64,000 nt of DNA, from sequence record PZ445551.1. The stretch is one strand, 5' to 3'. The stretch's first letter is position 1; the number at the start of each line of letters is the position of its first letter. The stretch is from a phage. Below the pieces are notes generated by a model. The model worked only from the letters and a program-made list of their open reading frames with translations, was not told the DNA's origin and did not search any database. Both the position numbers and the translations under genes were made by a program. Of this stretch, positions 1-64,000 are shown in pieces.

Positions 1-44
1 TTGAAGTTCATAAAGCTCTTCTTGAATCTTAGCAACAGAACCAT
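1..44 (-). CDS. hypothetical protein, N-terminal fragment only (gene continues past window start)
   Basis: ATG near 44 with SD-like AAAGAGGAA upstream on minus strand; frame runs off the window. Confidence 0.25.
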   Translation of the reverse strand, partial: MVLLLRFKKSFMNF

Positions 45-94
45 ATTCCTCTTTGCTAATCTCCTTCAAATGATACCCTGCCACTTTAACCCCC

Positions 95-1831
95 TTAGTT
101 TACCAGTTTATTTATATCTGGTAAAAGATTTATTTCACCTAAGAAATCACCTTCACCTTCCTCTAGCCAACTCTCATATGCTTGTGCATGATTATAGTTA
201 CCATCAAAAGAATCTGCAACAAATTTTTCTACAGTTTTTCGAGATGTGCCAGCACCAAATACACCAAGTTTAATACCATTGATCGGTAAAGTGGTACTTG
301 TGGGTACTTTCTCTGTTGCAACACGGTTGATATCTATAATCTCCTGTACGGTTGTGTTCCATTGTAAGCATTTAACACAACGGGTATGCGCTACATACAG
401 TAGGTTTCGCTCTGCCTCTTCCAGTCCTACCCATTCACCAGTCTTTTTATCATAGTTGGAAGGAAAATCATTAGCAACAATAACCTGATCCCACTCCAAA
501 CCTTTAGACTTGTGTGCTGTAGTCAGTGTGACTTTTGCTGTAGGAGAATTTCTATGCGTTCTAAGTGTATGTGCTATAGTGTTTGCCTTACCAGAAACTA
601 CGATGTTTAACAAGCGTTTAGCATCTGGATCAGCCTCTGCACACTCAACAAATTCATCCCAGTCTGCGTAAGGTAATACAGTTTCATGTTTTACTTTCTC
701 AATATCTCCTCTACGAAGAGCATTAACACTATCTACCATAGAGATAAAATCCCTGGTATCTACGTTAATAATAATTTCTTCCCCATCTGCAATACGATCC
801 ATTGCCTCCATAAGCAAGGTTAAATTCTTGCGAAAGATGATAGTGTAAGGTTTTGTATAGTCTACAACATCTGATTTGTAGCTACCTACTACAGTATCAA
901 AGCCTTTACCAACCAAAGGGTGACGCAAAGGTTCTTTATCGCTTAAAATCATATTGGCAATGTTTGCCACTTTGGGGCCAAAACGGAAGCAAGCAGTTAA
1001 TGGAAGCTCTGCCCCATATGTAGATGTTTCCTTCATCATATTTTGGCTTCCACGGAACTGGTAGATGCTCTGATATTCGTCACCCACCACTACTACTTGT
1101 TTTGCAGATTTAGCATTTCGCAGAATAGACAAGAATGCAGGGTTAACATCCTGGAATTCATCACCAAAAATAATATCATAACCAAGATCAGCACCAGACA
1201 ATTCAAACAATTTTACATAGGTGTCATGCGTCATCAAAGTATCTGTGTTAGGATCGATGCGCTCTCGCCACAATTGTTTTGCATACTTAACTACTTCTGT
1301 AATTAGTTTGTGTTCGTTAATACCTTTTCTTTTAATATCTGCAAGATGTACACCAGGAAAATGTTTACGGCTGATAAAAGGATCATCCGAAAATTCAAAC
1401 TTACCTACGGTTTGTTTGATCATTAAACCAATCATAGCACGAGTTAACAGTGTTTTCCCTCGTTTATCAATAAGATTATTAATCTTAAATTTCTTTGCTA
1501 TTTCGCTACCTGTACCTGCAACGTTAACATACTGTCCTTCTGGTCGTGACAGTTTTGCACGTAAACGATGATCCAGGAATTGATAGCAAATAGAATGCAA
1601 TGTACGGCATTCTACATTTAGTGGCATCTTACGCCGTGCTTCTTCTGCCATGCTTTTATTGAAAGCTAAGTAAAGAATGCGATCTTCTGTACTGTTAGCC
1701 AGCAAATAAAGTGTTGACGTTTTGCCTGATCCAGATTTAGCTTGGATAGTTAAAAAGCGATGGTCTGGAAAAGCCTCCTTAATAGCTGTTTGCTCTTCTG
1801 TTGGAGTGAAGCTCAACTCTTTCTTAGCCAT
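95..1831 (-). CDS. UvrD/PcrA/Rep-like superfamily 1 DNA helicase
   Basis: Walker A AKSGSGKTST, DEFQD box, GDEYQSIYQFRG motif, TAHKSKGLEWD; start refined to MAKKELSF with SD GAGAGG. Confidence 0.85.
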   Translation of the reverse strand: MAKKELSFTPTEEQTAIKEAFPDHRFLTIQAKSGSGKTSTLYLLANSTEDRILYLAFNKSMAEEARRKMPLNVECRTLHSICYQFLDHRLRAKLSRPEGQYVNVAGTGSEIAKKFKINNLIDKRGKTLLTRAMIGLMIKQTVGKFEFSDDPFISRKHFPGVHLADIKRKGINEHKLITEVVKYAKQLWRERIDPNTDTLMTHDTYVKLFELSGADLGYDIIFGDEFQDVNPAFLSILRNAKSAKQVVVVGDEYQSIYQFRGSQNMMKETSTYGAELPLTACFRFGPKVANIANMILSDKEPLRHPLVGKGFDTVVGSYKSDVVDYTKPYTIIFRKNLTLLMEAMDRIADGEEIIINVDTRDFISMVDSVNALRRGDIEKVKHETVLPYADWDEFVECAEADPDAKRLLNIVVSGKANTIAHTLRTHRNSPTAKVTLTTAHKSKGLEWDQVIVANDFPSNYDKKTGEWVGLEEAERNLLYVAHTRCVKCLQWNTTVQEIIDINRVATEKVPTSTTLPINGIKLGVFGAGTSRKTVEKFVADSFDGNYNHAQAYESWLEEGEGDFLGEINLLPDINKLVN

Positions 1832-1832
1832 T

Positions 1833-2309
1833 TCAACCTCTCTTAATTTGTTTAACAAGCATAGGAACAAAATCTCGTTTTAAAATTTGTTCAATAATAT
1901 GATCAGGTAGCTGTTGGAAATTATAATTAAAAGCTACTGTCTCACCTTTAGGTGTTTCTACCCGCACATATAACATGTTACGAAGTTTATCCACTTGTGC
2001 TGTGTATTCTAAACCATGTAATTGATGTAATGCAAACATCAAATCATCAGTTTCAGTTTGGAATCTATCCCTTCCCTGCATCAAGGACAAGGAAAAAGGT
2101 AGATTTTCCCTAAGAGCCACCTTCTTAGGCACTAGTGAAGGGAAATACTCCCCAATAACTTCCTGTGTAAGCTGAATACACTCTTTTTCAAGCTGGTTTT
2201 GTTCCTTGAGTTCACAAACACTCTTTTGTAAAGTGTTAACCTCTTTTTGCAAAGCTGCTAGTTGAGCACTTAACTTTCTTTTTTGATTACGACCAAAACG
2301 TTTAGACAT
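1833..2309 (-). CDS. hypothetical protein (158 aa, coiled-coil-like N-terminus)
   Basis: ORF in tightly packed same-strand block; no recognisable motif. Confidence 0.55.
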   Translation of the reverse strand: MSKRFGRNQKRKLSAQLAALQKEVNTLQKSVCELKEQNQLEKECIQLTQEVIGEYFPSLVPKKVALRENLPFSLSLMQGRDRFQTETDDLMFALHQLHGLEYTAQVDKLRNMLYVRVETPKGETVAFNYNFQQLPDHIIEQILKRDFVPMLVKQIKRG

Positions 2310-2317
2310 ATTTCCCC

Positions 2318-2833
2318 CTAGTAAAACCCTTTAACAATCTGTATTAACTCGGCACAACGGTTGACCAACTTTTCCTCATACAATACACGTTGTGGCATAT
2401 GTTGTATAATATACTCCATTTGCTCATGCCATGTCCACTTTTCTTTTTTGTCTGGGATAACATCACTAGCACGAGAATTATCTTTTAATGTTTGTATAAT
2501 CCAATTGCTTGGAAAGTGCTCTCCACCTTTCTTAAATGGTTTATAGTGGCCTAGAGTGAATTGAGAATCCCCTGTTAGAGCACCCAATTTATTTAGATGG
2601 ATAATCAAACTACGAAACACATAGTATTCATAGATGTTATCCACCGTATAGCAAGCATAATATTTCAAGATGCCCTTATCTCGCGGATACTTACCAACAT
2701 CCAGATTGCACCAGTTGACATTTTCTGGATCATAGTGGTGTTCCTTAAGCCATATTTCTCTTTCATCAAAGTCTGGATATATTACCGCTCTGCTTACAGA
2801 GTCAACAAGTGGAGATTGAGCATCAAAAAACAT
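2318..2833 (-). CDS. hypothetical protein (171 aa)
   Basis: ORF in tightly packed same-strand block. Confidence 0.55.
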   Translation of the reverse strand: MFFDAQSPLVDSVSRAVIYPDFDEREIWLKEHHYDPENVNWCNLDVGKYPRDKGILKYYACYTVDNIYEYYVFRSLIIHLNKLGALTGDSQFTLGHYKPFKKGGEHFPSNWIIQTLKDNSRASDVIPDKKEKWTWHEQMEYIIQHMPQRVLYEEKLVNRCAELIQIVKGFY

Positions 2834-2854
2834 TATATTTTCCTTATTGGTTTG

Positions 2855-3220
2855 TTAAACGTTTTCTAAATCTTTTAAGGCATTACCCAACGTTAGAACA
2901 ATAACATCGTTTGCTGCCTCTTCCCCATTGATATTGGTGAAATTTGGTGTGACAAAAGTAACCATATAAAACTCGTCCACCTGGAAGATAGCAATAACAC
3001 CATCCATCTTAACATCTTGACGAAAGGAAAAACCAATCATCTTCTCTTGCAAAGGCATATCCCCTTCCTTCATTACCGCTAGGGAGTTTTCAGGAATGTT
3101 ATATTTATCTGCTCCGATGTAGATGTACGTAATGTTATCTTTATCGTGATGATACAGGGTTGCTTTTTCCATATCTAAACCTGACAGATCAAATACGTTA
3201 ATTTCTTGTGTAGTCTTCAT
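2855..3220 (-). CDS. hypothetical protein (121 aa)
   Basis: Start refined to MKTTQEINV with SD GGGAGGA; short overlap with upstream gene. Confidence 0.5.
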   Translation of the reverse strand: MKTTQEINVFDLSGLDMEKATLYHHDKDNITYIYIGADKYNIPENSLAVMKEGDMPLQEKMIGFSFRQDVKMDGVIAIFQVDEFYMVTFVTPNFTNINGEEAANDVIVLTLGNALKDLENV

Positions 3221-3584
3221 AAATATCCTCCCAAATCCAATAATCATCTGTGTAAGTAGGATGCCTTTTATCCCACTCTGTTCTAGCCCAAGCAACCGCT
3301 GCTACCAACACATCACCATGACAAGGTTGAGGTGAGCAGAAGCAAACTAAGTCTTTCCCTTCTAATTCTAACAAATCCTCAAGAGTGATTTTACCACAAC
3401 GAATTTGTTCCCACAACCACTCTTTATATCTTTGTATAGTTGATCCTCGTGGTTCATCATCCTTTAACTTAAAAGGATTTGCAAACTTTGAGGCTTTTAA
3501 CCCCATATGAGGCATAGCTCTGCCAATGTACACTGCACCTTCAGGTATTACTTTACCTAAGTGGTAAAAATTTAATACTTTCAT
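3198..3584 (-). CDS. DUF4326-like protein
   Basis: Motifs VYIGRAMP, ANPF and LVCFCSPQPCHGDVLV resemble DUF4326 as recalled; TAATATG coupling with upstream gene. Confidence 0.6.
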   Translation of the reverse strand: MKVLNFYHLGKVIPEGAVYIGRAMPHMGLKASKFANPFKLKDDEPRGSTIQRYKEWLWEQIRCGKITLEDLLELEGKDLVCFCSPQPCHGDVLVAAVAWARTEWDKRHPTYTDDYWIWEDIYEDYTRN

Positions 3585-3585
3585 A

Positions 3586-3936
3586 TTAACCCAAACACAT
3601 TTGTGCAATCAAGCCCTGTATAAATTTATTAGCTTCTTTACTGTCGTAGTCAGTCTCTTCTGGATATCCATCTTCATCGTACACAACTGTACCTTCAATA
3701 TACCCTGCCTCAATTAAGGCGCGGATCATATCAAATTGCCAGCATGAGTTACCAAATGGACGTTTACCATTAAAACACTCTTCTTCTCTCCATAACGTAG
3801 AGAGTAGTTGTCGGAAATATTCCCGTACAGTGACAGTACCAAGATCTGAATCCTCAAACATAACATCCAGGGCATCAGGATTGCTTTTCTCTACATAAGG
3901 GATATATTTAACACCATTAATAGTTACATCAAGCAT
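3586..3936 (-). CDS. hypothetical protein (116 aa)
   Basis: ORF in same-strand block. Confidence 0.55.
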   Translation of the reverse strand: MLDVTINGVKYIPYVEKSNPDALDVMFEDSDLGTVTVREYFRQLLSTLWREEECFNGKRPFGNSCWQFDMIRALIEAGYIEGTVVYDEDGYPEETDYDSKEANKFIQGLIAQMCLG

Positions 3937-4299
3937 TTATTTCTCCTTATCATCATATTCTAAGAACATATCTGCACGATATGCTTTACGCTCTTCAAAC
4001 TTAGCAGGATCTACAACAATAAGCAATACAAGGTTAACATCTAAATACTTCTTAACAAATAGAAATAAATCTTTTCCACAGTTAAAACCTACACCAGTAT
4101 AGGCATCCCCATATTGATCTACTGATTTAATCTTCTTACTAACCGTACACTCTATGCTATTCTTTTCTTCTTGGTATAAGGCTTTCCCACCCCAATATGT
4201 AAAGAATTTAGTACCGTCAGCACCAAGTTTAAAACCCTCTGTTGCATGTCCCGCAAATGAAAGTAAACATAACCAAGTGATCATCAGGTACTTTAGCAT
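3937..4299 (-). CDS. putative secreted protein or lipoprotein (signal peptide MLKYLMITWLCLLSFAGHA)
   Basis: Hydrophobic N-terminal signal-like segment; start refined to internal ATG adjacent to upstream stop. Confidence 0.5.
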   Translation of the reverse strand: MLKYLMITWLCLLSFAGHATEGFKLGADGTKFFTYWGGKALYQEEKNSIECTVSKKIKSVDQYGDAYTGVGFNCGKDLFLFVKKYLDVNLVLLIVVDPAKFEERKAYRADMFLEYDDKEK

Positions 4300-4300
4300 T

Positions 4301-4783
4301 TTAACCACCCAATTGCAAATGTTTAGAAAGAACAATATCCCACTGATCACCACAACCGTTATCTATGCGGAACATAATGTACGTATCATCTTCTTCTACG
4401 ACATATAATACCTCATAGGAATTACAACAGCCTTCCCAATTTTTAACAGCCTCTGGTGTATCATGTGTAAAAATTTCATTACCATCATATGACCAAAACA
4501 AAGGGGTAAGGTTTTCGAAGGTCAGTGAAGTAGGGTTTACTTCATCTTTAACTGCTTCCTCATATTCTTTATGCGTTTGTACTGCTTTAGTTAGTGTACT
4601 CATGTCTATCTCCTTTTCTCCTTCTTGACTATGGAGGATAGCAAACTCTCTAAACTCCACTTCACGCCATGTTTTCAGGTAGTGCTTTATAATTTTATCA
4701 ACATCTGCCTGTTCAACATTACTTTTCAAGCAATAGTAATCATGGTCTTCGCCCATTCTACCCCATATGCTATACATTGTCAT
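4301..4783 (-). CDS. hypothetical protein (160 aa)
   Basis: ORF in same-strand block. Confidence 0.55.
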   Translation of the reverse strand: MTMYSIWGRMGEDHDYYCLKSNVEQADVDKIIKHYLKTWREVEFREFAILHSQEGEKEIDMSTLTKAVQTHKEYEEAVKDEVNPTSLTFENLTPLFWSYDGNEIFTHDTPEAVKNWEGCCNSYEVLYVVEEDDTYIMFRIDNGCGDQWDIVLSKHLQLGG

Positions 4784-5051
4784 CTGATTGATCCTTTACA
4801 TTGTTCTTGGCATACACAGGAATAACATCATTGTGATCTTTATTACTTTCATCTGTTAAAGCCCAAAACAACTTACCTGCTGGATGTTTAAAGATGTAAG
4901 CAATAGGTTCCTCTTCCTGGGCTTCTTTGCTACGGATACCATCCCGCCAGGCAAGCCAAGTGTAGATCATCACTTCTTGACGTTCTTCTTCGTTAGGCCA
5001 CATATGTGGTGGAAAGTTTTTATCAAACCATTGCTTAAATTCTTCAGTCAT
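4770..5051 (-). CDS. hypothetical protein (93 aa)
   Basis: ORF in same-strand block. Confidence 0.5.
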   Translation of the reverse strand: MTEEFKQWFDKNFPPHMWPNEEERQEVMIYTWLAWRDGIRSKEAQEEEPIAYIFKHPAGKLFWALTDESNKDHNDVIPVYAKNNVKDQSDDNV

Positions 5052-5061
5052 AGTCTACTCC

Positions 5062-5226
5062 TTAGCGTACAAAGTTAACTTCTGCTTCTTTCAGCTTTGA
5101 CACTTCTACATAACCACCATGATCATCTTTAATCCATTCTTTTCCTTTACGGATGATAACAGGATATGTAGAGTGAGTAAGTTTAGGTACAGATCTTTTT
5201 GTTTTAGTGATAGAAATGTTTTGCAT
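5062..5226 (-). CDS. hypothetical small protein (about 54 aa)
   Basis: Not in ORF track; ATG preceded by strong SD AAGGAGAC on minus strand; coordinates approximate. Confidence 0.4.
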   Translation of the reverse strand: MQNISITKTKRSVPKLTHSTYPVIIRKGKEWIKDDHGGYVEVSKLKEAEVNFVR

Positions 5227-5286
5227 AGTAGTCTCCTTAGTAAATTTTACATAGAGTCTAGATTATTTAGTAGATAGAGTCAATAA

Positions 5287-5553
5287 CTAATTACTGTTAG
5301 ATCTGTATTCTGTCTTCCATTCACAATGGTAAACTTCAACAGGTTCTAACTTCCAATGTTCAGGAACTAATTCAGGGCAATATCTACAAAAGAGAAATAG
5401 ATAGATAACTAAGACAGGTATTAAATAGTAAAATGGTATACGATCATAACCATACTTACGAGATAACATGTAGACATATAGATAGGGTATAACAATTAAT
5501 CCTATAACTATAAGTAAGAAGAGAAGTATAAACCTTAGTGTAGTAACATCCAT
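5287..5553 (-). CDS. small membrane protein (88 aa, two hydrophobic helices)
   Basis: Hydrophobic stretches LLFLLIVIGLIVIPYLYV and LIPVLVIYLFLF. Confidence 0.5.
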   Translation of the reverse strand: MDVTTLRFILLFLLIVIGLIVIPYLYVYMLSRKYGYDRIPFYYLIPVLVIYLFLFCRYCPELVPEHWKLEPVEVYHCEWKTEYRSNSN

Positions 5554-5600
5554 AGTATTCTCCTATACAGTAATATACTCTGTTCCTGCCCCTCCATGAG

Positions 5601-5690
5601 TGACAGGAACAATATCTATAGAGAATACTAACTCGCTTCGCTCGTCACCTTTCAGGTTTAGGGTAGCATGTTTTTCTGAAAAAGTCAATA
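5601..5690. repeat. conserved noncoding element, copy 1
   Basis: CTCGCTTCGCTCG...TTAGGGTAGCATGTTTTTCTGAAAAAGTCAA in intergenic gap of leftward block. Confidence 0.55.
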
Positions 5691-5717
5691 CTCTCCACAA
5701 AACTTTACAAAATACTT

Positions 5718-5990
5718 TTACATAGGTACAACAGAGTCTGTTTTGAAGTCGTACATATGATTTACACCTGTGATTTTTGACATAGAGATTGCACGTTTAG
5801 CACCTGCAATTACCTGGTCTGTCTTCTTAATCTCTTTACGGAACTTACGTACAGTTAAAGAGAAGAAACGATGATCCATCCATTGACGATTCACACGATC
5901 ACGCTTGAAGTGACGGAAATCTTCAATCTGTTTATTGCGCAATCGGCGCAGTACATGCAATAGTTGATAGTAAGGGTGTTTATTTTTCAT
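5718..5990 (-). CDS. hypothetical basic protein (90 aa)
   Basis: ORF in same-strand block; Arg/Lys rich. Confidence 0.5.
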   Translation of the reverse strand: MKNKHPYYQLLHVLRRLRNKQIEDFRHFKRDRVNRQWMDHRFFSLTVRKFRKEIKKTDQVIAGAKRAISMSKITGVNHMYDFKTDSVVPM

Positions 5991-5993
5991 AAT

Positions 5994-6422
5994 TTATTCT
6001 CCAAATCGAAAATCGTCAATATCATCAAACCATACACAATGGCGAGTCCTTTCTTTTTCTGTTGCAGACATTGTTTCAACAGCTTTAGGACTAAGTACAA
6101 CAGGAATGTAACGAACAGGTCGTTCATAATAGTAGCCATACTTTTCTGTATTAGCTGCCTCAAAGACTTTACGGCGTTCTTCAAGATCTTCTATGGTGAA
6201 TCCTACCATATAACCATCATGTTTGCTACCCCATCCTTCCTCACTTTCAACAATCGGGATATAAAAGCCGTTACGCGTCCCTGACGCTGGTTCTTCTTGA
6301 GCCTGAAGGCAAGCCTCCCATCCTGCTTTAAAGACGTTATAGAGCGATTTACGCACGTTATGAGTGCCGCTTTCGCTTGCTGGATAGAGTTCATTAAACT
6401 TGTCTTGGATTTGTTGTGTCAT
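5994..6422 (-). CDS. hypothetical protein (142 aa)
   Basis: ORF in same-strand block. Confidence 0.55.
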   Translation of the reverse strand: MTQQIQDKFNELYPASESGTHNVRKSLYNVFKAGWEACLQAQEEPASGTRNGFYIPIVESEEGWGSKHDGYMVGFTIEDLEERRKVFEAANTEKYGYYYERPVRYIPVVLSPKAVETMSATEKERTRHCVWFDDIDDFRFGE

Positions 6423-6565
6423 ACTCGCCCCTTAGTGATTATTTGACCAGCTAAACAAATAGCTTGTAGTACAATAAAGAAGTAGCCTAATTTTACACTA
6501 CCCAATACCCAGAATGCAATGTTTGCAAACAAACAAAAAGCAATATTAAGTCTAAAGAATAACAT
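6419..6565 (-). CDS. small hydrophobic peptide (about 48 aa)
   Basis: Not in ORF track; hydrophobic sequence, ATGA overlap with downstream gene; approximate coordinates. Confidence 0.3.
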   Translation of the reverse strand: MLFFRLNIAFCLFANIAFWVLGSVKLGYFFIVLQAICLAGQIITKGRV

Positions 6566-6766
6566 TTAATCCCCTTCATATTTAGGTAAAGGCATATATG
6601 CCACAATGGGAGGGTAATCAAAGTGAAAATGATGGTTCACCACAATAATCTTACCAGACATACTTTTATGCACTTCACAATACCCTTTTCCACCATCTTC
6701 CATTACCACCACATACTCACCTAGTGGGATATCGTATGGGTCTTCTACTTTCACCCATTCTGTCAT
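6566..6766 (-). CDS. hypothetical protein (66 aa)
   Basis: Start refined to MTEWVKV with SD GAGGAG; ATGA overlap with upstream small ORF. Confidence 0.5.
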   Translation of the reverse strand: MTEWVKVEDPYDIPLGEYVVVMEDGGKGYCEVHKSMSGKIIVVNHHFHFDYPPIVAYMPLPKYEGD

Positions 6767-6918
6767 TTTGTAAACTCCTCGTAGTAAGGTAAAGCCTTGA
6801 TTAGTTGTTCTGAAGTGCCATTTTGCACCCACGTAACACCATTGTCAACAGAAACATACCCTTTTTTGTCAATAAATTTACGCAGACAGCCAGTGAACTT
6901 ATTTTTGTAGATAGCCAT
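6763..6918 (-). CDS. hypothetical small protein (about 51 aa)
   Basis: Not in ORF track; SD AAGGAG upstream of ATG; approximate coordinates. Confidence 0.4.
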   Translation of the reverse strand: MAIYKNKFTGCLRKFIDKKGYVSVDNGVTWVQNGTSEQLIKALPYYEEFTK

Positions 6919-6930
6919 GTTTACTCCTTG

Positions 6931-7284
6931 TTACATCCACAGATTATGAAAATACTTAGCAAACAAAATACGACCTTCTAAACGATCTTGCCGCTGTTTT
7001 TCATTAACTTCTTCTGGTGGAGTTGAGTCCTTAAAAGAAGACTCCATTTTTTCAAGAATTTCTAACCAGTGTTCTGCTGCTCGTTCTTCCATATAAGGTA
7101 GATAGTCACCTTTAGCGTGTGGGTACATCCGACGAAGTAACCCACTAGGAATTTTAACATTGTTTGTGGCTATCACTTTTGCACGATACGCAGAAAGTGC
7201 ATTGTAGATCAGTTTACTTAGTGTCACATCCAGATCAAGAAGATCACTCTCTTCAAATTGAATTTCATCGTGTACAATTTTCAT
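6931..7284 (-). CDS. hypothetical protein (117 aa)
   Basis: ORF in same-strand block. Confidence 0.55.
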   Translation of the reverse strand: MKIVHDEIQFEESDLLDLDVTLSKLIYNALSAYRAKVIATNNVKIPSGLLRRMYPHAKGDYLPYMEERAAEHWLEILEKMESSFKDSTPPEEVNEKQRQDRLEGRILFAKYFHNLWM

Positions 7285-7568
7285 CGTGCCTTCTCCCGAT
7301 CTGCATCTAATTTCAACAAGAAAGCTGTATACTCTTCCGAACCTTGGTGTAAAAACATGTGATAAGAGCTTACCAGTTTCTTCGTTGTTGTATAACGTTC
7401 CATTTCCCCAACAACACCTCCACCTAGTGTGTAGAGCACAATACCTTCAACTCCAACATAGGTTACTACTTCAACCAAGTCTGTGTTATCCCAATAGTAG
7501 TTAGGTGACACAATAAGATCGCCCACTGCCAGTTTAATGTTTGCTACTTCGTCTTGTGAATAATACAT
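7281..7568 (-). CDS. hypothetical protein (95 aa)
   Basis: ORF in same-strand block; ATGA overlap. Confidence 0.55.
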   Translation of the reverse strand: MYYSQDEVANIKLAVGDLIVSPNYYWDNTDLVEVVTYVGVEGIVLYTLGGGVVGEMERYTTTKKLVSSYHMFLHQGSEEYTAFLLKLDADREKAR

Positions 7569-7580
7569 TTGGTTCTCCTC

Positions 7581-7871
7581 TCACATTAAGACACGTTTTG
7601 TGTTGATGGGTGCATTATCAAACATGTTTATCACTTTGTCAAGTTTGTGTATTAACTCGTTCGTAATGTTCCACTCTTTGTATGATCTCCATTGTTTCTT
7701 ATTCTCACCTACCTGGTGTAAAACTTTGATTGGTGCATTCAAACGTACATTGCGTTCTTTGTCCTCTTCAAAAGAGGCTAACCATTTTTCGTTATGTCCA
7801 TGAACAGCAATAATAATGCCAAAACCATCAAAAGTTTCTGTAATATTCTTAGTTGCTAGTGTGATGTTCAT
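7581..7871 (-). CDS. hypothetical protein (96 aa)
   Basis: First gene of leftward block next to divergent promoter region. Confidence 0.55.
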   Translation of the reverse strand: MNITLATKNITETFDGFGIIIAVHGHNEKWLASFEEDKERNVRLNAPIKVLHQVGENKKQWRSYKEWNITNELIHKLDKVINMFDNAPINTKRVLM

Positions 7872-7929
7872 ATCTAACCTCTTTTGTTACGATACACACA
7901 GAGTACCAGAAATTAATTTCAGATCAAGT

Positions 7930-7958
7930 ATTGACATACTGTTTTATTGTGCTAATCT
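7930..7958 (+). promoter_or_regulatory. sigma70-like promoter for rightward block
   Basis: TTGACA, about 17 nt spacer, TAATCT; followed by SD GAGAGGAG and ATG at 7991. Confidence 0.45.
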
Positions 7959-7990
7959 TAATGCATACACAAATGAGAGGAGATAAACGA

Positions 7991-8542
7991 ATGCAAAACA
8001 CCGATCTGACTTGGATAGAAGCCAAAGAAGCAATGTTAAAAGGCAAACGCGTTAAACATAAATACTTTTGCGAAGGAGAATGGTTTGAAATGCGTAACCG
8101 ATCCCTTGTAGATGAAAAAGGGAATGACATGCAACAATGGTTCAAAAATGAAATTTGGCAGGGAACAGGTTGGTCTGTAGTTGAAGAGCAGCCTAGCTCA
8201 AGCGCACTGTTTAGCCCTATTATGTATCGCGTTATCGGTGCTTTAGTTGTTGATCACAGGATTGCAGTGGAAAAAGAATGCTGGGAAGAGGTATCTTTTT
8301 TCAACCTGGCTTCTTATGCAAAAAGCCATATGCACTTGTTTGAAGAAGGGGATGAATTTGTTCTTCGTATGCGCTATGGCAAAGAATTCAGATTATCACT
8401 TGATAATGATGTAGACACTGTTGTAAAATGGTTAGCAGAGCATTACGCTTACGATGCAATTTGTGGTCGCAGCTTCGGCAACGAACGCTGGGACATGATT
8501 TGTGAAAAATATGATTTTGAGCCGGAGTACGGAGTTTTATAA
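7991..8542 (+). CDS. hypothetical protein with DUF2829-like N-terminal domain
   Basis: N-terminus LTWIEAKEAMLKGKRVKHKYF..GEW resembles the DUF2829 pattern as recalled; start refined to ATG at 7991. Confidence 0.5.
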   Translation: MQNTDLTWIEAKEAMLKGKRVKHKYFCEGEWFEMRNRSLVDEKGNDMQQWFKNEIWQGTGWSVVEEQPSSSALFSPIMYRVIGALVVDHRIAVEKECWEEVSFFNLASYAKSHMHLFEEGDEFVLRMRYGKEFRLSLDNDVDTVVKWLAEHYAYDAICGRSFGNERWDMICEKYDFEPEYGVL

Positions 8543-8793
8543 TGTTAAGTATCAAACCTAAAATGATAACAGAAGACGAAGCAGACTTTATTTTCAAATG
8601 TGGACGTGTATGGAGAGAATTCACAAAAGGAAATGAAGTGGTGGTTGTTGTTGAACACAAGATATCTATTCAGGATCTGTTTGGACAATATGTTGATGTT
8701 ATTAAATTAGGTATTGACAAGGGTTTAGTTGAGGTGTTAACATTAGATCAAGTTGAAGCAGAGCACCTCAATAAAGTAGTGGTTGAATTTTAA
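8542..8793 (+). CDS. hypothetical protein (83 aa)
   Basis: ORF with TAATG coupling to upstream gene. Confidence 0.5.
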   Translation: MLSIKPKMITEDEADFIFKCGRVWREFTKGNEVVVVVEHKISIQDLFGQYVDVIKLGIDKGLVEVLTLDQVEAEHLNKVVVEF

Positions 8794-8813
8794 AATACAG
8801 ACGGGAGAAAGGT

Positions 8814-8987
8814 ATGAGTTTCTTTGTTACAGTATTTATGGCTATCTGGATTGTAGTCTCACTCGTTCTTTTCCTGGTGGGTTGTCTGGAAGAGATTAAG
8901 AAAGCGGTTATTTGCGGTTTCTTTGGCTTTATTATCTCTCCTGCCTGGATGTGGTTCTTCATTATTATTGGTTTCCTTAAAAGGTAA
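8814..8987 (+). CDS. small membrane protein (about 57 aa)
   Basis: Not in ORF track; two hydrophobic helices; SD GGGAGAAAGG upstream. Confidence 0.4.
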   Translation: MSFFVTVFMAIWIVVSLVLFLVGCLEEIKKAVICGFFGFIISPAWMWFFIIIGFLKR

Positions 8988-9001
8988 GTGAGGAATAAAG
9001 A

Positions 9002-9439
9002 ATGAGTAAAACAAACGCAATCGCAGATAAAGCAACTGATGTACTTCTGAACATGGTTAACGTCACTATTCAAACAATGAGTGATGTTGTAGAGTTTGGA
9101 AAACAACAAATTCCAGAAGTAATTCATCAATTATTAGTGTGGAAAGCAGTATCCGCAGGTTTATGGCAACTTTTTAGTATTTGCTTTATGTTTATTACTT
9201 TTATTGCTGTGCGGAACCTCGTAAAAGCAATTAAAGATAAAGAATGCCTGTGGTCACGAGATCGCTATGGTGAAGTATCTGCTTTACCTATTGTTGGCCT
9301 TGTTGTCTGTGCTTTCTTTTTCTTTTTAGGATTTGTTATTTTCTTTTCGAATTTTGATTGGCTAAAAATCATTATTGCACCAAAAGTGTATCTGATTGAA
9401 TTTGCTGCTGATTTAATTCGTTCATCTCAACAAAAATAA
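9002..9439 (+). CDS. membrane protein (145 aa)
   Basis: Multiple hydrophobic helices; SD GTGAGGAA upstream. Confidence 0.55.
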   Translation: MSKTNAIADKATDVLLNMVNVTIQTMSDVVEFGKQQIPEVIHQLLVWKAVSAGLWQLFSICFMFITFIAVRNLVKAIKDKECLWSRDRYGEVSALPIVGLVVCAFFFFLGFVIFFSNFDWLKIIIAPKVYLIEFAADLIRSSQQK

Positions 9440-9451
9440 AAGGGGTTTAAA

Positions 9452-10579
9452 ATGAAATACACGATTTATGGTGATATTGTAAGTGTAAATAAAGATATGG
9501 GCGTGGAATCTAACTATCTTCCACCAGGATTCTATACTGTTAGTCGTGATCCCCTTGGCAATTATTTTTTAAGCCGTGGTAATCTGACAGGTGTACCGGA
9601 TGTTTTGTATGGTGAAACAGAAAAACGAGCAAATCACGTTATCCGTACATTCCATCGCCGGAGTGCACAAGGTAAAAACACAGGCTTGCTTCTGACAGGA
9701 ACTAAGGGCAGTGGTAAAACTATGTTAGCCAAACTCATTAGTCGTGACCTTGTAGAAGAAGGTATTCCAACTATTATGGTTACTCAAGCCTATAGTGATG
9801 CTAATTTCATTGAACTTATTAGCAAGATCACCGACAAAGCAGTGATTATTTTTGACGAGTTTGATAAAGTATATGAGAAGAAACAAGATCAAGAAGCACT
9901 TCTCACTTTGTTAGATGGTACTGGCAGTGGTAATAAACTGTTTATTCTGACTAAAAACAGTGGTTTTATCTCTGAATTCTTTTTAAATCGTCCTAGTCGT
10001 GTGTTTTATAATTTTAATTATGATAAAATCTCACTAGAAACTATGATTGACTATTTAGATAAAAACCTGGATAACAAAGCACACTTTGATAATTTCCAAA
10101 GACTTTGGGATGTAAGTTTAGAGTTGTCCTTTGATGTGATCCAAGGTATAGTAGAAGAACTTAATTTCTACCCTGATTTATCCTTTAAAGAATGTATCTC
10201 TATGATGGGCGTTTCTTTAGGTGGTGGTAATAAATGGGATATCAGCAGTGTTGTTATTAATGGGAAACTTCAGAAAGTTAGCTGGGTATCTAGTTGGCAT
10301 AACTTTACACCTGCAATCTTTTTAGGTGGCTCGTGCACACTAGACGTGTACTTGTCATCTCCAAGTGATGCAGACTCTAAAGAAGCCCTTGCTAATAGCT
10401 CTTACGTGGTTTTTGATGATGAAGGAGATGCTCGAATTCCATTGAATGCGACAAAAATGAAAGCAGATCTTATTACAGGCGGTAAAATCGTTGTGTTTAG
10501 TGATGATCCAGAAGATTCTTTCCGTATTGTTCTGGAACCAACTATCACCAATGGTGCAACTTTGGCAAGTGTGTTTTAA
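9452..10579 (+). CDS. AAA+ family ATPase
   Basis: Walker A GTKGSGKT, Walker B IIFDEFDK. Confidence 0.75.
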   Translation: MKYTIYGDIVSVNKDMGVESNYLPPGFYTVSRDPLGNYFLSRGNLTGVPDVLYGETEKRANHVIRTFHRRSAQGKNTGLLLTGTKGSGKTMLAKLISRDLVEEGIPTIMVTQAYSDANFIELISKITDKAVIIFDEFDKVYEKKQDQEALLTLLDGTGSGNKLFILTKNSGFISEFFLNRPSRVFYNFNYDKISLETMIDYLDKNLDNKAHFDNFQRLWDVSLELSFDVIQGIVEELNFYPDLSFKECISMMGVSLGGGNKWDISSVVINGKLQKVSWVSSWHNFTPAIFLGGSCTLDVYLSSPSDADSKEALANSSYVVFDDEGDARIPLNATKMKADLITGGKIVVFSDDPEDSFRIVLEPTITNGATLASVF

Positions 10580-10595
10580 GTAAGCCAGCAAATAA

Positions 10596-10618
10596 AAACC
10601 CGCTCCGGCGGGTTTTCT
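10596..10618 (+). terminator. rho-independent terminator
   Basis: Hairpin ACCCGCTCCGGCGGGT followed by TTTTCTTG. Confidence 0.6.
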
Positions 10619-10653
10619 TGTATTGATACCAGATTTAATAAGAGGAGTAATAG

Positions 10654-11826
10654 ATGACAGCACCAAAATCATGGGAACAATATAAAGAAGAATTAACACC
10701 CCTTGCTAAAAATCACAATATTCAAATCCTGGGTTATGTTGGTGAATGGAAAGGGAACAAGACTAAACTTAAGCTATCTTGCCCTAAACATGGAGAGTGG
10801 AACACCACGAACATTAATGATTTTAAGAAGGGACGTGGTTGTCCTATCTGTTCTGGTAAGAAGCCGTTAACATGGGAAACAGAATTGCCGATCTTGGAAG
10901 AGATAGCACAGAAGAGGGGGTATCAGGTGTTAGGGTACGTGGGAGAATGGAAAGGGAATAAAACAAAACTTGATTTGTTGTGTCATTGTGGTAATAAATG
11001 GGATACTACAAGTATTAACAATTTTAAACGTGGTAGCGGTTGTCCACAATGTAAGAGGGAGAGACAAACAATGTCCGACGATCAACATATTGCAGATTTC
11101 TTTTCTACAGGGGAATTTAAGGAAGGCACTATCTTCACCAATACAGGGAAACGTAACAAGCGTGATGCAGTATGGATGGTTGAGTGTCCTGTTTGCTCCC
11201 ATGATGAATATGTTCAAGCAGGTGTTTGTGATGGTAAATTTTACTCTGCAGGACATAACCTTAAACAAGGGTATATTCCGTGTCGTTGTGGGAACTATCA
11301 GTATACAGAAGACCAGATCACCTATAGGGTAAAAAAGGAAGTAGAAGGGAAAGGGTATGTCTGGGTAGATTGGATTACCAAACCCTCTTCTATAGGTAAG
11401 TTTAAATATCTTTGTCTTGTGCATGGTGAGCAGATAGGGAGTGCTCGTAATTTATTAAGCCTCGGTCAAGGTTGTCCACAGTGTGCTGGTCATAATCAAC
11501 AGCAATTATATATTAATATTGTTAAAGATAATGATATTATAGTTGCCCTTAAGTTTGGTATATCTAAAGATAGCGATAGACGATTAAACGGTCAAAATAG
11601 CCGTAATCTGTTTTTTATGGAGCGTATTTGTTTATATGATTTTAGCACAGTGAAACAATGTAGGGCTGCTGAAAGAGCTATAAAGAAAAAATTAAAAACT
11701 GGTATTTTAACGGCAAGAGAGTTGAAAGATGGTTATACAGAAACAGTAAGTGTTTCTGATTTGGAAAATCTTCAAAAAATTATTACACAATATGGTGGCA
11801 AATTAGTATACAGTAAGGAGATGTAA
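10654..11826 (+). CDS. zinc-ribbon repeat protein with C-terminal T5orf172/GIY-YIG-like domain (putative nuclease)
   Basis: Four repeats of a CxxC/H..GCPxC unit (e.g. GCPICSGKK, GCPQCKRER, GCPQCAGHN); C-terminus LYINIVKDNDIIVALKFGISKDSDRRL resembles T5orf172 as recalled. Confidence 0.55.
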   Translation: MTAPKSWEQYKEELTPLAKNHNIQILGYVGEWKGNKTKLKLSCPKHGEWNTTNINDFKKGRGCPICSGKKPLTWETELPILEEIAQKRGYQVLGYVGEWKGNKTKLDLLCHCGNKWDTTSINNFKRGSGCPQCKRERQTMSDDQHIADFFSTGEFKEGTIFTNTGKRNKRDAVWMVECPVCSHDEYVQAGVCDGKFYSAGHNLKQGYIPCRCGNYQYTEDQITYRVKKEVEGKGYVWVDWITKPSSIGKFKYLCLVHGEQIGSARNLLSLGQGCPQCAGHNQQQLYINIVKDNDIIVALKFGISKDSDRRLNGQNSRNLFFMERICLYDFSTVKQCRAAERAIKKKLKTGILTARELKDGYTETVSVSDLENLQKIITQYGGKLVYSKEM

Positions 11827-12378
11827 ATGCGGATTACTGATAAGTATGTGTTCTTCTTCTCGGCAAAAGATGAATTTAGCAACTGGTATCTATCATCTTT
11901 TATTGAACCTTTAGCTCCCAAGTATAATAATTCTATTACAAGTTCTGTTGAATTTACTTGTGTGGAACAATATATGATGTGGAGAAAAGCATGTTTGTTT
12001 TATGATTACAACATTGCATCTTCTATTTTAACCGGAGATCTAAGATATACAGGAGAAAAAGAACAAGCATATTATAAGCGACTAGGCAGATTAGTTAAAG
12101 ATTATGATGAAGATACCTGGACTTCTTTACGGGAGAAGATTGTCAAACGTGGTTTGTATCTTAAATACACACAAAATGAAGATCTCAAAAATAAACTTAT
12201 AGCCTACGCAGATAAGGAGTTCGTAGAGGCAAGCCCTTATGATTCTATTTATGGTATCAAAATGGGGATGTGGGATCGGGACGTGGAAAATAAGGATTGT
12301 TGGAAAGGACAAAATCTTTTAGGAAAATGGCATACAGACCTTGCTGTTTATCTAAAAGCACAATCTGATATTTCCTGA
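11827..12378 (+). CDS. NADAR (YbiA-like) domain protein
   Basis: DEFSNWYLSSF, FTCVEQYMMWRKA, and C-terminal D..WG....NLLGK match NADAR signature regions. Confidence 0.75.
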   Translation: MRITDKYVFFFSAKDEFSNWYLSSFIEPLAPKYNNSITSSVEFTCVEQYMMWRKACLFYDYNIASSILTGDLRYTGEKEQAYYKRLGRLVKDYDEDTWTSLREKIVKRGLYLKYTQNEDLKNKLIAYADKEFVEASPYDSIYGIKMGMWDRDVENKDCWKGQNLLGKWHTDLAVYLKAQSDIS

Positions 12379-12595
12379 TATTTTGAAAATTTTTATTTTT
12401 ATAAAAAGGGGTGTGGGTTTCATGTACGGAAATTCACCCTCTGCACAGTATATCCAGAGTAAGTAGTATTCTATACCCTGTTAATAAAGTATTTAATTTG
12501 TTTGTTGGACTATGGTATCTGATCTTTAAAAGGCATACTATCTCTTAACTACTACTTATAACAGAACAGTAAAATCATTTTTATAAAAAGTACAA

Positions 12596-12795
12596 AATTA
12601 TTTAAAGTTTTTACAGATTTTTGGGTACAAATTTTGAAAATGAAAAGTTCAAGTTTGGTCAAAATTATTTAAAGTTTTTGTACGTATTTCTATTCAGATT
12701 TTGAAAATGAAAACTTCAATTTTTTAAAAATTCCCCAGTTTATTTAAAGTTTTTTTGCCTTTTTCCGTAGAAAAATCAAAAATGAAAAGTTCAAT
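12596..12795. repeat. three tandem direct repeats of about 65 bp
   Basis: Each unit has TATTTAAAGTTTTT, a variable segment, then TTTTGAAAATGAAAAGTTCAA. Confidence 0.7.
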
Positions 12796-12816
12796 TTCGT
12801 GTTTTTATAGGTGTGT

Positions 12817-12930
12817 TAATGAGAATCATTTTCGTTTGTAAATGAGAATCATTATCATTTAACTATGTAAGTGATAATCATTCTCAGTAAGAGAATGAGA
12901 ATCCTTAGCAAATGAGAATTTTCTCATTTA
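12817..12930. promoter_or_regulatory. cluster of five Fur-box-like palindromic sites
   Basis: AATGAGAATCATTATCATT, GTGATAATCATTCTC, AATGAGAATTTTCTCATT and related; near-matches to GATAATGATAATCATTATC. Confidence 0.45.
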
Positions 12931-13044
12931 GAGAATAACGCGCAGGGGTGGTGTTTGTCTCGCGCTCCCGTGTCCCCTCGCCATACAATAAGAATAGCAT
13001 AACCAACAACAAAAGCAAGCGATTATTTTTATCTTTACATTTCT

Positions 13045-13458
13045 TTACAAATTTATTTTAGACGAGCTACCGGCGATCAACCTTCCAACCAGTGCCCCCT
13101 GGTATGTTAGCCCCGCCTTTACGCCGTGGGGGTGGCGCTTCCTCTTCTGTATGTAAAACAGTATAAGCCCGATCCCTGGGCTTGTCAAGATTATTTTTTG
13201 TTTTCTTGCCAGGATAGGACACCTAACCAAAAATACATGTCGCCCCGCGCCCCCTGGTGGGATCTTGCTTTCCCCGCCGCCACTGCAAGCCCATAGATAA
13301 CCATTTGCGAACGTATCAAAATGATCTATTTCTTCCACCTTATGATCGCCCAGGTTGAGAACGGTTTCAACCTTTAAGCCCGTTGCGCTTGCTACCTGGT
13401 GCACCGTGCCGCCTTGCCAGCCTAATGAGTGCATGAGGTGTGAAGTAGTATTTGTCAT
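13045..13458 (-). CDS. hypothetical protein on opposite strand in GC-rich island (137 aa)
   Basis: Only long ORF in the island; minus-strand TTGCTA-N17-TATTAT promoter-like element upstream; could be a chance ORF. Confidence 0.4.
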   Translation of the reverse strand: MTNTTSHLMHSLGWQGGTVHQVASATGLKVETVLNLGDHKVEEIDHFDTFANGYLWACSGGGESKIPPGGAGRHVFLVRCPILARKQKIILTSPGIGLILFYIQKRKRHPHGVKAGLTYQGALVGRLIAGSSSKINL

Positions 13459-13725
13459 GGTATCGCCCTTTCTTTGATGTGTGCCCTGGTTGGCGCGGTA
13501 GAAAGATAATAGCCCTTTCCTTTATAGATAGCAAGCAAAAAAGAAATGAAAAAAAGATTAAAAAAGGGGTTGACGTTCCTCACCTGGTAGCGTATTATTC
13601 ATCTTGTCGAGGGGGGCGAGGCACAACGACAATAAACAAAAGGAGGGCGCAATGTAGGACGGGCAAAGGTGAGGATCTCCACAATCCACCGTCACAATAA
13701 CATTACTTATAAAAGGTTGATAACG

Positions 13726-13821
13726 ATGATCAAGAAAGAAAACAGCTTGACGGTTGGAACGATTAACGCTATCATTTTCGCCGTTCCATTTTGGGTTGTA
13801 GTAGCGGTTATTATCTTTTAA
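13726..13821 (+). CDS. small hydrophobic peptide (about 31 aa)
   Basis: Not in ORF track; downstream of TTGACG-N17-TATTAT promoter-like element; weak. Confidence 0.25.
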   Translation: MIKKENSLTVGTINAIIFAVPFWVVVAVIIF

Positions 13822-13829
13822 AAATATTC

Positions 13830-13887
13830 TTGACAACGTTTTTTAATCTGATAAGATGTATCACATAGGGCGGCAATAGTGCCGCTC
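13830..13887 (+). promoter_or_regulatory. promoter + 5' stem-loop cassette
   Basis: TTGACA, 16 nt, TAAGAT; hairpin GGGCGGCAATAGTGCCGCTC begins a few nt after -10. Confidence 0.6.
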
Positions 13888-13909
13888 ATAACAGAAGAGA
13901 GAAATAATC

Positions 13910-14182
13910 ATGGCATCATATAGCGCATCAATGATCGTAACGGGCATCACTGGTAAACCTATGCGCGGTGGCGGATCTTTCGCTAACATCAATATTGATG
14001 GGCGTTTATCCCTGGACGCAGCGATCACAGTGGCACGGGAAACGTTTAAAAAAGAATGTAATTTCAATAAACAAGATTATCTCGGTTTCGCTATTGAAAA
14101 AACCGCGCGCTTTGTTGATTATAAAAGCCCGAAAATGGTTGATACTACACTAAAAGCGCAAGATGTAGCATTTTTGCTTTAA
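13910..14182 (+). CDS. hypothetical protein (90 aa)
   Basis: ORF after promoter/stem-loop cassette and SD. Confidence 0.55.
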   Translation: MASYSASMIVTGITGKPMRGGGSFANINIDGRLSLDAAITVARETFKKECNFNKQDYLGFAIEKTARFVDYKSPKMVDTTLKAQDVAFLL

Positions 14183-14185
14183 GGC

Positions 14186-14245
14186 TTGACACTGAAAAAT
14201 AATTTGGTAATATATACTACATAGGGCGGGGAAATGGTTTCCCGC
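14186..14245 (+). promoter_or_regulatory. promoter + 5' stem-loop cassette
   Basis: TTGACA, 16 nt, TAATAT; hairpin GGCGGGGAAATGGTTTCCCGCC. Confidence 0.6.
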
Positions 14246-14268
14246 CAAATCAAAGAAAGGGTAACACA

Positions 14269-14631
14269 ATGAGCAAGCAAATCAATACTATCATGTTAAA
14301 CCTGGTATCTTTCCGCGATGACGTGAAAAATCTTTCGCGTGATGCAGTGGATGCACGGATCGAAAGCTATCGCTCACAGATCGCAACATTACCGCTAAAA
14401 CGTGATCAACATGCCGCTAATATGATGCTTAATGCTATGCTTAAAAAGATGATTCAATGTGATCTTACCCTGGCTTATGAATATGCTGGCGATCTCTTTG
14501 TAACATACAATAAGCCCGTTCCAGGTATGAGCACAACCGAAGAATTGCATGCCTTAAATCTGCGACAAGATGCATGGGATAATATGCGCCGCGTTATGGT
14601 ATGGGTAGAAAGCGGCAAAATTTACGCATAA
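14269..14631 (+). CDS. hypothetical protein (120 aa)
   Basis: ORF after promoter/stem-loop cassette. Confidence 0.55.
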   Translation: MSKQINTIMLNLVSFRDDVKNLSRDAVDARIESYRSQIATLPLKRDQHAANMMLNAMLKKMIQCDLTLAYEYAGDLFVTYNKPVPGMSTTEELHALNLRQDAWDNMRRVMVWVESGKIYA

Positions 14632-14635
14632 AGGC

Positions 14636-14689
14636 TTTACATTACACGAAAACCTGATAAGCTATCTTAAAGCGGGAATAGTTCCCGCT
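14636..14689 (+). promoter_or_regulatory. promoter-like element + 5' stem-loop
   Basis: TTTACA with weak -10; hairpin GCGGGAATAGTTCCCGC. Confidence 0.4.
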
Positions 14690-14707
14690 TTCATAGGATA
14701 AAACTTT

Positions 14708-14854
14708 ATGAAACAATATGTAATGAGTATTCACACCAAAAACGGCGCTACTGTTACGACTCCGGCACGGTTTGCACTTGTAAACCGTTGCAAGAGACTA
14801 AAACGAGAGTTAAAAAATAACCGTGCAACGGGCTTTAAACGCTGGGGAGGATAA
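14708..14854 (+). CDS. small basic protein (about 48 aa)
   Basis: Not in ORF track; ATG after stem-loop; approximate coordinates. Confidence 0.4.
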   Translation: MKQYVMSIHTKNGATVTTPARFALVNRCKRLKRELKNNRATGFKRWGG

Positions 14855-14856
14855 TC

Positions 14857-15117
14857 TTGTTTTTTCTAAAAGTTTTTGATAATGTGATCGCTTTTGAACA
14901 TGCTACAACGTTCGACCTAGCGAGATACGCTATCAGGTTTAAAGATAATGTTTATCCCCGTGCTGGAGGCGGTTACACTATTTTTAATCATCGTAACGCT
15001 CAATTAACGGATATAACTAATCCAGATCCTGGAGTGTATCGCATAGGCTGGCTACCGTCAAAAGACGCGGCAAGCATGTTTAAGGTGTGTAAACTACTAA
15101 CAGAAGAGGCAAATTAG
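14857..15117 (+). CDS. hypothetical protein (86 aa), probable TTG start
   Basis: SD GGGGAGGA 7 nt upstream of TTG; no in-frame ATG near start. Confidence 0.45.
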   Translation: MFFLKVFDNVIAFEHATTFDLARYAIRFKDNVYPRAGGGYTIFNHRNAQLTDITNPDPGVYRIGWLPSKDAASMFKVCKLLTEEAN

Positions 15118-15118
15118 C

Positions 15119-15664
15119 ATGGGGCGTGAGTATGTGATCCAGTCCTGGGTAAAGCATGACGCTAATGATCCGCGCATAATACCAGATGACATGATCGATC
15201 ACATGGTAGGGTATAGCGGGGAGCAGATAGGAAATCGAGCGGCAAAGAGCAACGGCAACACAAAGGCGCGATCCGTTCGCCCTGGTTGGCTGGCAAATGG
15301 TAACGCTGACATTGCAAGCGCCGCAGATCCAAGCGATGACGCTAAAAATAATCCCTTATACAGCATTGATCCGGCTTTTAAGGTGTTAGAAGAGTATCCC
15401 GCTAAATTAGCCGCACTAGATAAGGCATACGAAGAAAAGCGCATGGCATGGACGGTATACAACACCGCTAAAATGGTGCTAGATGCAAAATTGATTAAAG
15501 CCCAGGAGAAGATCAATAAACTTGTTGCAGTAGCGCAAGAGGAAGACCAGGAGGAAGAGGAAGAAATCATGCCTACCCTGGAAGAGGAAGAGATCCAGCC
15601 ATACATGCCGACGGAAGAGGAAAAAAGACAAGCCCTAAAAAATTATGAAAATTGCATTGTGTAA
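15119..15664 (+). CDS. hypothetical protein with highly acidic C-terminus (181 aa)
   Basis: C-terminal QEEDQEEEEEIMPTLEEEEIQPYMPTEEE tract. Confidence 0.55.
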   Translation: MGREYVIQSWVKHDANDPRIIPDDMIDHMVGYSGEQIGNRAAKSNGNTKARSVRPGWLANGNADIASAADPSDDAKNNPLYSIDPAFKVLEEYPAKLAALDKAYEEKRMAWTVYNTAKMVLDAKLIKAQEKINKLVAVAQEEDQEEEEEIMPTLEEEEIQPYMPTEEEKRQALKNYENCIV

Positions 15665-15667
15665 GGC

Positions 15668-15725
15668 TTGACATATGCAAACAAGCCCCGTAATATGTAC
15701 CACATAAAGCGGGGCAACGCCCCAT
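15668..15725 (+). promoter_or_regulatory. promoter + 5' stem-loop cassette
   Basis: TTGACA, 17 nt, TAATAT; hairpin GGGGCAACGCCCC. Confidence 0.55.
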
Positions 15726-15745
15726 AAGGTGAAATAAAAAATCAC

Positions 15746-15773
15746 TTGACACCTGAAATCAGTAAGCTATAAT
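15746..15773 (+). promoter_or_regulatory. second tandem sigma70-like promoter
   Basis: TTGACA, 16 nt, TATAAT directly upstream of small ORF at 15811. Confidence 0.5.
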
Positions 15774-15810
15774 GCTTATATAGATTGAAACATTACTAAG
15801 GAATAAAAGC

Positions 15811-15990
15811 ATGGCTATTATTGCAAAAACTGAGATCGTAGGTTTAGATTCTATCATCCTGGCATATGAGGAAGCTATAGAAATGTATGTAGTGACCTAT
15901 GGTGATTATGTGCGTGAATACGAATACATTGATCTTGCTTTCGAATGTTACATTCGCCAGGTCAATAAAGCCTATGATGATTATCGTTAA
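15811..15990 (+). CDS. small acidic protein (about 59 aa)
   Basis: Not in ORF track; ATG after SD AAGGAATAAAAGC. Confidence 0.4.
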   Translation: MAIIAKTEIVGLDSIILAYEEAIEMYVVTYGDYVREYEYIDLAFECYIRQVNKAYDDYR

Positions 15991-16085
15991 AAGTTTTAGT
16001 CTTGTGCTATTGACAACGAACGATAGTACAAGCATAATAACTTTTATCGGGAATACTCCTAACTAATCAAAAGAGATTAAAGACT

Positions 16086-16451
16086 ATGGCTAAAAATATC
16101 AATGTTTCTGCTTATGCTACCCTGGCTAACACTGCTAAAATTGAACTATCCAGCATTGAAGCGGTACATATTAGCGCCCGTCGCTGGTTTCAAAAGTCTT
16201 ATGGTAATACTTATTTCTCTTTGATGGTTGACGTTGAGATCGGCGGTAAACTGATTGAAGTCGTTAACGTTCCGTTTCACTATGGCTACGGGGATCATTT
16301 TGATACCGTTGCCCTAGAAGAGTTTAGCAAGGTTGTCAACCTGGAAGGTAAAGAGTTTTCAAATTATGCCTACCTTTCCCGTTTTTGCCGTGATAATGGG
16401 ATCGCTGTATACAGTCATGCAAGCGATGTTAAACGTAAAAAAGATTTATAA
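16086..16451 (+). CDS. hypothetical protein (121 aa)
   Basis: ORF with SD AAAGAGATTAAAGACT. Confidence 0.55.
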   Translation: MAKNINVSAYATLANTAKIELSSIEAVHISARRWFQKSYGNTYFSLMVDVEIGGKLIEVVNVPFHYGYGDHFDTVALEEFSKVVNLEGKEFSNYAYLSRFCRDNGIAVYSHASDVKRKKDL

Positions 16452-16457
16452 AAAGCA

Positions 16458-16516
16458 TTGACAGCACGAATAAAAAGCATATAATACTTATATCGAGAGC
16501 GGGAATAGTTCCCGCC
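16458..16516 (+). promoter_or_regulatory. promoter + 5' stem-loop cassette
   Basis: TTGACA, 16 nt, TATAAT; hairpin GCGGGAATAGTTCCCGC. Confidence 0.6.
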
Positions 16517-16540
16517 TCACTGAAAAAAGAGATTAACATC

Positions 16541-16780
16541 ATGGCTAAATCTAAAATGTTCTTAGGTCACAAAAACAAAACTCATTGGAATGTAAGCCTT
16601 TGGATCAACAACGATGAAGGTTTTTATAATCTTGCGCGTGAATTTATCGCAGCTAACACCAATAAGAATGACGCAGCGCGTGATATGATGTTATTTCTTG
16701 AAAGTATGGATCAAGATAAAACGCCAGACGGTTACAAGTTCAGTAAAACTGCGATCCGCGCCGCGATGGTTGGAATGTAA
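16541..16780 (+). CDS. hypothetical protein (79 aa)
   Basis: ORF after promoter/stem-loop cassette. Confidence 0.55.
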   Translation: MAKSKMFLGHKNKTHWNVSLWINNDEGFYNLAREFIAANTNKNDAARDMMLFLESMDQDKTPDGYKFSKTAIRAAMVGM

Positions 16781-16873
16781 AGGAGACATAAAAATGAAAC
16801 ATCGTTCGACCTATCTCACAAAACGTTTTAGCTTAGATCATAAATTGGGCTATTACGGAAGAAATAGAAAATA

Positions 16874-16934
16874 ATTTGACACTGTTTAAAATTCTGGTAT
16901 AGTTTATCACATAGGGCGGGAAATGGTTTCCCGC
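16874..16934 (+). promoter_or_regulatory. promoter + 5' stem-loop cassette
   Basis: TTGACA, 16 nt, TATAGT; hairpin GGCGGGAAATGGTTTCCCGCC. Confidence 0.6.
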
Positions 16935-16957
16935 CAAATGAAAGAAAGGTTATCATT

Positions 16958-17185
16958 ATGGCTATCGTTATTGTTCGCGTATCCGGCACGGTTGGAATCT
17001 CCCAGGTAGTAGCAGTTATCACCGAGAAGAAAGGGGATGATCTTCACTCTTCCTTGAATAGCTGGGCGGTCGCTAACTTCGGGCAATGGTCGAGCGTTGA
17101 GTACATCGAATCCTACCAGGTGCCAACGATTAGCCTAACCGATCTAAATGTTGATCGCTTGTTGTGCCTGGATCAATTAAACTAA
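16958..17185 (+). CDS. hypothetical protein (75 aa)
   Basis: ORF after promoter/stem-loop cassette. Confidence 0.55.
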   Translation: MAIVIVRVSGTVGISQVVAVITEKKGDDLHSSLNSWAVANFGQWSSVEYIESYQVPTISLTDLNVDRLLCLDQLN

Positions 17186-17192
17186 AAATAAT

Positions 17193-17251
17193 ATTGACAA
17201 GATAACTAAAATCAGTAAAATGTAATGCATAGGGCGGCAATAGTGCCGCTC
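17193..17251 (+). promoter_or_regulatory. promoter + 5' stem-loop cassette
   Basis: TTGACA, 16 nt, TAAAAT; hairpin GGGCGGCAATAGTGCCGCTC. Confidence 0.6.
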
Positions 17252-17272
17252 CTAGTGAGAGAGATTATCAAG

Positions 17273-17488
17273 ATGGCTAATATCCGCACACTGTTAAAAA
17301 ATGCAAGTCAAGTTTTATTTTCAGATGACGAGTATTTCAACAAAGACATTACAGGCGTGAAAAATTTAAAAGACGTGAAGGATGTTATCGGTATTCGTGG
17401 ATCTTTACGTAAAGGTGACATATACGGTAACAAGGTGCAATATAAACTGTCAAAAGATTATGATTTTACTTTGACATTTATTTCATAA
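17273..17488 (+). CDS. hypothetical protein (71 aa)
   Basis: Start refined to MANIRTLL downstream of stem-loop. Confidence 0.5.
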   Translation: MANIRTLLKNASQVLFSDDEYFNKDITGVKNLKDVKDVIGIRGSLRKGDIYGNKVQYKLSKDYDFTLTFIS

Positions 17489-17493
17489 AACCG

Positions 17494-17555
17494 CTTGCAA
17501 TACTACAAAAATAAAGTAAACTGTATTCATCAAGGCGGTGGAATAGCCCACCGCC
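17494..17555 (+). promoter_or_regulatory. promoter-like element + 5' stem-loop
   Basis: TTGCAA, 17 nt, TAAACT; hairpin GGCGGTGG..CCACCGCC. Confidence 0.45.
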
Positions 17556-17579
17556 TAACAAAGAGAAGAGGAAAACATC

Positions 17580-17750
17580 ATGATCACTTTTGCTACCCGT
17601 GAAGCCGCTCGCAACGTTGCACGTAAAGTTAACGCCGCCAACCTGGGCGCTACGCTTAAAGCCCCGGTAAAAGATGAATCAGGGAAATGGATCTTCCCTG
17701 GTCTGCGTCACGCTGATAAGCTGGGAACATTAACGTTAAAAAATAAATAA
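17580..17750 (+). CDS. small basic protein (about 56 aa)
   Basis: Not in ORF track; ATG after SD GAGAAGAGGAAAAC. Confidence 0.4.
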   Translation: MITFATREAARNVARKVNAANLGATLKAPVKDESGKWIFPGLRHADKLGTLTLKNK

Positions 17751-17756
17751 TATCCG

Positions 17757-17816
17757 CTTGACAGTAGCATGATTTATAAGTAAAGTAACAACAACGGCGG
17801 GAAATGGTTTCCCGCC
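17757..17816 (+). promoter_or_regulatory. promoter + 5' stem-loop cassette
   Basis: TTGACA with TAAAGT-like -10; hairpin GGCGGGAAATGGTTTCCCGCC. Confidence 0.55.
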
Positions 17817-17836
17817 ATCAATAAAGAGATAAGATT

Positions 17837-18196
17837 ATGAAATCAGTAAAAGCAATTAAAACTTACATTTTGTCGGCTATTTCTTTTGATGGTACTACAA
17901 CCGAAAAAGAAAAAATCACCGAACTGATGCGCCGTTTTAACTCTGAATACTGGTATCCCGATAATCAAAAACGTTACAATTATAACGTGATTAAGGCGAT
18001 AGCCTCATGGTTACAAGGTTTACCGTCAGAAATCAATATTGCTTTTGATTATAACGAGATCGATCACTTGTTAATTGAATGGAAGTACATAAAAGAAACA
18101 AGCAAAGAAACAACCGTTACCCGTGAGCGGGAAAATTATTGGTTATATATTGCAAGCATGATCGTAATCCTGGCAAAACAGCATAACGTGGCGTAA
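17837..18196 (+). CDS. hypothetical protein (119 aa)
   Basis: ORF after promoter/stem-loop cassette. Confidence 0.55.
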   Translation: MKSVKAIKTYILSAISFDGTTTEKEKITELMRRFNSEYWYPDNQKRYNYNVIKAIASWLQGLPSEINIAFDYNEIDHLLIEWKYIKETSKETTVTRERENYWLYIASMIVILAKQHNVA

Positions 18197-18211
18197 TTAA
18201 GAGGAAGAAAC

Positions 18212-18349
18212 ATGAACGCATCACAGCAGATCGAAAAATTCAACCGCAGCAAGGCGCGTAAAGATTGGAACGAAGAGATCACCAAAAAAGGCGACAAGCG
18301 GAACAAAACAAAGAGAGATCGCAGCACAAAAAGATACTGGAACGAATAA
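18212..18349 (+). CDS. small Lys/Arg-rich protein (about 45 aa)
   Basis: Not in ORF track; SD AAGAGGAAGAAAC; followed by terminator. Confidence 0.4.
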   Translation: MNASQQIEKFNRSKARKDWNEEITKKGDKRNKTKRDRSTKRYWNE

Positions 18350-18353
18350 CAAA

Positions 18354-18378
18354 AAGGGCGCAATAAGCGCCCTTTTAG
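18354..18378 (+). terminator. rho-independent terminator
   Basis: Hairpin GGGCGCAATAAGCGCCC followed by TTTTAGC. Confidence 0.6.
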
Positions 18379-18466
18379 CTTATATAGAGGCTTGTTACCC
18401 ATAGGCAATGGTAACGCCAGGATAAGCCTATAAACCACGTTAGACAGCTTTACAGGAGCTTTAAAA

Positions 18467-18649
18467 ATGAAATTAGACGAAATAAGCAAGGCACTAGCCC
18501 AGGGGCAAAGGTTATGCGCCCGATATCGTGATCAATATGGCTTCATAACTAGCGGCGTGATCCTGGGGATTGAAGGCAATAAGATTTTTATTGACACGTT
18601 GAAAAACGTTGTATATAGTGACAATATAATCTCAATAAAACATATATGA
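18467..18649 (+). CDS. hypothetical protein (60 aa)
   Basis: ORF with upstream SD ACAGGAGC. Confidence 0.5.
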   Translation: MKLDEISKALAQGQRLCARYRDQYGFITSGVILGIEGNKIFIDTLKNVVYSDNIISIKHI

Positions 18650-18657
18650 GGCAAGAA

Positions 18658-19059
18658 ATGAAAAAATTATTGATCGCTGGTTTAATCTCTTTTGGCATGG
18701 TTGGAACATCTAGCGCGGCGATATCCTCCACAGTAGCAGAATTAAGCGCCGTTGATGCAATGGAAAACGTCATGCTTATTAATAACGCGATCCCCGATGA
18801 AATCATGGAGGATTCACACATGATCGCTTATGGTGCTGTTACACAACTAACGGCAAAAATAGATAAATCTATTGTTAACGGCTTAAATGAAGATGTGCCA
18901 TGTGAAATTATTACCAGTGTGCTGACTACTCAAAATTTTACGCCGTGGTTAAAAAGTATTCAAAAAGTACACAGTACAGCCGCAGATCGTAGCAATGAAA
19001 AACTAGTGTCAGCACTTGCAACGTATACCCTAGCAAAATGCACCGAGATAAAAGATTGA
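18658..19059 (+). CDS. putative secreted protein (signal peptide MKKLLIAGLISFGMVGTSSAA)
   Basis: Start refined to MKKLL with SD GAGG; N-terminal signal-like hydrophobic segment ending in SSA-A. Confidence 0.55.
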   Translation: MKKLLIAGLISFGMVGTSSAAISSTVAELSAVDAMENVMLINNAIPDEIMEDSHMIAYGAVTQLTAKIDKSIVNGLNEDVPCEIITSVLTTQNFTPWLKSIQKVHSTAADRSNEKLVSALATYTLAKCTEIKD

Positions 19060-19106
19060 CAACATAGAAAGCACGTTATAAGATACACACAACAAAGGAG
19101 AACTAC

Positions 19107-19409
19107 ATGAACGGCATAGCTAAAACGTTTTTTCTTTTTTCTGGTGTAAATGATCCATCAATAAAAGTCGATAGTGTAAAAGAAAACAATACTATCACCG
19201 CTAAATTGTTTCAAGATGAAACAAATAACGTGCTAATCATTAATCTTAAAGAAGTAACTAAAGGTTATTATACTATTGCTTACCATGCGATTTATCATGC
19301 TGGTACTAGTGAGGAAGTGCAAACAAGCAACAACGAAAGCGCGGCGCTACCTGGTGATCTGGTGCTGGGCGTTATCAGTTTAATTGTCAATGATTTTTTT
19401 AAGGAGTAA
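19107..19409 (+). CDS. hypothetical protein (100 aa)
   Basis: ORF after TTGACA/TATAAG promoter-like element and SD AAAGGAGAA. Confidence 0.55.
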   Translation: MNGIAKTFFLFSGVNDPSIKVDSVKENNTITAKLFQDETNNVLIINLKEVTKGYYTIAYHAIYHAGTSEEVQTSNNESAALPGDLVLGVISLIVNDFFKE

Positions 19410-19413
19410 AACC

Positions 19414-19509
19414 ATGCCCTATTTACATTTATTTTTCGGTATCTTATTGACAGGATCTTTTTTCTTCTGTATGCTTGTTTCTATTGTAAACCACGTTTTA
19501 AGACATTAA
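19414..19509 (+). CDS. small hydrophobic peptide (about 31 aa)
   Basis: Not in ORF track; SD AAGGAG upstream; weak. Confidence 0.3.
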   Translation: MPYLHLFFGILLTGSFFFCMLVSIVNHVLRH

Positions 19510-19518
19510 GGAAACAGC

Positions 19519-19638
19519 ATGAAAATTATTCCCGTACAATATAGCGTAATAAATCCAGCATACGAGGAAGGAAGGAAAACAAGCATGGCTTTATGTTGTA
19601 TTGCTACTATAGCCATGTTGTTATATATTGTGTTTTAA
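19519..19638 (+). CDS. small hydrophobic peptide (about 39 aa)
   Basis: Not in ORF track; SD AAGGAAACAGC; weak. Confidence 0.3.
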   Translation: MKIIPVQYSVINPAYEEGRKTSMALCCIATIAMLLYIVF

Positions 19639-19738
19639 TAGGTTTTATAGTTGTACGCTTTAAGGGCTTGACAATTTTTTGTTATGCTTTAAACTATATC
19701 TTGAAAACGGCAAAGGCCGCAAACAAAAGGGTAAAATT

Positions 19739-20062
19739 ATGAAATCTGTGATCGGTGTTTATTTGGATAACTCTGATTTTTTCTATCATCGCGCTCGTTT
19801 CCTTGATGCGATTGAAATGATAGAATCAGGCTTTAAAGAGTATCGCCTTGCACATGATGACCTGGAAGCATTACAGGGCAATAGTGTTTTTACATTGCAA
19901 GCTAAAGCACTATGCAAAAGCCGGATCGACATTGCGAGCAAAAAGATAGAACGCGGCATGTCCTGGTTGCGCACCGCAGAAATCAACATGGGGCAATGGT
20001 ACGGCGAAAACTTAGAAAATAAACATACTTTTGTCAATGTAGAAAATATTGAAGATTATTGA
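19739..20062 (+). CDS. hypothetical protein (107 aa)
   Basis: Start refined to MKSVIGVY downstream of TTGACA promoter-like element. Confidence 0.5.
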   Translation: MKSVIGVYLDNSDFFYHRARFLDAIEMIESGFKEYRLAHDDLEALQGNSVFTLQAKALCKSRIDIASKKIERGMSWLRTAEINMGQWYGENLENKHTFVNVENIEDY

Positions 20063-20124
20063 TTGACAGCACACCTAACGGGTAGTATATTGTATCTCAT
20101 AGAGCGGGGAAATGGTTTCCCCGC
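20063..20124 (+). promoter_or_regulatory. promoter + 5' stem-loop cassette
   Basis: TTGACA with TAGTAT-like -10; hairpin GCGGGGAAATGGTTTCCCCGC. Confidence 0.55.
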
Positions 20125-20144
20125 CTTAAAAGAAGAGATAAGCT

Positions 20145-20429
20145 ATGAAGATCACAAAAGCACTTTCCAACTATGCAGCACGTCGCGGATTATGTTTAAC
20201 CGTTGAAAATTTAGGGAAAGAAGATTTTTTGTGCTTTTGGGAGCTTGAGAATGATAATGAGTGGATCTTCTCTTATTCTATCTGCGAAGATCAAAACGGT
20301 TGTTTATTAACCTGGCGCGGTAATATCTATTTACCGGAAGAAATCAAAGAAGAATTACCAGGCACGATCATGACTGAGAAACAGCTTAAGGAAGTGATCA
20401 ATTTTGTAGGGCAAAACATTAAAAAATAA
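20145..20429 (+). CDS. hypothetical protein (94 aa)
   Basis: ORF after promoter/stem-loop cassette. Confidence 0.55.
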   Translation: MKITKALSNYAARRGLCLTVENLGKEDFLCFWELENDNEWIFSYSICEDQNGCLLTWRGNIYLPEEIKEELPGTIMTEKQLKEVINFVGQNIKK

Positions 20430-20430
20430 T

Positions 20431-20488
20431 TTGACACTAGGCAAACAACGTAGTAAAGTTTATCACATAGGGCGGCAATAGTGCCGCT
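20431..20488 (+). promoter_or_regulatory. promoter + 5' stem-loop cassette
   Basis: TTGACA with TAAAGT-like -10; hairpin GGGCGGCAATAGTGCCGCTC. Confidence 0.55.
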
Positions 20489-20510
20489 CATAACAGAAGA
20501 GAAACAAATC

Positions 20511-20681
20511 ATGATCCCGACTATGTTTTATGTATCGCGCAAAGGTCACAATATTTTTTGGTCTGAAGATTTAAATGAAGCTATGACGTTTGCCCGTGAT
20601 CGTGTCGCTATCGGTGGCGTTAACATCACTGTAACCGATGAAAACGGCATTGAATACTATAACGGCGACGATGAAGAGTAA
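20511..20681 (+). CDS. hypothetical protein (56 aa)
   Basis: Start refined to MIPTMFYV downstream of stem-loop. Confidence 0.5.
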   Translation: MIPTMFYVSRKGHNIFWSEDLNEAMTFARDRVAIGGVNITVTDENGIEYYNGDDEE

Positions 20682-20725
20682 TCAACAAGGCGGGATTAAT
20701 CCCGCCTGTATTAAAGGGTAATATA

Positions 20726-20863
20726 ATGAAAACTTTCAACGCAACAGCCTCGACAATTGGTTATATTATTACAGTGCAAGCCGTTGACCTGGTAGCGGCA
20801 GCAAACAAGATTAAAAAGATGATCCCAACAGGCAGCGAATTTTCCGTTTGGGAAGTAAAATAA
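20726..20863 (+). CDS. small protein (about 45 aa)
   Basis: Not in ORF track; preceded by palindrome GGCGGGATTAATCCCGCC and SD-like AAGGGTAA. Confidence 0.4.
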   Translation: MKTFNATASTIGYIITVQAVDLVAAANKIKKMIPTGSEFSVWEVK

Positions 20864-20865
20864 AT

Positions 20866-20924
20866 CTTGACAATAGTTTATTACTTGATAGAATGTATTT
20901 CGTAGGGCGGCAATAGTGCCGCTC
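20866..20924 (+). promoter_or_regulatory. promoter + 5' stem-loop cassette
   Basis: TTGACA, 16 nt, TAGAAT; hairpin GGGCGGCAATAGTGCCGCTC. Confidence 0.6.
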
Positions 20925-20945
20925 ACAACTAAAAGAGAAATCATC

Positions 20946-21140
20946 ATGGCGCTTAAAAAATTAACAAGCAATACTCGTTGGGATGAAATCGACGGGGAAG
21001 TATACATTTTCGCCCGTAAACCAGGTGATCAAAAATGGTCAAAGGCTTTTACTTGCCACCCTGCAACAATAGATCTAATAAAAAGTAAAGGTTTACGTGA
21101 AGCAGTAGCGAGAAGTTTACTGATCCCTTATAAAAAATAG
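20946..21140 (+). CDS. hypothetical protein (64 aa)
   Basis: Start refined to MALKKLTS downstream of stem-loop. Confidence 0.5.
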   Translation: MALKKLTSNTRWDEIDGEVYIFARKPGDQKWSKAFTCHPATIDLIKSKGLREAVARSLLIPYKK

Positions 21141-21141
21141 T

Positions 21142-21203
21142 TTGACAATATGCTGTTATCTGGTAAAGTGTACGACATAGGGCGGGGCAATAAGGCAACG
21201 CCC
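21142..21203 (+). promoter_or_regulatory. promoter + variant 5' stem-loop
   Basis: TTGACA with TAAAGT-like -10; GC-rich imperfect hairpin GGGCGGGGCAATAAGGCAACGCCC. Confidence 0.45.
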
Positions 21204-21221
21204 ATTAATGAGGGTAGAATC

Positions 21222-21326
21222 ATGTTAGAGAAAATTTTCACGGTTGTAGTAGTTGGCCTGGCGTTATCGGTTGGATTGGTTGCAACTATGGCTAACATGA
21301 TCCTATCTTCCCACGGTATTGGATAA
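21222..21326 (+). CDS. small hydrophobic peptide (about 34 aa)
   Basis: Not in ORF track; single predicted TM helix. Confidence 0.35.
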   Translation: MLEKIFTVVVVGLALSVGLVATMANMILSSHGIG

Positions 21327-21336
21327 GGTGAATCAA

Positions 21337-21552
21337 ATGATCACGAATAAGACAGGTAAAACAGAATTTTTACGCGGCTTGCAAATAGGTAAACCTGAGA
21401 TCTGGCATTGCACTAAATCCGCGCATAATGAAATGAAAGATTTTACCGCTACTTTACAACGTGTTAAAATATCTATCACGCAGAAAAAAGCCTTGTTAGT
21501 AGTAGAAAACGAGATACCGCAAACCATTATTATTGTCGAGCGTACAGCATGA
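21337..21552 (+). CDS. hypothetical protein (71 aa)
   Basis: Start refined to MITNKTGK. Confidence 0.5.
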   Translation: MITNKTGKTEFLRGLQIGKPEIWHCTKSAHNEMKDFTATLQRVKISITQKKALLVVENEIPQTIIIVERTA

Positions 21553-21935
21553 AAACTGAAATCATTATTGAAATCATCAACGGTTATAAAGAAGCCTTTA
21601 TTTTTGCTGAATCAGCCAGGGATCATGAAGGCTATTTTATTGATAACTTAGACGATTATGATTTTTCAGATCAAGCCCATCAGCGGATCATTCATGACGT
21701 AGCGGCTTATTGTGATGCCAATGATGCTGCTATCTCTGAGGCAATGAGCGACGGCGCTACAGCAAACCAGATCGGGAATGATTTACATTTTACCCGTAAC
21801 GGTCACGGCGTAGGCTTTTGGGATCGCCCTGAAATATACACTACTAACACCGCCAACCGCCTAACAAATGCAGCTAAATTAATGCCATCGGTGCATGCTT
21901 ACATTGGTGAAGATAATTTGATTTATATTGAATAA
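21549..21935 (+). CDS. hypothetical protein (128 aa)
   Basis: ATGA overlap with upstream gene. Confidence 0.55.
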   Translation: MKTEIIIEIINGYKEAFIFAESARDHEGYFIDNLDDYDFSDQAHQRIIHDVAAYCDANDAAISEAMSDGATANQIGNDLHFTRNGHGVGFWDRPEIYTTNTANRLTNAAKLMPSVHAYIGEDNLIYIE

Positions 21936-21941
21936 AAAGTA

Positions 21942-22000
21942 TTGACACCGATCCCCCATATGGTATTATTTACCACGTAGGCGGGAAATGGTTTCCCGCC
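21942..22000 (+). promoter_or_regulatory. promoter + 5' stem-loop cassette
   Basis: TTGACA with TATTAT-like -10; hairpin GGCGGGAAATGGTTTCCCGCC. Confidence 0.55.
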
Positions 22001-22023
22001 AGGTAATCAAAAAGGTAAATACT

Positions 22024-22413
22024 ATGCGCAACCTGGTTTCTGTTTCTAACGTTGAAAAATTTCAATCCTTGCAGGGTATCGTTAACAACGTAGCGCCTTT
22101 TTTAGTCAATGGCTTGATTGCAAAGATGAAAAATAAACATCATGCGGCATGGTCTGCTTACTGCTTTGATAATGATGAAAAAGCGGCTGAAATGATGTTA
22201 GATATGCTGTTAAATAGTGTAGAAACATCTTTACCGGAAAACATCGCAGAAGAGATCACCTATCGTTATAATATGGCGATCACTTACCAGGAGGTTGCGC
22301 AATTTAATATGATGGATGATGACGAACAACAGGATCAGGAAATGTTTTGGGAGTATGCAGATCGTCAATCGGCTTTTGATGAAAAGTTAGCGATGTATTA
22401 TAACGAATATTAA
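22024..22413 (+). CDS. hypothetical protein (129 aa)
   Basis: Start refined to MRNLVSVS downstream of stem-loop. Confidence 0.55.
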   Translation: MRNLVSVSNVEKFQSLQGIVNNVAPFLVNGLIAKMKNKHHAAWSAYCFDNDEKAAEMMLDMLLNSVETSLPENIAEEITYRYNMAITYQEVAQFNMMDDDEQQDQEMFWEYADRQSAFDEKLAMYYNEY

Positions 22414-22426
22414 TACACGGTAAAAG

Positions 22427-22455
22427 AAAGGGGCGCACTAAGCGCCCTTTTTTGT
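22427..22455 (+). terminator. rho-independent terminator
   Basis: Hairpin AGGGGCGCACTAAGCGCCCT followed by TTTTTTG. Confidence 0.65.
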
Positions 22456-22799
22456 ATTCTTTTTTCACGATGGAAGTAACACGTAAAGAATAAACGTAAA
22501 AGGTGGTGTAAAACAGCCTAAAACCGATTATAACCGCTTAAACAAGGTAGTAATGACTAATCACCTTGCCAGGATGAAAAAGCTGTTATAAAGCTATTTA
22601 GAGCGTTTAAAGCACATAGGAAATAATTTGCTTTTTATCTTGCCTTTTATCCTGCTTTTGATTATTATTATGGAACGGGCGGCACCTGGGGACAGGGGAA
22701 GGTAATCACCGGAAGATCCCGCTATATATTGATAGCTAATATCTATTAAACAACAAAACATCAAAGGAATAAACTATCAAATCTTTACAATTCTACCTA

Positions 22800-22859
22800 T
22801 TGACACAGGATCACCCTTATAATAAGATGTATCCAGTAGGGCGGGAAATGGTTTCCCGC
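22800..22859 (+). promoter_or_regulatory. promoter + 5' stem-loop cassette
   Basis: TTGACA, 17 nt, TAAGAT; hairpin GGGCGGGAAATGGTTTCCCGC. Confidence 0.6.
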
Positions 22860-22878
22860 TTGATATAGGAATCATACC

Positions 22879-23112
22879 ATGATCGAACAAATTAAAAGCA
22901 CTACACCAAATGTTAACGGCAATGTTTCACACTTTATCGGGGATAATGAAAGGGGTACACCATACGCCGCCGTAACCGTGCAACCTAATGGCGATTATTG
23001 GTTTACCGTGTACGGATCATATTCTTTCGGACGCCCGGCACATGATAAGATCTTGCAAGCGGTTAAGCCTACTGGGAAGAATATCACAGCAGAAAAATTT
23101 TATAAAAAATAG
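22879..23112 (+). CDS. hypothetical protein (77 aa)
   Basis: ORF after promoter/stem-loop cassette. Confidence 0.55.
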   Translation: MIEQIKSTTPNVNGNVSHFIGDNERGTPYAAVTVQPNGDYWFTVYGSYSFGRPAHDKILQAVKPTGKNITAEKFYKK

Positions 23113-23113
23113 C

Positions 23114-23142
23114 TTGCTTTATAGTCTCTGTTAATTTATAGT
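23114..23142 (+). promoter_or_regulatory. sigma70-like promoter without stem-loop
   Basis: TTGCTT, 17 nt, TATAGT. Confidence 0.45.
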
Positions 23143-23187
23143 TATCGTGTAGGGCAAACAATTTTAAACGGTAAACGAGGAATCACC

Positions 23188-23571
23188 ATGAGCAATATCA
23201 GCAACCTGGCGGCTACTGTAAACGGTAAAGATTTTAACGGCGCTGTAGATCGTGATCCTATGTGGTGCTTATCAGTGTTTAAAGGCGATCTGGTTGAAGT
23301 TAGAACAACCGAAGGGTATAGCGATGATTATAAATGCGAGATCCATTTACACAACTGGTACACGGGTAAAACTTATGCGCTGAATCATGCGTTTATCGGC
23401 AAGGTTGAATATAGAGAAATGATCGACGAAGAAACGGGGCAAGATTTTAGCGAGCATGTTTATATTCGTTCCGAGACATTAGCCGAACGTTTGATCGAGA
23501 AAATGAAAGCAAAAAATAAAATTAATTTATCTCATTGGATTGATATAACAAACGATCCAGCTTATCAGTAA
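23188..23571 (+). CDS. hypothetical protein (127 aa)
   Basis: ORF with SD AACGAGGAATCACC. Confidence 0.55.
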   Translation: MSNISNLAATVNGKDFNGAVDRDPMWCLSVFKGDLVEVRTTEGYSDDYKCEIHLHNWYTGKTYALNHAFIGKVEYREMIDEETGQDFSEHVYIRSETLAERLIEKMKAKNKINLSHWIDITNDPAYQ

Positions 23572-23585
23572 ATAACATTTCATAC

Positions 23586-23615
23586 CAGGGCGCACAAAGC
23601 GCCCTTTCTTTTTAC
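23586..23615 (+). terminator. rho-independent terminator
   Basis: Hairpin GGGCGCACAAAGCGCCC followed by TTTCTTTTT. Confidence 0.6.
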
Positions 23616-23817
23616 CTAAATAAAGATGATAGCTTTTACCTATCAAAAACGTTCACCGAAAAAAGTGAATAGATCGCGGTATCGAGCTAATCAAGGAGCA
23701 GATGAACAACCATACCATGAAGATCATAAGGCGCTTACAACGTGTTTTAGACCGCTTATTTTTAATTTCTCAATGTAACTATCTGGCAAAAACAGCCTTT
23801 TTCTTGTCTTTCCTCTT

Positions 23818-23895
23818 AAATGATAATCATTCTTATTTATAGCTGATTATTTATGCAATAAACTGAATAATGCAATAATGATAATCATTCTTAAC
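23818..23895. promoter_or_regulatory. two Fur-box-like sites
   Basis: AAATGATAATCATTCTTA and AATAATGATAATCATTCTTAAC. Confidence 0.45.
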
Positions 23896-24260
23896 TTATG
23901 ACCATCTAACCTATAAAATAATAAGTTATCTAACTAAATTAAAACTAATTATCTCACCTTTATTTATAACTTACTGTTACTATCTCATTGATAACCTTAT
24001 ATTAAACAACAATAACCAATATAAATCATTACTAAGCTAAATATAATCTATCTAACCTTTAAAACTATAACTATAATCTATCGAATTGTTGCACAAAGTA
24101 ACTATTAAATTGTTAGTAACATTACTAAATAATTAATATCCTATCTATTTATGATCTAATCTTTATCTTCCTATCTATTACCTAAATAATCATTTCATAC
24201 AGTAATCATTTCATACAATAATTATAACAAGAAATATAATTCGCAAGCGTATCATTAGCA

Positions 24261-24430
24261 GCCTATGCCGGACACATAGGCGGCTAATAATAACGCAACT
24301 ACACACCCCACATAATAACCATCACCGATAGTTATTATTTGTGCTTATGTAGCTTGCAACAATTGCAAGCGCAACAATATACATGGTATATTGTATCCCT
24401 TACATTGTTGCGGTGCGTTATTATTAGCTA
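24261..24430. repeat. nested palindromes flanked by perfect 15-bp inverted repeat
   Basis: GCTAATAATAACGCA ... TGCGTTATTATTAGC enclosing GCTTGCAACAATTGCAAGC and CAATATACATGGTATATTG; also GCCTATG..CATAGGC. Confidence 0.6.
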
Positions 24431-24757
24431 ATGTTTAGAACATTGGCTATAATATAAGCTAAGTAATAAGCTATGCAATAATAAACATGGTGAATAATGA
24501 CATTGATGATCATAATGCGCCACCTTCCAGGGGGCGCTATGTGAACACAAAGAAATCTTTCTTGTCAAGAAAAAATATTGCCATTATTGCGCAAAATTAT
24601 TTATATCTGAATAGATGATTTTTCATACTATTGCCCCATATAACATACCTCATTTGTTGAGCATAGTTATAGCCTATTTGTTGAGCCTACTTTCTTAAAA
24701 GCGCAATAAATCAGAATTATCTTGATTTTTAGTCTGTTTTATAGTATAGAAAGTATG

Positions 24758-24778
24758 CAAATGATAATCATTATCAGC
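24758..24778. promoter_or_regulatory. Fur-box-like site (best match)
   Basis: CAAATGATAATCATTATCAGC, about 17 of 19 matches to GATAATGATAATCATTATC. Confidence 0.45.
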
Positions 24779-24940
24779 TATCTTCCACGGGTAGCACTAT
24801 TTCACGCCAGATCATTTCATTTGGCAAGGTGTATATAGATGTTTAGACTTGCCAAGCCATTGATTTACTTAGAATTTATCTGTTTTGTTGTGAGTAGAGC
24901 CTTTCTTGCTCAGAAAATAATCAAAAGTCTTATAAGTCAT

Positions 24941-24977
24941 TGAATGATAATGCAAATGATAATTATTCTCATTGATA
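24941..24977. promoter_or_regulatory. Fur-box-like palindromic site
   Basis: TGAATGATAATGCAAATGATAATTATTCTCATTGATA. Confidence 0.4.
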
Positions 24978-25090
24978 TTTGAGGGGGACGGTCGGCAGAA
25001 ATCGGGGGGCGCTGAAAATCGCGTTAAGCACCTCTCGCAAGCGAGCAGTATTTTGCGGCAAGTTATTGATATTATTGGCTTTACGCTTAT

Positions 25091-25195
25091 GAAAAGGGGG
25101 TGTGTCGAAATAAATCGGGTATACCGGAAAATTTTTGTGGCATAGATATTTATTTGTCTATATTATGTACAAAAGGGTGTGTTAAAAATATTAGG
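25091..25195 (+). promoter_or_regulatory. two tandem copies of AAAAGGG(G)TGTGT-AAATA-GGTATA motif (candidate phage-specific promoter)
   Basis: GAAAAGGGGGTGTGTCGAAATAAATCGGGTATACC and CAAAAGGGTGTGTTAAAAATATTAGGTATATA, about 80 bp apart, upstream of cluster starting 25333. Confidence 0.35.
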
Positions 25196-25332
25196 TATAT
25201 ATAGAATAATTGATAGGGAAATCCTATACTAATTCCTCCATTAATGATGTTTCTATGTTACTGTTCTTGTAACAGATGAAAAGACGCTGTATGATGTGTG
25301 GCATGAAACGTAAATTTATAAAGGAGTCTGAT

Positions 25333-25692
25333 ATGTGTGTTCCTCTTAGCAGTCCACTGCTGTTAGAATTTTACAAAGCATGGATGGAAGATCATTCCTC
25401 AATGCATCGTGAGAATGTTGGTTTGTGTAATTGCCTTATGGATTACCTGGCAACCACTATGTCAAAGAAAAAACCTACGGAAGAAGATATAGAATATTTC
25501 AAGATGGTTCGTAGCAAAACGCTGGAAGAGATGAAACTGCAATTCACGTGTGCTGGGCTATCCTCCTTTCTACCCTTTAATTATGATCTTCTGTGTTATG
25601 AAGATGAAGGTAAGACACATTCTTGCCATACCAACCCAAAGAGATTGCAGTGGGTGAAAGATCGTATTGCCGATTCATGCAAGGGTGTGTAG
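25333..25692 (+). CDS. paralogous family A protein (Cys/His-rich), copy 1
   Basis: Shares L.FY..W, GLC.CL.D, F.CAGL...PFN and CH.N..R.QWV.DRI with ORFs at 25839, 28130, 29408; start refined with SD AAAGGAG. Confidence 0.6.
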   Translation: MCVPLSSPLLLEFYKAWMEDHSSMHRENVGLCNCLMDYLATTMSKKKPTEEDIEYFKMVRSKTLEEMKLQFTCAGLSSFLPFNYDLLCYEDEGKTHSCHTNPKRLQWVKDRIADSCKGV

Positions 25693-25693
25693 A

Positions 25694-25849
25694 ATGTTGG
25701 AATTGATTGGGATAGTTTGGTTAATGATAAAAGCAGGTTTCGTCGGTTTCGGACTTCTTATAATTTTGTGTATGTTCCTTAGTGCAATACAGGCATTCTT
25801 TTATCTGCTAGGTAGAATACTTAAGTTGGGAGGTGATAATGAAAAGTAA
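25694..25849 (+). CDS. small membrane protein (51 aa)
   Basis: Two hydrophobic helices; start refined to MLELIGIV. Confidence 0.45.
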   Translation: MLELIGIVWLMIKAGFVGFGLLIILCMFLSAIQAFFYLLGRILKLGGDNEK

Positions 25850-26207
25850 TATTCCGTTGAGTAGTGCAGCTTTAATACGATTCTATAAAGCATGGATTGC
25901 CAACCATCCTGCAATGAATCGCACAACGAGTGGCTTATGTGGTTGTCTGGTAGATTATGTAGATGATTTTGTTGGTGAGATAACTAGAGAAGAAGATAAA
26001 AGATGGCGTGATCGTTTGTTGGATAGTTTGAAATACGAAATGAGGAAACAATTTACATGTGCAGGACTGGACTACAATCTTCCGTTCAATGCAGATTGCA
26101 TGGATTACCTTTCAGAGTGTATAGACTTGGCGTGTCATACCAACACGTTACGTCTTCAATGGGTGAAAGACAGAATCGAAGATGCAAATAATGCTTGCAT
26201 TGAATAG
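25839..26207 (+). CDS. paralogous family A protein, copy 2
   Basis: Conserved family A motifs; SD GGGAGGTG upstream. Confidence 0.6.
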   Translation: MKSNIPLSSAALIRFYKAWIANHPAMNRTTSGLCGCLVDYVDDFVGEITREEDKRWRDRLLDSLKYEMRKQFTCAGLDYNLPFNADCMDYLSECIDLACHTNTLRLQWVKDRIEDANNACIE

Positions 26208-26277
26208 AAATGTCTGTACACTGTGTTCCATAAGATATACAATATCGCGCATAACAAACTACTAATGAGAGGTGTAA

Positions 26278-26736
26278 ATGAAAACTGTATCTTTGTATCT
26301 TGCTAACACGGAGCGTGTACATAATCTTGTAAAAGAATGCGGTGTGAGTGTTCAATTTAATACAGGAAAGCCTTCCGTGGTGACAGGCAGTGAGATATGT
26401 GTTATTGATTTCCTCAATGAATATTTTCGTGGAAAACCTATTGCTCGTCACTTCATTCAAGAAATGCGAGATGTACTACAGGCTTATGAATTCTACCCTG
26501 AAGTTTGTGAACGCTATGAAACGATTCTTAGCTCTGTAGAAGATCCAGATACTAGTGAAACAGGTGCTTCCCACTTGCTGTGGATGTTGAATGAAATTCA
26601 GGATGGGTGTAATGGTATGTCTGAAACCAAACGCCATCGTTGGCTAGGCTATATTCAGGGTGTTATGGTTATGAAAAACCTTATTACAGTGAATGATGAA
26701 CGTAACGCTACACGCCCAGTCTTTAATGGAGCATAA
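26278..26736 (+). CDS. hypothetical protein (152 aa)
   Basis: ORF with SD TGAGAGGTG. Confidence 0.55.
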   Translation: MKTVSLYLANTERVHNLVKECGVSVQFNTGKPSVVTGSEICVIDFLNEYFRGKPIARHFIQEMRDVLQAYEFYPEVCERYETILSSVEDPDTSETGASHLLWMLNEIQDGCNGMSETKRHRWLGYIQGVMVMKNLITVNDERNATRPVFNGA

Positions 26737-26737
26737 C

Positions 26738-26953
26738 ATGAAAAGCATTAGGGTGTGTATCGAAAATAATTGTGGTTATCTGGGGTTGACACACGTCGCT
26801 TTCCCTCTTATATTGGATGCCGATATAGCTTACAGCGGAGTTGCTTATGTGTCATTCAAAACAATGAGCCAAGTACCTGGCTGGAATTGGGAAGTGGTTG
26901 ATGTTGTTGAAGGAGAAGACTATGTTTTCCTTCCACACGAATATACAGTTTAA
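26738..26953 (+). CDS. hypothetical protein (71 aa)
   Basis: Start refined to MKSIRVCI. Confidence 0.5.
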   Translation: MKSIRVCIENNCGYLGLTHVAFPLILDADIAYSGVAYVSFKTMSQVPGWNWEVVDVVEGEDYVFLPHEYTV

Positions 26954-26967
26954 AAGAGGAAAAGAAG

Positions 26968-27144
26968 ATGGATAAACAAACTACTATGTACTTAGTAACA
27001 AAGAATACCCCAGGCTGGAGCCAATGCAGCACTGTTCCTTATAAGATCTGTGCAACATTAGAACTAGCACAACGTGCAGAAGCAGAAGTGAATGCCATGC
27101 AATACAGCTATGGTGAAATCATTCCTTTTACTCTTGAACAATAA
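26968..27144 (+). CDS. small protein (about 58 aa)
   Basis: Not in ORF track; SD AAAGAGGAAAAGAAG. Confidence 0.4.
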   Translation: MDKQTTMYLVTKNTPGWSQCSTVPYKICATLELAQRAEAEVNAMQYSYGEIIPFTLEQ

Positions 27145-27155
27145 GGATTTGTGTA

Positions 27156-27608
27156 ATGTTTGAAATTGGTAAAGTGTATCGTTTTAAGAACCCATCTTAT
27201 ATCCGTAAGTTTGCTAACGTGTCTGAGTGCAATAGCAGGATTGCTTCTTTCTTAGGTGATTCTTATTTTCGTGTATTAGATGTGGATGATTGGTATGGTG
27301 TCACTGCTTTGCAATCCTTGGCAGGAGAACAAGAAATTATCGCTCAAAATGAAGGAGACTTTCTTCAGTGTTACACGTTGCTTGCAAAAAGTGAGTTTGA
27401 GTATTTTGTAGAAGTCTTAGAGGAAGCACCAAAAAGTAAACACGAAGAGAAATACCTGCTTGTAGTGGATGGAGTTCCGATCATGGAAACCATCTCCCGT
27501 GAGGAAGTTGAAAAAGAGGCGAAACGTTACAAACTGGATCGTACACAGAGTGTAGTTGAAATCTATTCTCTTGTTGGTGTTGCAGATATTAGTGTGAACA
27601 TCGTATAA
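27156..27608 (+). CDS. hypothetical protein (150 aa)
   Basis: ORF with SD AAGGATTTGTGTA. Confidence 0.55.
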   Translation: MFEIGKVYRFKNPSYIRKFANVSECNSRIASFLGDSYFRVLDVDDWYGVTALQSLAGEQEIIAQNEGDFLQCYTLLAKSEFEYFVEVLEEAPKSKHEEKYLLVVDGVPIMETISREEVEKEAKRYKLDRTQSVVEIYSLVGVADISVNIV

Positions 27609-27611
27609 TAT

Positions 27612-27824
27612 ATGTGTAATGACAGATACATTCTCCGTGTATCTGATAAGTCTCCTATGTTTGACTGGCGGGGCTGGTGGCTACTAGCTCCGATGCAAGG
27701 TCTGACAGACGTGGAAAAGGAGGCTTATGTGTATACAAAAGAAGAGATAGAAGATAGCCTTTATTTGACAGATAACATTAAGAATGGTATCTTTGAGTGT
27801 AAATTGAAAGGAGAGGAAGAATGA
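27612..27824 (+). CDS. hypothetical protein (70 aa)
   Basis: ORF in same-strand block. Confidence 0.5.
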   Translation: MCNDRYILRVSDKSPMFDWRGWWLLAPMQGLTDVEKEAYVYTKEEIEDSLYLTDNIKNGIFECKLKGEEE

Positions 27825-28120
27825 CTATTACAGAAAAACTGCGCTGTATTGCAAAGCAAAGTGGAGAAGGTTTATGGTTTCCTATTGAGGAAATTATTCA
27901 GGACTGTTATGATCAGGCTAAGACTGGCAAATACTCCAAAGCATTTAAACCGTCTGTTTTCGGTTTGGATGACTATCCAAAAAATGAACAAGCAAAGAAA
28001 CGACAAGTTGATTTGATTGATCTTGCTATGGAAGCACTACGAGAGCATGGGCTTAGTAAGGTGTATGCTTTAAACACCAAAGAGGGCTTTGTAGATTCAG
28101 TGATCGTAGACTGGTATTAA
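27821..28120 (+). CDS. hypothetical protein (99 aa)
   Basis: ATGA overlap with upstream gene. Confidence 0.55.
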   Translation: MTITEKLRCIAKQSGEGLWFPIEEIIQDCYDQAKTGKYSKAFKPSVFGLDDYPKNEQAKKRQVDLIDLAMEALREHGLSKVYALNTKEGFVDSVIVDWY

Positions 28121-28129
28121 GGAGAAGCC

Positions 28130-28498
28130 ATGCAAGAAAATAATAAAGTGTGTAACATGAAAAGCAGCCCCTATTTGCTACAATTTTATGAGTGGTGGTT
28201 AGAACAAGAAGATACAAACTTTAGCAAAAAGCATTATGGTCTTTGCACGTGTCTTGTAGACTTCTTATACAATATTGCTTGGATAAAAGATGTTGAGAAT
28301 GTAGCAAACCTCCAGTCCTCTGTACGAGAGGAAATGAAGGAACAGTTTAAGAAAGCAGGTTTGAACCATTTACACCCATTTAATACAGATTTCTCACATT
28401 ACTTTACGGAAACAGAGTTAGGCATTGCACACCTTAACAAAGAACGTGTACAATGGGTGATTGATCGTATTCGTGATATGGAGGAATATAATGGTTAA
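28130..28498 (+). CDS. paralogous family A protein, copy 3
   Basis: Conserved family A motifs (LLQFYEWW, GLCTCLVD, PFN, QWVIDRI); SD AAGGAGAAG. Confidence 0.6.
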   Translation: MQENNKVCNMKSSPYLLQFYEWWLEQEDTNFSKKHYGLCTCLVDFLYNIAWIKDVENVANLQSSVREEMKEQFKKAGLNHLHPFNTDFSHYFTETELGIAHLNKERVQWVIDRIRDMEEYNG

Positions 28499-28700
28499 GT
28501 TTAAAACTTTCTGTGCAATCTCTGTTTGTCTTATTCTTGCATACGTGTTATTCTCTAGTATCATTCGTTTAGGTGAGTATATGGCAAGAGAAGCTCGTGA
28601 AAGTGAAGCTAAAAAAGAACAGTGCATCGTGTTAAAGCACCAAAGGGATGCTGAAAAATTTCTTGAACAGGATTGTGGGCGCTATGTGAATTATAATTAG
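28491..28700 (+). CDS. small membrane-anchored protein, family B copy 1
   Basis: TM helix plus KEQCIVLKHQRDAEKFLEQDC motif shared with ORF at 33489; SD GGAGGAA. Confidence 0.5.
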   Translation: MVKFKTFCAISVCLILAYVLFSSIIRLGEYMAREARESEAKKEQCIVLKHQRDAEKFLEQDCGRYVNYN

Positions 28701-28709
28701 GAGGGAAGT

Positions 28710-28958
28710 ATGTTAGATATTTTTACCTTTGATCGTGTTGGTACACCGATTACCGAAGAAGAACGTACCAAAATTGAACAAGAATTGGATGCTTTACGTG
28801 CGTCTCTTACAGACACAGCCTCACTACAACGTGAAGCTGCACATCTCACAGAGATCACTGGTATTCAGTGGAGCACGGAGTGGGTTGTAATTACAATTGA
28901 AGCGGATATTTGGGGACATGAAGAGACGCTACGTACCGGAGTAGTAACGGTTTGGTGA
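28710..28958 (+). CDS. hypothetical protein (82 aa)
   Basis: SD AGGAGGGAAG upstream. Confidence 0.55.
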   Translation: MLDIFTFDRVGTPITEEERTKIEQELDALRASLTDTASLQREAAHLTEITGIQWSTEWVVITIEADIWGHEETLRTGVVTVW

Positions 28959-29004
28959 TAGATGTTATTCTTTTGTGTTTCTTGATATATAAATAGGAGG
29001 GTTT

Positions 29005-29229
29005 ATGGTAAAACGTCTGGAATGGGATGCGTGTACTGCTCACGCTTGTCACTGTAATATTGTGGAAGATCCTAATGGAGAAATGGTGTATTATGAGGAT
29101 TACGAAGCATTGCATAATGCTGTGATCGCTTTACTGGATGATATTAGCTCACGCTATCCAGGACAACAGTTTACGTGTCCACATATCCAACTATTAGCCA
29201 AACTTACGGAGTATCCAAGTGTTTCATAA
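29005..29229 (+). CDS. hypothetical protein (74 aa)
   Basis: SD AGGAGGG upstream; TATAAATA octamer immediately upstream. Confidence 0.55.
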   Translation: MVKRLEWDACTAHACHCNIVEDPNGEMVYYEDYEALHNAVIALLDDISSRYPGQQFTCPHIQLLAKLTEYPSVS

Positions 29230-29230
29230 T

Positions 29231-29398
29231 ATGGGTGTCCCTGAACAACTCCTCTTTATTGTAGGATTAGTGGGCTTATTAGCGGCTGGAGCCAAAGCCG
29301 CTTCTCACACGCATCACATAATGTTAAGATTTCTGTTCCTACTCCCTTCTATCCTTGTATTATTAGTCATATTGATTGATAACATTTTTCACAATTAA
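29231..29398 (+). CDS. small membrane protein (about 55 aa)
   Basis: Not in ORF track; two hydrophobic helices. Confidence 0.35.
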   Translation: MGVPEQLLFIVGLVGLLAAGAKAASHTHHIMLRFLFLLPSILVLLVILIDNIFHN

Positions 29399-29407
29399 GG
29401 AGAGGTT

Positions 29408-29992
29408 ATGAGTAAAATTATACCAAGCAGTTATGAATTATTGCAGTTTTATGTATATTACTTAGACTGGGTTAATAGATCGAATGTTAAAGACAATGCG
29501 ATGTTTAGTAAAAACATCTGTTTAACAGAAAGTATCTTCCGTTATTGGCACACAGGCAGAAAGTGTACACACAGTGAAGCTATGCGTATTGTAGGTGAAT
29601 ACCTGGAGCAATTGCAAAAAGCAGAACTTCCTGTCCTTCACCCATTCAACGAATCTAAAGAAGAATTAGAACAAGAGTGTAGAGAAGGTAAGTGCCATTT
29701 AAATGAAAAACGTATCGAATGGGTGAGGCAACGTTTAGCCGATGCAGGAAAGACTCCTAGTGACTCTGACTATACGTGGTATGATGTAGAGGGTTTAGTT
29801 CAAGGTTTTGAGGCTTGTGCTATAGATAATACCAACTTTGCCAAAGTTTTATGTGAGGCTTATGATCTGGCAGATAAAATCCGAAATCACGGATGGAAAC
29901 AAGAGCATAAAGAATCATATGAACGCCTTGACAAGATTTTCAAACAGATCTATTCTAACCACAAGAAGATGTTCCAAATGGAGGATGTGTAA
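29408..29992 (+). CDS. paralogous family A protein, copy 4, with C-terminal extension
   Basis: Family A motifs in N-terminal 120 aa (LLQFYVYYLDW, PFN, EWVRQRL); SD AAGGAGAGG. Confidence 0.6.
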   Translation: MSKIIPSSYELLQFYVYYLDWVNRSNVKDNAMFSKNICLTESIFRYWHTGRKCTHSEAMRIVGEYLEQLQKAELPVLHPFNESKEELEQECREGKCHLNEKRIEWVRQRLADAGKTPSDSDYTWYDVEGLVQGFEACAIDNTNFAKVLCEAYDLADKIRNHGWKQEHKESYERLDKIFKQIYSNHKKMFQMEDV

Positions 29993-30678
29993 TGAAAGAG
30001 ATTATGTTTGAAGGGCATTGTTACGAAGTTCCAGACAATGCAAATTTCATGGCTCGTGATATCACTGGAGATGTGTTCTGGTTTGAAGATGAACCTATGT
30101 TTTCTTCGAACAAACACTGGTTTTCACAACAATCTTCTTCGGAAAATATGACTTTTGGCTACGTAGAGTCTAAAGTACGTTGCAAAGCAGCTTCTTCTTT
30201 GGTAAAAATTTCCCAAGATGACCAAGAAAATACTCAAGATGTTGTTAGTGCGCTACTGAAGTACATTGCAGAACTTGAGAAGAAAATTAAAGAAGCAGAA
30301 ACTAAGGTGAAAGCACGATCAGCAATCATCGAAACTATGTCTGAACGTATTTTAGAACTAGAAGATTTGTGTGGAGAGGCTTATCAAGTGGTTGGTGCGC
30401 TGGCGTGTGAAGCACAAATGTTTGAAACTTCAGAACAAGTTTCGCATATGTTAGATAATTTGAGTGAATGTAAAATGATTCATGATGATGTATTGCCATT
30501 TTGTTGCAATGTTAACAAAACAGAGCAAACACAAGATTCAGAAACAGTTTATGTTCCGCTAATGTGTGTTCCAGATCATCTAAAAGGTGTATTCTCTTGT
30601 AAATGGTCGCTGTTGAGCGTTACTAATTGTGGTGAAAACTATTCTGCCAACATTGAATTGCTAAAACACGTTAAATAA
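29992..30678 (+). CDS. hypothetical protein with central coiled-coil (228 aa)
   Basis: ATGA overlap; heptad-like charged segment. Confidence 0.55.
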   Translation: MKEIMFEGHCYEVPDNANFMARDITGDVFWFEDEPMFSSNKHWFSQQSSSENMTFGYVESKVRCKAASSLVKISQDDQENTQDVVSALLKYIAELEKKIKEAETKVKARSAIIETMSERILELEDLCGEAYQVVGALACEAQMFETSEQVSHMLDNLSECKMIHDDVLPFCCNVNKTEQTQDSETVYVPLMCVPDHLKGVFSCKWSLLSVTNCGENYSANIELLKHVK

Positions 30679-30688
30679 GGAGAGTAAT

Positions 30689-31093
30689 ATGTGGTCTGTT
30701 AAAATCAAATATAATGCGCAGTATTATGGTGGAAAGCCTTACGAAGTTGTTATTTGTGATTGTATCTCTAAAGAAGTTGCACAGCTTTGTGGCGCTGGTG
30801 TTAGTGAAGCTATGAACAAAATGCATAACTCTACTGTGCGTTACTTGGATCAAGATATTCCAGAAGATGTAAATGACTATGCTTACGAAGTTATTTACAG
30901 TGAAGGTAAGAAGCTCTCTATTGAAGATGCACTTAAAGCACTACCTGCTATGTGCAGCCCAACACCAAAAGCAGTTAAAGAGATTTTACCAGAATCCAAC
31001 CCCGATGAATATGCTGCTATGGTTGCTTCGGACATGTGGAATCTCTGTCGAGAAACTATGATTAAAAATCTGGTGGAAATGGCGCATGAGTAA
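30689..31093 (+). CDS. hypothetical protein (134 aa)
   Basis: SD AAGGAGAG upstream. Confidence 0.55.
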   Translation: MWSVKIKYNAQYYGGKPYEVVICDCISKEVAQLCGAGVSEAMNKMHNSTVRYLDQDIPEDVNDYAYEVIYSEGKKLSIEDALKALPAMCSPTPKAVKEILPESNPDEYAAMVASDMWNLCRETMIKNLVEMAHE

Positions 31094-31304
31094 AACGCAC
31101 TTTATACATCCGTTTGATCCAAAGAACAAGGCGGTTATACACCGCCGTTGGACTGAAACGCGCATTACAAAATGTCCTGTGCCAGCAGCACAGGAATATA
31201 ACAAAACATATAAAGCAGAATTTGTGGAGTACACCTTTGTAAATAACAAAGGGAAGGAGGTTTATGTTCCAGAATACTGCCTTTGGATAAAATGGGAGGA
31301 ATAA
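31086..31304 (+). CDS. hypothetical protein (72 aa)
   Basis: Overlapping start in same-strand block. Confidence 0.5.
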   Translation: MSKTHFIHPFDPKNKAVIHRRWTETRITKCPVPAAQEYNKTYKAEFVEYTFVNNKGKEVYVPEYCLWIKWEE

Positions 31305-31471
31305 TGCAAACATTTTTTATCGACAAGTTCAATAAAAGTATGAACACGTGGATGGCAACATTCACTATGCAATTTGCGTCATTTAAAGAAGCTCAAGAAT
31401 GGTGCGATCAACACAAGGATTTTGATTTTTACTATCAAGTTAATGCAAACCTTTCTCCAGAGGAGAAATAA
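31304..31471 (+). CDS. hypothetical protein (55 aa)
   Basis: Start refined to MQTFFIDK with SD GGGAGGAA. Confidence 0.45.
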   Translation: MQTFFIDKFNKSMNTWMATFTMQFASFKEAQEWCDQHKDFDFYYQVNANLSPEEK

Positions 31472-31472
31472 T

Positions 31473-31817
31473 ATGTTGGCTGATATTGAAATCCTTATGT
31501 ACCGACAAGGTATGATCAAAATGTGGCTAGATTCTTTTAGCAACATATACTGCACAGTACGATCAGCAGACGAGCGTAAAACGCTTATTTTATCTGCTAT
31601 TGTTGATAAACAACGTTTCTTCAAAGAAATTTTGCAAACAGGCTTCTCCGATGCAGGAGTAGAGATTGCAACGCTTAGTCTTGGAGTGCTGTCTTACTTG
31701 GAATCCGTTGTTTTATATGTCTTCTCTTTAGAAGAACACTTGCAATTTGAAGCATTAAAACTTATCTTAGATGCTGCAATTGACATAGAACAAAATCGAA
31801 TTGATTCTTTTGAATAA
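31473..31817 (+). CDS. hypothetical protein (114 aa)
   Basis: Start refined to MLADIEIL with SD GAGGAGAAA. Confidence 0.5.
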   Translation: MLADIEILMYRQGMIKMWLDSFSNIYCTVRSADERKTLILSAIVDKQRFFKEILQTGFSDAGVEIATLSLGVLSYLESVVLYVFSLEEHLQFEALKLILDAAIDIEQNRIDSFE

Positions 31818-31833
31818 AAATAAGGAGGAAACT

Positions 31834-32292
31834 ATGCAAGAGGTTAAACATTATCCACATGGTCGTAGTTTTGTAGCTGTATGGCATGTTCCTGCTCGTA
31901 ATGAACTATTTTGCGCATCTTTTCATTACAAAGATGGACAATATTTCACCTATGACGAGACGATGGATGATTTCATCCCAGAGTGCGATCATGGGTATAC
32001 ACCAATGTTCTTTAAACGTATGAAAGCTCGTTTCTTCGTTACAGATGTTGATGGTGAACCTACTTGGCACATCGAAGAAGATTGGCAAGATTCTGTGGAT
32101 ATTAAAGAAGCCCCAGAATGGGCTACATTACTGGTACACGTCAAAACCCCTACTCTTGACGTTATGGCGTGGGTTAATCATGATGATACCCATTACCAAT
32201 ACATAAATGGTAGCACAGAGATTTCTGGTGAGATTATTGGTCGTTGGAAGCCTACGAATCAGGTTGCTATTGTCGGGTATAAGACAGTATAA
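31834..32292 (+). CDS. hypothetical protein (152 aa)
   Basis: Start refined with SD AAGGAGGAA. Confidence 0.55.
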   Translation: MQEVKHYPHGRSFVAVWHVPARNELFCASFHYKDGQYFTYDETMDDFIPECDHGYTPMFFKRMKARFFVTDVDGEPTWHIEEDWQDSVDIKEAPEWATLLVHVKTPTLDVMAWVNHDDTHYQYINGSTEISGEIIGRWKPTNQVAIVGYKTV

Positions 32293-32293
32293 T

Positions 32294-32488
32294 ATGAAAA
32301 ATAGTGTAGATTGGGATGATTTATCCGATTTTGAAAAATGGTTCTTAGGTAGTGGTTGTTATGCAGATGGGGATCTCGAAAGAGATCCTTCTGGAAACTA
32401 CACTATGCCATTAACCCAAGGTTTTTATGAGTGCTGGTGCGCAGCACAAAACAACGTACTGAATAAGGAGACAACACAATGCAATTAA
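32294..32488 (+). CDS. hypothetical protein (64 aa)
   Basis: Start refined to MKNSVDWD. Confidence 0.45.
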   Translation: MKNSVDWDDLSDFEKWFLGSGCYADGDLERDPSGNYTMPLTQGFYECWCAAQNNVLNKETTQCN

Positions 32489-32718
32489 ACATCGGACAAC
32501 CAATTTTTGATGCAGATACTGGTCAATATGCAGTGATTGTTGCTCGTATGAGCGGTGATGACCTTATTGTTTCAGAACTACTCGGATCAGATCCGCAACT
32601 GCGCGTAGTATGTGACCTATATCTTCGAGACGAAAGTGATCGCATTGCACTGAAAGAAGATGGTATGCTCTACTATACCTGGACTAGAGATCCTGGGGTA
32701 ACGGAGGTAGAGGTATAA
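32479..32718 (+). CDS. hypothetical protein (79 aa)
   Basis: SD AAGGAGACAACAC upstream. Confidence 0.55.
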   Translation: MQLNIGQPIFDADTGQYAVIVARMSGDDLIVSELLGSDPQLRVVCDLYLRDESDRIALKEDGMLYYTWTRDPGVTEVEV

Positions 32719-33017
32719 TGGTAAGGAATAGGGGTTTACATAAAAGAAGACACCTTACTTACTGGCATCGTAAAGTACATGAACCTGTATCAAAGAAAGA
32801 ATGGCAATATCTGCCTTATGGGAAGGAGCGAAGAAAGTACCTGTTAGCTCACTTAAGGGTACATGGTTCTCTTCCTGTTAACAGTAAGTGGCAATTGCAA
32901 ACAGCTTATGACGAAGATATGAAATATCTGTTAAAGAGAGGCATTATTTGCCTTGTTAAGATAGGACGATGGAAATCTCGTCAATCTTATATCGTACTTA
33001 AACAGGAGAAACGATGA
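32718..33017 (+). CDS. hypothetical basic protein (99 aa)
   Basis: Lys/Arg-rich; SD GGAGGTAGAGG. Confidence 0.5.
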   Translation: MVRNRGLHKRRHLTYWHRKVHEPVSKKEWQYLPYGKERRKYLLAHLRVHGSLPVNSKWQLQTAYDEDMKYLLKRGIICLVKIGRWKSRQSYIVLKQEKR

Positions 33018-33265
33018 ATATCAAAGATGTTGTAGCATACGTAGAAGATGAAGTTAAAAACCATACAAGTTTACTGAAAGTAATGGTTGTGGTTAAAGAT
33101 GGTATTGGACAAGTAAACGTACAACATGTCTTATCTGACACTGTATATAATGTGTTTGAATGTAAAGAAACACCTCATGGAGTACGTGTGGTTTATATTG
33201 ATAACAATTTCAAAGAATGTGTGAGACATACCTTAGAAAATGAACTAAGGATCACAATCTTATGA
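33014..33265 (+). CDS. hypothetical protein (83 aa)
   Basis: ATGA overlap. Confidence 0.55.
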   Translation: MNIKDVVAYVEDEVKNHTSLLKVMVVVKDGIGQVNVQHVLSDTVYNVFECKETPHGVRVVYIDNNFKECVRHTLENELRITIL

Positions 33266-33435
33266 GTTATTATGTTGTACCTTATGCCAATAAGTGGAGA
33301 GTAAGAGAAACTTGTTTTCTATTCTCTTGGTGGGCTACGTTCGGAGATGGTTGTGGAAATGATACAGGAAAGCCTGTAGAGTACGACACAAAAGAAGAAT
33401 GTGAACAGTGGATAAAATTAACACAAAGATGTTGA
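33262..33435 (+). CDS. small Cys-containing protein (about 57 aa)
   Basis: Not in ORF track; ATGA overlap with upstream gene. Confidence 0.35.
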   Translation: MSYYVVPYANKWRVRETCFLFSWWATFGDGCGNDTGKPVEYDTKEECEQWIKLTQRC

Positions 33436-33488
33436 CACGATCTTAACTTCTTGTTAGTATCAATGTGTACTAACGATAAGGAGGGTTT

Positions 33489-33713
33489 ATGAAGTCTGTA
33501 AACAAGTTGCAACAATTTTTGTTATCAACAGCAATCTTTTTGCTTTTGTTAATTGGTATTCTGTATGGTGCATCTAACTTATACAATCTACATAATGATG
33601 TAGAACAGAATAAAGAGAAGTGCATCATTCTAAAACACAAGAAACAAGCAGAAGATTTCTTAAAGAATAAGTGTTACAACTACATTGATTATGAGGAGAC
33701 AAACAATGATTAA
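33489..33713 (+). CDS. small membrane-anchored protein, family B copy 2
   Basis: TM helix plus KEKCIILKHKKQAEDFLKNKC motif; SD AAGGAGGG. Confidence 0.55.
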   Translation: MKSVNKLQQFLLSTAIFLLLLIGILYGASNLYNLHNDVEQNKEKCIILKHKKQAEDFLKNKCYNYIDYEETNND

Positions 33714-33948
33714 AGAATTAGGTATGCGAGTATACAGTGAGTGGACTCCAAGCAATGGCCCAGGAGTTGTTGCAGCTAAATGTATCAATGGTCGTATTGA
33801 GTACCTGGAAGGGTATGAAGATAATGAAGAGTTAGTAGATTATGCTAAATCTTTTATTGAAGATGATACAGACTTTATTGTATTATATGATACAGGAGAG
33901 TTAGAGTATGGGTATGATGGAGATGGGGATATCTTTGAACTTCAATAA
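33706..33948 (+). CDS. hypothetical acidic protein (80 aa)
   Basis: Start refined to MIKELGMR with SD GGAGAC. Confidence 0.5.
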   Translation: MIKELGMRVYSEWTPSNGPGVVAAKCINGRIEYLEGYEDNEELVDYAKSFIEDDTDFIVLYDTGELEYGYDGDGDIFELQ

Positions 33949-34039
33949 GAGTAGTAAGTAAGGTATAAAGAGTATATAGTTAGTTATAGAGTTAGTAACA
34001 TTACATATACTCTTTCCATGTATAACATGGAATATTCTC

Positions 34040-34115
34040 TACCTCGCTATCGCTCGGTATATAAGATTAGGGTAGCATGTTTTTTACGAAAAGTAAAACT
34101 GTTTATACCGATTGA
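34040..34115. repeat. conserved noncoding element, copy 2
   Basis: CTCGCTATCGCTCGG...TTAGGGTAGCATGTTTTTTACGAAAAGTAAAA; 18-nt core identical to copy at 5601-5690. Confidence 0.55.
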
Positions 34116-34155
34116 TAGCAGGTTTTTAATAGATTCTATCTATGAGGAGTAGAAA

Positions 34156-34374
34156 GTGTACAAATTATATAAAGGAAAAGATAAGTTTACGGGTAATACA
34201 TCTGGTTTCTATGTAACACCACGTGGCGTTGCCGTATTTGATTGGATTCCTGGTACTCCAGATCGTGAAATGATCTCTCTTGTAAAACTGTCGGAACAAG
34301 AGTACACTTACGGTGACATTACAACATTCTATTCTCGTGCAGAAAATCCAAAACTGATTGCGGAGTGGGAATAA
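34156..34374 (+). CDS. hypothetical protein (72 aa), probable GTG start
   Basis: SD GAGGAG upstream of GTG. Confidence 0.5.
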   Translation: MYKLYKGKDKFTGNTSGFYVTPRGVAVFDWIPGTPDREMISLVKLSEQEYTYGDITTFYSRAENPKLIAEWE

Positions 34375-34637
34375 TGGTTACACGATATGATTTAGAGGTG
34401 TACAGCCAAGGTGCTGCTGGTCAATGTGATATTGTACCAGATCCAGAAGGAGACTATGTTCTTCTTGCTGATTACAACAAGCTAGAAGAAAGACTTCTGG
34501 CTGTGTATGCTAAAGAGAACAAAACAATCTGTCCTTATTGCAATGGAATGGGTTGGGTGGTTGCAGATGTTGGACAAATGTATGAGTGTGTACCTTGTAA
34601 AACCACAGGCTTTATTGAAAAGGATACTGACAAATGA
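34374..34637 (+). CDS. zinc-ribbon protein (CxxC..CxxC)
   Basis: ICPYCNGMGW ... CVPCKTTGF; TAATG coupling. Confidence 0.5.
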   Translation: MVTRYDLEVYSQGAAGQCDIVPDPEGDYVLLADYNKLEERLLAVYAKENKTICPYCNGMGWVVADVGQMYECVPCKTTGFIEKDTDK

Positions 34638-34882
34638 CTGTAGCAGATAAAATGAGAGAACTGGCAGAAAACGCAGAACTTAACAAAGCAAAGGAGAGTT
34701 TACAAAACATCTACGCGTATATTGAAAGAGCAGCTAAAGATGGAGACAGAGAAGCCGCTATATACACGCTTTATCCAACTTTTGTAAAAGTTAGTTTGGA
34801 TGCTGAAGGTTTTTCAACTTTTATTGATACAGAAACATCTCATTACGATGAAAACTTTACTCGAATAGTTATTCGATGGTAA
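34634..34882 (+). CDS. hypothetical protein (82 aa)
   Basis: ATGA overlap. Confidence 0.55.
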   Translation: MTVADKMRELAENAELNKAKESLQNIYAYIERAAKDGDREAAIYTLYPTFVKVSLDAEGFSTFIDTETSHYDENFTRIVIRW

Positions 34883-34987
34883 ATTTCTGATATTTATGCG
34901 CCCTGGTTACCTGGGCGTAATAAATTCAGCTTATATTTGATCCGCGCCTTCGGCGCTTAGGCAAAGCCACGCCACACAGGAGAGTTT

Positions 34988-35398
34988 ATGTTCAAATGGT
35001 TAAAAGAGTTTCTAACATCTTTGGTAGAACCTAAGCAAGACGTTATTAAAAGCTCTATCACAGGAAAACCGCTTGTTATAGTTACAGGCGGCTTTGGTCA
35101 TGGGTTTTCTCTTAAACAAACAGATATAGGTTTACAGGGATCTTTGATTAGTTTTAGAATCACTCAATTAGGAGATAATAGACAAACAATCTTAGACCTT
35201 TTCAATGGGGAATTTGATGACTATTTATCCAAGAGTGGTAAAGAACGTCTGATCGAGCATATAAAACACCGCTATGAGCATGGTGGTTACTACTTAGATA
35301 CAAAACGTAATGCACAAGGTGATCTTGACATAGTTCGTATAGCGTGGGATAATGAATTTAAAACTAAACTTGGTAAACTTCTGGAGGAGTTATGGTAA
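34988..35398 (+). CDS. hypothetical protein (136 aa)
   Basis: SD CAGGAGAG upstream. Confidence 0.55.
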   Translation: MFKWLKEFLTSLVEPKQDVIKSSITGKPLVIVTGGFGHGFSLKQTDIGLQGSLISFRITQLGDNRQTILDLFNGEFDDYLSKSGKERLIEHIKHRYEHGGYYLDTKRNAQGDLDIVRIAWDNEFKTKLGKLLEELW

Positions 35399-35574
35399 AT
35401 ATTAAAACAGGTGATATTGTACGTCTTGCTAGTGAAGAAATGTTAATGACTGTAATGGTATCTACCTACGATACTTGCGAAGTGGTATGGTTTGATGTTA
35501 ATGAACAACTACAGAAAGCTACATTTGATAAACGTATGCTTCGTAAAGTTGAAGAAGTGAAGGAGGAAGAATAA
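35392..35574 (+). CDS. hypothetical protein (60 aa)
   Basis: Overlapping start; SD GGAGGAG within upstream gene end. Confidence 0.5.
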   Translation: MVNIKTGDIVRLASEEMLMTVMVSTYDTCEVVWFDVNEQLQKATFDKRMLRKVEEVKEEE

Positions 35575-35575
35575 T

Positions 35576-35788
35576 ATGACAATGTTGCTTCGTATGTTTG
35601 TGTTTCTTATGTTCTGGATTATCGTTGGTAACGGTATTGTGTTTTTGATTTTTCCTGAAGTAATGACAGGTAATGAAAATAAGGCAGTGCCTTACATTAT
35701 GCTTATCGGTTACGGTATTGGTACACTCGGATTACTGTTTGCTGACTGGTTAGTCAATACTTTGTTCTCTAAGTACAGGAACAACTAA
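35576..35788 (+). CDS. small membrane protein (70 aa)
   Basis: Two hydrophobic helices. Confidence 0.5.
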   Translation: MTMLLRMFVFLMFWIIVGNGIVFLIFPEVMTGNENKAVPYIMLIGYGIGTLGLLFADWLVNTLFSKYRNN

Positions 35789-35789
35789 T

Positions 35790-36062
35790 ATGTCGGAAAA
35801 ATTACCTAATGTTTTCTTTTGTTTTGTAGATTGTGTTACACAAGAAATTATAGTTGACGAAGAAGGTATGTTTACTTATTTTGCATCTGAAGAAGAGGCA
35901 AAACTGTCAGCTATGAAATGTATAAGCCAATTGTCAGTACCTGCTGTCAACAGGTTCGGTATTGCACAGGTGTATAAAACAGTAACAGAGTTTACACCAG
36001 ATCGAAAACTAACTTTTCTTAACGTTCACTTTGTTTGTAAGTTTAGTGAACTACGACATTAA
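35790..36062 (+). CDS. hypothetical protein (90 aa)
   Basis: ORF in same-strand block. Confidence 0.5.
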   Translation: MSEKLPNVFFCFVDCVTQEIIVDEEGMFTYFASEEEAKLSAMKCISQLSVPAVNRFGIAQVYKTVTEFTPDRKLTFLNVHFVCKFSELRH

Positions 36063-36075
36063 ATCAGGAGTGAAA

Positions 36076-36675
36076 ATGAAAGAATATTGGAGTGGTGAGA
36101 AGGGCTTACTAAAGCCAGGAATGCTTTTGCGAGTGAAGAACATGTTGATCACACAAGATTACATAATGCCTAATCCTGGAGCATTAGTAGAATTCCTTAC
36201 TGCGCGAGATCAACCTGGGGTTGGTGAAATGTGGATTGTAACGTGGATATCTCTCGATGGTAAATTGCGCGTTGCTCCTATTGACCCAAAACACCTAGAA
36301 TCTCCTTACGCCAGTATTGATCCTCGGATCATAGATTTGGCTAGAGTTTATAAAGCTCGGACTGGTGTAGAATTAAATGTGGAAATTTTAAATCAATGTA
36401 TTGACTTCTTACCGGAAAAAGTGCATAATGCTCAACAAGAAGGTAACGGTTTAGAAGTTGTTCTTCTTAATGATGGGATGTTCTCTGGTTTGGCATCCGT
36501 AGATTTTCCAATAACATTAAGATTGTTACCTGGAGAATATGTACTGGATGAAGATACTATTGCTATATCCTCTAAAATTTTAGAACTCATTCCAGGTGCA
36601 AGGTGTGTTGGTGATACATCTTCCTTGCTGTTTACTCTGAATGAAGAAGCCATTATAGTTAAAAAGGAGAAGTAA
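36076..36675 (+). CDS. hypothetical protein (199 aa)
   Basis: Start refined to MKEYWSGE with SD CAGGAGTG. Confidence 0.55.
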   Translation: MKEYWSGEKGLLKPGMLLRVKNMLITQDYIMPNPGALVEFLTARDQPGVGEMWIVTWISLDGKLRVAPIDPKHLESPYASIDPRIIDLARVYKARTGVELNVEILNQCIDFLPEKVHNAQQEGNGLEVVLLNDGMFSGLASVDFPITLRLLPGEYVLDEDTIAISSKILELIPGARCVGDTSSLLFTLNEEAIIVKKEK

Positions 36676-36780
36676 ATGATGACGTTTATTGTTGGTGTTG
36701 TTGTTGGTTATTTTGGTCACAAGTACCAGGATGTTATCATCGCTAAAGTTGACGAAGTAATCGAAAAATTTAAACACTAA
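36676..36780 (+). CDS. small peptide (about 34 aa)
   Basis: Not in ORF track; SD AAGGAGAAG; weak. Confidence 0.3.
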   Translation: MMTFIVGVVVGYFGHKYQDVIIAKVDEVIEKFKH

Positions 36781-36831
36781 TTTTTTAAAAGGCTGTACTG
36801 CTGTGCAGCCTATCTTTCAAAGGAGAGTAAA

Positions 36832-37005
36832 ATGTTCAAAGATACCAATTATAAATGTGTACATTGTGGTAAATCTTTTGGTGATCACAAAGCTAAAACA
36901 TTCAATTGTCCACGAAAAGGGCGAGGTAGCTTTAAAGGTTTTAATCCATCCCACGTTTATTCTCCCAACTACGAGAAACCAGAAGAAGAAAAATTTGTAA
37001 TCTGA
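36832..37005 (+). CDS. small zinc-ribbon protein (about 57 aa)
   Basis: Not in ORF track; YKCVHCGKSF ... FNCPRKG; SD AAAGGAGAG. Confidence 0.45.
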   Translation: MFKDTNYKCVHCGKSFGDHKAKTFNCPRKGRGSFKGFNPSHVYSPNYEKPEEEKFVI

Positions 37006-37014
37006 GGAGGCAAT

Positions 37015-37302
37015 ATGGAACTAGTGCAAGAAGTTTATGAAAAACTGAAAGAAGAGAATCTTGATTGGCCTGAACATGCTCTTATTGTCGTCAAAGATAC
37101 TAATGGTGAAATAAAATTCTCAAGTGTAAGTGAAGATGATGTTGTTTTAAGTCCTACAGGATATTATATGAGAGGTGTTACGTGTCTATTCAACACCAAA
37201 GTGTATCCTGAAATTAAACTTAGTTACGGTGAACCTGATCATCCAGAAATCGTTACACGTAATGAATATGAAAATTATTATTTTGCTCGTGAAAGCAAAT
37301 AA
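37015..37302 (+). CDS. hypothetical protein (95 aa)
   Basis: SD TGAGGAGG upstream. Confidence 0.55.
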   Translation: MELVQEVYEKLKEENLDWPEHALIVVKDTNGEIKFSSVSEDDVVLSPTGYYMRGVTCLFNTKVYPEIKLSYGEPDHPEIVTRNEYENYYFARESK

Positions 37303-37310
37303 GGAAAACT

Positions 37311-37634
37311 ATGCAAAAAATAAACACTGGTTCTCGTCCTAAACAGAAGCAAACAAAAGCAAGGGTATCTTATGTTGACAACTCTTGTTATAATTTCAAA
37401 AATGTTAAAGAAGTTATCATTGATGAAAAAGAAGGTTTGATTCACATTTCATCTGAACGTTTGAAAGGTAGTGTTACTCTTCGTGAGAATGTATCTATAC
37501 CTATGAAAGTTGTGGCTACACTCTGTGTTGATAAACCAGATGTTGTTAACTACTATGTGTTCCGTGATAGTTGTATTTCATTACATAATAAGATTTTTAA
37601 ATCTTCGCACGTTAAAACAAAACACATTGTATAA
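37311..37634 (+). CDS. hypothetical protein (107 aa)
   Basis: SD AAGGAAAAC upstream; followed by terminator. Confidence 0.55.
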   Translation: MQKINTGSRPKQKQTKARVSYVDNSCYNFKNVKEVIIDEKEGLIHISSERLKGSVTLRENVSIPMKVVATLCVDKPDVVNYYVFRDSCISLHNKIFKSSHVKTKHIV

Positions 37635-37639
37635 CACAT

Positions 37640-37665
37640 AAACCCGCTTCGGCGGGTTTTCTTGT
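37640..37665 (+). terminator. rho-independent terminator
   Basis: Hairpin CCCGCTTCGGCGGG followed by TTTTCTTG. Confidence 0.65.
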
Positions 37666-37708
37666 ATGTGTGTTTTTATTTGTCTTAGCATAAACAATAG
37701 GAGGTATT

Positions 37709-37930
37709 ATGTCTGTAGTTGTAGAAGGTAGTATTGGCTTCTTAGTAGATAACCCTCACCCTTTCGTGGTTAAGGTTCATATTCAAGAAAAGGTAAGCAA
37801 CAATACGTGGTTGTGCTTGTTAGATAGTAAGATACACTCTTACACAGAGGTTTATCTTCATACTTGGCAAATTGGTACGATAACAGCAGAGGATGAATTG
37901 ATAATTGAATTATATGAACGAGATCTATAG
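37709..37930 (+). CDS. hypothetical protein (73 aa)
   Basis: SD TAGGAGGT upstream; last gene of rightward block. Confidence 0.55.
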   Translation: MSVVVEGSIGFLVDNPHPFVVKVHIQEKVSNNTWLCLLDSKIHSYTEVYLHTWQIGTITAEDELIIELYERDL

Positions 37931-38009
37931 ATGACTTTACTAGAGAGTATCGTAGTGTTAATCATCTTTATCATTGTTGTCATAGGATATTTTACAGAAG
38001 ACTAAAATA

Positions 38010-38040
38010 AAGCCCCCTAGAAGCGATTCTAGGGGCTTTT
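38010..38040. terminator. bidirectional terminator at convergent block junction
   Basis: Hairpin CCCCTAGAA-GCGA-TTCTAGGGG flanked by A-run upstream and T-run downstream. Confidence 0.65.
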
Positions 38041-38106
38041 GTTTGCATTAGATAGGGAAACGTATTACTAAAATAAAAAGTGCGTTAGAATGCGTTACAG
38101 GAGGTT

Positions 38107-38364
38107 TTAGGAATGCATAAAATCTTCTTCAGGGCAGGTTGAGAGATAAGAGATGCACGTTGGGACAACAACAACATTATCTTTAAGGTTTGCAACCAAG
38201 CCTTTTGTAATTCCAGCCACTGCCCCGTTAATATCTGCTTGACGGATACCAAAACCTTGTTGTGCGGATAGATAACAAAATCCCTCACCTTTCTGTTGAT
38301 TATTATTGAAGTAATAAACGTAGTGCATCATAAAATGGTCTTTAACGATTTGTTCTGTGGTCAT
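38107..38364 (-). CDS. hypothetical protein (85 aa)
   Basis: ORF preceded on minus strand by hairpin + T-run + SD GGAGAA. Confidence 0.5.
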   Translation of the reverse strand: MTTEQIVKDHFMMHYVYYFNNNQQKGEGFCYLSAQQGFGIRQADINGAVAGITKGLVANLKDNVVVVPTCISYLSTCPEEDFMHS

Positions 38365-38382
38365 AATATTCTCCTATAAGAA

Positions 38383-38402
38383 AAAAGGGGCTTTCGCCCC
38401 TT
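38383..38402 (-). terminator. hairpin + U-tract module directly upstream of SD
   Basis: GGGGCGAAAGCCCC then TTTTTTCTTAT on minus strand. Confidence 0.5.
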
Positions 38403-38409
38403 GGTCAAG

Positions 38410-39222
38410 TTACTTAGTCAAATGATCTTCTATCATTTTTATGAAAGCAGGATTGCTAAAAGCATCTGCTGCCTTTTCTCTATAAACAAAGACTCCTCTA
38501 TCTTCGTAAAGAAGAGTTTCTTCGTAATTAATTCCTGGGTTAACAACAATCATTTTTATACCCATAGTAAGTGCAGGGAATAATTCCCAATTAAAATTGA
38601 TAACTTGGTTTGAACATCCTACTACAACAACCAAATCTTGCATGGTCAAAGTATCAAACAAGTGAGCCATATCTGCATACAAAGGTGCAGCCTCACCAAA
38701 AAATACAACATTAGGCTTCACCCAGTTATAATCATCTATGTTTATACTATTGTAACCAATGTCTACCAGTGTTTTGTAATCTCCAGGGTGCATACGGTAA
38801 ACTACTTCAGGAAGATACCCGTGCACGTGAATAACAGAATCCCTGTCCACACCTGCTCGCTCTAGTAGATCATCAACGTTTGTTGTCAAGTTTACTACTT
38901 GGTTAGGATATTCCTTAAACCACTTTGCTATTTGAATATGTGCAGCATTAGGTTGTACATCTTTAAGCTCAACACGTCTTTTGTTATAAAATTCGTGTGT
39001 TTTGGCATACAAGTCCATACCGTTCTCGTCTACACCACCGACCACTGGAAGATCTGGAGATGTTCTCACACGATAACCTGCTTGGAAAGCTCCAATATCG
39101 CAGACCTCTTCTAAATCATATTCTTCCCACAAGGCACGACCACTATCTGTGTCTGTTCGGAATGTTCGAATCCCACTGTCTGCACTTAAACCTGCGCCAC
39201 TAACAAAAATTACTCTTCGCAT
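38410..39222 (-). CDS. Sir2-family NAD-dependent deacylase or ADP-ribosyltransferase-like protein
   Basis: GAGLSADSGIRTFR, TTNVDDLLERAG, HVHG, VVFFGE, LVVVVGCS; no CxxC zinc-binding pairs. Confidence 0.8.
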   Translation of the reverse strand: MRRVIFVSGAGLSADSGIRTFRTDTDSGRALWEEYDLEEVCDIGAFQAGYRVRTSPDLPVVGGVDENGMDLYAKTHEFYNKRRVELKDVQPNAAHIQIAKWFKEYPNQVVNLTTNVDDLLERAGVDRDSVIHVHGYLPEVVYRMHPGDYKTLVDIGYNSINIDDYNWVKPNVVFFGEAAPLYADMAHLFDTLTMQDLVVVVGCSNQVINFNWELFPALTMGIKMIVVNPGINYEETLLYEDRGVFVYREKAADAFSNPAFIKMIEDHLTK

Positions 39223-39764
39223 TCAATATCCTCTTCGTAATCATCATCCCAAGAAGATGCGTCGTAACGCTCTTCCTCTTCGAAATCCCAATTAATTTCT
39301 ACTCCAAAATCTAAAAACAATTTAACAATGTTTTCTGTAGAGTAGTATTTATCATAAGCGTCAGCTAGTTCCCAATACTTGTCACTCAATTTTTTATATT
39401 TAGGATCATTATAGTCATAATCTACTTTATAACCATAATCATACATCTCTTGTTCAGCTTTAAGCATAGCTTCTGGTGTAAGAAGATTAGGGAACGGACG
39501 ATTTCTTTCTTTTAACTTAGAAACAATCCAGTTTGCAACATTTGCCACTTCACCATCTTGATTATCACCTAAACAACTTGCATAATCTCCATCTTCGTAA
39601 GTGCCTAAATCCCCACAGACCACATGTACAATACTTGAATACGATCCACACGTTTCACAATCTGAAAAAGTGTCTACTGTTGTAATATCAATAGATAAAA
39701 CTGGTAAAGCCATAGCTTCTTTCACACAAGCCTCCTCATATAATAACATATCATCAAAACCCAT
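39210..39764 (-). CDS. highly acidic Cys/Tyr-rich hypothetical protein
   Basis: Start refined to MGFDDML with SD GGAGGA; C-terminus WDFEEEERYDASSWDDDYEEDIECEE. Confidence 0.5.
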   Translation of the reverse strand: MGFDDMLLYEEACVKEAMALPVLSIDITTVDTFSDCETCGSYSSIVHVVCGDLGTYEDGDYASCLGDNQDGEVANVANWIVSKLKERNRPFPNLLTPEAMLKAEQEMYDYGYKVDYDYNDPKYKKLSDKYWELADAYDKYYSTENIVKLFLDFGVEINWDFEEEERYDASSWDDDYEEDIECEE

Positions 39765-39783
39765 ATATCCTCCACACAAATAA

Positions 39784-39803
39784 AGCCCCTGATTGGGGCT
39801 TTG
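39784..39803 (-). terminator. hairpin + U-tract module upstream of SD
   Basis: AGCCCCAATCAGGGGCT then TTTATTTGT on minus strand. Confidence 0.45.
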
Positions 39804-39818
39804 GTTAAGTTTTACGGA

Positions 39819-40427
39819 TTATACCAGACTTTTAAGGTACTTGTCAAGGGCTTCTTGATCACCTTGACAAACATAGCAACGGAAGTCTTGAGCAGAAGGT
39901 TCTTTGTCCTCGTCCCAATCCCAATAGACAGTACCTTTATAACGTGAGCCTGGGAACTCGAAATATGCTGTATGAGTAATATGATGTGGGCCACCCCAAA
40001 ACTGTGTAAAAGTAAATTGAGGATACGCTGCTTTAACTGTATTTTCAAACCAAGTTTTACGATCTAATGCTTCGTTTATAAAATAAGCATGGCGTTCCAT
40101 TTCATCCCAGTTTTTCCAAACGCATTTTTCATCCAGAGAAAAAACAAAATCTTCACTGTTGAATTCATCTGTATCTTCCAAAATATCATAATCATGTGCA
40201 CTAGGTATCCACCATCCAGCTTCTAATAGTGCTTTCACGGGTACAAAACCTTTTTCAGCATATTGATCAAATTCTTTTACTCTACGTACAGTGCAGTATT
40301 CATCTTCACCACCAATGTCCAGTAGAAAAGCACCTTTGCGTCTTGCTGCAAGACCATGTGTATCAAAAACTACAACACTACCTTCACCATCTTCACGATC
40401 TACTTGATATGCAACTTTTTGAGTCAT
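39819..40427 (-). CDS. hypothetical protein (about 202 aa)
   Basis: Start refined to MTQKVAYQ; longer track ORF starts at a TTG. Confidence 0.5.
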   Translation of the reverse strand: MTQKVAYQVDREDGEGSVVVFDTHGLAARRKGAFLLDIGGEDEYCTVRRVKEFDQYAEKGFVPVKALLEAGWWIPSAHDYDILEDTDEFNSEDFVFSLDEKCVWKNWDEMERHAYFINEALDRKTWFENTVKAAYPQFTFTQFWGGPHHITHTAYFEFPGSRYKGTVYWDWDEDKEPSAQDFRCYVCQGDQEALDKYLKSLV

Positions 40428-40551
40428 ATTACCCCCCAATGTACATGGGAAATTAACCAAAAGATAAATTCCCAAAAACACCAACCAAGAAAAGTTAATG
40501 GAATTATAAAAGCTATCAGAGCAGTCTTCCAGCCTTTCCACAATGTTTCCA

Positions 40552-41541
40552 CTATTCCTCCATACATTTAAGAATATGTGCAATGACAGGTATAGTCCAA
40601 CCGTTACCTAACATCTTATATGCTTGTGTGTTACTACTCACTTTAAAGTAATCATCTGGAACACCTTGTAAGCGGCAACACTCTTTAACCGTTAACTTTC
40701 TATAATGTACGCCTTCACTCAATTTTTCAAAGGCATCTAGATATCTTCCAGGTGGAATGTAGGCTAATAGTACGTCTTTAGGCACAGTCGTGAGGCAACG
40801 AGTTTTTTCACTGTCCTGAACTTCCAAACAATGTACCAAACGATCAGTTTTAGATGTACTACGTTTGCCATTTTCATTAATTCTACGCCCATATATTGCT
40901 GCCGGATAAAAAACCAGTTGTCTGCGACTCTTTTCAAAATACTGTTCTATATTACCACCTTTGGCATAATTTGCATCTATGCAATAAGCCTTATCTCTGT
41001 CTACAATACTATCATCTTCAATTATATCTTGCAACACTTCATTGGTAATCTCCCAGGGTTTTATTTCCCAGTTGCACCAGTATAAACGTTGTCTATTCTG
41101 TGCCGTGAAATCTGCGGAGTTAATGAATACGGGATCAACACCTAAGTAACTTGTGATCACGTTTTCCCACTCCATTTTCATCTTAACGTTTTCAAGCATG
41201 AACTTAACATTAGGATTAAACTTTTTAATATGTTCAAGAATTTCAACATATTCGAAGAATAGCTTAGATCGTGGATCTTGAAAGTTCAAACCCTTACCAG
41301 AAGAAGAGAAGCCTTGACACGGACTACCACCTAACAAAAGATCAATTTCTCCCCACGGGATATCCCATTCTCTCCATTTTGTAACATCACCTAACTGAAT
41401 AATATCTGGAAAATTTGCTTGGCTTTCAGCTACGGCAAATTTGTCTAATTCTGAAGCGTAATATGTATCTACTTCAATACCTGCACTTTTTAGCGCAAGC
41501 ATTCCTCCTGACATACCATCAAAAAGACTTAAAACTTTCAT
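40552..41541 (-). CDS. dcm: DNA (cytosine-5)-methyltransferase
   Basis: Motif I LFDGMSGG, motif IV GSPCQGFS, motif VI ENVKMK, QNRQRLYW, GNGWTIPV. Confidence 0.85.
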   Translation of the reverse strand: MKVLSLFDGMSGGMLALKSAGIEVDTYYASELDKFAVAESQANFPDIIQLGDVTKWREWDIPWGEIDLLLGGSPCQGFSSSGKGLNFQDPRSKLFFEYVEILEHIKKFNPNVKFMLENVKMKMEWENVITSYLGVDPVFINSADFTAQNRQRLYWCNWEIKPWEITNEVLQDIIEDDSIVDRDKAYCIDANYAKGGNIEQYFEKSRRQLVFYPAAIYGRRINENGKRSTSKTDRLVHCLEVQDSEKTRCLTTVPKDVLLAYIPPGRYLDAFEKLSEGVHYRKLTVKECCRLQGVPDDYFKVSSNTQAYKMLGNGWTIPVIAHILKCMEE

Positions 41542-41543
41542 TA

Positions 41544-41954
41544 TTACTTCTTCTCCTTAACACTAGCTGGTAATTCTGCCTTGAGGCAGAAGTTTAAACG
41601 GTAAGCCTCATTCTCATTTAAAAGTACAGATTCACACGATAACCAGAACAAGAGATCCTCAATACCAGGACTGTTAAGCCAACAGTGCAGAAGAGAATGT
41701 TGTTCTATATCAATGTAATTTAGTAACAAGGCTTGTAAGGCGTAACTAGTTCCTGTCGTTTTTGCTTTTTCAAGGATGATATTGTGTTTACTAACAACTT
41801 TCTTCCTAAGACCAAACCATTTATTAACAACAACAGTCTCTTCTTGTAGTTGTTTTCTTATTTTCTCACATTCTTTAACTACAATCTGCATCTTATCCAC
41901 TGCTGATTGAAGTTGTTCTTTTGTTGGGTTTACAAAATAATCACTATAATACAT
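41544..41954 (-). CDS. hypothetical protein (136 aa)
   Basis: Preceded on minus strand by terminator, TTGACA-N17-TAGACT promoter-like element and SD GAGGAG. Confidence 0.55.
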   Translation of the reverse strand: MYYSDYFVNPTKEQLQSAVDKMQIVVKECEKIRKQLQEETVVVNKWFGLRKKVVSKHNIILEKAKTTGTSYALQALLLNYIDIEQHSLLHCWLNSPGIEDLLFWLSCESVLLNENEAYRLNFCLKAELPASVKEKK

Positions 41955-42007
41955 GCTAAACTCCTCTTCTGTTTTTCTGTAGTCTATTCGAAAAAACTGG
42001 TGTTGTC

Positions 42008-42033
42008 AACAAAAAACCCGCCGAAGCGGGTTT
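42008..42033 (-). terminator. rho-independent terminator
   Basis: ACCCGCTTCGGCGGGT followed by TTTTTTG on minus strand. Confidence 0.6.
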
Positions 42034-42036
42034 ATA

Positions 42037-42294
42037 TTATTCTACAGGAACTTCTTCACCAAGAGAAACTTCTAAACGGAATGCTTTACTTTCAATACAT
42101 TCACTACCTTTTAGAAAATCAAATTGCACTATAGACTGACTTAATAGGATAGATAGAATCACATCACAATCTTCACTAGGAGCTAGATGTTTGTATTCTT
42201 CCTTCAAGGTAACATCATAAAAACATAAATCCCCTACTCCTAGTTCATCCCATCCTTCCCACGCATCTACAAAGTTAAACTCTAAACCTTTCAT
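42037..42294 (-). CDS. hypothetical protein (85 aa)
   Basis: ORF in same-strand block. Confidence 0.5.
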   Translation of the reverse strand: MKGLEFNFVDAWEGWDELGVGDLCFYDVTLKEEYKHLAPSEDCDVILSILLSQSIVQFDFLKGSECIESKAFRLEVSLGEEVPVE

Positions 42295-42815
42295 ACAACC
42301 TCCTCGTAATTGTTATTGTGTTTTACTGTCTCAACATACAATAAAGATTCCATCTGTAATACATTACCAGAAATAATAAACCCATAAGCCATTTCAGATG
42401 TGTCTATATCATATGCCCCGTCTTCCGGTTTAGCAAAGTGTAAAACTATTTCATCTGGGTTTTCTTCATCCCATAGTTTAGAAATTTTCCGAACCAGAAT
42501 GTTAGCTAAAATAGTTGACATTCGGGATAAAGCTGTATCCTCATATCTTTTAAAACCTAGCCAATAGAGGTTAAGAATTTCTACTTCTTCTTGTGTTAAG
42601 TTTTTGTCTAAAGTAATCAGATCTGTAGAGCACGGCGTTTTTGTTGAACCTACGGTTACAAAACCTGGAGTGTTATGAAAAACAATCTTAACTTTATCAC
42701 GTATAAAGTTTAAACCTTGTGCCTCAACTATATATTGTATTGTAGGTACAATATCGTTTGTTACATCAATAAAACTATCTTTAATGACGCTTATATTATT
42801 TCTGGACAAGACCAT
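42291..42815 (-). CDS. hypothetical protein (174 aa)
   Basis: ATGA overlap. Confidence 0.55.
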   Translation of the reverse strand: MVLSRNNISVIKDSFIDVTNDIVPTIQYIVEAQGLNFIRDKVKIVFHNTPGFVTVGSTKTPCSTDLITLDKNLTQEEVEILNLYWLGFKRYEDTALSRMSTILANILVRKISKLWDEENPDEIVLHFAKPEDGAYDIDTSEMAYGFIISGNVLQMESLLYVETVKHNNNYEEVV

Positions 42816-43374
42816 TCTCCTCTAAAATAGGCTTAATAAACTCGAAAATTTGTTTTTTACTTTTACCTCGAATATTAAAACAAGGAACATTAAACTTTTT
42901 AGCCAACATCCAAGCTGTTCTTGTACCACCTAAAGGATCTCCATTTTTATCTGTATTTGCACAAGCTAAAAGAAAACAAGATGGTTTTGGATTCTCAAGA
43001 TCTCTTCCAAGAACTTGGTGAATATTTCTTTGATGTAATTTTTTAGAACCTTGAGATAATCTGTCCCAAGCTGGATGCAATTCTTTTGCATATTGCAAGG
43101 TTAGAGCATAGTTTACACTATCTGGTCTGTCAAGAACAATAACCTCTCCCTCTATTTCATTACCTTTAAACGAGAGCCAAGGGATGTATATTTCTTTCTT
43201 TGTATTGTTCCCACTATCATATACCCCGCATTCAAATGCGGAATCTGCACCTGCTGCTTTACCAGATCGCAAAATGAACCATGTAGATAACCATTTTGCA
43301 ACAGATACCATAGTATCCCATTCTTCGTCTGTAATATCTCTGCTACCAACACCTGTGTAGAATAAATCGCTCAT
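42796..43374 (-). CDS. DprA/Smf-like (SLOG superfamily) Rossmann-fold protein
   Basis: TGVGSRDIT, SGKAAGADSAFECG, HQRNIHQVLG, GGTRTAW pattern resembles DprA Rossmann core; start refined with SD AAGGAG. Confidence 0.5.
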   Translation of the reverse strand: MSDLFYTGVGSRDITDEEWDTMVSVAKWLSTWFILRSGKAAGADSAFECGVYDSGNNTKKEIYIPWLSFKGNEIEGEVIVLDRPDSVNYALTLQYAKELHPAWDRLSQGSKKLHQRNIHQVLGRDLENPKPSCFLLACANTDKNGDPLGGTRTAWMLAKKFNVPCFNIRGKSKKQIFEFIKPILEENGLVQK

Positions 43375-43384
43375 GGTTTTCTCC

Positions 43385-43705
43385 TTAACAAGTAATATTG
43401 GGAGTAACAATTGGATTAACAATTGGAGTAATAGGGTACGTAAACCAAGGGCTTCCAATTTCCCAAGGATTATAAGGTCTACGAGGATCAAATGGAGGAG
43501 TTACTTCAGGCTTTTTCCAAATCTCCGCTAGTTGTTTCTTCCATTTATCCCTTGCTGTCTCATTATCTTCATCCAACTGTTCATCATTATCTTTTATTTC
43601 TGGTTTTGGAAATAAAAGCTCTTTGACTAACTCAACATCTTCCGTCTCAATAGTAGTTTCTTTCGTAAGTTCTCCTACTGTTTCTTTAATTGTGATTTTA
43701 TACAT
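43385..43705 (-). CDS. hypothetical protein with Pro-rich C-terminus (106 aa)
   Basis: ORF in same-strand block. Confidence 0.5.
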   Translation of the reverse strand: MYKITIKETVGELTKETTIETEDVELVKELLFPKPEIKDNDEQLDEDNETARDKWKKQLAEIWKKPEVTPPFDPRRPYNPWEIGSPWFTYPITPIVNPIVTPNITC

Positions 43706-44448
43706 TAGTCCTCCTCTAAAGTAGAATAAAATTGTAACGTATTTGAATCATCAAAATATGCAAAGGTTAAATTACCATTGAAGCAAGATCCTGTGTCCAT
43801 ATATACCCTATTACTGCTAATCACAGGTTTAGGAACATAAGAATGCCCGTGAAATACATAATCTACTCCTGAAACCCTAGGGAGAAGAATTCCTTCAAGT
43901 GCGCAATCTATCATATCACGATCCCACATTAAAGATTCTGTGAATCGAGAAACTTGCTCTTTATTCATATTCAAACAAAATGGCAAAACTTCTGTCACTG
44001 GTAAATGTTTCAAAACTGAAGGATACCCACCGTGAATAAAGCCTAGTTTCATATTACGATAATTGACAACAAGTACAACAGGTAAATCTTCTAGCATCAA
44101 AGCAAGAGCAGTTGCACCCTCTTCTCCACACTCGTCTAGAACTGTATGGCCTCCGTTCTGAAACCAACATTCGTAATATCGTCTATCACCTTCTAGCAAC
44201 CCTTTAATCATCATATCTTCATGATTTCCACGAATACCATAACGATTTAGCTTTCTGGTGAATTCAACAACACAACGAAAATTCTGCTTGCCGCGATCTG
44301 TAAGATCTCCTAAAGATACAACAACATCTTGATCTCGGATACCTAAAGTATTAACACCTTTCTGGTACAAATCAAAGCAACCATGTAAATCACCAATAAT
44401 AAACAGGTCTTGATCATCTTTTACACTAATTTCTTGATATACTAGCAT
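43705..44448 (-). CDS. serine/threonine protein phosphatase (PPP / lambda-PPase family metallophosphoesterase)
   Basis: GDLHGC, GDLTDRG, GNHE, GHS motifs; start refined to ATG overlapping upstream stop. Confidence 0.85.
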   Translation of the reverse strand: MLVYQEISVKDDQDLFIIGDLHGCFDLYQKGVNTLGIRDQDVVVSLGDLTDRGKQNFRCVVEFTRKLNRYGIRGNHEDMMIKGLLEGDRRYYECWFQNGGHTVLDECGEEGATALALMLEDLPVVLVVNYRNMKLGFIHGGYPSVLKHLPVTEVLPFCLNMNKEQVSRFTESLMWDRDMIDCALEGILLPRVSGVDYVFHGHSYVPKPVISSNRVYMDTGSCFNGNLTFAYFDDSNTLQFYSTLEED

Positions 44449-44774
44449 CAACTCTCCTCAAAATCCATAAGTATAAAGATATTAACTTTACCTTCTATAT
44501 TATGTTCTACAACAAGATCTGCAAATTCTTTGTAGGCTTTTTCTTCTATTTGTTCAATGTGAGACGCTACATCTTTGTATATAGCGTCACCATCTACTTT
44601 AACAAGGAGGAATAGAGATCTTACTTCAATCTCTTTATTTTTACGGGGTAGAAAATCGACGGCTTCTTGTATACGCCAGCCGAGATACCCTGGAGTCCTT
44701 TGAATATCCTCCAAATGACTTTCTAAGATTTCCCTTCCTTTGTCTATTAAAGCCTGTTCTGTCGTTATTTTCAT
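44448..44774 (-). CDS. hypothetical protein (108 aa)
   Basis: ORF in same-strand block. Confidence 0.55.
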   Translation of the reverse strand: MKITTEQALIDKGREILESHLEDIQRTPGYLGWRIQEAVDFLPRKNKEIEVRSLFLLVKVDGDAIYKDVASHIEQIEEKAYKEFADLVVEHNIEGKVNIFILMDFEES

Positions 44775-44784
44775 CCCCTTCTCC

Positions 44785-45357
44785 TTAATGTGTTAATGAA
44801 ACTGCGTAACTAAACACAGGTTCAGATATTACATCGGCTACAGTAATAAAAACGTCTTCGTCTTGAGTTGTTTCTACACGACATACAGTTACACCATTCA
44901 CCACGAATTCAACGCAATGTGGAATATCTTCACAAACGAAGGTAGTGTAAGTAACACCCAAAGCATCATACAAAGATTTAACAGTGTTTGCAAGTGCCGC
45001 AGTTTCTTCTTTTTCTGAGACAATGAATGCTGTAACAACAAGATTGTTTGCATAGTTTAGACTGTCCTCTATAGCCAATGATTTACAAGGTAGTAATGCA
45101 AAATATTTACCTGGTTTAATCAGACCTGCTTCCCATTGATTCAAAATTGCTTGGGATGGTTTAGTAATATAAAACAGATTTTCACTTGGGTTATCAATAT
45201 TACTTCTGGCGATACAACGTGAAGGATTATTAATATCAAACACATGATCAAAATCTACACAAACTGGTAAACTGAAAGGTGTGAATTTTTTACCTAATAA
45301 TCCTACTGCTGACAATATGTTTGCTGTGCTTATCTTCCCGTTAAAAGCTAAACGCAT
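44785..45357 (-). CDS. hypothetical protein (190 aa)
   Basis: ORF in same-strand block. Confidence 0.55.
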   Translation of the reverse strand: MRLAFNGKISTANILSAVGLLGKKFTPFSLPVCVDFDHVFDINNPSRCIARSNIDNPSENLFYITKPSQAILNQWEAGLIKPGKYFALLPCKSLAIEDSLNYANNLVVTAFIVSEKEETAALANTVKSLYDALGVTYTTFVCEDIPHCVEFVVNGVTVCRVETTQDEDVFITVADVISEPVFSYAVSLTH

Positions 45358-45368
45358 ATTTAACTCCT

Positions 45369-45572
45369 TTAACTAGCAACCGTAACTTCCGAACTTTCTT
45401 CTTTCGTACTGTCTACGATATGCCTGGTGGCAATATACGAGACTTGCCAGTTACCATCTGGTGTAGTCTCAATAAGTACCCTATCTACTTCGAGAAAATG
45501 CAAAAATTCAACCATCGCTCGCTTCGATAGGAATTGTTTTTTAACAGTCTCCTCAAAAGATTGAACTGCCAT
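45369..45572 (-). CDS. hypothetical protein (67 aa)
   Basis: ORF in same-strand block. Confidence 0.5.
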   Translation of the reverse strand: MAVQSFEETVKKQFLSKRAMVEFLHFLEVDRVLIETTPDGNWQVSYIATRHIVDSTKEESSEVTVAS

Positions 45573-45581
45573 GTTTCCTCC

Positions 45582-46244
45582 TTATTTAATATTCAATTTT
45601 GCACAAAGACGTTGTACCGCTTTGGCATCGAACAAACTCCCACGAATAGTTCTCTTTCCTGATTCATTCAGATGTTTTGCAATCGTCATATATGGCGTTT
45701 TACAAGCTCTGTATGCAACTAAAGAATCTTTTAAAGAAAGCGCAAACTCTTTTGAGCGTTTTGCTTCTTCCGTTTTCGTATAATCTGTTCTTTTGTATTT
45801 AGGGTTTGCTGCACCAAGAAGCGTTCCCTTCGCTTTTGCTACTTTAAGGCTCTTCTTAACACGATCAGATATTGCACGAGCCTCTTCTTCTGCCAGAACT
45901 GCTAAAATATTTATTATCATATTTTCAGCGGAGGGCATAGTTGCTATTCGTACATTAATCATCTCTAACAAGGTTGCAACAGAAGCTGTGTTACGTCCAA
46001 GACGGTCAACCTTAGCAACAACAAGTGTAGCACCTGTTTCTTTGCAAAGATTAACAGCTTTTACAAGCTCTCTACGTTGCTTCCAATCGCCTTTACCCGA
46101 ATAAAACTCTGCAAAGCTACCTACAATAGTATAATTTTCTTGTGAATCCAGGAAGCGTTGGATATCTGCTTCCTGTGATTCTATACCATACTGGTTGCCT
46201 TGTTGTTTCTTCTTAGAAAGTCGATGATACAGTACAAACTTCAT
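45582..46244 (-). CDS. serine recombinase (resolvase/invertase family)
   Basis: N-terminal YHRLSKKKQQ with catalytic Ser context, VVAKVDRLGRN motif; own TTGACT-N17-CATACT promoter-like element upstream. Confidence 0.7.
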   Translation of the reverse strand: MKFVLYHRLSKKKQQGNQYGIESQEADIQRFLDSQENYTIVGSFAEFYSGKGDWKQRRELVKAVNLCKETGATLVVAKVDRLGRNTASVATLLEMINVRIATMPSAENMIINILAVLAEEEARAISDRVKKSLKVAKAKGTLLGAANPKYKRTDYTKTEEAKRSKEFALSLKDSLVAYRACKTPYMTIAKHLNESGKRTIRGSLFDAKAVQRLCAKLNIK

Positions 46245-46301
46245 AATACCCTCCTGTTCTGTTACAGGAAGTATGCACTACCTTAACGTTAAAGTCAACA
46301 G

Positions 46302-46505
46302 TTAAGTAGTGGTAATATCATCTTCTTGAATATCAGGATCAACTTCTGCAAAGATAGCTTCTACAGGAATTTCTTCACCTGCTATTCTAGAAAGAAGCAC
46401 TGAACCAATAGCTTTTGCGTGTTCTTCGGATTCCGCATAAACATTAGTCCCTGTGTCTTTTTTCTTAGTTTCGTTAAAATATACCAGATAGTAATTGTAT
46501 GCCAT
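46302..46505 (-). CDS. hypothetical protein (67 aa)
   Basis: Start refined to MAYNYYLV (TAATG coupling). Confidence 0.5.
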   Translation of the reverse strand: MAYNYYLVYFNETKKKDTGTNVYAESEEHAKAIGSVLLSRIAGEEIPVEAIFAEVDPDIQEDDITTT

Positions 46506-46756
46506 TATTCTTCCCAATCGTTGTTACGAGCATTTTCAAGAACCTTGACAACTTCTGCATACTCTACAGCTAAACCAGCACACACTTCAGCTTGTTTTGC
46601 AATTGCTTGTTTAAAGAACATAGCGATTGCAACACTCTGTGTTGTGTGAATGTTATCTGCTTTAGTTGATACGTGAAGATCAAAATCTTCTTCATCAAAG
46701 GTGAGTTCCATAGTAACAATAAATTTCTCGGTCATAAAAATGCTCCTCTTAAACAA
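46505..46756 (-). CDS. hypothetical protein (83 aa)
   Basis: ORF in same-strand block. Confidence 0.5.
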   Translation of the reverse strand: MFKRSIFMTEKFIVTMELTFDEEDFDLHVSTKADNIHTTQSVAIAMFFKQAIAKQAEVCAGLAVEYAEVVKVLENARNNDWEE

Positions 46757-47258
46757 AATAGAAAGGTTGAGTTAAACCCAGCCTGTTTTTTGGGTCGTAG
46801 ACGTACCAAGCATATGCTGTCTTATCAGTACCACCTGCAACAAAAGATGGTCGTTCAGAAAGAACAATCAAATTTGTTGGTGGATTCTGTTTATGGAATT
46901 CCCTTCGTTTAATAGACTCTAGGAAACCAAGACGCAACAAGTATATGCAAACGTCTGCTTCTTTTAAGCTCTTTTGCAAGAACTCAAGTGCAAGTTTGAA
47001 TGGGGGATTTGTGATTATAATATCCGGCTTAGTATGCCATTCGTGGTTAAAATAATCTTTCCCTTCTTCTAACTCACAATATTCTGATCCTTCTGGAAAA
47101 TGTTGATAAATTGCAGCAGCAGCGCCTTTACACGGTTCTGCAAAAATAAAACCTTCTTCTTTAAGGTTATTAAAATCTATTACACTAAATAATGCATTTA
47201 TACATTTTTGTGGAGTAGGATAGTAATCAGTTGGTGGACGATCATACTTATTTGCCAC
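46749..47258 (-). CDS. small phage Dam-like DNA N6-adenine methyltransferase
   Basis: DYYPTP and IIITNPPF (NPPF catalytic motif); size typical of small phage adenine MTases. Confidence 0.6.
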   Translation of the reverse strand: MANKYDRPPTDYYPTPQKCINALFSVIDFNNLKEEGFIFAEPCKGAAAAIYQHFPEGSEYCELEEGKDYFNHEWHTKPDIIITNPPFKLALEFLQKSLKEADVCIYLLRLGFLESIKRREFHKQNPPTNLIVLSERPSFVAGGTDKTAYAWYVYDPKNRLGLTQPFYFV

Positions 47259-47676
47259 TACTTAAAATCTCCTCTTTTGTGATTTCAGGGTCTTCTTCAA
47301 AAACCATAATATCTCTTAAGAACGTTAATTCTTCCATAGATACTGGTATTGTATCTTCTTCTGTTTTTCGTTTACATAAATCGTCAAGAAAGTTTTTAAA
47401 GTTTTCTGACAAATCGTAAAATTTCAACAGTTGATAATCACAGGAGGAGATCCTATCTAGTTCTAACATTCTTTCTAAGATATTTTCTGTGTTGCCATAC
47501 AGCACACGAACTTCTCCGAAAGGGTTGACTGAGTATTGTGAAGTTCTGAACCATCCCTTTTTAGATACAGTGTAACGCTGTTCTGCTAAACTTTCAATAA
47601 AATTTTTAGCTCTTTTACAGTTTTGTTCTAAAGAGTAGTAGGCTTTTTCTACAAAGGTTACAGGTACTGGTAACAT
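47248..47676 (-). CDS. hypothetical protein (142 aa)
   Basis: Preceded by hairpin and SD AGGAGGAG on minus strand. Confidence 0.55.
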   Translation of the reverse strand: MLPVPVTFVEKAYYSLEQNCKRAKNFIESLAEQRYTVSKKGWFRTSQYSVNPFGEVRVLYGNTENILERMLELDRISSCDYQLLKFYDLSENFKNFLDDLCKRKTEEDTIPVSMEELTFLRDIMVFEEDPEITKEEILSSGK

Positions 47677-47688
47677 ATCTCCTCCTAA

Positions 47689-47708
47689 TAACCCCCTTGC
47701 GGGGGTTT
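47689..47708 (-). terminator. hairpin + short U-tract upstream of SD
   Basis: ACCCCCGCAAGGGGGT then TTATT on minus strand. Confidence 0.4.
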
Positions 47709-47716
47709 ATACTAGA

Positions 47717-48370
47717 TTAATTATCAGAGGACACTTTATCAAGTTTTTCAGAGACTGTCAATACTTTTTCTTGTGATTCTTTCATTTCTGCTAAAATACT
47801 TTCAGCTTCATCACTATCAGGATCACCAGTCAACAGCATACTAATTAGTTGCTCCTTGCTGAAGTTCAGAATATCTTCCGCTGTTAGCTCCAGTTGTTCT
47901 TCGATCTCTTCAATAAAAGTTTCACCGCCGGAAAAAGCATCTCGTAGTTTTGCAACTTCCATCGCTTCTTCTGGAGTTGCCCCTGCATCTAAAGCTGCTA
48001 AAGCAAAATCTGCCCCACTACCAACAGCATAATAATCTTCAGTTAAAGGATATGCTCGCGTGGGATTATTACCCTCGTGCATATAAATTTTACCGTCTGG
48101 GTGAACAACCAATGCCACAAATTCTTCATCTTCTTTATCAGGATCTGACTGGATCACCAAACCTGGGATTGTCTCTTGTGCTGCTTGGCATTGTAAGTTT
48201 TGTTCGAACCAAGAAAAGAAAGTCAGGATAGAAGACAGACGTCCTGCACCACCAACAAGGTAGTCCCCAATTTTACGCACTTTCTTGAAATTTAAAGTGT
48301 CTACACGACTACCTACTGTTACTTTACCGTCAGACAGAATTTTGTTACGTGTTGCAATAATTGTTGTCAT
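47717..48370 (-). CDS. hslV: HslV-like (proteasome beta-type) peptidase with acidic C-terminal extension
   Basis: N-terminal MTTIIATR (Thr nucleophile after Met), KKVRKIGD, AVGSGADFALAALDAG align to HslV. Confidence 0.75.
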   Translation of the reverse strand: MTTIIATRNKILSDGKVTVGSRVDTLNFKKVRKIGDYLVGGAGRLSSILTFFSWFEQNLQCQAAQETIPGLVIQSDPDKEDEEFVALVVHPDGKIYMHEGNNPTRAYPLTEDYYAVGSGADFALAALDAGATPEEAMEVAKLRDAFSGGETFIEEIEEQLELTAEDILNFSKEQLISMLLTGDPDSDEAESILAEMKESQEKVLTVSEKLDKVSSDN

Positions 48371-48861
48371 TGTACTTCCTCCTGTAGTGTTTTAAGGACT
48401 GCTTTACCACCGCTTACATATTTACGGAGGTAATCAATAGCTCTTAGTGTTTCTTTATCCACAAGAATTTTATTAGTTCTTGTTAGTGGATGATTTAGTA
48501 AATCACTGCAATTTCTTACTAACATAGATTTCTTGTGAAAGATACTGCTAAGAAAAAGAAGTTTAGAATCTTCTTCATCAATCAGGAGTAATTCTGAATT
48601 AGACCCAGCTATATTTATTATACACTCAAACAAGCCTTCTTGACTATCAGATAATTCCTGGTAATATTTAGTTAGCCAATCCTCGCCTTTTAACCAACTA
48701 AAAAACATCTGAACTTTTTGCAAAGTTGTCATGTTCTCTAAACGAAGAGATATTTCTTTTTCAATCTTGTCAATATAAATCTGTCTAAACTCATTCGGCT
48801 TAACTAAGCCAGCTTGATAGCATTCATCAATACCATTGCGATCAATCTCAATTAGCGTCAT
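48367..48861 (-). CDS. hypothetical protein (164 aa)
   Basis: ATGA overlap with hslV-like gene. Confidence 0.55.
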   Translation of the reverse strand: MTLIEIDRNGIDECYQAGLVKPNEFRQIYIDKIEKEISLRLENMTTLQKVQMFFSWLKGEDWLTKYYQELSDSQEGLFECIINIAGSNSELLLIDEEDSKLLFLSSIFHKKSMLVRNCSDLLNHPLTRTNKILVDKETLRAIDYLRKYVSGGKAVLKTLQEEVQ

Positions 48862-48897
48862 TTAACCTCCATAACAGGCATCCTTGCCTTGTAATTA

Positions 48898-49650
48898 TTA
48901 ATATACTTCCGTGATGAACTGAGACAAACGGGAACGTTGGTTATCAGCAGTTGTCATTTCAACATAACCAATAAAATCCACAATAGCTTCCCTTTCTCCT
49001 TCTTCATTAATAGGAACAACACGATCTAACAAATCACCTAACCCGTTAGCTCTTCGTTTAATTGCATATGTTTGATTAACATCACCCATAATGACAATAC
49101 GTGTATTAAGACCTGCTCGCTCAAGGAGAAGTTTTACTGTATTTGGTGACATAAGTTGAACTTCATCAATAAGAATAATGCTGTTATCCCACGTAGCACC
49201 TAGTGCATAGTTTGGAATATTAAGTTCAATTTTGCCACTTGCAATATCGTTTTCCAATTTATTTGCAGTCATAAACTGTTGGAAAATTCTTTTAGTTGAT
49301 TCGTAGTGTGCTGCTAGTTTATCAGTCTTATCTCCAGATAAGAAACCAATTTGATCATCACCTACTTCTGTCGGGTTTTTAAGGAAAATCAACTTTCTGA
49401 AATCACCAGCTTTAAGCATTTGCAATGCTTTCCACAGTGCTGTTGTCGTTTTTCCTGTTCCTGCTGGGGCATTAACAATGGTTAAATCATTCCAAACCAT
49501 GCTTCTTACAATAGCTTCTTGATTCCCAACAGGGGTAAATTCATCAAGACGGTAATCATCATTTCCTACTGCTTTAGCCGCATAACGACTGGCACGTTTG
49601 TCATCATTGGCTGCTGATTGACGACGAGCCTTTGCGGTTTTATTTCCCAT
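48898..49650 (-). CDS. phoH: PhoH-like ATPase
   Basis: NAPAGTGKTT Walker A, IIDEVQLM Walker B, IVIMGDVNQ. Confidence 0.8.
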   Translation of the reverse strand: MGNKTAKARRQSAANDDKRASRYAAKAVGNDDYRLDEFTPVGNQEAIVRSMVWNDLTIVNAPAGTGKTTTALWKALQMLKAGDFRKLIFLKNPTEVGDDQIGFLSGDKTDKLAAHYESTKRIFQQFMTANKLENDIASGKIELNIPNYALGATWDNSIILIDEVQLMSPNTVKLLLERAGLNTRIVIMGDVNQTYAIKRRANGLGDLLDRVVPINEEGEREAIVDFIGYVEMTTADNQRSRLSQFITEVY

Positions 49651-49661
49651 GTTTGCACTCC

Positions 49662-49686
49662 TTATAAAAGGGGCTTTCGCCCCTTT
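49662..49686 (-). terminator. hairpin + U-tract module between lysozyme and phoH
   Basis: GGGGCGAAAGCCCC then TTTTAT, then SD GGAGTG on minus strand. Confidence 0.5.
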
Positions 49687-49688
49687 GT

Positions 49689-50189
49689 TTAGTTATAAGC
49701 GTCTAATGTTCCAGTTTTAAGTACCTGAATTACACGCTCTGCGCGATTAGGCGTTTGGCGATACCATTTACTTTTACGTAAATTTATAGAGGCTTGAGTA
49801 TAATATGAATTACTCACTAAAGTCAAGCTATTTTTGAAAGATTCTGCACCTTTCAATCCCATTTGAAATACCATATTGATAATAGCCATTTTACGATTAG
49901 GACTTACTTTATCGTAAATAGGAGATAATATGGTACTTGAATGGATTTGTTGTATCGCTTTCTTTACGTCACTTTCAAAGATTCTTCTAGCTTCCGCTTC
50001 AGTAATAACTCCATTGGTTTTTCTACCTACTAAGTTATCAAGAATGCGTATAGCTTCTGCTTTATCTTTGAGTTTTGTCAGAAGGTGTCCAATACCAACT
50101 GTCCAATACCCTTCGGTATCAGGATATACAGTTAGCTTTAGTCCTTCATCAAAACGTAACATATCAAACACATCAACTACTTTAGCCAT
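49689..50189 (-). CDS. e: T4-type lysozyme (endolysin, GH24)
   Basis: MLRFDEGLKLTVYPDTEGYWTVGIGHLLTK and INMVFQMG, WYRQTPNRAERV align to T4 lysozyme. Confidence 0.92.
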   Translation of the reverse strand: MAKVVDVFDMLRFDEGLKLTVYPDTEGYWTVGIGHLLTKLKDKAEAIRILDNLVGRKTNGVITEAEARRIFESDVKKAIQQIHSSTILSPIYDKVSPNRKMAIINMVFQMGLKGAESFKNSLTLVSNSYYTQASINLRKSKWYRQTPNRAERVIQVLKTGTLDAYN

Positions 50190-50201
50190 GTTTTCCTTAT
50201 A

Positions 50202-50345
50202 TTAGTCGCCCTCCCCATGATCTAGCTCTTGAAACAGTAGGTGTTCAGGAGACATTTCACGTTTAGGCTTCGTCTTTTTAGTTTGGGACTTAAGCTCTGT
50301 TGCCAAAGCACGAGAAAAGATTTTACGTTTCTGTTTACCTTTCAT
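50202..50345 (-). CDS. small Lys-rich protein (about 47 aa)
   Basis: Not in ORF track; SD GGAG upstream; approximate coordinates. Confidence 0.3.
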   Translation of the reverse strand: MKGKQKRKIFSRALATELKSQTKKTKPKREMSPEHLLFQELDHGEGD

Positions 50346-50349
50346 ATTG

Positions 50350-50610
50350 TTACTCCGCAATCTGAGCCATGAATTCACGTAGTTCAGAAAAACCTCCTAC
50401 GTGGGTTAGCTGTTCACCATCTTCCACAAAAATCTGAGGAAATGTGCGTGGTAGAACACCTGTTTTCTCTAAAACCAGATTCTGAATCTGATCTAAAGAA
50501 TAGTCTTCATCTAAGGTAAGGTATTTAAAATCCTGTTCACGCTGTTCTAGTAGAATCTTAGCGTTAGTGCAGAAAGGACAATTTGGTTTACCGTAGATAA
50601 TAAAATTCAT
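50350..50610 (-). CDS. glutaredoxin-like protein
   Basis: Active-site KPNCPFC; start refined to MNFIIYG with SD AAGGAG. Confidence 0.7.
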   Translation of the reverse strand: MNFIIYGKPNCPFCTNAKILLEQREQDFKYLTLDEDYSLDQIQNLVLEKTGVLPRTFPQIFVEDGEQLTHVGGFSELREFMAQIAE

Positions 50611-50612
50611 TT

Positions 50613-51443
50613 TCACTCCTTGTTTAAAAGTATAGTTAAAGTTCTTACAATACCGCTATCAACACTTCGCGGATTTAAAGTAGGATCTGTTTTTAAATAA
50701 GATGTTGCTGGTCTGACTGCTTTTGAATTATAGGTTGAAGCAGATACAGGATTAACTGTAACAGATAAATCTATAACAAGAAATATCTTTCGTGCAAAAT
50801 CATACCAAGAAATATAATCTGCACCTGCATAGTGTACAATTTTACTATTTACACCATCTTTTACAAGTTTAAAAATTGTTTCTGCAAGATCAGGTGCATA
50901 AGTAGGACATGATAAATGATCACATACTACATTAAATTCTTTTTGACCACCGTTGTAGCGTTCCAACATAGTTTTCAAAAAGTTATGTCCAAATTCACTA
51001 TAAACAGAAGCTGTTCGGATAATAAGTGCTGTAGGACAAACTGTTTGTACTAAAGTTTCACCTAATTGTTTACTATAACCGTAGGTGTTCAAGGGGTTTG
51101 TTTTACTATCTTCTGTACCAGCAACATGCCCATCAAAAACATAGTCTGTTGAAATATGTACAAACTGTATCAGTAAATCATTACATGCTTTGGCAATGTT
51201 TGTTGCACCGTATGCATTAACATTTATACAGGTGTTAACATCTTCTTCAGCTTTATCTACTGCCGTGTAAGCCGCACAATTCACAACAACATCAGGCACA
51301 TGCTGTACAAGACTATTCATAACATCTTTAAAGTTGGTAATGTCTACATCACTTGCTTCAATCAAAATAACATCTTCGGGCGCAACTTTTGCCAAAGACT
51401 GTCCTAATTGACCTTTTGAACCAAAGACTAAAAATTTTGTCAA
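50613..51443 (-). CDS. rmlD: dTDP-4-dehydrorhamnose reductase
   Basis: GSKGQLG, AAYTAVDKAE, STDYVFDG, YGYSKQLGE; probable TTG start with SD AAGGAG. Confidence 0.88.
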   Translation of the reverse strand: MTKFLVFGSKGQLGQSLAKVAPEDVILIEASDVDITNFKDVMNSLVQHVPDVVVNCAAYTAVDKAEEDVNTCINVNAYGATNIAKACNDLLIQFVHISTDYVFDGHVAGTEDSKTNPLNTYGYSKQLGETLVQTVCPTALIIRTASVYSEFGHNFLKTMLERYNGGQKEFNVVCDHLSCPTYAPDLAETIFKLVKDGVNSKIVHYAGADYISWYDFARKIFLVIDLSVTVNPVSASTYNSKAVRPATSYLKTDPTLNPRSVDSGIVRTLTILLNKE

Positions 51444-51994
51444 AATATGATCTCCTTTAGTGTTTTGGCTTCCTGATCTTTTTGTGACAAGATAGGTTTA
51501 AAATTAATATCATTAAAGATTAAATCAAAACCCCAATCTATATTGATATCTGGATCATTCCACGCAAGACTACACTCTGAAGTCGGATCGTAATATTCTG
51601 TACATTTGTATTCAAAATCAGCAATATCACTAATCACAACAAAGCCATGAGCGAAACCAGGAGGAATCCAAAATTGTGTTTTATTCTTTTCAGATAAGAG
51701 AACACCTACCCATTCTCCAAATGTTGGACTACCAACCCTAATATCTACAGCAACATCATAAACTTCACCACGAACACAGCGTACTAACTTCCCTTGTGGG
51801 TTTTTCTTTTGAAAATGAAGCCCACGTAGAACTCCTCGGATAGAACGTGAATGGTTATCTTGGACAAAGTTTTGTTTACCTATGTATTGATCATATAAAG
51901 CCTGATTAAAACTTTCTAAGAAAAAGCCACGTTCATCTCCATAAACGTCAGGTTGAATGATCAACAAGTCTTCGATTTTTGTTGCTTGAATCAT
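51440..51994 (-). CDS. rmlC: dTDP-4-dehydrorhamnose 3,5-epimerase
   Basis: GDERGFFLESF, RGLHFQ, KLVRCVRGEVYDVAVDIR, IPPGFAHGF. Confidence 0.9.
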   Translation of the reverse strand: MIQATKIEDLLIIQPDVYGDERGFFLESFNQALYDQYIGKQNFVQDNHSRSIRGVLRGLHFQKKNPQGKLVRCVRGEVYDVAVDIRVGSPTFGEWVGVLLSEKNKTQFWIPPGFAHGFVVISDIADFEYKCTEYYDPTSECSLAWNDPDINIDWGFDLIFNDINFKPILSQKDQEAKTLKEIIF

Positions 51995-52006
51995 TTAATT
52001 CCCCTT

Positions 52007-52876
52007 TTATTTTAATTTAAGTAAATACTTACCGTAGTCTGTTTTACTTAAAACCTCTCCAGAACTTTTTACAGAGTCTAAAGTAATCCATTCATTTTTA
52101 AAAGCAATCTCTTCCAGGCATGCAACCTTCATACCTTGTTGCTTCTCTATTGCATGAACAAATTGAGATGCTTCCATAAGACTTTCATGTGTTCCTGTAT
52201 CCAGCCAAGTGAAACCTCTTCCTAGCTTACAGACACGTAAAGCCTTTTCTTTCCAGTACATCTCATTTATATCTGTGATCTCTAACTCCCCTCTAGCAGA
52301 AGGCTTAACGCTTTTAGCTTTCTGTATAACAGAATTATCGTAAAAGTACAAGCCTGTAATTGCATAGTTGCTTTTTGGTGCTTTTGGTTTTTCTTCAATA
52401 CTTACCACTGTACCTTCAGAATCAAACTCAACAACACCAAATCTTTCAGGATCATTTACGTGATACCCAAAAATATTAGCTCCACCATTCTTTTCAATAT
52501 GTTCTTTAGCAGAATCTAAAATGCTACCAAAACTCTGACCAAAGAATAAATTATCACCTAGCACAAGTGCTACAGAATCTTCACCAATAAAGTTCTCACC
52601 AATAATAAACGCTTCTGCTAAACCTTTTGGGCTATCCTGTACTGCATACTGTAGGGAAATACCAAAAGAAGAACCGTCACCTAGAAGATTTACAAAATTA
52701 ATTTGATCTTCTGGTGTTGTAATTATTAGTATTTCCCTAATTCCAGAAAGCATTAGGACAGAGAGTGGATAATAAATCATAGGTTTATCGTAAATTGGTA
52801 ATAGTTGTTTACTAACCCCTTTAGTAACTGGGTAAAGTCTTGTTCCACTACCACCTGCTAAGATAATACCTTTCAT
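52007..52876 (-). CDS. rmlA: glucose-1-phosphate thymidylyltransferase
   Basis: [36 protein letters not shown]. Confidence 0.92.
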
Positions 52877-52884
52877 ACTCCTCC

Positions 52885-53874
52885 TTAAACTTTATTTTCC
52901 CACCACTCTTTGTTATCTACATACCAATCAATGGTTGAATAAAGTTTTTCTTCAAATGTGCCTTTAGCTTTCCACCCTAATTCCTTTTCAATCTTATAAG
53001 GATTCACTTCATATCTTAGATCATGCCCAGGCCTATCTGTAACCATCTCAATGAGGCTACAAGCATCTGTTTCAGATGGATATACCGCATCCATATAATC
53101 ACAAATCATATAGATTACATCAATATTAGTTCTAGGGTTTCTGCTCCCAATATTATATGTTTCTCCAGATTTGCCTTTAGTTACTACTAGGTGTAATGCT
53201 TCTGCGTGATCGTCAACGTATAGCCAGTCTCTTACTTGAAGACCATTACCATAAACAGGGATTGGTTTATTCATTAAGATATTTGTTATCGTCTTAGGTA
53301 TTAGTTTTTCTGGATGATGATATGCTCCAAAATTATTTGAACAATTTGTTATAACTGTCGGAATACCATAAGTACGATGCCACGCTCTTACCAAATGATC
53401 GCTTGCAGCTTTAGATGCAGCATATGGACTACTTGGTTTATAAGGATTCTGTTCTGTAAACGGATAATCCCCTTCTTCCAGATCACCATACACTTCATCT
53501 GTTGAAATATGATGGAACATTTTAAGATTTGATTTATCTCCCATTAAACGAACAGCTTCTAGAAGATTAAATGTCCCAACAATATTTGAATTTATAAAAA
53601 CACTCGGTGATGCTATTGAATTATCTACGTGACTCTCTGCTGCAAGATGCATTATATAATCTGGATTAACATCTGCCACAATCTTAGCAGTTAACTGCGC
53701 ATTTGTCAAGTCAACACGACAAAACTTTACATTAGGTGTTTCTGATAAATTCCTAGGGTCTGAAGCGTAACCCCATTTATCTATAACGTAAATATCATTC
53801 TTAGTATTTTTAGCTAGGAAACGAACTACCGCACTTCCAATAAAGCCTAAACCACCTGTTACTAAGTATTTCAT
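52885..53874 (-). CDS. rmlB: dTDP-glucose 4,6-dehydratase
   Basis: [37 protein letters not shown]. Confidence 0.92.
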
Positions 53875-54068
53875 TTAGTCTCCTTCCAATTATTCCCTTC
53901 AGTAAAAATAATACCTTCATAAAACAACCATCTGGAACCTTTTTCAACAGGAACAGGAAGCTCTTCTTCAGTAAAGTTATAAACCTCTCTAGCATCTTCT
54001 AAAAGTGATGCAAATGTTTTTGGACTTACTGTTACGCGAGGAGCATTGATCAGTTGATCTAGCATCAT
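53871..54068 (-). CDS. hypothetical protein (65 aa)
   Basis: Start refined to MMLDQLIN with SD AAGGAGG; ATGA overlap with rmlB. Confidence 0.5.
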   Translation of the reverse strand: MMLDQLINAPRVTVSPKTFASLLEDAREVYNFTEEELPVPVEKGSRWLFYEGIIFTEGNNWKETK

Positions 54069-54081
54069 TCTACTATCCTCC

Positions 54082-54408
54082 TTACCAAACGTGTTGAGAA
54101 ATAATAGTTTCCGTTTCAATGTTATATTTTTCAAGAAGTTGTGCATAGGCTTCTTTTGCATTTTTATTTAGTTGCTCAAGATCTACAGCTACACTTCCTT
54201 CGCCACCTTCTAAATAAATGCCATATATGCAATAAGATTCATCAGCATCATAGAAAGGAGAGATACGACTTAAATCAAGACCTTCTTGTAAGAACCAGTT
54301 AAAGTCTCCATCAAATTCTTCTTCAATTCTAGGATCTTCTCCTACAGCTTCTTCCCATTTATTAAAAGGTGCGCCCTGTAACATACGCCATTCAATATTA
54401 GTCCCCAT
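54082..54408 (-). CDS. hypothetical acidic protein (108 aa)
   Basis: ORF in same-strand block. Confidence 0.55.
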   Translation of the reverse strand: MGTNIEWRMLQGAPFNKWEEAVGEDPRIEEEFDGDFNWFLQEGLDLSRISPFYDADESYCIYGIYLEGGEGSVAVDLEQLNKNAKEAYAQLLEKYNIETETIISQHVW

Positions 54409-54538
54409 TATCTTCCTCTTCTTCTTCAGTATGAACGAAACCTAAACCGTTACAATTCCAACAAGGAATAAATTGTTCCATACTAACAATAAAATTCCCA
54501 GTACCACCGCAGATAGGACAAATACTTACATCATCCAT
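54398..54538 (-). CDS. small zinc-ribbon protein (about 46 aa)
   Basis: Not in ORF track; CPICGGTG ... CWNCNGLG; overlaps downstream start. Confidence 0.4.
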   Translation of the reverse strand: MDDVSICPICGGTGNFIVSMEQFIPCWNCNGLGFVHTEEEEEDNGD

Positions 54539-54540
54539 TA

Positions 54541-54747
54541 TTAAAGCTCCTCAATCTTTTCTAACATCTGTTTTAACTCATTCTCTGTTAACAGAATTTC
54601 TGTGATACCATCATAAGTTTCTACCATCAGAGTAAAACATTTCTCTCCATCTGAACACACAAAAGCACCACCTTCATCTTCTGTTAAGTCAGAATTAATA
54701 TCTACATCAACAAAATCAATCATCTTTTTCTCCTTTGATAATTTCAA
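54541..54747 (-). CDS. hypothetical protein (68 aa)
   Basis: ORF in same-strand block. Confidence 0.5.
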   Translation of the reverse strand: MKLSKEKKMIDFVDVDINSDLTEDEGGAFVCSDGEKCFTLMVETYDGITEILLTENELKQMLEKIEEL

Positions 54748-54934
54748 ACTTGGCTACACCATTAACTATAATGTGACCGCAAGACATAACTCCTAGCCAA
54801 TGATCACCATTCTTTTTTAAACGTTTACCGTAAACATCACAGAAACCATTCTGTAATTCGGAAGCCTCATAAGAGGCTCCCTTTTCGAAAACGTCTTTGA
54901 AGTCAGAAATTAATCCAACACAAAGTAGTTTCAT
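54716..54934 (-). CDS. hypothetical protein (72 aa)
   Basis: ORF in same-strand block. Confidence 0.5.
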   Translation of the reverse strand: MKLLCVGLISDFKDVFEKGASYEASELQNGFCDVYGKRLKKNGDHWLGVMSCGHIIVNGVAKFEIIKGEKDD

Positions 54935-56019
54935 TAAAAGTCTAACTCCTCGTCATCACTTACATCTTTATTTGCTGAATTCAGTTTGTAAGCTGTAATT
55001 TGGATCTCCTGTGCTGCTGCTTGAATTTGATCTGGATTTAACCAAACATCCATCCAAGGCAGTGGACTTTTCTTCGGTGCACGGAATTTGTGTTTCATTT
55101 TCAGTCTGCGATAGATAGGCGCAGCATTGAAGTAAACCCAAAGTTTGAACAACTCTGCGTTACCACCAACGATAATCCTTCCTTCACTAAACAGATAGTC
55201 ACACCAATCTTCCTCTTGTCCAACTACCGTGTCAAGAATTTCTGTCAGAACGTCGATATTATCTTCGTATACTTTTCTCCAGACAGGATCTTTCAGCAGT
55301 GCATCAATAATAGCATAATCCATTTTAACGTGCAATAGTTCATCCAACATAATTTTTTGAATGAGTTTAGCTGCACCTACAAACAGTTGCTGCTCTGCTA
55401 AGGCAAATGTTGCAGCAAAAGATGATATGAATTGAATGCCTTCCAGACCGATAAGTGCAATCATTCCTTTCAGAATCAGTAGACGAAGGTTATCATCCTT
55501 CTCAATCAGACCTAGAGCATATTTATGCCCTGCCTCTGCCAGATCACTCATTATCTCTTCAACTATACCCATCCTCTGGAAGATTCTTTCGTTCTCCATA
55601 ATCTGATCGATAACTTCATTTGGATTAGGGATACACTGACGAATAATTTCAGAATATGTCAAAGCGTGTAAAACTTCCATTTCTGATTGCTTCATCATCA
55701 TTGCACATGCTTCGTTGTTGCTTAAAAATGGTGCAAACAAAGTGATGATTGATTTAGCAAGTGAATCATTTTCCCACTGGAAAGATAGGTTTTTGATCAT
55801 AACATCATAGTTGCTTTTAGAACAAGCTACGAAATCTTTTCGTGTCTGATCTAAGTTTACTTCGTTTTCATCCCAGTCTTGCTGTTTTTGTAGTTTGTAC
55901 AGACGATGCATTTCTGGGTATGTTACATTAATAGAATCAAAAATACCTAACTGTTCTCCCAAAAACACAGGGTAGAAACCTTCTTTGTAAGTGTCGTTGT
56001 ATAAGTTAATTGCTGCCAT
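54934..56019 (-). CDS. nrdB: ribonucleotide reductase class Ia beta subunit
   Basis: Length and C-terminal PWMDVWL...DDEELDF align with NrdB; adjacent to nrdA. Confidence 0.85.
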   Translation of the reverse strand: MAAINLYNDTYKEGFYPVFLGEQLGIFDSINVTYPEMHRLYKLQKQQDWDENEVNLDQTRKDFVACSKSNYDVMIKNLSFQWENDSLAKSIITLFAPFLSNNEACAMMMKQSEMEVLHALTYSEIIRQCIPNPNEVIDQIMENERIFQRMGIVEEIMSDLAEAGHKYALGLIEKDDNLRLLILKGMIALIGLEGIQFISSFAATFALAEQQLFVGAAKLIQKIMLDELLHVKMDYAIIDALLKDPVWRKVYEDNIDVLTEILDTVVGQEEDWCDYLFSEGRIIVGGNAELFKLWVYFNAAPIYRRLKMKHKFRAPKKSPLPWMDVWLNPDQIQAAAQEIQITAYKLNSANKDVSDDEELDF

Positions 56020-56027
56020 TTAAAAAT

Positions 56028-56048
56028 TCTCCTCAATAAAAAGGGGCC
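56028..56048 (-). terminator. hairpin + U-tract module upstream of nrdB SD
   Basis: GGGGTTTCGGCCCC then TTTTTTATT, SD GAGGAG on minus strand. Confidence 0.5.
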
Positions 56049-56063
56049 GAAACCCCTTGATGT

Positions 56064-56720
56064 TTAGCCTTGGAACACTGTTTTTGTTTCTGCCAAGTGA
56101 TAGTATAAATCTGCCTTGTTTATAAGAGTGTTGTATACCTCTTGACAAAAATGTTCTTCCTCTTTGTAACGATTCGCTGTTTCCCTGATCGACTTGGCTT
56201 TATCTTTTAACCAAGCGAAGTGTGCCTCTTCCTCTGTAGCGAAATAGCCTAAATGCTTGCTTTTGCTTCCAGAAGTTTTGGCATAAATCTTGCCATCTTT
56301 CCTAATATGCGCTCCGAGTAAGTATTTCCTTTTATGTCTCTTGGCATAACTTAAAAGTGTATTGATATAGGGAGGAACAAACCTACAATATTCAGGACAA
56401 TAGACAGTATTTCCCTCAAGAACAAGATCTTTGTCTAAAACAAAACCTTCGACATTGTGTTCTTGATACCAATTATCAAAATTTGAAAAAGTAAACCAAG
56501 CATCACAGACGGTAACATCTTTATACCCTGGTCTAATATCTTCCATCTTATATGCACGATGAAACATGCCTTTCCAAGCTGCATAGGAAGGGTCTATGAA
56601 TGTGTTAACCCTTTTCCCGTTGACAACGCCACCTTCCCACAATCTACGTTCAACATCCACAATCAAGGGGATTTCTCCCCTCTCTGTGAGAACAGTAACT
56701 TTACGTTTACCCTTCTTCAC
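56064..56720 (-). CDS. putative homing endonuclease (AP2-like DNA-binding segment) between nrdA and nrdB
   Basis: HLGYFATEEEAHFAW AP2-like segment; position matches intergenic homing-endonuclease insertions in T-even nrd loci. Confidence 0.45.
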   Translation of the reverse strand: MKKGKRKVTVLTERGEIPLIVDVERRLWEGGVVNGKRVNTFIDPSYAAWKGMFHRAYKMEDIRPGYKDVTVCDAWFTFSNFDNWYQEHNVEGFVLDKDLVLEGNTVYCPEYCRFVPPYINTLLSYAKRHKRKYLLGAHIRKDGKIYAKTSGSKSKHLGYFATEEEAHFAWLKDKAKSIRETANRYKEEEHFCQEVYNTLINKADLYYHLAETKTVFQG

Positions 56721-56728
56721 CTGTCCTC

Positions 56729-58993
56729 CTACATTTTACAGGCGCTACACCCCTCGTCTTCAGAATCTTCTTGAGCGAGTGAGGATGCCGATTTTGTTCT
56801 GCTATTTAGATAGTACAAAGATTTACCACCAAGTTTTGCAAACTGAAGAATATATTGCATTTCTGATTTAATGGATAAACGACCACCTTCCATCTTAGAG
56901 TAGTCAATCCACTTATCACATGATGCACCTTGATCTAAGAATTTAGTCAACAGGCCATATGCTTCAGCCATATCTTTATCTGGCGTATCCCAAGCCGATT
57001 GGTAAATATCTTTTAGTTTATCGTAATCTGGCACAATAAACAGAACATTACCTTTTTGGCTTTGTTTATAAACTATAGTATCACGTACAGGATACACAGA
57101 GTTAGTCGTATTACTTACAAGACTACTGGACTCATTTGGAGCAATAGCTGCTAATACGCTATTTCGGATACCACCTTGTGCAATGATATCTTGTCGTAAA
57201 CCTTCCCAATCCATTTTAAGTTTAAAATTGCCAATATCGTCTACAGCTTTAGCGTAGGTGTCAATAGGCAACCATCCTTCAGGCCATTTGGTTTTATGCA
57301 TCCATTCTGCATTACCTTTCTCTTTTGCCAAACGAAGAGAAGCTCTTGCTAACCAATAATAATGTCTTTCTGCTAATTCGTGAATTAGTTTTTTGCCGTA
57401 AGGATCTGAATAAGTAACAAAATTACTTGCCAGATAATGTGCAAGGTTTGTAATACCTACACCGATAGACCTACGTGCTTTAGCAGTGATTTCGTTATGT
57501 TTAAACGGATACTGCATTGTTTCAATAACATTATCAATAGTCAGAACGGTATAATATGCAACATCTTCATATTCTTCTGGTGTAACACGACCAGCTACAA
57601 TAGAAGACAGGAAGCATAATGCCAATTCTTGATCTTCTGTATTCTCACCTGTGAAAAGATCAGTCATATTGTGAAATGCTTTCGTAGGTAAGAAAATTTC
57701 TTGGCACAAGTTTGACTGGTAAATAACATCCTTAAACGGAGTATGTTTATTAGCATTATCCGCAAAGAACATATAAATACGTCCTGTCTCTGCTCTTTGT
57801 GTAATAATTTCTGCCAGAAGATCTCGTGCTTTTACAAACTTCTTCTTAATTCGTTTGCGACTAACTTTTTCATATACTTCTTCAAACTCTTCCTCGCTTT
57901 TATAAAGCGCCTCATAGAGTTCTGGTGCTTCGTCATAACTGACTAGCATCCAATCTTTACCTTTTGCTGCACGGCGCAGGAAAGCATTGTTTACTACAAT
58001 AGAGTAATCAAGTTTATCTACTCGTTTTTCACTAACAGTAGTTGGGTTTTTCAAACGTACCAGATCTTCAAAATCAGGTTCTAGTATTGTAAACGTTACT
58101 GTTGCACTTCCACCACGGCTTGCTTGTTTTGATGCTCCAACACTTGTTTCCATCCATTTCAGATATGGTAAAAGACCACCGTGAACGATACGGTTGTTCT
58201 TAACACCTTGTCCTGTAGCACGGGTTTGGAGGTTAACACCAATACCTGCATTATTCAATGTATATTCATGAGCAAGATAGTTAGCAATTGCTAAAGATTC
58301 TGCTGTATCATCTGCTCTAAACAGGCAACAAGAAGCACTACCTTTAATCTTAGTACGCAAAGTTGTTAAATAAGGTGATGGTAAGTTAATCTTAAGATCA
58401 CTTACGTAGGTATATAGACGTTTAATGTCTTCTACTCTGCGATCTTTTGGTTGAATTTCCATTACCTTCATTGCTACACCAATGAATAAAAACTGTGGTG
58501 ATTCAAAAACAACATCATTGATCGCATCTTTCACAAGATACTTATCAACCATCTGGCGCAGTACGGAATAACCATAAGTTAGGTTTTTATCGTGATTGAC
58601 AATTTTACCAATCTCAATAATTTCTTCTTCTGTATAATCCATTTTTCCCCAATAGCCTTTACTTACAGCCATATTGTAGAAATCCAGGAGGGAGGGGATA
58701 TTATGATATCCCCCATGAGCCTGTTTATAAATCATACCAAGAAGTAACCGACCTGCCATATCACTATATGCCTGATCTTTCTTATCAATACATGCTGCTA
58801 TCATAGCTTTATGTAAATCACGAGTAGGCACACCGTCGTAACAACGTTTAACAGCTTCAAGTTCAATTTCAGACCAATTTAATTTACCAGCAGCAAACTC
58901 TGACCATTTACGAAGTTTTTCTGGATTAAATTCTTCTTTCTTGCCGTTTGTTTTTGTTACATAACGGATAGATTTGCTTAGATACTGAGTCAC
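56729..58993 (-). CDS. nrdA: ribonucleotide reductase class Ia alpha subunit
   Basis: 754 aa; SNLCQEI, TGRIYMFF, C-terminal GCSACKM Cys pair; probable GTG start. Confidence 0.93.
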   Translation of the reverse strand: MTQYLSKSIRYVTKTNGKKEEFNPEKLRKWSEFAAGKLNWSEIELEAVKRCYDGVPTRDLHKAMIAACIDKKDQAYSDMAGRLLLGMIYKQAHGGYHNIPSLLDFYNMAVSKGYWGKMDYTEEEIIEIGKIVNHDKNLTYGYSVLRQMVDKYLVKDAINDVVFESPQFLFIGVAMKVMEIQPKDRRVEDIKRLYTYVSDLKINLPSPYLTTLRTKIKGSASCCLFRADDTAESLAIANYLAHEYTLNNAGIGVNLQTRATGQGVKNNRIVHGGLLPYLKWMETSVGASKQASRGGSATVTFTILEPDFEDLVRLKNPTTVSEKRVDKLDYSIVVNNAFLRRAAKGKDWMLVSYDEAPELYEALYKSEEEFEEVYEKVSRKRIKKKFVKARDLLAEIITQRAETGRIYMFFADNANKHTPFKDVIYQSNLCQEIFLPTKAFHNMTDLFTGENTEDQELALCFLSSIVAGRVTPEEYEDVAYYTVLTIDNVIETMQYPFKHNEITAKARRSIGVGITNLAHYLASNFVTYSDPYGKKLIHELAERHYYWLARASLRLAKEKGNAEWMHKTKWPEGWLPIDTYAKAVDDIGNFKLKMDWEGLRQDIIAQGGIRNSVLAAIAPNESSSLVSNTTNSVYPVRDTIVYKQSQKGNVLFIVPDYDKLKDIYQSAWDTPDKDMAEAYGLLTKFLDQGASCDKWIDYSKMEGGRLSIKSEMQYILQFAKLGGKSLYYLNSRTKSASSLAQEDSEDEGCSACKM

Positions 58994-59004
58994 TTCCTCT
59001 CCTA

Positions 59005-59265
59005 TTAATTATGCATATTTAGAACATCTACATCATAACCGCCACGCATCTCGTTATATAAGCCATTTGCGTATAGAAAACCTTCAAAATGATCTATACC
59101 TTCAAAACCTTTTGCCTTTGCTTTGCGGTCTGCTTCTTGTCTTTTTGGAGATAATCTTTTAGATGTATCAAGGATAACTGTTACATTGCAACCTAATGTT
59201 TCATCAAAATAGACTTCAATTTCACAGCCTTCATATTTATTACTTTCTGTCATTTGGCCTCTCAA
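59005..59265 (-). CDS. hypothetical protein (86 aa)
   Basis: ORF in same-strand block. Confidence 0.5.
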   Translation of the reverse strand: MRGQMTESNKYEGCEIEVYFDETLGCNVTVILDTSKRLSPKRQEADRKAKAKGFEGIDHFEGFLYANGLYNEMRGGYDVDVLNMHN

Positions 59266-59676
59266 TTAGAATTCAGAATCATCATCTCGTGATGGATCAT
59301 GTTCATTTCCGAAGTCTTCCATTTTGATATGAGAGCTACCCCAACCTGTAAAATCTTCTTCTCCAAAGTGCAAAATATCCACACCTTGATAGATTCGTTT
59401 ATATTTATAGTCTTGACGAACTGGGAAAGTATACAATGTAGTATTTGCAAACACCACACGTCGATTGTTGTTACTACGAATATTAACACCACGTTCTACT
59501 GTATAATGTCCATCGGTAGACATACCAAGCATTACTAATGCTGCTCGCAATGTAGTGTTATGATACTCGTGAGGAATTTTTCCTCCGTGCTTTTTAGCCA
59601 TTTCTTTCCAGATCGGTGTAGCCTTAATGGTAGACATACTTACGGTCGCCCAAATGGTTGTATTAATTAGTGACAT
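59266..59676 (-). CDS. hypothetical protein (136 aa)
   Basis: ORF in same-strand block. Confidence 0.55.
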   Translation of the reverse strand: MSLINTTIWATVSMSTIKATPIWKEMAKKHGGKIPHEYHNTTLRAALVMLGMSTDGHYTVERGVNIRSNNNRRVVFANTTLYTFPVRQDYKYKRIYQGVDILHFGEEDFTGWGSSHIKMEDFGNEHDPSRDDDSEF

Positions 59677-59773
59677 AAATTCTCCTTCTCTCTTTTAAGG
59701 AGAGCATAGCTCTCCTAACGTTAGCCTATACTACACGAATCTCAATTAAAAGTCAACTATAATTTTAAGTTGA

Positions 59774-60745
59774 TCACCATTTTGTATGGTTAGTCAAAAG
59801 TTGACGATGTTGAATCCAACCACAGAAGTTTCCACTCCACAAACGATGTTTACGATCCATATGTGTAATACCTTCTTCCCAAGAGGAAGGGAACGGAGGA
59901 ATATTAATACCACCTTTCTGTTGTTTTAATCCTGACAAATCCATTTCTTTCATTGGCGTTGCCTGGTGTTCAAACGGAGATGCATGTACCTTTTGTCCAG
60001 ACAGCAAACGAGAATAGATATCCAATGCTTTATCTTTAGTATCATTCAACTTACGATAACTTACCTGAGCGCAACAAGAAGCTGAAATAGCTTTTGCTTC
60101 ATCTTCTGTCAACATTTTCTCGTTGGAGAAGGTTTCACCCAAGAAATAACGGATCATACCAGTTTCTGGATCTCGATCACGATTAACGTAAGGTGTATGC
60201 CACTCCCCTGGGAAAAGAAGATATGGTTCAGAAGATTCATACAGTTTTTTAATTTCTTTAGCAAGAGCCTCAATAGTAGGATCTGCATCAGCATCTACGC
60301 GCAACCACAAGAAGTTTTCTAATTCTGTAGTGGTTACTACAGTCTTCATACGCTGGAATGGTTCTAGTAGTCGGTTTGCAACCTGTTTATGATAACCAGC
60401 AAGGGCAAACTCTTCTGCAAAACGTGCAGCACTTAGTGCAGCCAAGTCCCACCATTCTTTTGCAGTGTAACCTGCATCAATCAGGGCATCGTGATCTGTG
60501 CCTTTATCTTGCATACCTGGTTGGTTAGCACCAAAACGATAAGGACGTGCTGGAGATTGCCGTACCATTTCAATCAGGGTTTTAACAGGGATAGCTCGAC
60601 TTGATGCGGCATTACGAGAAAACAAACGATGCGTCATCAACTCAGAGTGAATGATTCGAGGATATTCAAGTTCAAAGGTAACAATATCCTTACCTTCAGA
60701 TGTTTGAGAGTGTGCAATAATTTTTGCTGAAATAGAATCTGTCAT
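59774..60745 (-). CDS. thyX: ThyX-like (flavin-dependent thymidylate synthase family) protein, divergent
   Basis: IVTFELEYPRIIHSELMTHRLFSRNAASSRA aligns to ThyX core but reads THR where canonical motif is RHR; 323 aa, longer than typical. Confidence 0.6.
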   Translation of the reverse strand: MTDSISAKIIAHSQTSEGKDIVTFELEYPRIIHSELMTHRLFSRNAASSRAIPVKTLIEMVRQSPARPYRFGANQPGMQDKGTDHDALIDAGYTAKEWWDLAALSAARFAEEFALAGYHKQVANRLLEPFQRMKTVVTTTELENFLWLRVDADADPTIEALAKEIKKLYESSEPYLLFPGEWHTPYVNRDRDPETGMIRYFLGETFSNEKMLTEDEAKAISASCCAQVSYRKLNDTKDKALDIYSRLLSGQKVHASPFEHQATPMKEMDLSGLKQQKGGINIPPFPSSWEEGITHMDRKHRLWSGNFCGWIQHRQLLTNHTKW

Positions 60746-60754
60746 TGTTTCTCC

Positions 60755-61345
60755 TTAAGGTAGTAAAATACTTTCAATTTCTTCCCACTGATTATCTAAA
60801 CCAGTGATAATTACATTAGGAAGTTTCTTTAACTCTTCCAAATATGGATCTTCGTAAATAGTGTTGAAATATATTTTCAACGTTTCATCTGGAAACAGGA
60901 CAAGATTTTCAGCCCTATCATCAATAGTTACGTCGCAAGGCAATAAGTATTTTTCTTTTGTTGCGAAAAAACCATTACCAGATGTTCTACTAAAATCCAC
61001 TTTATCTAAAGACCGTGTTACGTGTCTATATTTAGAACTAAGGTGTCCACCCTTAGTGTGGCTTGCTATAGATATATTAGCTCCATTTGCAATTATACGA
61101 TGAACAACATCTGTACTATTAGGTACTACTCCCATAGTATCATATAGATGTTGGTTATCCCAAAAAGAGTAAGGATCAACACCAAATTGCTTTTTAAAAT
61201 CAGGGAAATATTTCGTAATATCATAATGCACAGTTTTATGTGTATTATCAAATTTGATATTAGATCTACTTACCGCATTTAACCAATTTAACCACTCTAT
61301 ATCCGCAGGAGCTATTACTAAATCCCAATCACATACTAGACGCAT
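60755..61345 (-). CDS. putative 5'(3')-deoxyribonucleotidase-like HAD-family protein
   Basis: Start refined to MRLVCDWDLVIAP with SD AGGAG; C-terminal LPCDVTIDDRAENL resembles NT5C-type motif. Confidence 0.45.
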   Translation of the reverse strand: MRLVCDWDLVIAPADIEWLNWLNAVSRSNIKFDNTHKTVHYDITKYFPDFKKQFGVDPYSFWDNQHLYDTMGVVPNSTDVVHRIIANGANISIASHTKGGHLSSKYRHVTRSLDKVDFSRTSGNGFFATKEKYLLPCDVTIDDRAENLVLFPDETLKIYFNTIYEDPYLEELKKLPNVIITGLDNQWEEIESILLP

Positions 61346-61892
61346 TATTTCTCCTGTTATAACATTTTCTACACATTGTTTCGTAAATGTCTTCTCCCCC
61401 AATAACAATCTGTTCTTTAGAGTCGATAAGTCTAGCATTGAAAATAGCTTTTCTTCCACATTTACAAATGCTTTTCAATTCTGTAATTGAATCTGCTATG
61501 GCTAATAACCGTTCAGAACCTTCAAACAATTCTGTAGCAAAATCTGTTTTAAGTCCATAACAGAATACAGGAATATCGTAATTATCTACCACATCTCCAA
61601 GAATGTCAACCATATCTTTAGTTAGGAATTGTGATTCGTCCACAAATACTGCATCTACTGGATTTTCTTTAAGCTGTGTATAAATTTCCAGCATATCTTC
61701 TTTTGTTTTAACTGGTTTTGCTTCCTCTTTAATACCTATCCTAGAAGCAATAGCACTACCAGATCTGGTATCTAAAGCTGAAGTTAAAAGAAGAACTTTC
61801 ATATTTCTTTCTTTATAGTTCCAAGCTGTTTGTAGAAGATGTGTGCTTTTACCACTGTTCATTGGACTATATCGGAAATAAAGTTTAGCCAT
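61329..61892 (-). CDS. tdk: thymidine kinase
   Basis: MAKLYFRYSPMNSGKST, FVDESQFL, CYGLKTDF, CKCGRKA...CRKCY. Confidence 0.93.
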   Translation of the reverse strand: MAKLYFRYSPMNSGKSTHLLQTAWNYKERNMKVLLLTSALDTRSGSAIASRIGIKEEAKPVKTKEDMLEIYTQLKENPVDAVFVDESQFLTKDMVDILGDVVDNYDIPVFCYGLKTDFATELFEGSERLLAIADSITELKSICKCGRKAIFNARLIDSKEQIVIGGEDIYETMCRKCYNRRNNASSM

Positions 61893-61937
61893 ATTTTCTC
61901 CTCTAACGCTCCCATTTGTGGGAGCGATAATACTTTA

Positions 61938-62513
61938 TTATTTCTCTTCGTCAAGAAGAATTTTTACTATCTGTTTTCTTCGCTTATTTACTGTACTTTC
62001 TGGTGAAATTCCGCGCTTCGTTAGCCAATTTTTATCCTTTTTAGACTGGCACAAAGCTATCGCTTCCTTCTCCGCTTTTGCTTCCCTGAATGTCATATCG
62101 TGCTTGTCAGCATAAGCCAGGATAGCGTTACACTGCTTACAAACTACACGCAGGTCGTCTTCTGTTACATACAATAGGCGTAAAACAAAACTTGGGATAT
62201 CTTCATAACAGGTTAATGTACCTGCTGCATTAATATGGTCTACTTGAAAGTCTTTCATACCTCCTGTGTGTCCACACAATTCACATTTACAATTCCAAAC
62301 CTGTTTCGGTTTGCCTGTTTTCTTATCTAAAACTATATTGCCATCTTTATCCAATCTATCGGCTTTAAATCGTACAGATTGGATCTTTTTTATCTTATTC
62401 GGGTGTCTCACCCATGCTTTCCTTAAGCAACCCCTTAAATATGTATAAAAGGCTGCTTGAGTTTTCCAAGGTGTTCCATCTCCCCAAATAACTTTAGGTT
62501 CTTTATTTTCCAA
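61938..62513 (-). CDS. HNH endonuclease
   Basis: CELCGHTGGMKDFQVDHINAAG ... VVCKQCNAI HNH motif. Confidence 0.65.
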   Translation of the reverse strand: MENKEPKVIWGDGTPWKTQAAFYTYLRGCLRKAWVRHPNKIKKIQSVRFKADRLDKDGNIVLDKKTGKPKQVWNCKCELCGHTGGMKDFQVDHINAAGTLTCYEDIPSFVLRLLYVTEDDLRVVCKQCNAILAYADKHDMTFREAKAEKEAIALCQSKKDKNWLTKRGISPESTVNKRRKQIVKILLDEEK

Positions 62514-62697
62514 TAGTGCTCACCTTTTTAGCTACATAATCTCCAGGTGGAATGTTATACTTAAAGAAAAGCATACGGTCTAAACCAGCCTTACACATGT
62601 TTTCTGGGATTGTGATTGTATATAAGAGTTTATCTCCACGTTTATTGTATATTTTATATACTTCACCCTCTCCGTATTGTTTACCGTGAGAAGCCAT
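62503..62697 (-). CDS. hypothetical protein (64 aa)
   Basis: ORF in same-strand block. Confidence 0.5.
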   Translation of the reverse strand: MASHGKQYGEGEVYKIYNKRGDKLLYTITIPENMCKAGLDRMLFFKYNIPPGDYVAKKVSTIGK

Positions 62698-63082
62698 CTA
62701 CACTCTCCTTCAATTGTTCAATAGCATCTGCTGCTTCAATGTACTTACCTTTATACATTGCTTTTAAAGCCTTACGAACAAGATCATCGTCTGTGTATAA
62801 ATCAATTAGCTGGTTAGCTAACTCAATTTTTACAGGGTTTTTTAGATTAGGGTAGGCTTCATACAACATATTGTAATACTTATCACTTAATTCTTTTTCA
62901 ATATGAATAACGTGAATCGCTTTGTTTAGGTTGATCACACGATCACCTTTGTTTCGACAAGCATACTTAGCTAACTTAGTGAAACAAGGAGTTGCACCAA
63001 TTAGATATGCAAGTTCCAAAGGTTGCATACGCATACGTTTGTAGTGATCACCATCAATTTGAATATCCAGTGCTGTAGTCAT
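62681..63082 (-). CDS. hypothetical protein (133 aa)
   Basis: Preceded by hairpin + T-run + SD GGAGGA on minus strand. Confidence 0.55.
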   Translation of the reverse strand: MTTALDIQIDGDHYKRMRMQPLELAYLIGATPCFTKLAKYACRNKGDRVINLNKAIHVIHIEKELSDKYYNMLYEAYPNLKNPVKIELANQLIDLYTDDDLVRKALKAMYKGKYIEAADAIEQLKESVDGFSR

Positions 63083-63095
63083 AAATCCTCCAAAA

Positions 63096-63118
63096 ATAAA
63101 GGGGCTTTCGCCCCTTTT
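63096..63118 (-). terminator. hairpin + U-tract module upstream of SD
   Basis: GGGGCGAAAGCCCC then TTTATTTTT on minus strand. Confidence 0.5.
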
Positions 63119-63120
63119 TA

Positions 63121-64000
63121 TTAAATTCCAATAACAGTGTTTACACGCTTCTCTTTGCTACGCAAATTAACACGTCCACGAGACAGGCTATTACATGATG
63201 TGCATCTTAGCACTTGGAATGTACTAACCGCTGTTGTGTAAACCTTACCAGGAACAACTTCAAGGTGCTCTTTACCGCAACGAGGACAACGAAGTTTTTC
63301 ATCGTCATAGAATGCAGATACGTTAGGATGTTGTGGAATCCATGCACGAAGTTTGATGTAAAGATCTCTAAGAGAAACAACATCACCATCATTGTATGTT
63401 TGCATACGGAAGAAGGCATGTCTATCTCCTTCACAACATGCTTTCCACAAAGGAAAACCTTCATTATCAAGTTTAAAGTTTTCTGTATCAAAATACAAAC
63501 ACATTTCTTTAAGCGCATTAGAAGGTAGTGCAAACTGCTTCTTAGCTGCCTTGAGTGTATCAATTACAACATAATGTGATGGTGGCTCCATACCGTGAAA
63601 AGCAAAACGTTGGTTAATATAAGCCTTATCAAACTTAATACCATTGTGCGCGATCACAATATCTGCATCGTCAAGTAAGTGCCAGAGATCTTGACATAAT
63701 TCCCAATCATCTGTATGATCTATGTCAAACAAAGGGTAATTGCTAAGGTTCTTACCTTCTACTTCCCCTGTTTCTAAATCAGCAGATGAATAGGAAAGCA
63801 AGTAACCTCGACGAATAACTTGTTCAGGTGCAATAAAGGCTTTGAAACGTGAGAAGCTATACACAATCTCCGGTGCTGTCTCTACGTCAATAATTTTAAT
63901 TACTGGCCCACCTTTATCTTGCGGAGCACCGCGATGTGGTGAATTTACACGAGCTAAGTAATCATTTACTGTGCTCTTCTTAGTAGAACTTCCCAACACC
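63121..64000 (-). CDS. DnaQ-like (DEDD) 3'-5' exonuclease, 5' end at or beyond window edge
   Basis: Exo I IIDVETAPE, Exo II AHNGIKFDKAY, Exo III YVVIDTLKAAK. Confidence 0.65.
   Translation of the reverse strand, partial: VLGSSTKKSTVNDYLARVNSPHRGAPQDKGGPVIKIIDVETAPEIVYSFSRFKAFIAPEQVIRRGYLLSYSSADLETGEVEGKNLSNYPLFDIDHTDDWELCQDLWHLLDDADIVIAHNGIKFDKAYINQRFAFHGMEPPSHYVVIDTLKAAKKQFALPSNALKEMCLYFDTENFKLDNEGFPLWKACCEGDRHAFFRMQTYNDGDVVSLRDLYIKLRAWIPQHPNVSAFYDDEKLRCPRCGKEHLEVVPGKVYTTAVSTFQVLRCTSCNSLSRGRVNLRSKEKRVNTVIGI

Follow-up and report, generated by a model that had tools for sequence, protein, structure and literature searches.

Arrays of repeats are a known kind of element in the control regions of phages. 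In F sopC, for instance, the 43-bp repeats bind one protein per unit, as do the 120-bp repeats of P4 crr. In other replicons, such as T4 (oriF and oriG), T7 (its primary origin) and ColE1 (RNA II/RNA I), the origin is activated or primed by a transcript. Additionally, Repeat Region 3 of T5 has been described as a candidate injection stop signal (bioRxiv 10.1101/866236). For the group of phages formed by phi92, phAPEC8 and rV5, whose relatives are often isolated and are used in therapy cocktails, no origin of replication is known; in the rV5 genome paper a ‘non-coding’ box without ORFs was drawn, and an origin was searched for that could not be located. In the GenBank records of two relatives, inny and alia, a stretch homologous to the one considered here already appears as a ‘repeat_region’ without comment. 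Annotators have recorded the repeat; our search of the literature found no study of the element, nor of Fur boxes in phi92-like or rV5-like phages. What is unusual at this locus is the length of the units, each with two boxes, a copy number of three that is fixed across two subfamilies, and the association of the repeats with a Fur array and with convergent conserved promoters. The outcome of our analysis is the delimitation of a compact, deeply conserved non-coding module, with exact boxes that can be mutated.

The stretch of DNA that was analysed (hereafter the window; 64,000 nucleotides of sequence record PZ445551.1) is, between positions 11000 and 15000, 100% identical to Escherichia phage VivaForever (PP925843.1, reverse strand). 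Over the same interval, its identity to some 50 phi92-like phages, members of Justusliebigvirus (Stephanstirmvirinae), is 95-98%. The three repeats lie in a gene-poor gap of 1.5 kb (12379-13909), which has a NADAR/YbiA-like gene on the plus strand as its left neighbour (11827-12378) and, on its right, a long series of small genes on the plus strand, every one of which has a spacer and a sigma-70-like promoter of its own. According to Pfam and PHROGs, the genes near the repeats encode an AAA ATPase, a CapR/T5orf172 endonuclease, the NADAR protein and a number of unknowns. The repeat module is the largest conserved gene-free region, the genome terminus excepted, and it sits exactly at the edge of a 10-kb block of small genes with their own sigma-70 promoters, where the G+C content at four-fold sites is 40%, as against 22-25% in neighbouring genes. 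These are probably early genes with a host-like codon usage. Regarding the physical ends of the genome, the annotated direct terminal repeat of phi92 (343 bp) maps to window positions 24,684-25,026 and, when considered together with the ends of the BME3 record, to 24,684-25,098. The distance from the repeats to the right physical end is 12.2 kb, or 8.4% of the genome. In phi92, the corresponding locus is found at about 136.8 kb.

The three units span positions 12598-12795 (198 bp), and each consists of an A box, a 20-bp core that varies from unit to unit, and a B box. The A box, a 15-mer (TTATTTAAAGTTTTT), is found in three perfect copies that start at 12598, 12665 and 12740; when up to two mismatches were allowed, the only other match in the 64 kb was an unrelated one, with two mismatches, at 30664. 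The B box (AAAATGAAAAGTTCAA, 16-21 bp) is located at 12637, 12704 and 12779, with zero, one and zero mismatches, respectively, and was not found elsewhere in the window. In all three units, the distance between the start of the A box and that of the B box is exactly 39 bp. The units measure 55-56 bp from the start of A to the end of B and are followed by linkers of 11 or 19 bp, with start-to-start periods of 67 and 75 bp. Unit 1 (12598-12653) has its A box at 12598-12612 and its B box at 12633-12653 (TTTTGAAAATGAAAAGTTCAA). In unit 2 (12665-12720), the boxes lie at 12665-12679 and 12700-12720, the latter with a single G-to-C change at the centre of a TGAA-N3-TTCA palindrome. In unit 3 (12740-12795), they are found at 12740-12754 and 12775-12795, and the 5′ half of the end motif has diverged, with AATCAAAAATG where the other units have TTTTGAAAATG. 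Tandem Repeats Finder detected copies one and two, with a period of 67, 81% matches and a score of 178, and a repeat search found three, with 71-72% identity across 79 nt. Three perfect copies of one 15-mer inside 143 bp cannot have arisen by chance, even at 80% A+T.

The first-pass annotation of this DNA had described three tandem repeats with conserved ends around a variable core, and this description holds, given the perfect A boxes, the B boxes placed 39 bp from them and the differing cores. The regular spacing of about 65 bp that it also gave is correct as regards the tandem arrangement, but the spacing is not uniform, as the two periods differ. The repeats had also been placed immediately upstream of a cluster of Fur-like boxes, which agrees with the sequence: the first of these boxes begins at 12815, 20 bp past unit 3.

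The module in which the repeats are embedded has a defined order: a putative terminator, the three repeats, a Fur-box array over a putative rightward promoter, a conserved GC-rich structured element and two conserved leftward promoters. Its left edge, as read from the sequences, is marked by two GATATTT boxes on the plus strand (CTGATATTTC CTGATATTTT, 12365-12384), of which 2-5 occur at the same place in all of the genera examined. A hairpin of the form GGGTG...CACCC, with an inner TTTC/GAAA stem, can be read at 12409-12439 on the minus strand; it is followed on that strand by a T run (CTTTTTAT) and forms the left border of the module. By its sequence, this hairpin is terminator-like for leftward transcription, and terminator-like hairpins are present at the same place in relatives.

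On the other side of the repeats, the Fur-box-like array (12815-12935) comprises 4-5 sites of the AATGAGAATCATTATC type, which are 7-1-7 palindromes (TGAGAAT-N-ATTATCA) placed 23-29 bp apart. Scored against the 19-bp Fur consensus and the 7-1-7 model, the sites are 3-4 positions off the former, and two of them are exact 7-1-7 palindromes. The number of copies in relatives ranges from one to five. The last palindrome falls in the spacer of a putative rightward sigma-70 promoter (12908-12936, plus strand), which has GAGAAT (12931-12936) as its -10 element and a poor -35 (GCAAAT). In the Vequintavirinae, the counterpart of this promoter has TTGAAT or TTGAAC as its -35 and a 17-bp spacer (e.g., TTGAAT-17-CAGAAT).

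The GC-rich element that follows (12937-13160) is 80-85% identical across genera. Its hairpins keep their pairing through compensatory changes, and the differences in loop length are not multiples of three, which indicates that the element is non-coding. G-U evidence was obtained for both strands, and Rfam gave no family match for the element. Within it, on the minus strand, there is an invariant direct repeat (GTAAAGAAATGTAAAG, GTAAA-N5-GTAAA, 13033-13048), which resembles a CpxR/OmpR box. The leftward promoter P2(-) corresponds to a -35/-10 pair located 5 bp downstream of this repeat in seven of ten genus representatives. The other leftward promoter, P1(-), is a sigma-70 promoter (TTGACA-17-TATACT, 11/12 matches, 13160-13188, minus strand) with an A-rich upstream element, and a promoter with 9-12 of 12 matches is found at this position in all ten representatives. 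Both are aimed at the three repeats and at the Fur array that precedes them on this strand; from the predicted P1(-) start to the end of the repeats there are approximately 554 nt. Predicted starts of transcription in the module lie near 12,943 on the plus strand and near 13,152 and 12,966 on the minus strand. The leftward RNA would contain 1-4 runs of at least four G, and the plus-strand GC skew of the element, between -0.03 and -0.18, amounts to a moderate bias only. The module also contains a small conserved ORF on the minus strand, a homologue of phi92 gp224, whose sequence reads like that of a helix-turn-helix protein.

The array has 79% A+T, and the 200-bp stretch in which it lies ranks third in the 64 kb for low stability (z = 3.35). 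Stability is lower only at 23.8-24.2 kb, beside the terminal repeat, which is also more A+T-rich. A wedge model, approximate in its angles, predicts a peak of curvature at 12620 that corresponds to the 99.94th percentile of the window, and a mean curvature of 35.8 degrees in the array versus 19.6 in the window. In GC-richer genera, such as those of CR9 and POP17, the units are not A+T-rich.

To describe variation among close relatives, we aligned nine Justusliebigvirus genomes over positions 11500-13900 and recorded the variable sites. In the repeats (198 bp), there are four (2.0%), all confined to the cores of the first two units, and there are none in the A boxes, the B boxes or the linkers; unit 1 has two, both in its core, and unit 3 has none. 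A comparable value was obtained for the GC-rich element (2.2%). The remaining parts of the alignment are more variable: 6.3% of sites in the NADAR gene, 10.1% at the end of the upstream gene, 12.8% in the non-coding DNA to the left of the repeats, 29.9% in 13459-13900 and as much as 43.6% in the Fur-like array. No other DNA in the region is as constrained as the repeats and the GC-rich element, and purifying selection acts more strongly on the repeats than on the adjacent genes.

The layout is also conserved at much larger distances. Exactly three units, identically placed, were found in at least eight genus-level groups from the Stephanstirmvirinae and Vequintavirinae: Justusliebigvirus; Phapecoctavirus (phAPEC8, tuntematon); the Stephanstirmvirinae of Klebsiella; an Erwinia phage contig; the Salmonella 6S/4MG-like phages; TH18/Av-05; Mydovirus (KB57 and its relatives); and Certrevirus (CR9, POP17). 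Absence from relatives had been named among the observations that would speak against iterons or binding sites, and the repeats were present in every relative that was examined. Over all groups, the spacing of the units is 63-78 bp, with values of 74-78 and 63-67 bp in most Vequintavirinae and of 71/74 bp in the Erwinia phage. The order of the parts is likewise constant in every group examined. The left half consists of the upstream gene, GATATTT boxes, a terminator-like hairpin, about 150 bp, which often contain TATCTCAAA boxes, and the three units. The right half consists of 1-5 Fur-like palindromes, the conserved GC-rich element and the early genes. By Blastn, the two sequence types of the repeat were found in 138 and 86 phage records.

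While the layout persists, the sequence of the boxes does not. In the Vequintavirinae, the unit reads GGTTCTCGATCG(A/G)NTTTTC-N-TTTC-N-ATCGTATTT, followed by a spacer and then by GAAAAAATTTTT, and all that it has in common with the units of the window is a core, TTTT[C/G]AAAAT(C)GAAAA, together with an A-run/T-run block. The boxes differ between subfamilies even when the host is the same, as is the case of the E. coli phages TH18 and VivaForever. Since phages of the same host carry different boxes, a co-evolving phage factor is a likelier binder than a host protein, and we infer that the protein recognising the repeats would be encoded by the phage. The likeness of units across genomes was 0.78 for units of the same rank and 0.74-0.76 for units of different rank; such a slight difference is uninformative as to whether the units derive from an ancient triplication or undergo concerted evolution.

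Several other identities were considered for the repeats and discarded. The units do not contain an acceptable -35/-10 pair for sigma-70 on either strand, neither in the window nor in the Vequintavirinae unit types, and the promoter scan gave a single weak match (9/12), on the minus strand of unit 2. They do not belong to a dispersed class of phage promoters, as the A and B boxes are confined to the repeat locus in the 64 kb. Small peptides starting at an ATG of the B box (MKSS...) were rejected as well, since this ATG is missing in Phapecoctavirus and in the Klebsiella relatives. A pac site or genome terminus is incompatible with the mapping of the ends and terminal repeats, which lie 12 kb from the repeats. 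Neither strand of the repeats folds better than shuffled controls (z = +0.51 and +0.50), and Rfam had no matches in the window or in six relatives, so a structured RNA was discarded; the lack of a stable fold on either strand points to an action as DNA. No tRNA or tmRNA was detected.

DnaA boxes (TTWTNCACA) and IHF sites (WATCAANNNNTTR) are missing from the module and, when Fis and GATC/SeqA sites are also considered, all of these are absent or not conserved. The gp224 homologue cannot be the specific binder, because the N-terminal half of this protein is nearly identical among phages with differing boxes and no copy of the gene was detected in several repeat-bearing genera. GC skew at four-fold sites was rejected as an origin signal, as the expected flip is not observed and the change that does occur coincides with the block of different codon usage. 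Searches in wider collections gave no matches for either repeat type in 72,556 plasmids, and a scan of IMG/VR with the A-box 15-mer gave only chance matches in unrelated contigs.

The repeats are a cis-acting element that works as DNA, and we consider it likely that they are a functional array of three sites to which a protein would bind. The first-pass annotation had offered two possibilities, namely iterons of a replication origin or repeated binding sites. The conservation and the three-copy layout favour functional and plausibly protein-bound sites, but several features that are expected of iterons are not seen: the units are of 55 bp and are placed at 67/75 bp, DnaA and IHF sites are absent, and no initiator-like gene can be recognised near the repeats with Pfam or PHROGs, the downstream genes and gp224 having no assignable family.

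A more specific reading, which we favour but advance tentatively, is that the array is part of an origin of replication that is activated or primed by transcription. That replication would start at the repeats is a suggestion drawn from the anatomy of the locus. According to this proposal, the array would provide three composite two-box protein sites on A+T-rich, curved and easily melted DNA, within what is the principal non-coding control module of phi92-like and rV5-like phages, and would act as the assembly and unwinding part of the origin, with a phage-specified factor binding the three units. Leftward transcription from P1(-)/P2(-) would cross the GC-rich element and the Fur array and enter the repeats, where it may activate or prime initiation in the manner of T4 oriF/oriG, the T7 primary origin or ColE1. 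The convergent promoter, overlapped by Fur sites, could in turn give an antisense transcript that modulates initiation.

Some observations favour an origin. The repeats are strongly constrained, are located in the largest conserved internal gene-free region, and are easily melted and predicted to be curved; additionally, conserved promoters point at the array, and the convergent promoter is a potential source of antisense RNA. Other observations speak against it, among them the failure to recognise an initiator-like gene nearby and the absence of DnaA and IHF sites. The length of the units is far above that of classical iterons, and their spacing is no multiple of the helical repeat. The A+T richness is lost in the GC-richer genera, the region at 23.8-24.2 kb, by the terminal repeat, is an equally good candidate for an unwinding element, and GC skew at four-fold sites gives no support.

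The nearest rival to an origin, and only slightly less probable, is an upstream array of the operator or enhancer type. The units would bind a phage or host regulator, or would supply curved upstream DNA, without any involvement in replication; the target would be the Fur-overlapped rightward promoter and its conserved RNA or, alternatively, the silencing or insulation of the border of the early block. The position of the array agrees with this, as the putative Fur-overlapped promoter lies downstream of it by approximately 135 to 335 bp in the window, and by approximately 60 to 270 bp in genera with a single Fur box. Strong promoters typically have curved A-tract DNA upstream, and an arrangement of three sites is classic in operators and in Fis-activated promoters of stable RNAs. 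The location of the module at the border of the 10-kb block, with its own sigma-70 promoters and its distinct four-fold G+C content, and the presence in the module of a gene for the helix-turn-helix-like gp224 homologue also agree with a regulatory role. However, the distance between unit 3 and the promoter shifts by 29-40 bp with the gain or loss of Fur boxes, which does not correspond to whole helical turns, and an activator that acts from one face of the helix is consequently disfavoured. Similarly, when measured against a constant downstream anchor in the GC-rich element (CTACCGGCGAT), unit 3 lies 264 to 314 bp away, in steps of approximately 29 bp, so that the helical phase is not fixed. 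Additional difficulties are that the consensus sequences of Fis and IHF are not conserved, that gp224 and the boxes do not vary together and gp224 is undetected in several genera with repeats, and that the -35 of the putative rightward promoter is poor in VivaForever.

It is unlikely that the repeats act as RNA, that is, as part of a leftward non-coding transcript of approximately 560-750 nt made from P1(-)/P2(-), whose three A/U-rich modules would bind or titrate a protein such as Hfq or ProQ, or would serve as an antitoxin-like decoy. Such a transcript could be expected from the two conserved leftward promoters upstream, from the DNA that separates them from the repeats, in which no clear intrinsic terminator was found, and from the minus-strand hairpin and T run at 12409-12439, just past the repeats; the conservation, which spans the whole 198 bp, linkers included, is also RNA-gene-like. 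Nevertheless, the fold is no better than that of shuffled sequences and no Rfam family was matched. The repeat units of type III antitoxins (ToxI) are structured, measure 34-45 nt and are accompanied by an endoribonuclease toxin gene, while those described here, at 67-75 nt, are unlike them and have no adjacent ToxN-like gene. Additionally, a Fur array between the promoter and the repeats would be odd inside an RNA gene.

An even less probable role is that of a DNA-entry or boundary signal like the injection stop region (Repeat Region 3) of T5, in which case the module would mark the inner border of a first-entering segment of about 8% of the genome. The figures are similar, since the repeats are 8.4% of the genome away from the right end and the first-step-transfer DNA of T5 amounts to 7.9%. 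Moreover, the block from the repeats to the end contains small early-type genes transcribed endward, as in T5, and Repeat Region 3 of T5-like phages has the same Fur-box-like array with a 23/29-bp spacing, which Blastn aligned with that of the window at 78% identity across 69 bp. Against this role, homologues of A1, A2 and dmp were not found in the 64 kb, which spans both terminal regions, and a tblastn search of the window with first-step-transfer proteins from a T5-like phage yielded no match below E = 0.18. The paired DnaA boxes in inverted repeats (IRD′/IRC′) are absent here, and the three repeats have no counterpart in T5. To our knowledge, two-step entry has never been reported for phi92-like or rV5-like phages.

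It is hardly credible that the repeats are a local duplication, whether neutral or selfish, a site for packaging (pac/terminase) or three tandem promoters: A+T-rich spacers duplicate easily, and repetition can also occur in pac sites and clusters of early promoters, but the repeats have 2% of variable sites versus 13-44% in the adjoining non-coding DNA and are conserved across subfamilies, the terminal repeats and genome ends are 12 kb off, and the units lack an acceptable -35/-10 pair and have boxes unique to the locus in the 64 kb.

Returning to the origin, a further elaboration, which is speculative and for which we would not claim much probability, is that initiation is gated by the state of the host. 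A structured, G-rich RNA from the strong promoter P1(-) would activate or prime replication at the repeats, approximately 360-555 nt downstream, and antisense RNA from the promoter of the Fur array would oppose it by acting on the 5′ part of the transcript, by analogy with RNA I and RNA II of ColE1. If this were true, phage replication would be tied to iron via Fur and perhaps to envelope stress via GTAAA-N5-GTAAA, and the Fur arrays of T5 Repeat Region 3 would point to a convergent and widespread use of Fur by large virulent coliphages.

The possible readings differ in their consequences. If the array is an origin, it would provide a handle for phage engineering, for the building of replicons and for the study of host-factor dependence. 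If its role is instead regulatory and connected with the Fur boxes, we would have here a case of a virulent phage reading the iron status of its host. In any case, as Fur-box arrays are common to T5-like phages, the long-unexplained repeat region of T5 becomes newly testable.

The comparison with known systems shows a partial likeness to each of them. Like the module, Repeat Region 3 of T5 is a large conserved untranslated region with direct repeats and palindromes at approximately 8% from a physical end. Unlike the module, it contains paired DnaA boxes in inverted repeats and is placed inside a 10-kb terminal repeat; in addition, neither its 66-bp DRE repeats nor its TGTGCAAATCCGACA repeats are related to the three units. 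The likeness to sopC and crr is in the units, which are much longer than a binding site and carry each a short conserved recognition element. By contrast, those two systems serve partition or plasmid-type replication with known partners, and neither a ParB/SopB-like nor an alpha-like protein is evident here.

Iteron origins, such as lambda ori, P1 oriR and pSC101, as well as the PLE non-coding region (PMC7145576), likewise consist of direct repeats in gene-free DNA. They resemble the module in that the DNA is A+T-rich, as in VivaForever, and bent, as is predicted here, with A-tracts and some internal partial palindromes, and in being conserved and cis-acting. However, their units are of approximately 17-22 bp and in helical register, while here they are of 55 bp, with boxes 39 bp apart and periods of 67/75, and the initiator gene, DnaA boxes and IHF sites of such origins were not found. 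Finally, the origins of T4 (oriF/oriG), T7 and ColE1 have neither three long conserved repeats nor a Fur-box array, but they share with this locus strong conserved promoters directed into an A+T-rich region. The convergent promoter could also yield an antisense RNA against the 5′ portion of the long transcript, and the approximately 554 nt between the predicted P1(-) start and the end of the repeats give a geometry similar to that of ColE1.

Within the 1.5-kb gene-poor module, to the right of the three repeats (~55-bp two-box units, 12598-12795), there is a GC-rich non-coding element (12937-13190) that is 80-85% identical across phages of Escherichia, Klebsiella, Cronobacter, Salmonella, Pectobacterium and Erwinia, and whose hairpins show compensatory changes. 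Rfam contains no family for this element. As convergent promoters are predicted on both of its flanks, it is a candidate region for a sense/antisense pair or for a phage RNA of a new kind. Additionally, the invariant sequence GTAAAGAAATGTAAAG (GTAAA-N5-GTAAA) is found at 13033-13048 on the minus strand, and we take it to resemble a CpxR/OmpR-type box. In seven genera, a -35 hexamer lies 5 bp downstream of this box, and in three, including that of VivaForever (the Escherichia phage studied here), the interval from the box to the promoter contains a 10-bp insertion, equivalent to one helical turn.

A small protein homologous to gp224 of phi92 is encoded on the minus strand at 13045-13458, and the sequence of its N-terminal half is helix-turn-helix-like. 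While this protein has 88 aa in the relatives, it reaches 137 aa in VivaForever, an extension that is accounted for by a frameshift near PPGA/PPGG, which may be either a genuine variant or a sequencing error within a C/G run.

On the left of the three repeats, short GATATTT boxes (2-5 copies) are observed immediately after the upstream gene, at 12365-12384 in the window and likewise in the relatives, and 2-3 copies of the TATCTCAAA box lie between the terminator and the repeats. As both recur across genera, the module has further conserved short motifs. Farther to the left, the gene annotated as an ‘endonuclease’ (10654-11826) codes for three CapR-homology domains and one T5orf172 domain, and it is followed by the gene for a NADAR (YbiA-like) protein.

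The physical ends of the genome are located at 24684-25098. The 343-bp direct terminal repeat of phi92 maps to 24,684-25,026 and the annotated direct terminal repeat of BME3 to 24,757-25,098; the VivaForever record is thus permuted with respect to virion DNA. The right-terminal block (13900-23900) consists of about 23 small genes, with a G+C content at four-fold degenerate sites of 40% and a GC skew that is nearly nil; for the plus-strand genes that flank the block on both sides, this G+C content is 22-25%. Such a composition would fit very early genes that have adapted to host tRNAs or, alternatively, a separate evolutionary origin. Just inside the right terminal repeat, the stretch at 23800-24240 is more A+T-rich and less stable than any other DNA in the window, with z reaching 4.5, and contains several short tandem repeats. 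This stretch is another candidate, besides the three repeats, for an unwinding element, or else for a packaging signal.

Fur-box-like sites form just two clusters in the whole 64 kb. The first is the array to the right of the three repeats (12815-12935), which has from 1 to 5 copies depending on the relative and, with 44% of its sites variable, varies more than any other part of the module. The second lies in the terminal non-coding region (23816, 23874, 24757 and 24952) and includes two exact 7-1-7 palindromes within the direct terminal repeat.

The AAATGAGAATCATTATCATT motif of the window's array is also found in T5-like phages, where it forms an array with 23/29-bp spacing in Repeat Region 3, adjoining the proposed injection stop signal, as seen in the T5-like Salmonella phage 3sent1 (L065, 1017-1613). 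Davison's preprint on T5 Repeat Region 3 (bioRxiv 10.1101/866236) does not mention Fur. Fur-box arrays in terminal-proximal non-coding DNA are thus common to two groups of large virulent coliphages that are unrelated to each other.

Follow-up and report, generated by a model that had tools for sequence, protein, structure and literature searches.

Fur-like box arrays in the two large non-coding regions of Escherichia phage VivaForever and their possible role at the borders of the early-gene block

The genome of Escherichia phage VivaForever, a virulent phi92-like myovirus of E. coli, carries about ten near-perfect Fur-like sites spread over its two large non-coding regions, and by sequence these sites are not distinguishable from high-affinity E. 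coli Fur operators. We infer that host Fe2+-Fur binds them and thereby forms a cis roadblock or an architectural complex flanking the early-gene block; that such a complex does form there, on selectively maintained sites, has in our judgement about an even chance of being right. The window analysed is a stretch of 64,000 nucleotides (PZ445551.1) from a genome of 146 kb. The boxes within the terminal repeat, the distance of the other cluster from the right end (7.8% of the genome) and the recurrence of the box in T5, RaK2 and at least 82 groups of viral contigs are new, and no earlier description of these phage Fur-box arrays was found.

Two clusters and their place in the genome

Both box-bearing regions have a GC content of 31%, and they enclose a block of tiny early genes, about 11.5 kb long, adjacent to the right genome end: cluster 1 forms the inner border of this block and cluster 2 holds the physical termini. 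In phi92 coordinates, cluster 1 is separated from the right end by 11.55-11.62 kb (7.8% of the genome). This genomic context goes beyond the first-pass annotation of the sequence, with two boxes lying within the terminal repeat and the other cluster at the edge of the early-gene block.

The boxes are of the 7-1-7 / 19-bp Fur type; mismatches are counted here against the 19-bp Fur consensus GATAATGATAATCATTATC, and bits refer to a weight matrix built from E. coli K-12 Fur operators only. Five Fur-box-like sites had been annotated at 12817-12930, and they are present as placed (12815-12929). Box 1a (GTTAATGAGAATCATTTTC, 12815-12833) has 3 mismatches and 17.5 bits, box 1b (GTAAATGAGAATCATTATC, 12838-12856; same sequence in muut, Paula and phi92) 3 mismatches and 21.6 bits, box 1c (GTAAGTGATAATCATTCTC, 12867-12885; kept in relatives) 4 mismatches and 18.9 bits, and box 1d (GAGAATGAGAATCCTTAGC, 12891-12909) 4 mismatches and 13.5 bits, the last being degraded in VivaForever, where relatives read ...AATCATTAGC with 3 mismatches. 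Box 1e (AAATGAGAATTTTCTCATTT, 12910-12929) is a perfect inverted repeat with its centre one base short. Its counterpart in the alignment is the deeply conserved promoter-proximal box TTGAATGA(T/G)AATCATTCTCATTTGC, of which VivaForever has lost 1 bp at the centre, and since this is the most conserved box of the family, at least that copy is dispensable or degenerate here. Three direct repeats of about 67-75 bp (family D1, 12577-12797) lie immediately left of cluster 1; KB57 and phiTE have repeats of a different sequence (GGGTCTCGATCG-type) at the analogous position.

For cluster 2, the annotated number of at least five sites at 23818-24977 is reached only if the overlapping registers at 24946-24976 are counted singly. 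Box 2a (TTAAATGATAATCATTCTT, 23816-23834; 5 mismatches, 15.8 bits) has a perfect 13-mer core, 12 of whose 13 columns are invariant across two genera, and box 2b (AATAATGATAATCATTCTT, 23874-23892; 3 mismatches, 18.6 bits) is conserved in part in Phapecoctavirus. A weak degenerate pair at 24493-24517 (AATAATGACATTGATGATCATAATG; two registers, both with 5 mismatches) is the first instance of a 37-nt unit consisting of a box and then GGGG (direct-repeat family D2), and a box with GGGG about 22 bp downstream occurs four times, around the terminal-repeat boundaries and in cluster 1. The best site, annotated at 24758, was confirmed as box 2c (GCAAATGATAATCATTATC, 24757-24775; 2 mismatches, 23.5 bits; 11 of 13 core columns invariant). 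The composite site 2d (GATAATGCAAATGATAATTATTCTCATTGAT, 24946-24976) has three overlapping registers with 5, 4 and 5 mismatches (18.6 and 17.5 bits) and is conserved across two genera, the phiWec190 version having only 2 mismatches.

Boxes 2c and 2d lie inside the segment 24684-25026, which by alignment to phi92 is the equivalent of its 343-bp direct terminal repeat (DTR), the sequence that marks the physical ends of the genome in this phage group. The phi92 record gives identical sequences for DTR-L (1-343) and DTR-R (148270-148612), phi92 1-565 is 97.7% identical to window positions 24684-25246, and several independent assemblies end at about 24640-24684 or about 25026. The 19-mers start at repeat positions 74 and 269 of 343, each 74 bp in from one boundary; the phi92 counterpart of box 2c occupies DTR positions 74-92, about 74 bp from the DNA end, and that of site 2d lies at DTR position 269, near the inner boundary. 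A weak promoter-like element read from the alignment (TTGATT-17-TATAGA, 24722-24750, plus strand) would leave box 2c centred at about +12, a classical-operator geometry. Its TCTTGATTT and spacer length are conserved in two genera; its -10 hexamer is without the final T, and the element was not picked up by a 9-of-12 promoter scan.

Statistics, likeness to host operators and conservation

Shuffling bears out the claim that the density of sites exceeds chance even in AT-rich DNA. The window contains five sites with at most 3 mismatches, where dinucleotide shuffles give an expectation of 0.10 and never more than 2, and the 13-mer core AATGAKAATCATT is matched 13 times with at most one mismatch against 0.5 expected, always within the two clusters. 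When the AT-rich intergenic DNA alone was shuffled, sites of at least 10 bits numbered seven against 0.31 expected in region 1 (maximum 4) and eight against 0.71 in region 2 (maximum 3). Across the whole 146-kb genome, every site with at most 3 mismatches and every site of at least 16 bits falls in the two clusters. Weight-matrix scoring against a shuffled background, a check that the first-pass annotation had proposed, thus puts the phage sites above the shuffled controls, so that the scores give no reason to dismiss them. The phage sites lie closer to the Fur consensus than most host operators do, with 2-4 mismatches (5 in box 2a and some registers) against 3-6 at the best sites of the K-12 ryhB, entS, entC, fiu, fhuA, cirA and fepA promoters, and the host-only matrix gives them 15.8-23.5 bits (box 1d 13.5) against 16.3-20.0 for its own training sites.

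The boxes stand out as conserved islands amid diverged flanks, and one box has a fixed position in all phi92-like and rV5-like phages examined. When 13 genomes from two subfamilies were aligned with MAFFT, the distance between the proximal box (1e position) and the anchor GTTAGCCCCGCCTTT was 186-194 bp in ukendt and the rV5-like genera. The columns of this box have a mean identity of 0.94, those of its two flanks 0.62 and 0.75. Of the box cores, 76% is invariant compared with 38% for the rest of non-coding region 2 (Fisher p = 1e-8). In PVP-SE1, boxes are likewise present in the second large non-coding gap, and region 1 of PVP-SE1 and KB57 retains only one or two strong boxes. The boxes are, on this evidence, phylogenetic footprints and probably maintained by selection.

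Promoters, hairpin and gp224 beside cluster 1

Two conserved sigma-70-like promoters on the minus strand aim at cluster 1, an arrangement that would support a roadblock. The proximal one (TTGCTT-16-TATTCT, 12991-13018) has conserved hexamers and spacer length with a variable spacer sequence, reads TTGCAA-17-TATATT in KB57, CR3 and phiTE, and points leftward to the boxes; its predicted start is the nearest one, and the proximal box is centred about 63 nt downstream of it, which is not the geometry of classical Fur repression. The distal one (TTGACA-17-TATACT, 13160-13188; 11 of 12 consensus matches) keeps its hexamers in all genera and has a GC hairpin within the spacer that was scored terminator-like too. 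No VivaForever box overlaps a sigma-70 promoter with at least 9 of 12 consensus matches. Between the proximal box and the proximal promoter lies a conserved GC-rich hairpin-forming segment (12938-12982, core GGTGTTTGTCTC), whose outer stem ATAGCGGG/CCCGCTAT was read directly from the CR3 and phiTE sequences. A highly conserved GC-rich non-coding element (13032-13157, minus strand) separates the two promoters; it shows 72-85% identity in Klebsiella, Cronobacter, Salmonella and Pectobacterium phages, a mean column identity of 88% and one covarying pair, is without a match in Rfam and is a candidate RNA or DNA signal. A terminator scan revealed no convincing intrinsic terminator between the two promoters and the convergent genes to the left.

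The homologue of phi92 gp224 (88 aa, 13191-13458, minus strand), identified from translations, is frameshifted in VivaForever, where the frame runs on to 13045. It is common to phi92-like phages and phiTE, 260-540 bp from cluster 1; its motif LGWQGGTVHQVAxxTGL looks helix-turn-helix-like by eye, and a Pfam search gave no significant domain, DNA-binding domains included. A tblastn search returned homologues in only 152 phage records, with no T5-like or RaK2-like phage among them by genus name or in the matches listed. KB57 and PVP-SE1 are without it and have a DUF7170 gene in its place.

Recurrence of the box and competing explanations

The same box occurs in unrelated phages. In the T5 injection-stop region it corresponds to palindromes E, G and I and direct repeat C; the T5 array spans 9468-9640 of 121,752 bp (7.8-7.9%), where the shear point of first-step transfer has been mapped, and as in the phi92-like phages it forms the inner border of an early-gene block by the genome end. 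The T5-like phage SP01 has at least 8 boxes, and RaK2 also carries the box. In IMG/VR, at least 120 contigs with the box form at least 82 unrelated context clusters, ranging in GC content from 21% to 53%; the box lies outside long ORFs in 108 of 119 contigs and is clustered in 38, while two scrambled palindromes of equal composition match only 4 and 3 contigs, making them about 30-fold rarer. Other viral contigs have an identical box at +11 to +16 of consensus promoters, which suggests that phages do use it as a classical operator. Such recurrence argues for a host factor with a widely conserved site rather than a lineage-specific phage protein, and this spread would favour host Fur above a lineage-specific phage repressor.

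It is rather unlikely that the arrays are instead structural signals at genome ends, with Fur as an accessory or without Fur. They might help terminase cutting or end duplication by defining the terminal repeat, comparable to IHF at lambda cos, which would suit the two boxes in the repeat and the box-plus-GGGG units around its boundaries, or they might mark a pause or stop in transfer that delimits the first-entering domain, comparable to the T5 injection stop signal, which would suit the shared location of the arrays, near 7.8% and bordering early genes at a genome end. However, two-step injection and the identity of the first-entering end would be carried over from T5 by analogy, the agreement at about 8% could be coincidence, and the T5 region has 8 DnaA boxes whereas neither VivaForever box region has any. 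Furthermore, the box is not confined to genome ends, since many IMG/VR boxes lie at ordinary promoter positions. Somewhat less probable is a sponge acting in trans, in which about 10-13 high-affinity boxes per genome, in hundreds of copies after replication, would titrate the cell's Fur and derepress its regulon (iron uptake, RyhB, NrdEF), feeding iron-dependent phage enzymes or remodelling host metabolism. The FURTA assay is based on the derepression of Fur-regulated reporters by multicopy Fur boxes in E. coli, and since a cell holds roughly 5,000-10,000 Fur molecules, about 10 sites on each of 100-300 genomes would be within effective range. VivaForever also encodes aerobic and anaerobic iron-dependent ribonucleotide reductases, and it has what a Fur competitor needs, many non-coding sites equal to or better than host operators. 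A sponge, however, does not require base-pair-exact placement with respect to promoters, hairpin and terminal repeat across subfamilies, and PVP-SE1 and KB57 are left with hardly any strong boxes in region 1. T5, with the same arrays, degrades host DNA early according to a preprint (bioRxiv 10.64898/2026.04.02.716235), so that host derepression would be pointless there. The suggestion that Fur titration derepresses an iron-regulated receptor is physically plausible, but nothing in this analysis supports it and it fits poorly with this early host-DNA destruction in T5.

A phage repressor of similar specificity, which the first-pass annotation had offered as an alternative, is a little less probable again. 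The helix-turn-helix-like gp224 homologue is a small conserved minus-strand ORF near cluster 1, and 19-bp palindromes arrayed at a spacing of 23-29 bp are reminiscent of phage operators or iterons. This reading is disfavoured because the box occurs in at least 82 unrelated contig clusters of widely differing GC content, no Fur homologue or Fur-family gene was found among the phage's own genes, and gp224, the only syntenic candidate, is missing from many box-bearing phages, KB57 and PVP-SE1 among them, has no T5-like or RaK2-like phage among its matches by genus name or in those listed, and has no significant Pfam DNA-binding domain. That the boxes are a functionless by-product of AT-rich non-coding DNA crowded with other repeats has next to no probability, since the observed counts are never attained when this intergenic DNA is shuffled locally by dinucleotides, the boxes are islands of conservation and scrambled palindromes are far rarer in viral contigs; shuffle, conservation and scrambled-palindrome controls effectively refute a chance origin.

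Recruitment of host Fur, also proposed earlier, accords with host-operator-like, non-random and conserved sites, but its corollary, coupling of phage expression to iron by simple promoter occlusion, is not supported, since no box lies on a credible sigma-70 promoter. For a Fur-bound roadblock it must be considered that, to our knowledge, such repression by Fur is not a well-documented mode, that a different protein could recognise these AT-rich palindromes, the helix-turn-helix-like gp224 homologue being syntenic, and that the terminal-repeat boxes could serve packaging or end-processing rather than transcription. If the roadblock reading holds, holo-Fur, abundant in the cell, would cover the arrays upon DNA entry, and the resulting nucleoprotein block would act in cis, halting or gating host RNA polymerase that leaves the early block along the leftward unit of gp224, conserved element, hairpin and boxes. 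Fur would also sit on the weak promoter within the terminal repeat, and the early-domain borders and genome ends would thereby respond to the iron/Fur state of the host. More broadly, the recurrence of the box suggests that phages commonly recruit host Fur.

Fur-like boxes in the two non-coding regions

The first-pass annotation had described clusters of palindromes resembling the box of Fur, the host iron-sensing repressor, in the two largest non-coding regions, and counting bears this out. Five sites in the window lie within three mismatches of GATAATGATAATCATTATC, the 19-bp Fur consensus with its 7-1-7 inverted repeat TGATAAT-N-ATTATCA, where 0.10 are expected, all of them in the clusters, and every one of the 13 matches to the core AATGAKAATCATT with at most one mismatch (0.5 expected) falls there as well. 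Cluster 1 occupies 12815-12929 in region 1, its fifth site (12910-12929) being termed the proximal box here, and cluster 2 in region 2 comprises boxes 2a (23816-23834), 2b (23874-23892) and 2c (24757-24775) together with the composite 2d (24946-24976). In the full VivaForever genome of 146,096 bp, which was put together from the window and two fetched pieces, all sites with at most three mismatches are likewise located within the two clusters.

Seven classical K-12 Fur promoter regions (fepA-fes, fepD-entS, fepB-entC, fhuA, cirA, ryhB and fiu) served as the host reference set. Their best sites carry 3-6 mismatches and the phage sites 2-4, several of the latter having a perfect 13-mer core. A weight matrix derived from the best consensus matches at these seven host promoters only, with no phage sites in its training, assigns the phage sites 15.8-23.5 bits compared with 16.3-20.0 bits for the training sites, and all sites of the phage genome reaching at least 16 bits are confined to the two clusters. 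Sites of at least 10 bits number 7 and 8, and dinucleotide shuffling of just the AT-rich intergenic regions yields 0.31 and 0.71. This was the check proposed in the first-pass annotation, and the phage sites stand far above the shuffled controls.

Like the E. coli operators of iucA, ryhB, entS-fepD, entC-fepB, fhuA, cirA and fiu, the phage boxes carry the inverted repeat TGA(T/G)AAT-N-ATT(A/C)TCA within the 19-bp consensus, often in adjacent or overlapping copies, and score as high as the host sites; their core AATGAGAATCATT is also that of the classical aerobactin operator. Host Fur operators overlap the -35, the -10 or the start of the repressed gene, whereas no credible sigma-70 promoter overlaps any of the phage boxes, which argues against plain occlusion and led to the rejection of the classical operator-at-promoter model. 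A search of both strands for promoters with at least 9 of 12 matches that would place any of the boxes between -50 and +80 yielded none if marginal hits are disregarded that consist of the box sequence itself, and box 2c is accompanied by no more than a weak promoter-like element (TTGATT-17-TATAGA). Furthermore, unlike host operators, the phage boxes have no iron-related gene downstream and lie in the non-coding DNA of a virulent phage, partly in its terminal repeat.

A reading of the boxes as RNA hairpins or terminators was discarded on inspection, since no U-runs follow them and their A-U stems are weak. At four places (24497-24533, 24755-24791, 24950-24986 and 12910-12946) a Fur-like box is followed about 22 bp later by GGGG, a composite unit suggestive of a second recognition element beside the box.

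Genome ends, order of elements and conservation

The window is the reverse complement of positions 48201-112200 of Escherichia phage VivaForever PP925843.1 (100% identity), whose nearest relatives are the phi92-like phages of the genus Justusliebigvirus in the Stephanstirmvirinae; a tRNA scan of the window found none. These coliphages share 93-97% identity with several 'Campylobacter phage' records (MG0656xx) and with the 'Acinetobacter phage' ABPW7, whose host labels are probably wrong.

In the phi92 record, identical 343-bp direct terminal repeats are annotated at both ends, and window positions 24684-25246 align with phi92 1-565 at 97.7% identity. The equivalent of the terminal repeat is therefore placed at about 24684-25026, so that in this phage group the physical ends of the genome fall inside region 2. 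Box 2c lies within the terminal repeat, 74 bp from the DNA end, the composite 2d lies within it as well and starts 74 bp from the opposite boundary, and boxes 2a and 2b are found about 0.8 kb ahead of it. Cluster 1 is 11.55-11.62 kb away from the right end of phi92, corresponding to 7.8% of the genome. The DNA between cluster 1 and the genome end holds about 45 tiny genes, all transcribed toward the end and equipped with their own sigma-70 promoters and terminators, and this block has the look of an immediate-early host-takeover block. Several public assemblies are broken at about 24640-24684 or about 25026.

Region 1, read from right to left in the order taken from alignments, starts with divergent early promoters at its right-hand end (about 13506-13598), followed by a small minus-strand gene (13045-13458) homologous to phi92 gp224, which has 88 aa in phi92. 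In VivaForever the gene is frameshifted after about residue 69, resulting in a 137-aa ORF that reaches into a conserved non-coding element; the frameshift is either a sequencing error or real. Then come a conserved sigma-70-like promoter (TTGACA-17-TATACT; 13188-13160, minus), a GC-rich, almost invariant element some 110-125 nt in length (13032-13157, minus), a second conserved promoter, TTGCAA-17-TATATT in most genera (13018-12991, minus), a GC hairpin, the box array, and three copies of a direct repeat about 67-75 bp long (TTATTTAAAGTTTTT ... TTTGAAAATGAAAAGTTCAA; 12577-12797) that adjoin the array on its left, with the 3' end of convergent rightward genes as the left border. Both conserved minus-strand promoters are directed at the boxes, and the nearer of their predicted starts precedes the centre of the proximal box by about 63 nt. 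At the place of the 12577-12797 repeats, KB57 and phiTE have repeats of similar size and unrelated sequence (GGGTCTCGATCG-type). These repeats resemble iterons co-evolving with a lineage-specific protein.

The GC-rich element is more conserved than the surrounding genes, with 88% mean column identity across Stephanstirmvirinae and Vequintavirinae. RNAalifold predicts a three-stem fold of 16 pairs, only one of which covaries (G-C in 7 sequences, A-U in 6) because the element is nearly invariant in sequence. Conceivably it is a small RNA, an element in the 3' UTR of gp224 or a signal at the DNA level. An Rfam scan of 12000-26000 revealed no RNA family near the boxes or for this element; its sole match there was a sub-threshold RT-17 RNA at 15713-15811 on the plus strand (E = 0.1; 27.4 bits, with the gathering score at 40.4). 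A link of the boxes to the pseudo-ToxI locus of phiTE is ruled out by the position of that locus, which is found elsewhere in the phiTE genome, at 106.7 kb.

Phapecoctavirus (ukendt, ZCKP1, phiWec190) has both non-coding regions in synteny, and there the boxes form conserved islands between diverged flanks: across six related genomes, 76% of the columns in the box cores are invariant versus 38% in the rest of region 2 (Fisher p = 1e-8). The GC-rich stretch to the right of cluster 1 is 72-85% identical in rV5-like phages of Klebsiella, Cronobacter, Salmonella and Pectobacterium, and with a 15-mer from it as anchor about 20 homologous loci were gathered. Every rV5-like genus has a box TTGAATGA(T/G)AATCATTCTCATTTGC at a distance of 186-194 bp from this anchor. 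The proximal box thus aligned reaches a mean column identity of 0.94, as opposed to 0.62 and 0.75 in its flanks; in VivaForever the proximal box has lost one central base. In addition, Fur-like boxes are present in a second non-coding gap of PVP-SE1, which is 2.2 kb long and lies at a distance of 8-10 kb, and the two-region layout is therefore regarded as ancestral to both subfamilies.

Region 2 has further features. The stretch 23900-24250 is a G-poor, A/T/C-rich tract of about 350 bp with repeated (C/T)TATCTAAC motifs, and its Phapecoctavirus counterpart is equally G-poor and CA-rich with a different sequence; composition is kept and sequence is not, so this may be a Rho-utilisation-like or unstructured RNA region. 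At 24283-24428 a perfect 15-nt inverted repeat (GCTAATAATAACGCA / TGCGTTATTATTAGC, arms 116 nt apart) encloses a promoter-like TTGCAA-18-TATATT with upstream TG as well as the palindrome GCTTGCAAcAATTGCAAGC, which is conserved in Phapecoctavirus.

The same box in unrelated phages and in T5

At least 120 IMG/VR contigs, with GC contents from 21% to 53%, contain the exact 19-mer AATGAKAATSATTMTCATT, compared with 4 and 3 contigs for two scrambled palindromes of identical composition. Among the matches listed, 119 loci fall into 82 unrelated context clusters; 11 of these boxes lie in open frames of at least 100 codons, and 38 have further boxes within 300 bp. Six loci (L110, L122, L106, L109, L212 and L213) place perfect Fur-type boxes at +11 to +16, by their centres, of consensus sigma-70 promoters such as TTGACA-17-TATAAT, the classical repression geometry; in these unrelated viral contigs they look like strong Fur-repressible phage promoters. 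Isolates with the exact 19-mer include the jumbo phage RaK2 and the T5-like Salmonella phage SP01, which has at least eight boxes in a regular array with the spacer TTTAAAAAGCGG in its terminal repeat.

In T5 itself (AY587007.1), units of the form TAAATGAGAATCATT(A/C)TCATTT make up palindromes E, G and I as well as direct repeat C at 9468-9640. The stretch belongs to the injection stop signal (iss) region, where the first-step-transfer shear point also falls; it borders the pre-early genes on their inner side, and its distance from the left end is 7.8-7.9%. Fur is mentioned neither in Davison's comparative study of the iss region nor elsewhere in the T5 literature searched. Region 1 has the layout of a T5-type iss, namely a large untranslated region rich in repeats and palindromes (about 1.6 kb non-coding, three repeats of about 70 bp, 5 palindromes) at the inner border of early DNA and about 8% from the end, and it shares with T5 the direct repeats, the palindromes and the box itself. 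The T5 array differs from the one described here in lying inside a 10-kb terminal repeat and in being accompanied by 8 DnaA boxes. A DnaA-box set of this kind is absent from both regions of VivaForever, as none of the 11 TTWTNCACA matches of the window, a total equal to chance expectation, falls in either of them. Two-step transfer has been demonstrated for T5 and BF23 only.

Candidate binder, possible function and significance

Judging from the sites themselves, Fur probably binds the phage boxes. Host Fur is the parsimonious candidate because the match equals that of the best host operators and because the motif recurs in unrelated phages that share only a Fur-bearing host; of the other E. 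coli regulators considered, namely Zur, ArgR, IHF, Fis and DnaA, none is known to fit the motif. The first-pass annotation had offered a phage repressor of Fur-like specificity as the alternative, and this fares poorly: the distribution of the cognate gene does not match that of the boxes, and the phage is without a Fur-family gene. A tblastn search of the whole VivaForever genome with E. coli Fur returned chance hits only (E above 2), and a phage-encoded Fur was rejected on this ground. As to the gp224 homologue, it was rejected as the box binder because it is distributed differently from the boxes and lacks any significant Pfam match to a DNA-binding domain. Homologues were found in 152 phage records, among which there was no T5-like or RaK2-like phage, by genus name or among the matches listed, though such phages carry boxes, and KB57 and PVP-SE1 have the boxes but a different gene at the syntenic position of gp224. 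That a phage-encoded protein recognises the boxes is considered quite improbable, and chance as their origin is practically excluded by the shuffled and scrambled controls.

What the boxes do is the weak step of the argument. That they keep a fixed position with respect to promoters, hairpin and terminal repeat speaks for a function in cis. In the model preferred here, Fur would form a roadblock or an architectural complex at both borders of the early block beside the genome end, the complex at cluster 1 stopping leftward transcription by host polymerase and another occupying the terminal repeat. A role in terminus formation or DNA entry, for which the T5 parallel speaks, is possible and rather unlikely. 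Here IHF at lambda cosB is a precedent for a host architectural protein at a phage packaging site, and host-protein-type sites lie within tens of bp of terminus-defining sequences in both cases; however, protein and terminus type differ, cluster 1 is about 12 kb from the ends, and no link between Fur and packaging is known. Somewhat less likely still is that the boxes act as a sponge titrating Fur. In the FURTA assay multicopy Fur boxes derepress the Fur regulon, and with many high-affinity copies on a replicating episome the phage resembles it, so that titration is physically plausible given this assay and Fur copy numbers. No natural element is known to use Fur titration by multicopy boxes, and FURTA is a laboratory cloning artefact, whereas the positional conservation in VivaForever argues for a cis role and is poorly explained by a sponge. 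T5 fits a sponge poorly as well, given that it destroys host DNA early (bioRxiv 10.64898/2026.04.02.716235).

A more far-reaching reading has a low probability. Fur-box arrays might be a general, independently evolved device of large virulent phages of enterobacteria and beyond, whereby Fur, already abundant in the cell, binds incoming DNA and defines a first-entering early domain of about 8% of the genome; the palindromes of the T5 iss, by now 50 years old, would then be Fur sites, cluster 1 the equivalent checkpoint of phi92- and rV5-like myoviruses, and entry or the early-to-middle switch would be gated by the iron/Fur state.

Fur boxes as a type of element are already known, being part of every textbook account of bacterial iron regulation, and what is new is the way they are deployed here. 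On phages they are known only as operators of cargo genes in lysogens, one example being the Fur site at the stx1 promoter on a temperate phage. In the searched literature the only phage-borne Fur boxes were the sitABCD operator on temperate lambdoid coliphages (PMC6969025), and no description of Fur sites or Fur-binding data was found for phi92-like, rV5-like or T5-like virulent phages, nor a transcriptome for the VivaForever group. VivaForever resembles the sitABCD and stx1 cases in carrying Fur-type sites on phage DNA. Those are single operators at iron-related or toxin cargo promoters acting in a lysogen, whereas the arrays of about 10 sites described here belong to a strictly virulent phage, serve no cargo gene and are conserved across two subfamilies.

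With the boxes, a further class of host-factor sites would come to light, kept by strictly virulent phages of unrelated families in their non-coding DNA and terminal repeats. The boxes also bear on a long-standing puzzle in T5, namely which factor recognises the repeats of its injection stop signal. Should they bind Fur but serve as a sponge only, nature would have its own version of the titration assay used in the laboratory. If Fur does bind them, iron status would feed directly into the infection programme of coliphages that are common and include groups employed in phage therapy; this would be relevant in an infected host that is short of iron, and phenotypes would be expected in fur mutants and upon chelation.

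Follow-up and report, generated by a model that had tools for sequence, protein, structure and literature searches.

Over positions 12400-14300, the window (the whole 64-kb stretch of phage DNA analysed here) matched Escherichia phage VivaForever (PP925843.1, reverse strand) at 100% identity, and phi92, Paula, inny, alia and other Justusliebigvirus genomes matched the same segment at 96-98% identity. By sequence identity, the source phage VivaForever is a phi92-like Justusliebigvirus. The sequence-only reading of this DNA had described 13050-13700 as GC-richer than its surroundings. Sliding-window analyses confirmed this, with a GC content of 0.483 for 13045-13700 compared with 0.372 on average over the window (656-nt segments have a standard deviation of 0.027). 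This segment has the highest GC content among the 656-nt windows of the 64 kb, and its value is reached by 0.08% of them. The GC-rich island starts at approximately 12940, to the left of the limit set in that reading, and its left flank (12380-12939) has a GC content of 0.257.

We are confident of the predicted anatomy of the locus, which would comprise a gene for a small protein, one or two small RNAs, a promoter with a terminator inside it and a divergent rightward restart. The features are the following, listed from right to left:

13570-13598, plus strand: predicted divergent promoter TTGACG-N17-TATTAT, invariant in a four-way alignment
13506-13534, minus strand: predicted gp224 promoter TTGCTA-N17-TATTAT (9 of 12 consensus positions), followed by a Shine-Dalgarno (SD)-like AAGGG and an ATG at 13458
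13191-13458, minus strand: gp224-family gene, 88 aa in relatives (PHROG 19316), here with a +1 frameshift
13250-13254: C5 homopolymer, C4 in six related Justusliebigvirus loci
13160-13188, minus strand: predicted promoter P1, TTGACA-N17-TATACT (11 of 12 consensus positions)
13052-13152, minus strand: RNA1, candidate non-coding RNA of ~100 nt, downstream of P1 and beneath the tail of the 137-aa ORF
13032-13051, minus strand: two TGTAAAGA direct repeats, spaced by one helical turn, which directly precede P2
12991-13018, minus strand: predicted promoter P2, TTGCTT-N16-TATTCT, read from the sequence; TTGCAA-N17-TATATT in most relatives
12940-12984, minus strand: RNA2, an imperfect hairpin or terminator-like element with a high GC content (0.63)
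12820-12930: cluster of Fur-box-like palindromes, with TGAGAATCATTATCA at 12843, TGATAATCATTCTCA at 12872 and weaker ones at 12820 and ~12912

The plus-strand promoter at 13570-13598 is predicted to restart rightward transcription. In the VivaForever record, nine short 'hypothetical protein' calls cover 1.9 kb of this locus, where other Justusliebigvirus records have two or three genes. Our analyses flag one frameshifted gene and several false CDS calls in that deposit.

The minus-strand ORF of 137 aa (13045-13458) noticed by the sequence-only reading is present in the ORF list. It had been taken for the sole long ORF on the opposite strand, but three others of at least 100 aa are found on the minus strand of the same block, at 10355-10699, 10930-11424 and 15199-15606. 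Each of these lies wholly within a longer plus-strand ORF, as a shadow of it.

A frameshifted gene of the gp224 family

At this locus, phi92, inny and Paula are annotated with an 88-aa protein (Phi92_gp224), encoded at the same position and on the same strand as the window gene. A four-way DNA alignment of the window with these three genomes showed 98% identity and one extra C in the window. The 88-aa frame and a run of four C residues are found in six other Justusliebigvirus loci, and the 137-aa frame occurs in the window only, among the seven loci compared. Using tblastn, residues 1-69 were found in frame from 13458, and the conserved C-terminus, ARGDMYFWLGVLSWQENKK, in a second frame (13274->13194), followed by a stop codon at 13191-13193. 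Over its first 69 codons, the window ORF is 100% identical to phi92 gp224. We defined PHROG 19316 members as matches of ~88 aa with an N-terminal LGWQGGTVHQVA..TGL and a C-terminal FWLGV motif in a single frame. In the window, the N-terminal 69 residues match the family (E 3e-44), with the FWLGV C-terminus out of frame.

Read against its relatives, the 137-aa ORF is a frameshift fusion of gp224 codons 1-69 with an out-of-frame read-through, and the 137-aa product proposed earlier gives way to a family protein of 88 aa. Since the C-terminus lies in the other frame and six loci with four C residues have the 88-aa frame, the last 68 codons correspond to out-of-frame read-through. The extra C at 13250-13254 makes the frame run across the downstream elements, which generates the spurious ORF. 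Because the C-terminal motif is out of frame, the window copy would be a frameshifted member of the family, a pseudogene or the product of a sequencing error. The extra C is thus either a true mutation, yielding a frameshifted member or pseudogene, or a homopolymer sequencing error. Relative to Phi92_gp224, the frameshifted copy has lost the conserved C-terminal helix. The suspicion that the ORF is a chance product of GC-richness does not hold for its first 69 codons, which have conserved homologues, but it does for the last 68.

The gp224 protein matches PHROG 19316 with an E value of 3e-59, and its N-terminus also matches phiTE_079 (PHROG 33408). A search of 5.8 billion proteins yielded 18 relatives of the family represented by the first 69 codons, with 45-98% identity and nearly all between 86 and 93 aa long; thus, the homologues that the earlier reading had called for do exist. 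None of these 18 has a Pfam domain or an informative name. Their alignment revealed invariant residues L8, M9, L12, W14, G17, T18, V22, T26, G27, L28 and W77/G79, together with the C-terminal FW.GV motif. The AlphaFold2 model of gp224 is a five-helix bundle (pLDDT 94, pTM 0.87), consistent with a small, all-alpha protein. PDB sequence and Pfam searches with gp224 returned only sub-threshold, helix-turn-helix-like matches, and the predicted fold has no significant structural neighbour in the PDB. Judged by its homologues, gp224 represents a genuine protein family.

The TTGCTA-N17-TATTAT promoter-like element that had been pointed out lies at 13534->13506, and it has equivalents in the relatives. 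Upstream of each examined gp224 homologue, we found a sigma-70-like promoter and an SD sequence, the promoter sequences differing from one another. This supports the earlier promoter call and the view that the GC-rich island contains a genuine minus-strand gene with a promoter to itself.

We then considered the distribution of the unit. Distant blastn searches with 12940-13700 gave matches in 234 phage records. The gene and its flanks are found at the same place and in the same orientation in Justusliebigvirus and Phapecoctavirus, and the gp224 family is also present in Certrevirus-type phages (phiTE, SSBI34) and unclassified Stephanstirmvirinae. The place of the gp224-family gene is taken in Seunavirus and Mydovirus by another small minus-strand ORF (PHROG 4653). 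FKP3 and KP13-26 harbour the two genes in tandem, and CR3 has no small ORF at this site. As for the non-coding module, it occupies the equivalent position in Justusliebigvirus, Phapecoctavirus, Seunavirus, Certrevirus, Mydovirus, Henunavirus and unclassified relatives. Judged by this distribution, which spans Stephanstirmvirinae and Vequintavirinae, the island is no newly acquired gene but a leftward unit that phi92/rV5-type phages have long conserved. Since it is at the same position across genera, its high GC content would reflect a sequence held constant in an AT-rich genome rather than a recent import.

RNA1, a conserved candidate RNA gene

In the distant blastn searches, the most widely conserved piece of the region was 13032-13157. 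It shows 72-85% identity with segments of Klebsiella, Cronobacter, Pectobacterium, Salmonella, Enterobacter and Erwinia phages, the genomes of which can otherwise hardly be aligned, and its equivalents in these relatives mostly have no annotation. We aligned the module in the minus-strand sense, with 20 and then 27 distinct variants. In the 27 variants, the hexamers of P1 and their 17-nt spacing are kept, with TTGACA, TTGCAA or TTGACG, N17, and TATACT, TATAGT, TATATT or CATAAT, and the sequence of the spacer varies. Despite these sequence changes, a GC hairpin is always present in the P1 spacer. In the window, it is found at 13183->13165, directly after the true gp224 stop codon, and it may double as a terminator-like element of gp224.

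RNA1 was present in every related phage locus that we examined. A covariance model built from the first stem (S1) and the hairpin, with the pseudoknot left out, detected exactly one copy per locus, with scores between 45 and 128 bits. The window has a single copy, at 13052-13157 (114.9 bits). The loop of the central hairpin of RNA1 differs in length by 1-6 nt among close relatives. Such indels break the reading frame, which rules out coding for RNA1, and no ORF is conserved on either strand. Two coding candidates were discarded. A plus-strand ORF runs across the module in PVP-SE1 and KpS8, but indels break it elsewhere and it is closed in the window. Within RNA1 itself, minus-strand mini-frames starting with GUG or UUG are not conserved between RNA1 types.

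No match to Rfam 15 was detected in the 64 kb at the gathering threshold, and at E <= 5, only chance-level matches were obtained for 12300-14000. ARAGORN detected no tRNA or tmRNA in the window. Looking for a host origin, we found no blastn match to the RNA in 5,426 Escherichia coli genomes. A scan of 185,579 bacterial and archaeal species genomes with a structured pattern returned one chance match of 16 bits. In metagenomes, all matches of the structured pattern were in ~145-kb phage contigs, apart from two chance matches. A shorter, 17-nt pattern gave only chance matches in coding regions. Our search of the literature on this phage group for small RNAs, transcriptomes, expression data and Fur boxes found nothing relevant.

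No intrinsic terminator is obvious for RNA1 itself, and its transcript may continue into RNA2. Taken together, these comparisons indicate that RNA1 is probably a real RNA gene. The sequence-only reading had proposed a structured RNA as the alternative to a protein gene. This is supported for the 3' third of the ORF, which lies over the conserved small-RNA gene candidate, and fails for the first 69 codons, which belong to a protein gene.

Sequence comparisons distinguished several types of RNA1. Type A is the commonest, type B is found in NDO71, Ro1, FKP3, P7_Pc, cardinal and A7_1, and Erwinia phages, Citrobacter phage Tr1 and Salmonella phage SSBI34 have additional variants. The 5' end of RNA1 is purine-rich. 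Stem S1, CGCC/GGCG, pairs 13137-13134 with 13125-13122 and is kept in all types. Its loop can pair with a segment 5-7 nt downstream, giving the proposed pseudoknot stem S2, CCCC/GGGG in the window (13131-13128 with 13114-13111). By type, S2 would be CCCC/GGGG (A), CCAA/UUGG (B and Erwinia), CCAG/CUGG (Tr1), or CUCC with a G-U pair (4MG). The geometry of S1 and S2, with a first loop of 1-2 nt and an A-rich third loop, is that of an H-type pseudoknot. The segment that follows S2 is almost wholly different in sequence between types, yet a bulged hairpin of constant shape was predicted there in all nine representatives. This hairpin, H3, would pair 13106-13099 with 13092-13086 in the window, and it is more stable on the minus strand than on the opposite strand in eight of the nine. 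Towards its 3' end, RNA1 has a conserved motif, AUCGCCGGUAGCUCG at 13077-13063, with the consensus AUCGCCGGUAGYUCG.

The covariation score of this structure, including the pseudoknot, was 0.149 for an alignment that had been fitted to S1 and H3, compared with 0.057 +/- 0.009 for shuffled alignments (none of 500 reached it) and at most 0.052 for slid controls. Two-sided changes were found in six RNA1 pairs. In particular, 25 sequences have CG and 8 have AU at pair 30-44, and pair 53-96 is AU in 19 sequences and GC in 14, although each of these two covarying pairs may correspond to only one or two evolutionary events. Compensatory changes exceed the controls, but thermodynamic stability does not exceed that of shuffled sequences. 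The single-sequence fold of the whole RNA1 has a z-score of -0.11, and the z-score of the hairpin alone ranges from -0.3 to -2.8 depending on the type. Within single sequences, the 4-bp S2 was not significant relative to composition-matched shuffles (P 0.05-0.35). RNAalifold returned S1, which is invariant, together with a long-range helix of 3 bp (46-48 with 109-111), the latter competing with S2 in type A, and it recovered none of the other helices. Both MAFFT and the covariance model mis-registered the type B hairpin. Altogether, the comparisons are consistent with RNA1 forming an H-type pseudoknot followed by a variable hairpin.

Downstream elements and an endonuclease insertion in relatives

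The TGTAAAGA repeats that precede P2 are found in nearly all relatives, A7_1 being without them. The apex of RNA2 has a conserved, CA-rich sequence, GAGACAAACACC, and the element carries a UUAUUCU tail. RNAalifold returned no consensus fold for it, and P7_Pc looks recombinant within this element.

The enterobacterial Fur box has the consensus GATAATGATAATCATTATC, with a 7-1-7 core TGATAATnATTATCA. One to four Fur-box-like palindromes are present per locus, and they are kept beside the module in 35 loci. In the window, seven sites match the 15-bp core with at most two mismatches, compared with 0.52 expected (13-fold over shuffles), and a perfect match is found at 24762. The window sites thus differ by 0-2 bases from the enterobacterial core and are enriched over chance, but they are in a virulent phage and overlap no visible promoter. 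Their ligand could be Fur, or equally a phage protein. Beyond the palindromes, there is an AT-rich repeat region (12380-12939) with three direct repeats of ~70 nt.

One RNA1 of Raoultella phage Ro1, of type A, breaks off inside its 3' motif (...GGAUCGC). It is followed by a gene for a 197-aa HNH endonuclease (PHROG 953, E 8e-79), then by a complete P1, a type-B RNA1 and the remainder of the module. The diverged type-B allele of Ro1 retains the proposed pairings. P7_Pc has a similar arrangement, in which only the last codons of the endonuclease gene are left, and in the record of Klebsiella phage H76 an HNH endonuclease is annotated at the same spot. An HNH insertion accompanied by an alternative RNA1 allele is the pattern expected of intronless homing into a conserved, selected target.

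Interpretation and comparison with known systems

The explanation that we favour, with a probability of roughly 0.7, is a conserved leftward unit with a frameshifted gp224 gene and RNA1. It draws entirely on comparative sequence evidence. According to this explanation, the locus would be an early leftward unit amid the rightward genes of phi92/rV5-type phages, in which a host-type promoter drives the gp224-family protein. The GC hairpin directly past the true gp224 stop codon would be inside the spacer of P1, a strong sigma-70 promoter, from which the ~100-nt RNA1 would be transcribed, with its purine-rich 5' end, pseudoknot, bulged hairpin and 3' motif. Next would come P2 and the GC-rich CA-loop element, which probably terminates both transcripts. 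The Fur-box-like palindromes and the AT-rich repeats would lie beyond RNA2.

As to its function, we tentatively suggest that RNA1 might be an early, stable, trans-acting RNA that binds a protein partner, as a decoy or a regulator. A protein-binding role in trans is proposed because the most constrained parts are the pseudoknot and single-stranded motifs, with no long antisense stretch. It is also favoured because there is nothing opposite RNA1 for antisense and no following gene for cis regulation. A more elaborate and rather speculative version is that RNA1 represents a new pseudoknotted small-RNA family of the large rV5/phi92/PVP-SE1 group of virulent enterobacterial phages. Made early from a host promoter, it would target a protein of the host or the phage, for instance as a decoy for a defence or regulatory factor, and would form with P2/RNA2 and the Fur boxes an iron-sensitive regulatory hub. 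If true, this would be the first strictly lytic phage in which some of the early programme is wired to the Fur regulon of the host.

Two specific functions were considered and rejected. The lone 'terminator' annotation beside the phiTE homologue was a lead towards a pseudo-ToxI, characterized by tandem 36-nt ToxI-like repeats. This was rejected because the phiTE escape locus is 67 kb away from the homologue, which lies at 39.7 kb, and RNA1 has no tandem repeat. The other candidate, suggested by the GGA motifs of RNA1, was a CsrA sponge, but by eye the Erwinia, Tr1 and type-B variants do not keep these motifs.

Among the other readings of the locus, a transcription-primed replication origin is improbable by our estimate. 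A P1/P2 transcript would form an R-loop in the AT-rich repeats at 12380-12939 and prime DNA synthesis, and the palindromes would be binding sites for host or phage factors. Tandem sigma-70 promoters do point at an AT-rich region (GC 0.26) with three direct ~70-nt repeats, the transcript strand is G-rich (plus-strand GC skew of -0.13 to -0.20 over 12900-13350) and the region is a large gene-free gap. Furthermore, the origin of rV5-type phages is undefined, and the rV5 paper notes only a 'non-coding' box (PMC3606486). Nevertheless, the cumulative GC skew has no inflection here. The neighbouring genes code for an AAA ATPase, a CapR/T5orf172 endonuclease and a protein of unknown function, with no replication genes adjacent. 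The AT-rich, non-coding region at 23780-25270 resembles this one and would do equally well as a candidate. The covariation of RNA1 also argues that the folded RNA matters, although ColE1 RNA II is folded as well.

Less probable still is an insulator or cis-regulatory block, in which GC hairpins and convergent leftward promoters would stop or modulate rightward transcription, possibly in an iron-responsive manner through Fur. The conservation would then reflect a DNA or terminator function, with no trans-acting RNA. Terminator-like sites are indeed found on the plus strand, at 13122-13137 followed by CUUCCUCUUC (inside RNA1) and at 13244-13261. The unit is convergent with the upstream plus-strand genes, a fresh plus-strand promoter is present at 13570, and Fur-box-like sites flank the block in all relatives. 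However, the tails of the plus-strand sites are mixtures of C and U with no U-tracts, and the sequence revealed no convincing plus-strand promoter overlapped by a Fur site. Such a block would have no need for a conserved, well-spaced minus-strand promoter directly before a conserved 100-nt segment, and the covarying and G-U pairs fit a minus-strand RNA.

Lastly, the initial proposal of a recently acquired moron coding for a 137-aa protein is now very improbable: the atypical GC content, an own promoter (13534->13506), a hairpin past the true stop codon (13183->13165) and the opposite orientation all fit a moron, but the gene family and flanking module are syntenic in two phage subfamilies, the unit is at one site in all Justusliebigvirus matches rather than patchy, the 137-aa frame is limited to this genome among seven Justusliebigvirus loci and lacks the conserved FWLGV C-terminus, and neither E. 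coli genomes nor 185,579 bacterial species genomes gave a match. Conservation in relatives, proposed at the outset as a check, was thus found.

Work on therapy and biocontrol makes wide use of rV5, phi92, PVP-SE1, CR3, phiTE and the Klebsiella Mydoviruses, and large non-coding gaps of their genomes are unannotated or filled with spurious ORFs. If RNA1 is real, all annotations and Rfam lack an early RNA gene that is conserved and is the target of a homing endonuclease. The neighbouring Fur-type sites would then offer a route to asking whether virulent phages read the iron status of their host.

The likeness to the T4 oriF and oriG origins, the T7 primary origin and ColE1 RNA II lies in promoters firing into an AT-rich region and in a structured, G-rich transcript. 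In contrast with these origins, the window has no skew change, and the likeness is one of resemblance only. The predicted RNA1 transcript would be short and non-coding, with its own sigma-70-type promoter, like lambda OOP, P1/P7 c4, the P4 CI RNA and the T4 species C and D RNAs. Unlike those RNAs, it has no antisense target opposite, no tRNA-like fold and no Rfam match, including to C4.

The insertion found in relatives is reminiscent of the free-standing HNH homing of the T4 seg/mob type. It is seen in Ro1 and P7_Pc and is absent from the window, and the cleavage specificity of the enzyme is putative, but in both systems an HNH gene lies in or next to a conserved target, accompanied by an allele that has diverged and is presumably resistant. 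Finally, RNA1 differs from the T4 gene 32 operator pseudoknot and from the preQ1-I and SAM-II pseudoknots in that no gene lies downstream for it to control and its sequence is unlike theirs, and the evidence for its S2 consists of one covarying pair and one lineage-specific variant. Nevertheless, its proposed geometry matches theirs, with an S1 of 4-5 bp, a first loop of 1-2 nt, a 4-bp S2 and an A-rich third loop of 5-7 nt.

HNH homing endonucleases within the RNA1 locus of relatives, and a probable homing-type nuclease nearby

In two relatives, HNH homing endonuclease sequences were found at the locus of RNA1, the candidate non-coding RNA of ~100 nt with a conserved 3' motif. The homing endonuclease is flanked by promoter and RNA copies of two sequence variants, truncated for type A and complete for type B. 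In the window itself, another nuclease gene adjoins the non-coding region, just upstream; its product is probably another free-standing homing-type nuclease.

Nuclease features
L022 6420-7013 (Raoultella phage Ro1): HNH homing endonuclease insertion, inside the RNA1 3' motif
L033 640-720 (Pectobacterium phage P7_Pc): HNH endonuclease remnant, only the last codons kept
Window 10654-11826 (+): 390-aa protein (PHROG 681, 'endonuclease') that combines a T5orf172 domain with three repeats of the CapR-homology/zinc-finger kind

Small ORFs and annotation

The deposited VivaForever record (PP925843.1) carries nine short 'hypothetical protein' CDSs within 12400-14300, including 13558-13836 (-) and 13455-13583 (-). 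Curated relatives lack these short CDSs, most of which overlap promoters, RNA1, the GC-rich element RNA2 or repeats, and over-calling is the likely explanation. The annotated start of phiTE_079 (143 aa as annotated; L006 1662-2093) is probably 50 codons too early; family alignment together with the upstream promoter and SD placed it at MKTNTELLM.

On the rightward strand, a consensus SD followed by an ATG-TAG start-stop (13651-13656, +) lies 3' of a strong promoter (13570-13598, +); its phi92 equivalent is a 6-codon ORF (ATG CAG ... TGA). Further along the same region (13599-13821, +), the start-stop is followed by a hydrophobic 31-aa ORF, MIKKENSLTVGTINAIIFAVPFWVVVAVIIF (13726-13821, +), for which no PHROG match was found.

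AT-rich regions and Fur-box-like palindromes

Seven Fur-box-like palindromes with at most two mismatches were identified, vs 0.52 expected. Both large non-coding regions of the window hold a cluster of these sites, and the one at 24762 matches the core perfectly.

Repeat features
Window 12577-12797: three AT-rich direct repeats, each ~70 nt, spacing 67-75 nt, identity 71-72%
Window 12820-12930 and 23821-24971: palindromes resembling Fur boxes, with the core TGATAATnATTATCA

The direct repeats share the core ATTATTTAAAGTTTTT...TTTTGAAAATGAAAAGTTCAA and are annotated merely as 'repeat_region' in phages inny and alia. The second AT-rich region without genes (23780-25270; 1.5 kb, GC 0.31) contains numerous short repeats and four Fur-like sites, the last of which is followed by a GC-rich segment (24975-25060). 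This stretch might represent an origin candidate or a sister region with a regulatory role. Copies resembling RNA2 and its leftward promoter P2 also occur ~7 kb from the main P1/RNA1/P2/RNA2 module in three Klebsiella phage loci (L009, L017 and L020).

Among the related loci with enough sequence, the RNA2 element has at least one Fur-box-like site within 90 nt in all cases (35/35). Conserved sites of the Fur type are unusual for a virulent phage.
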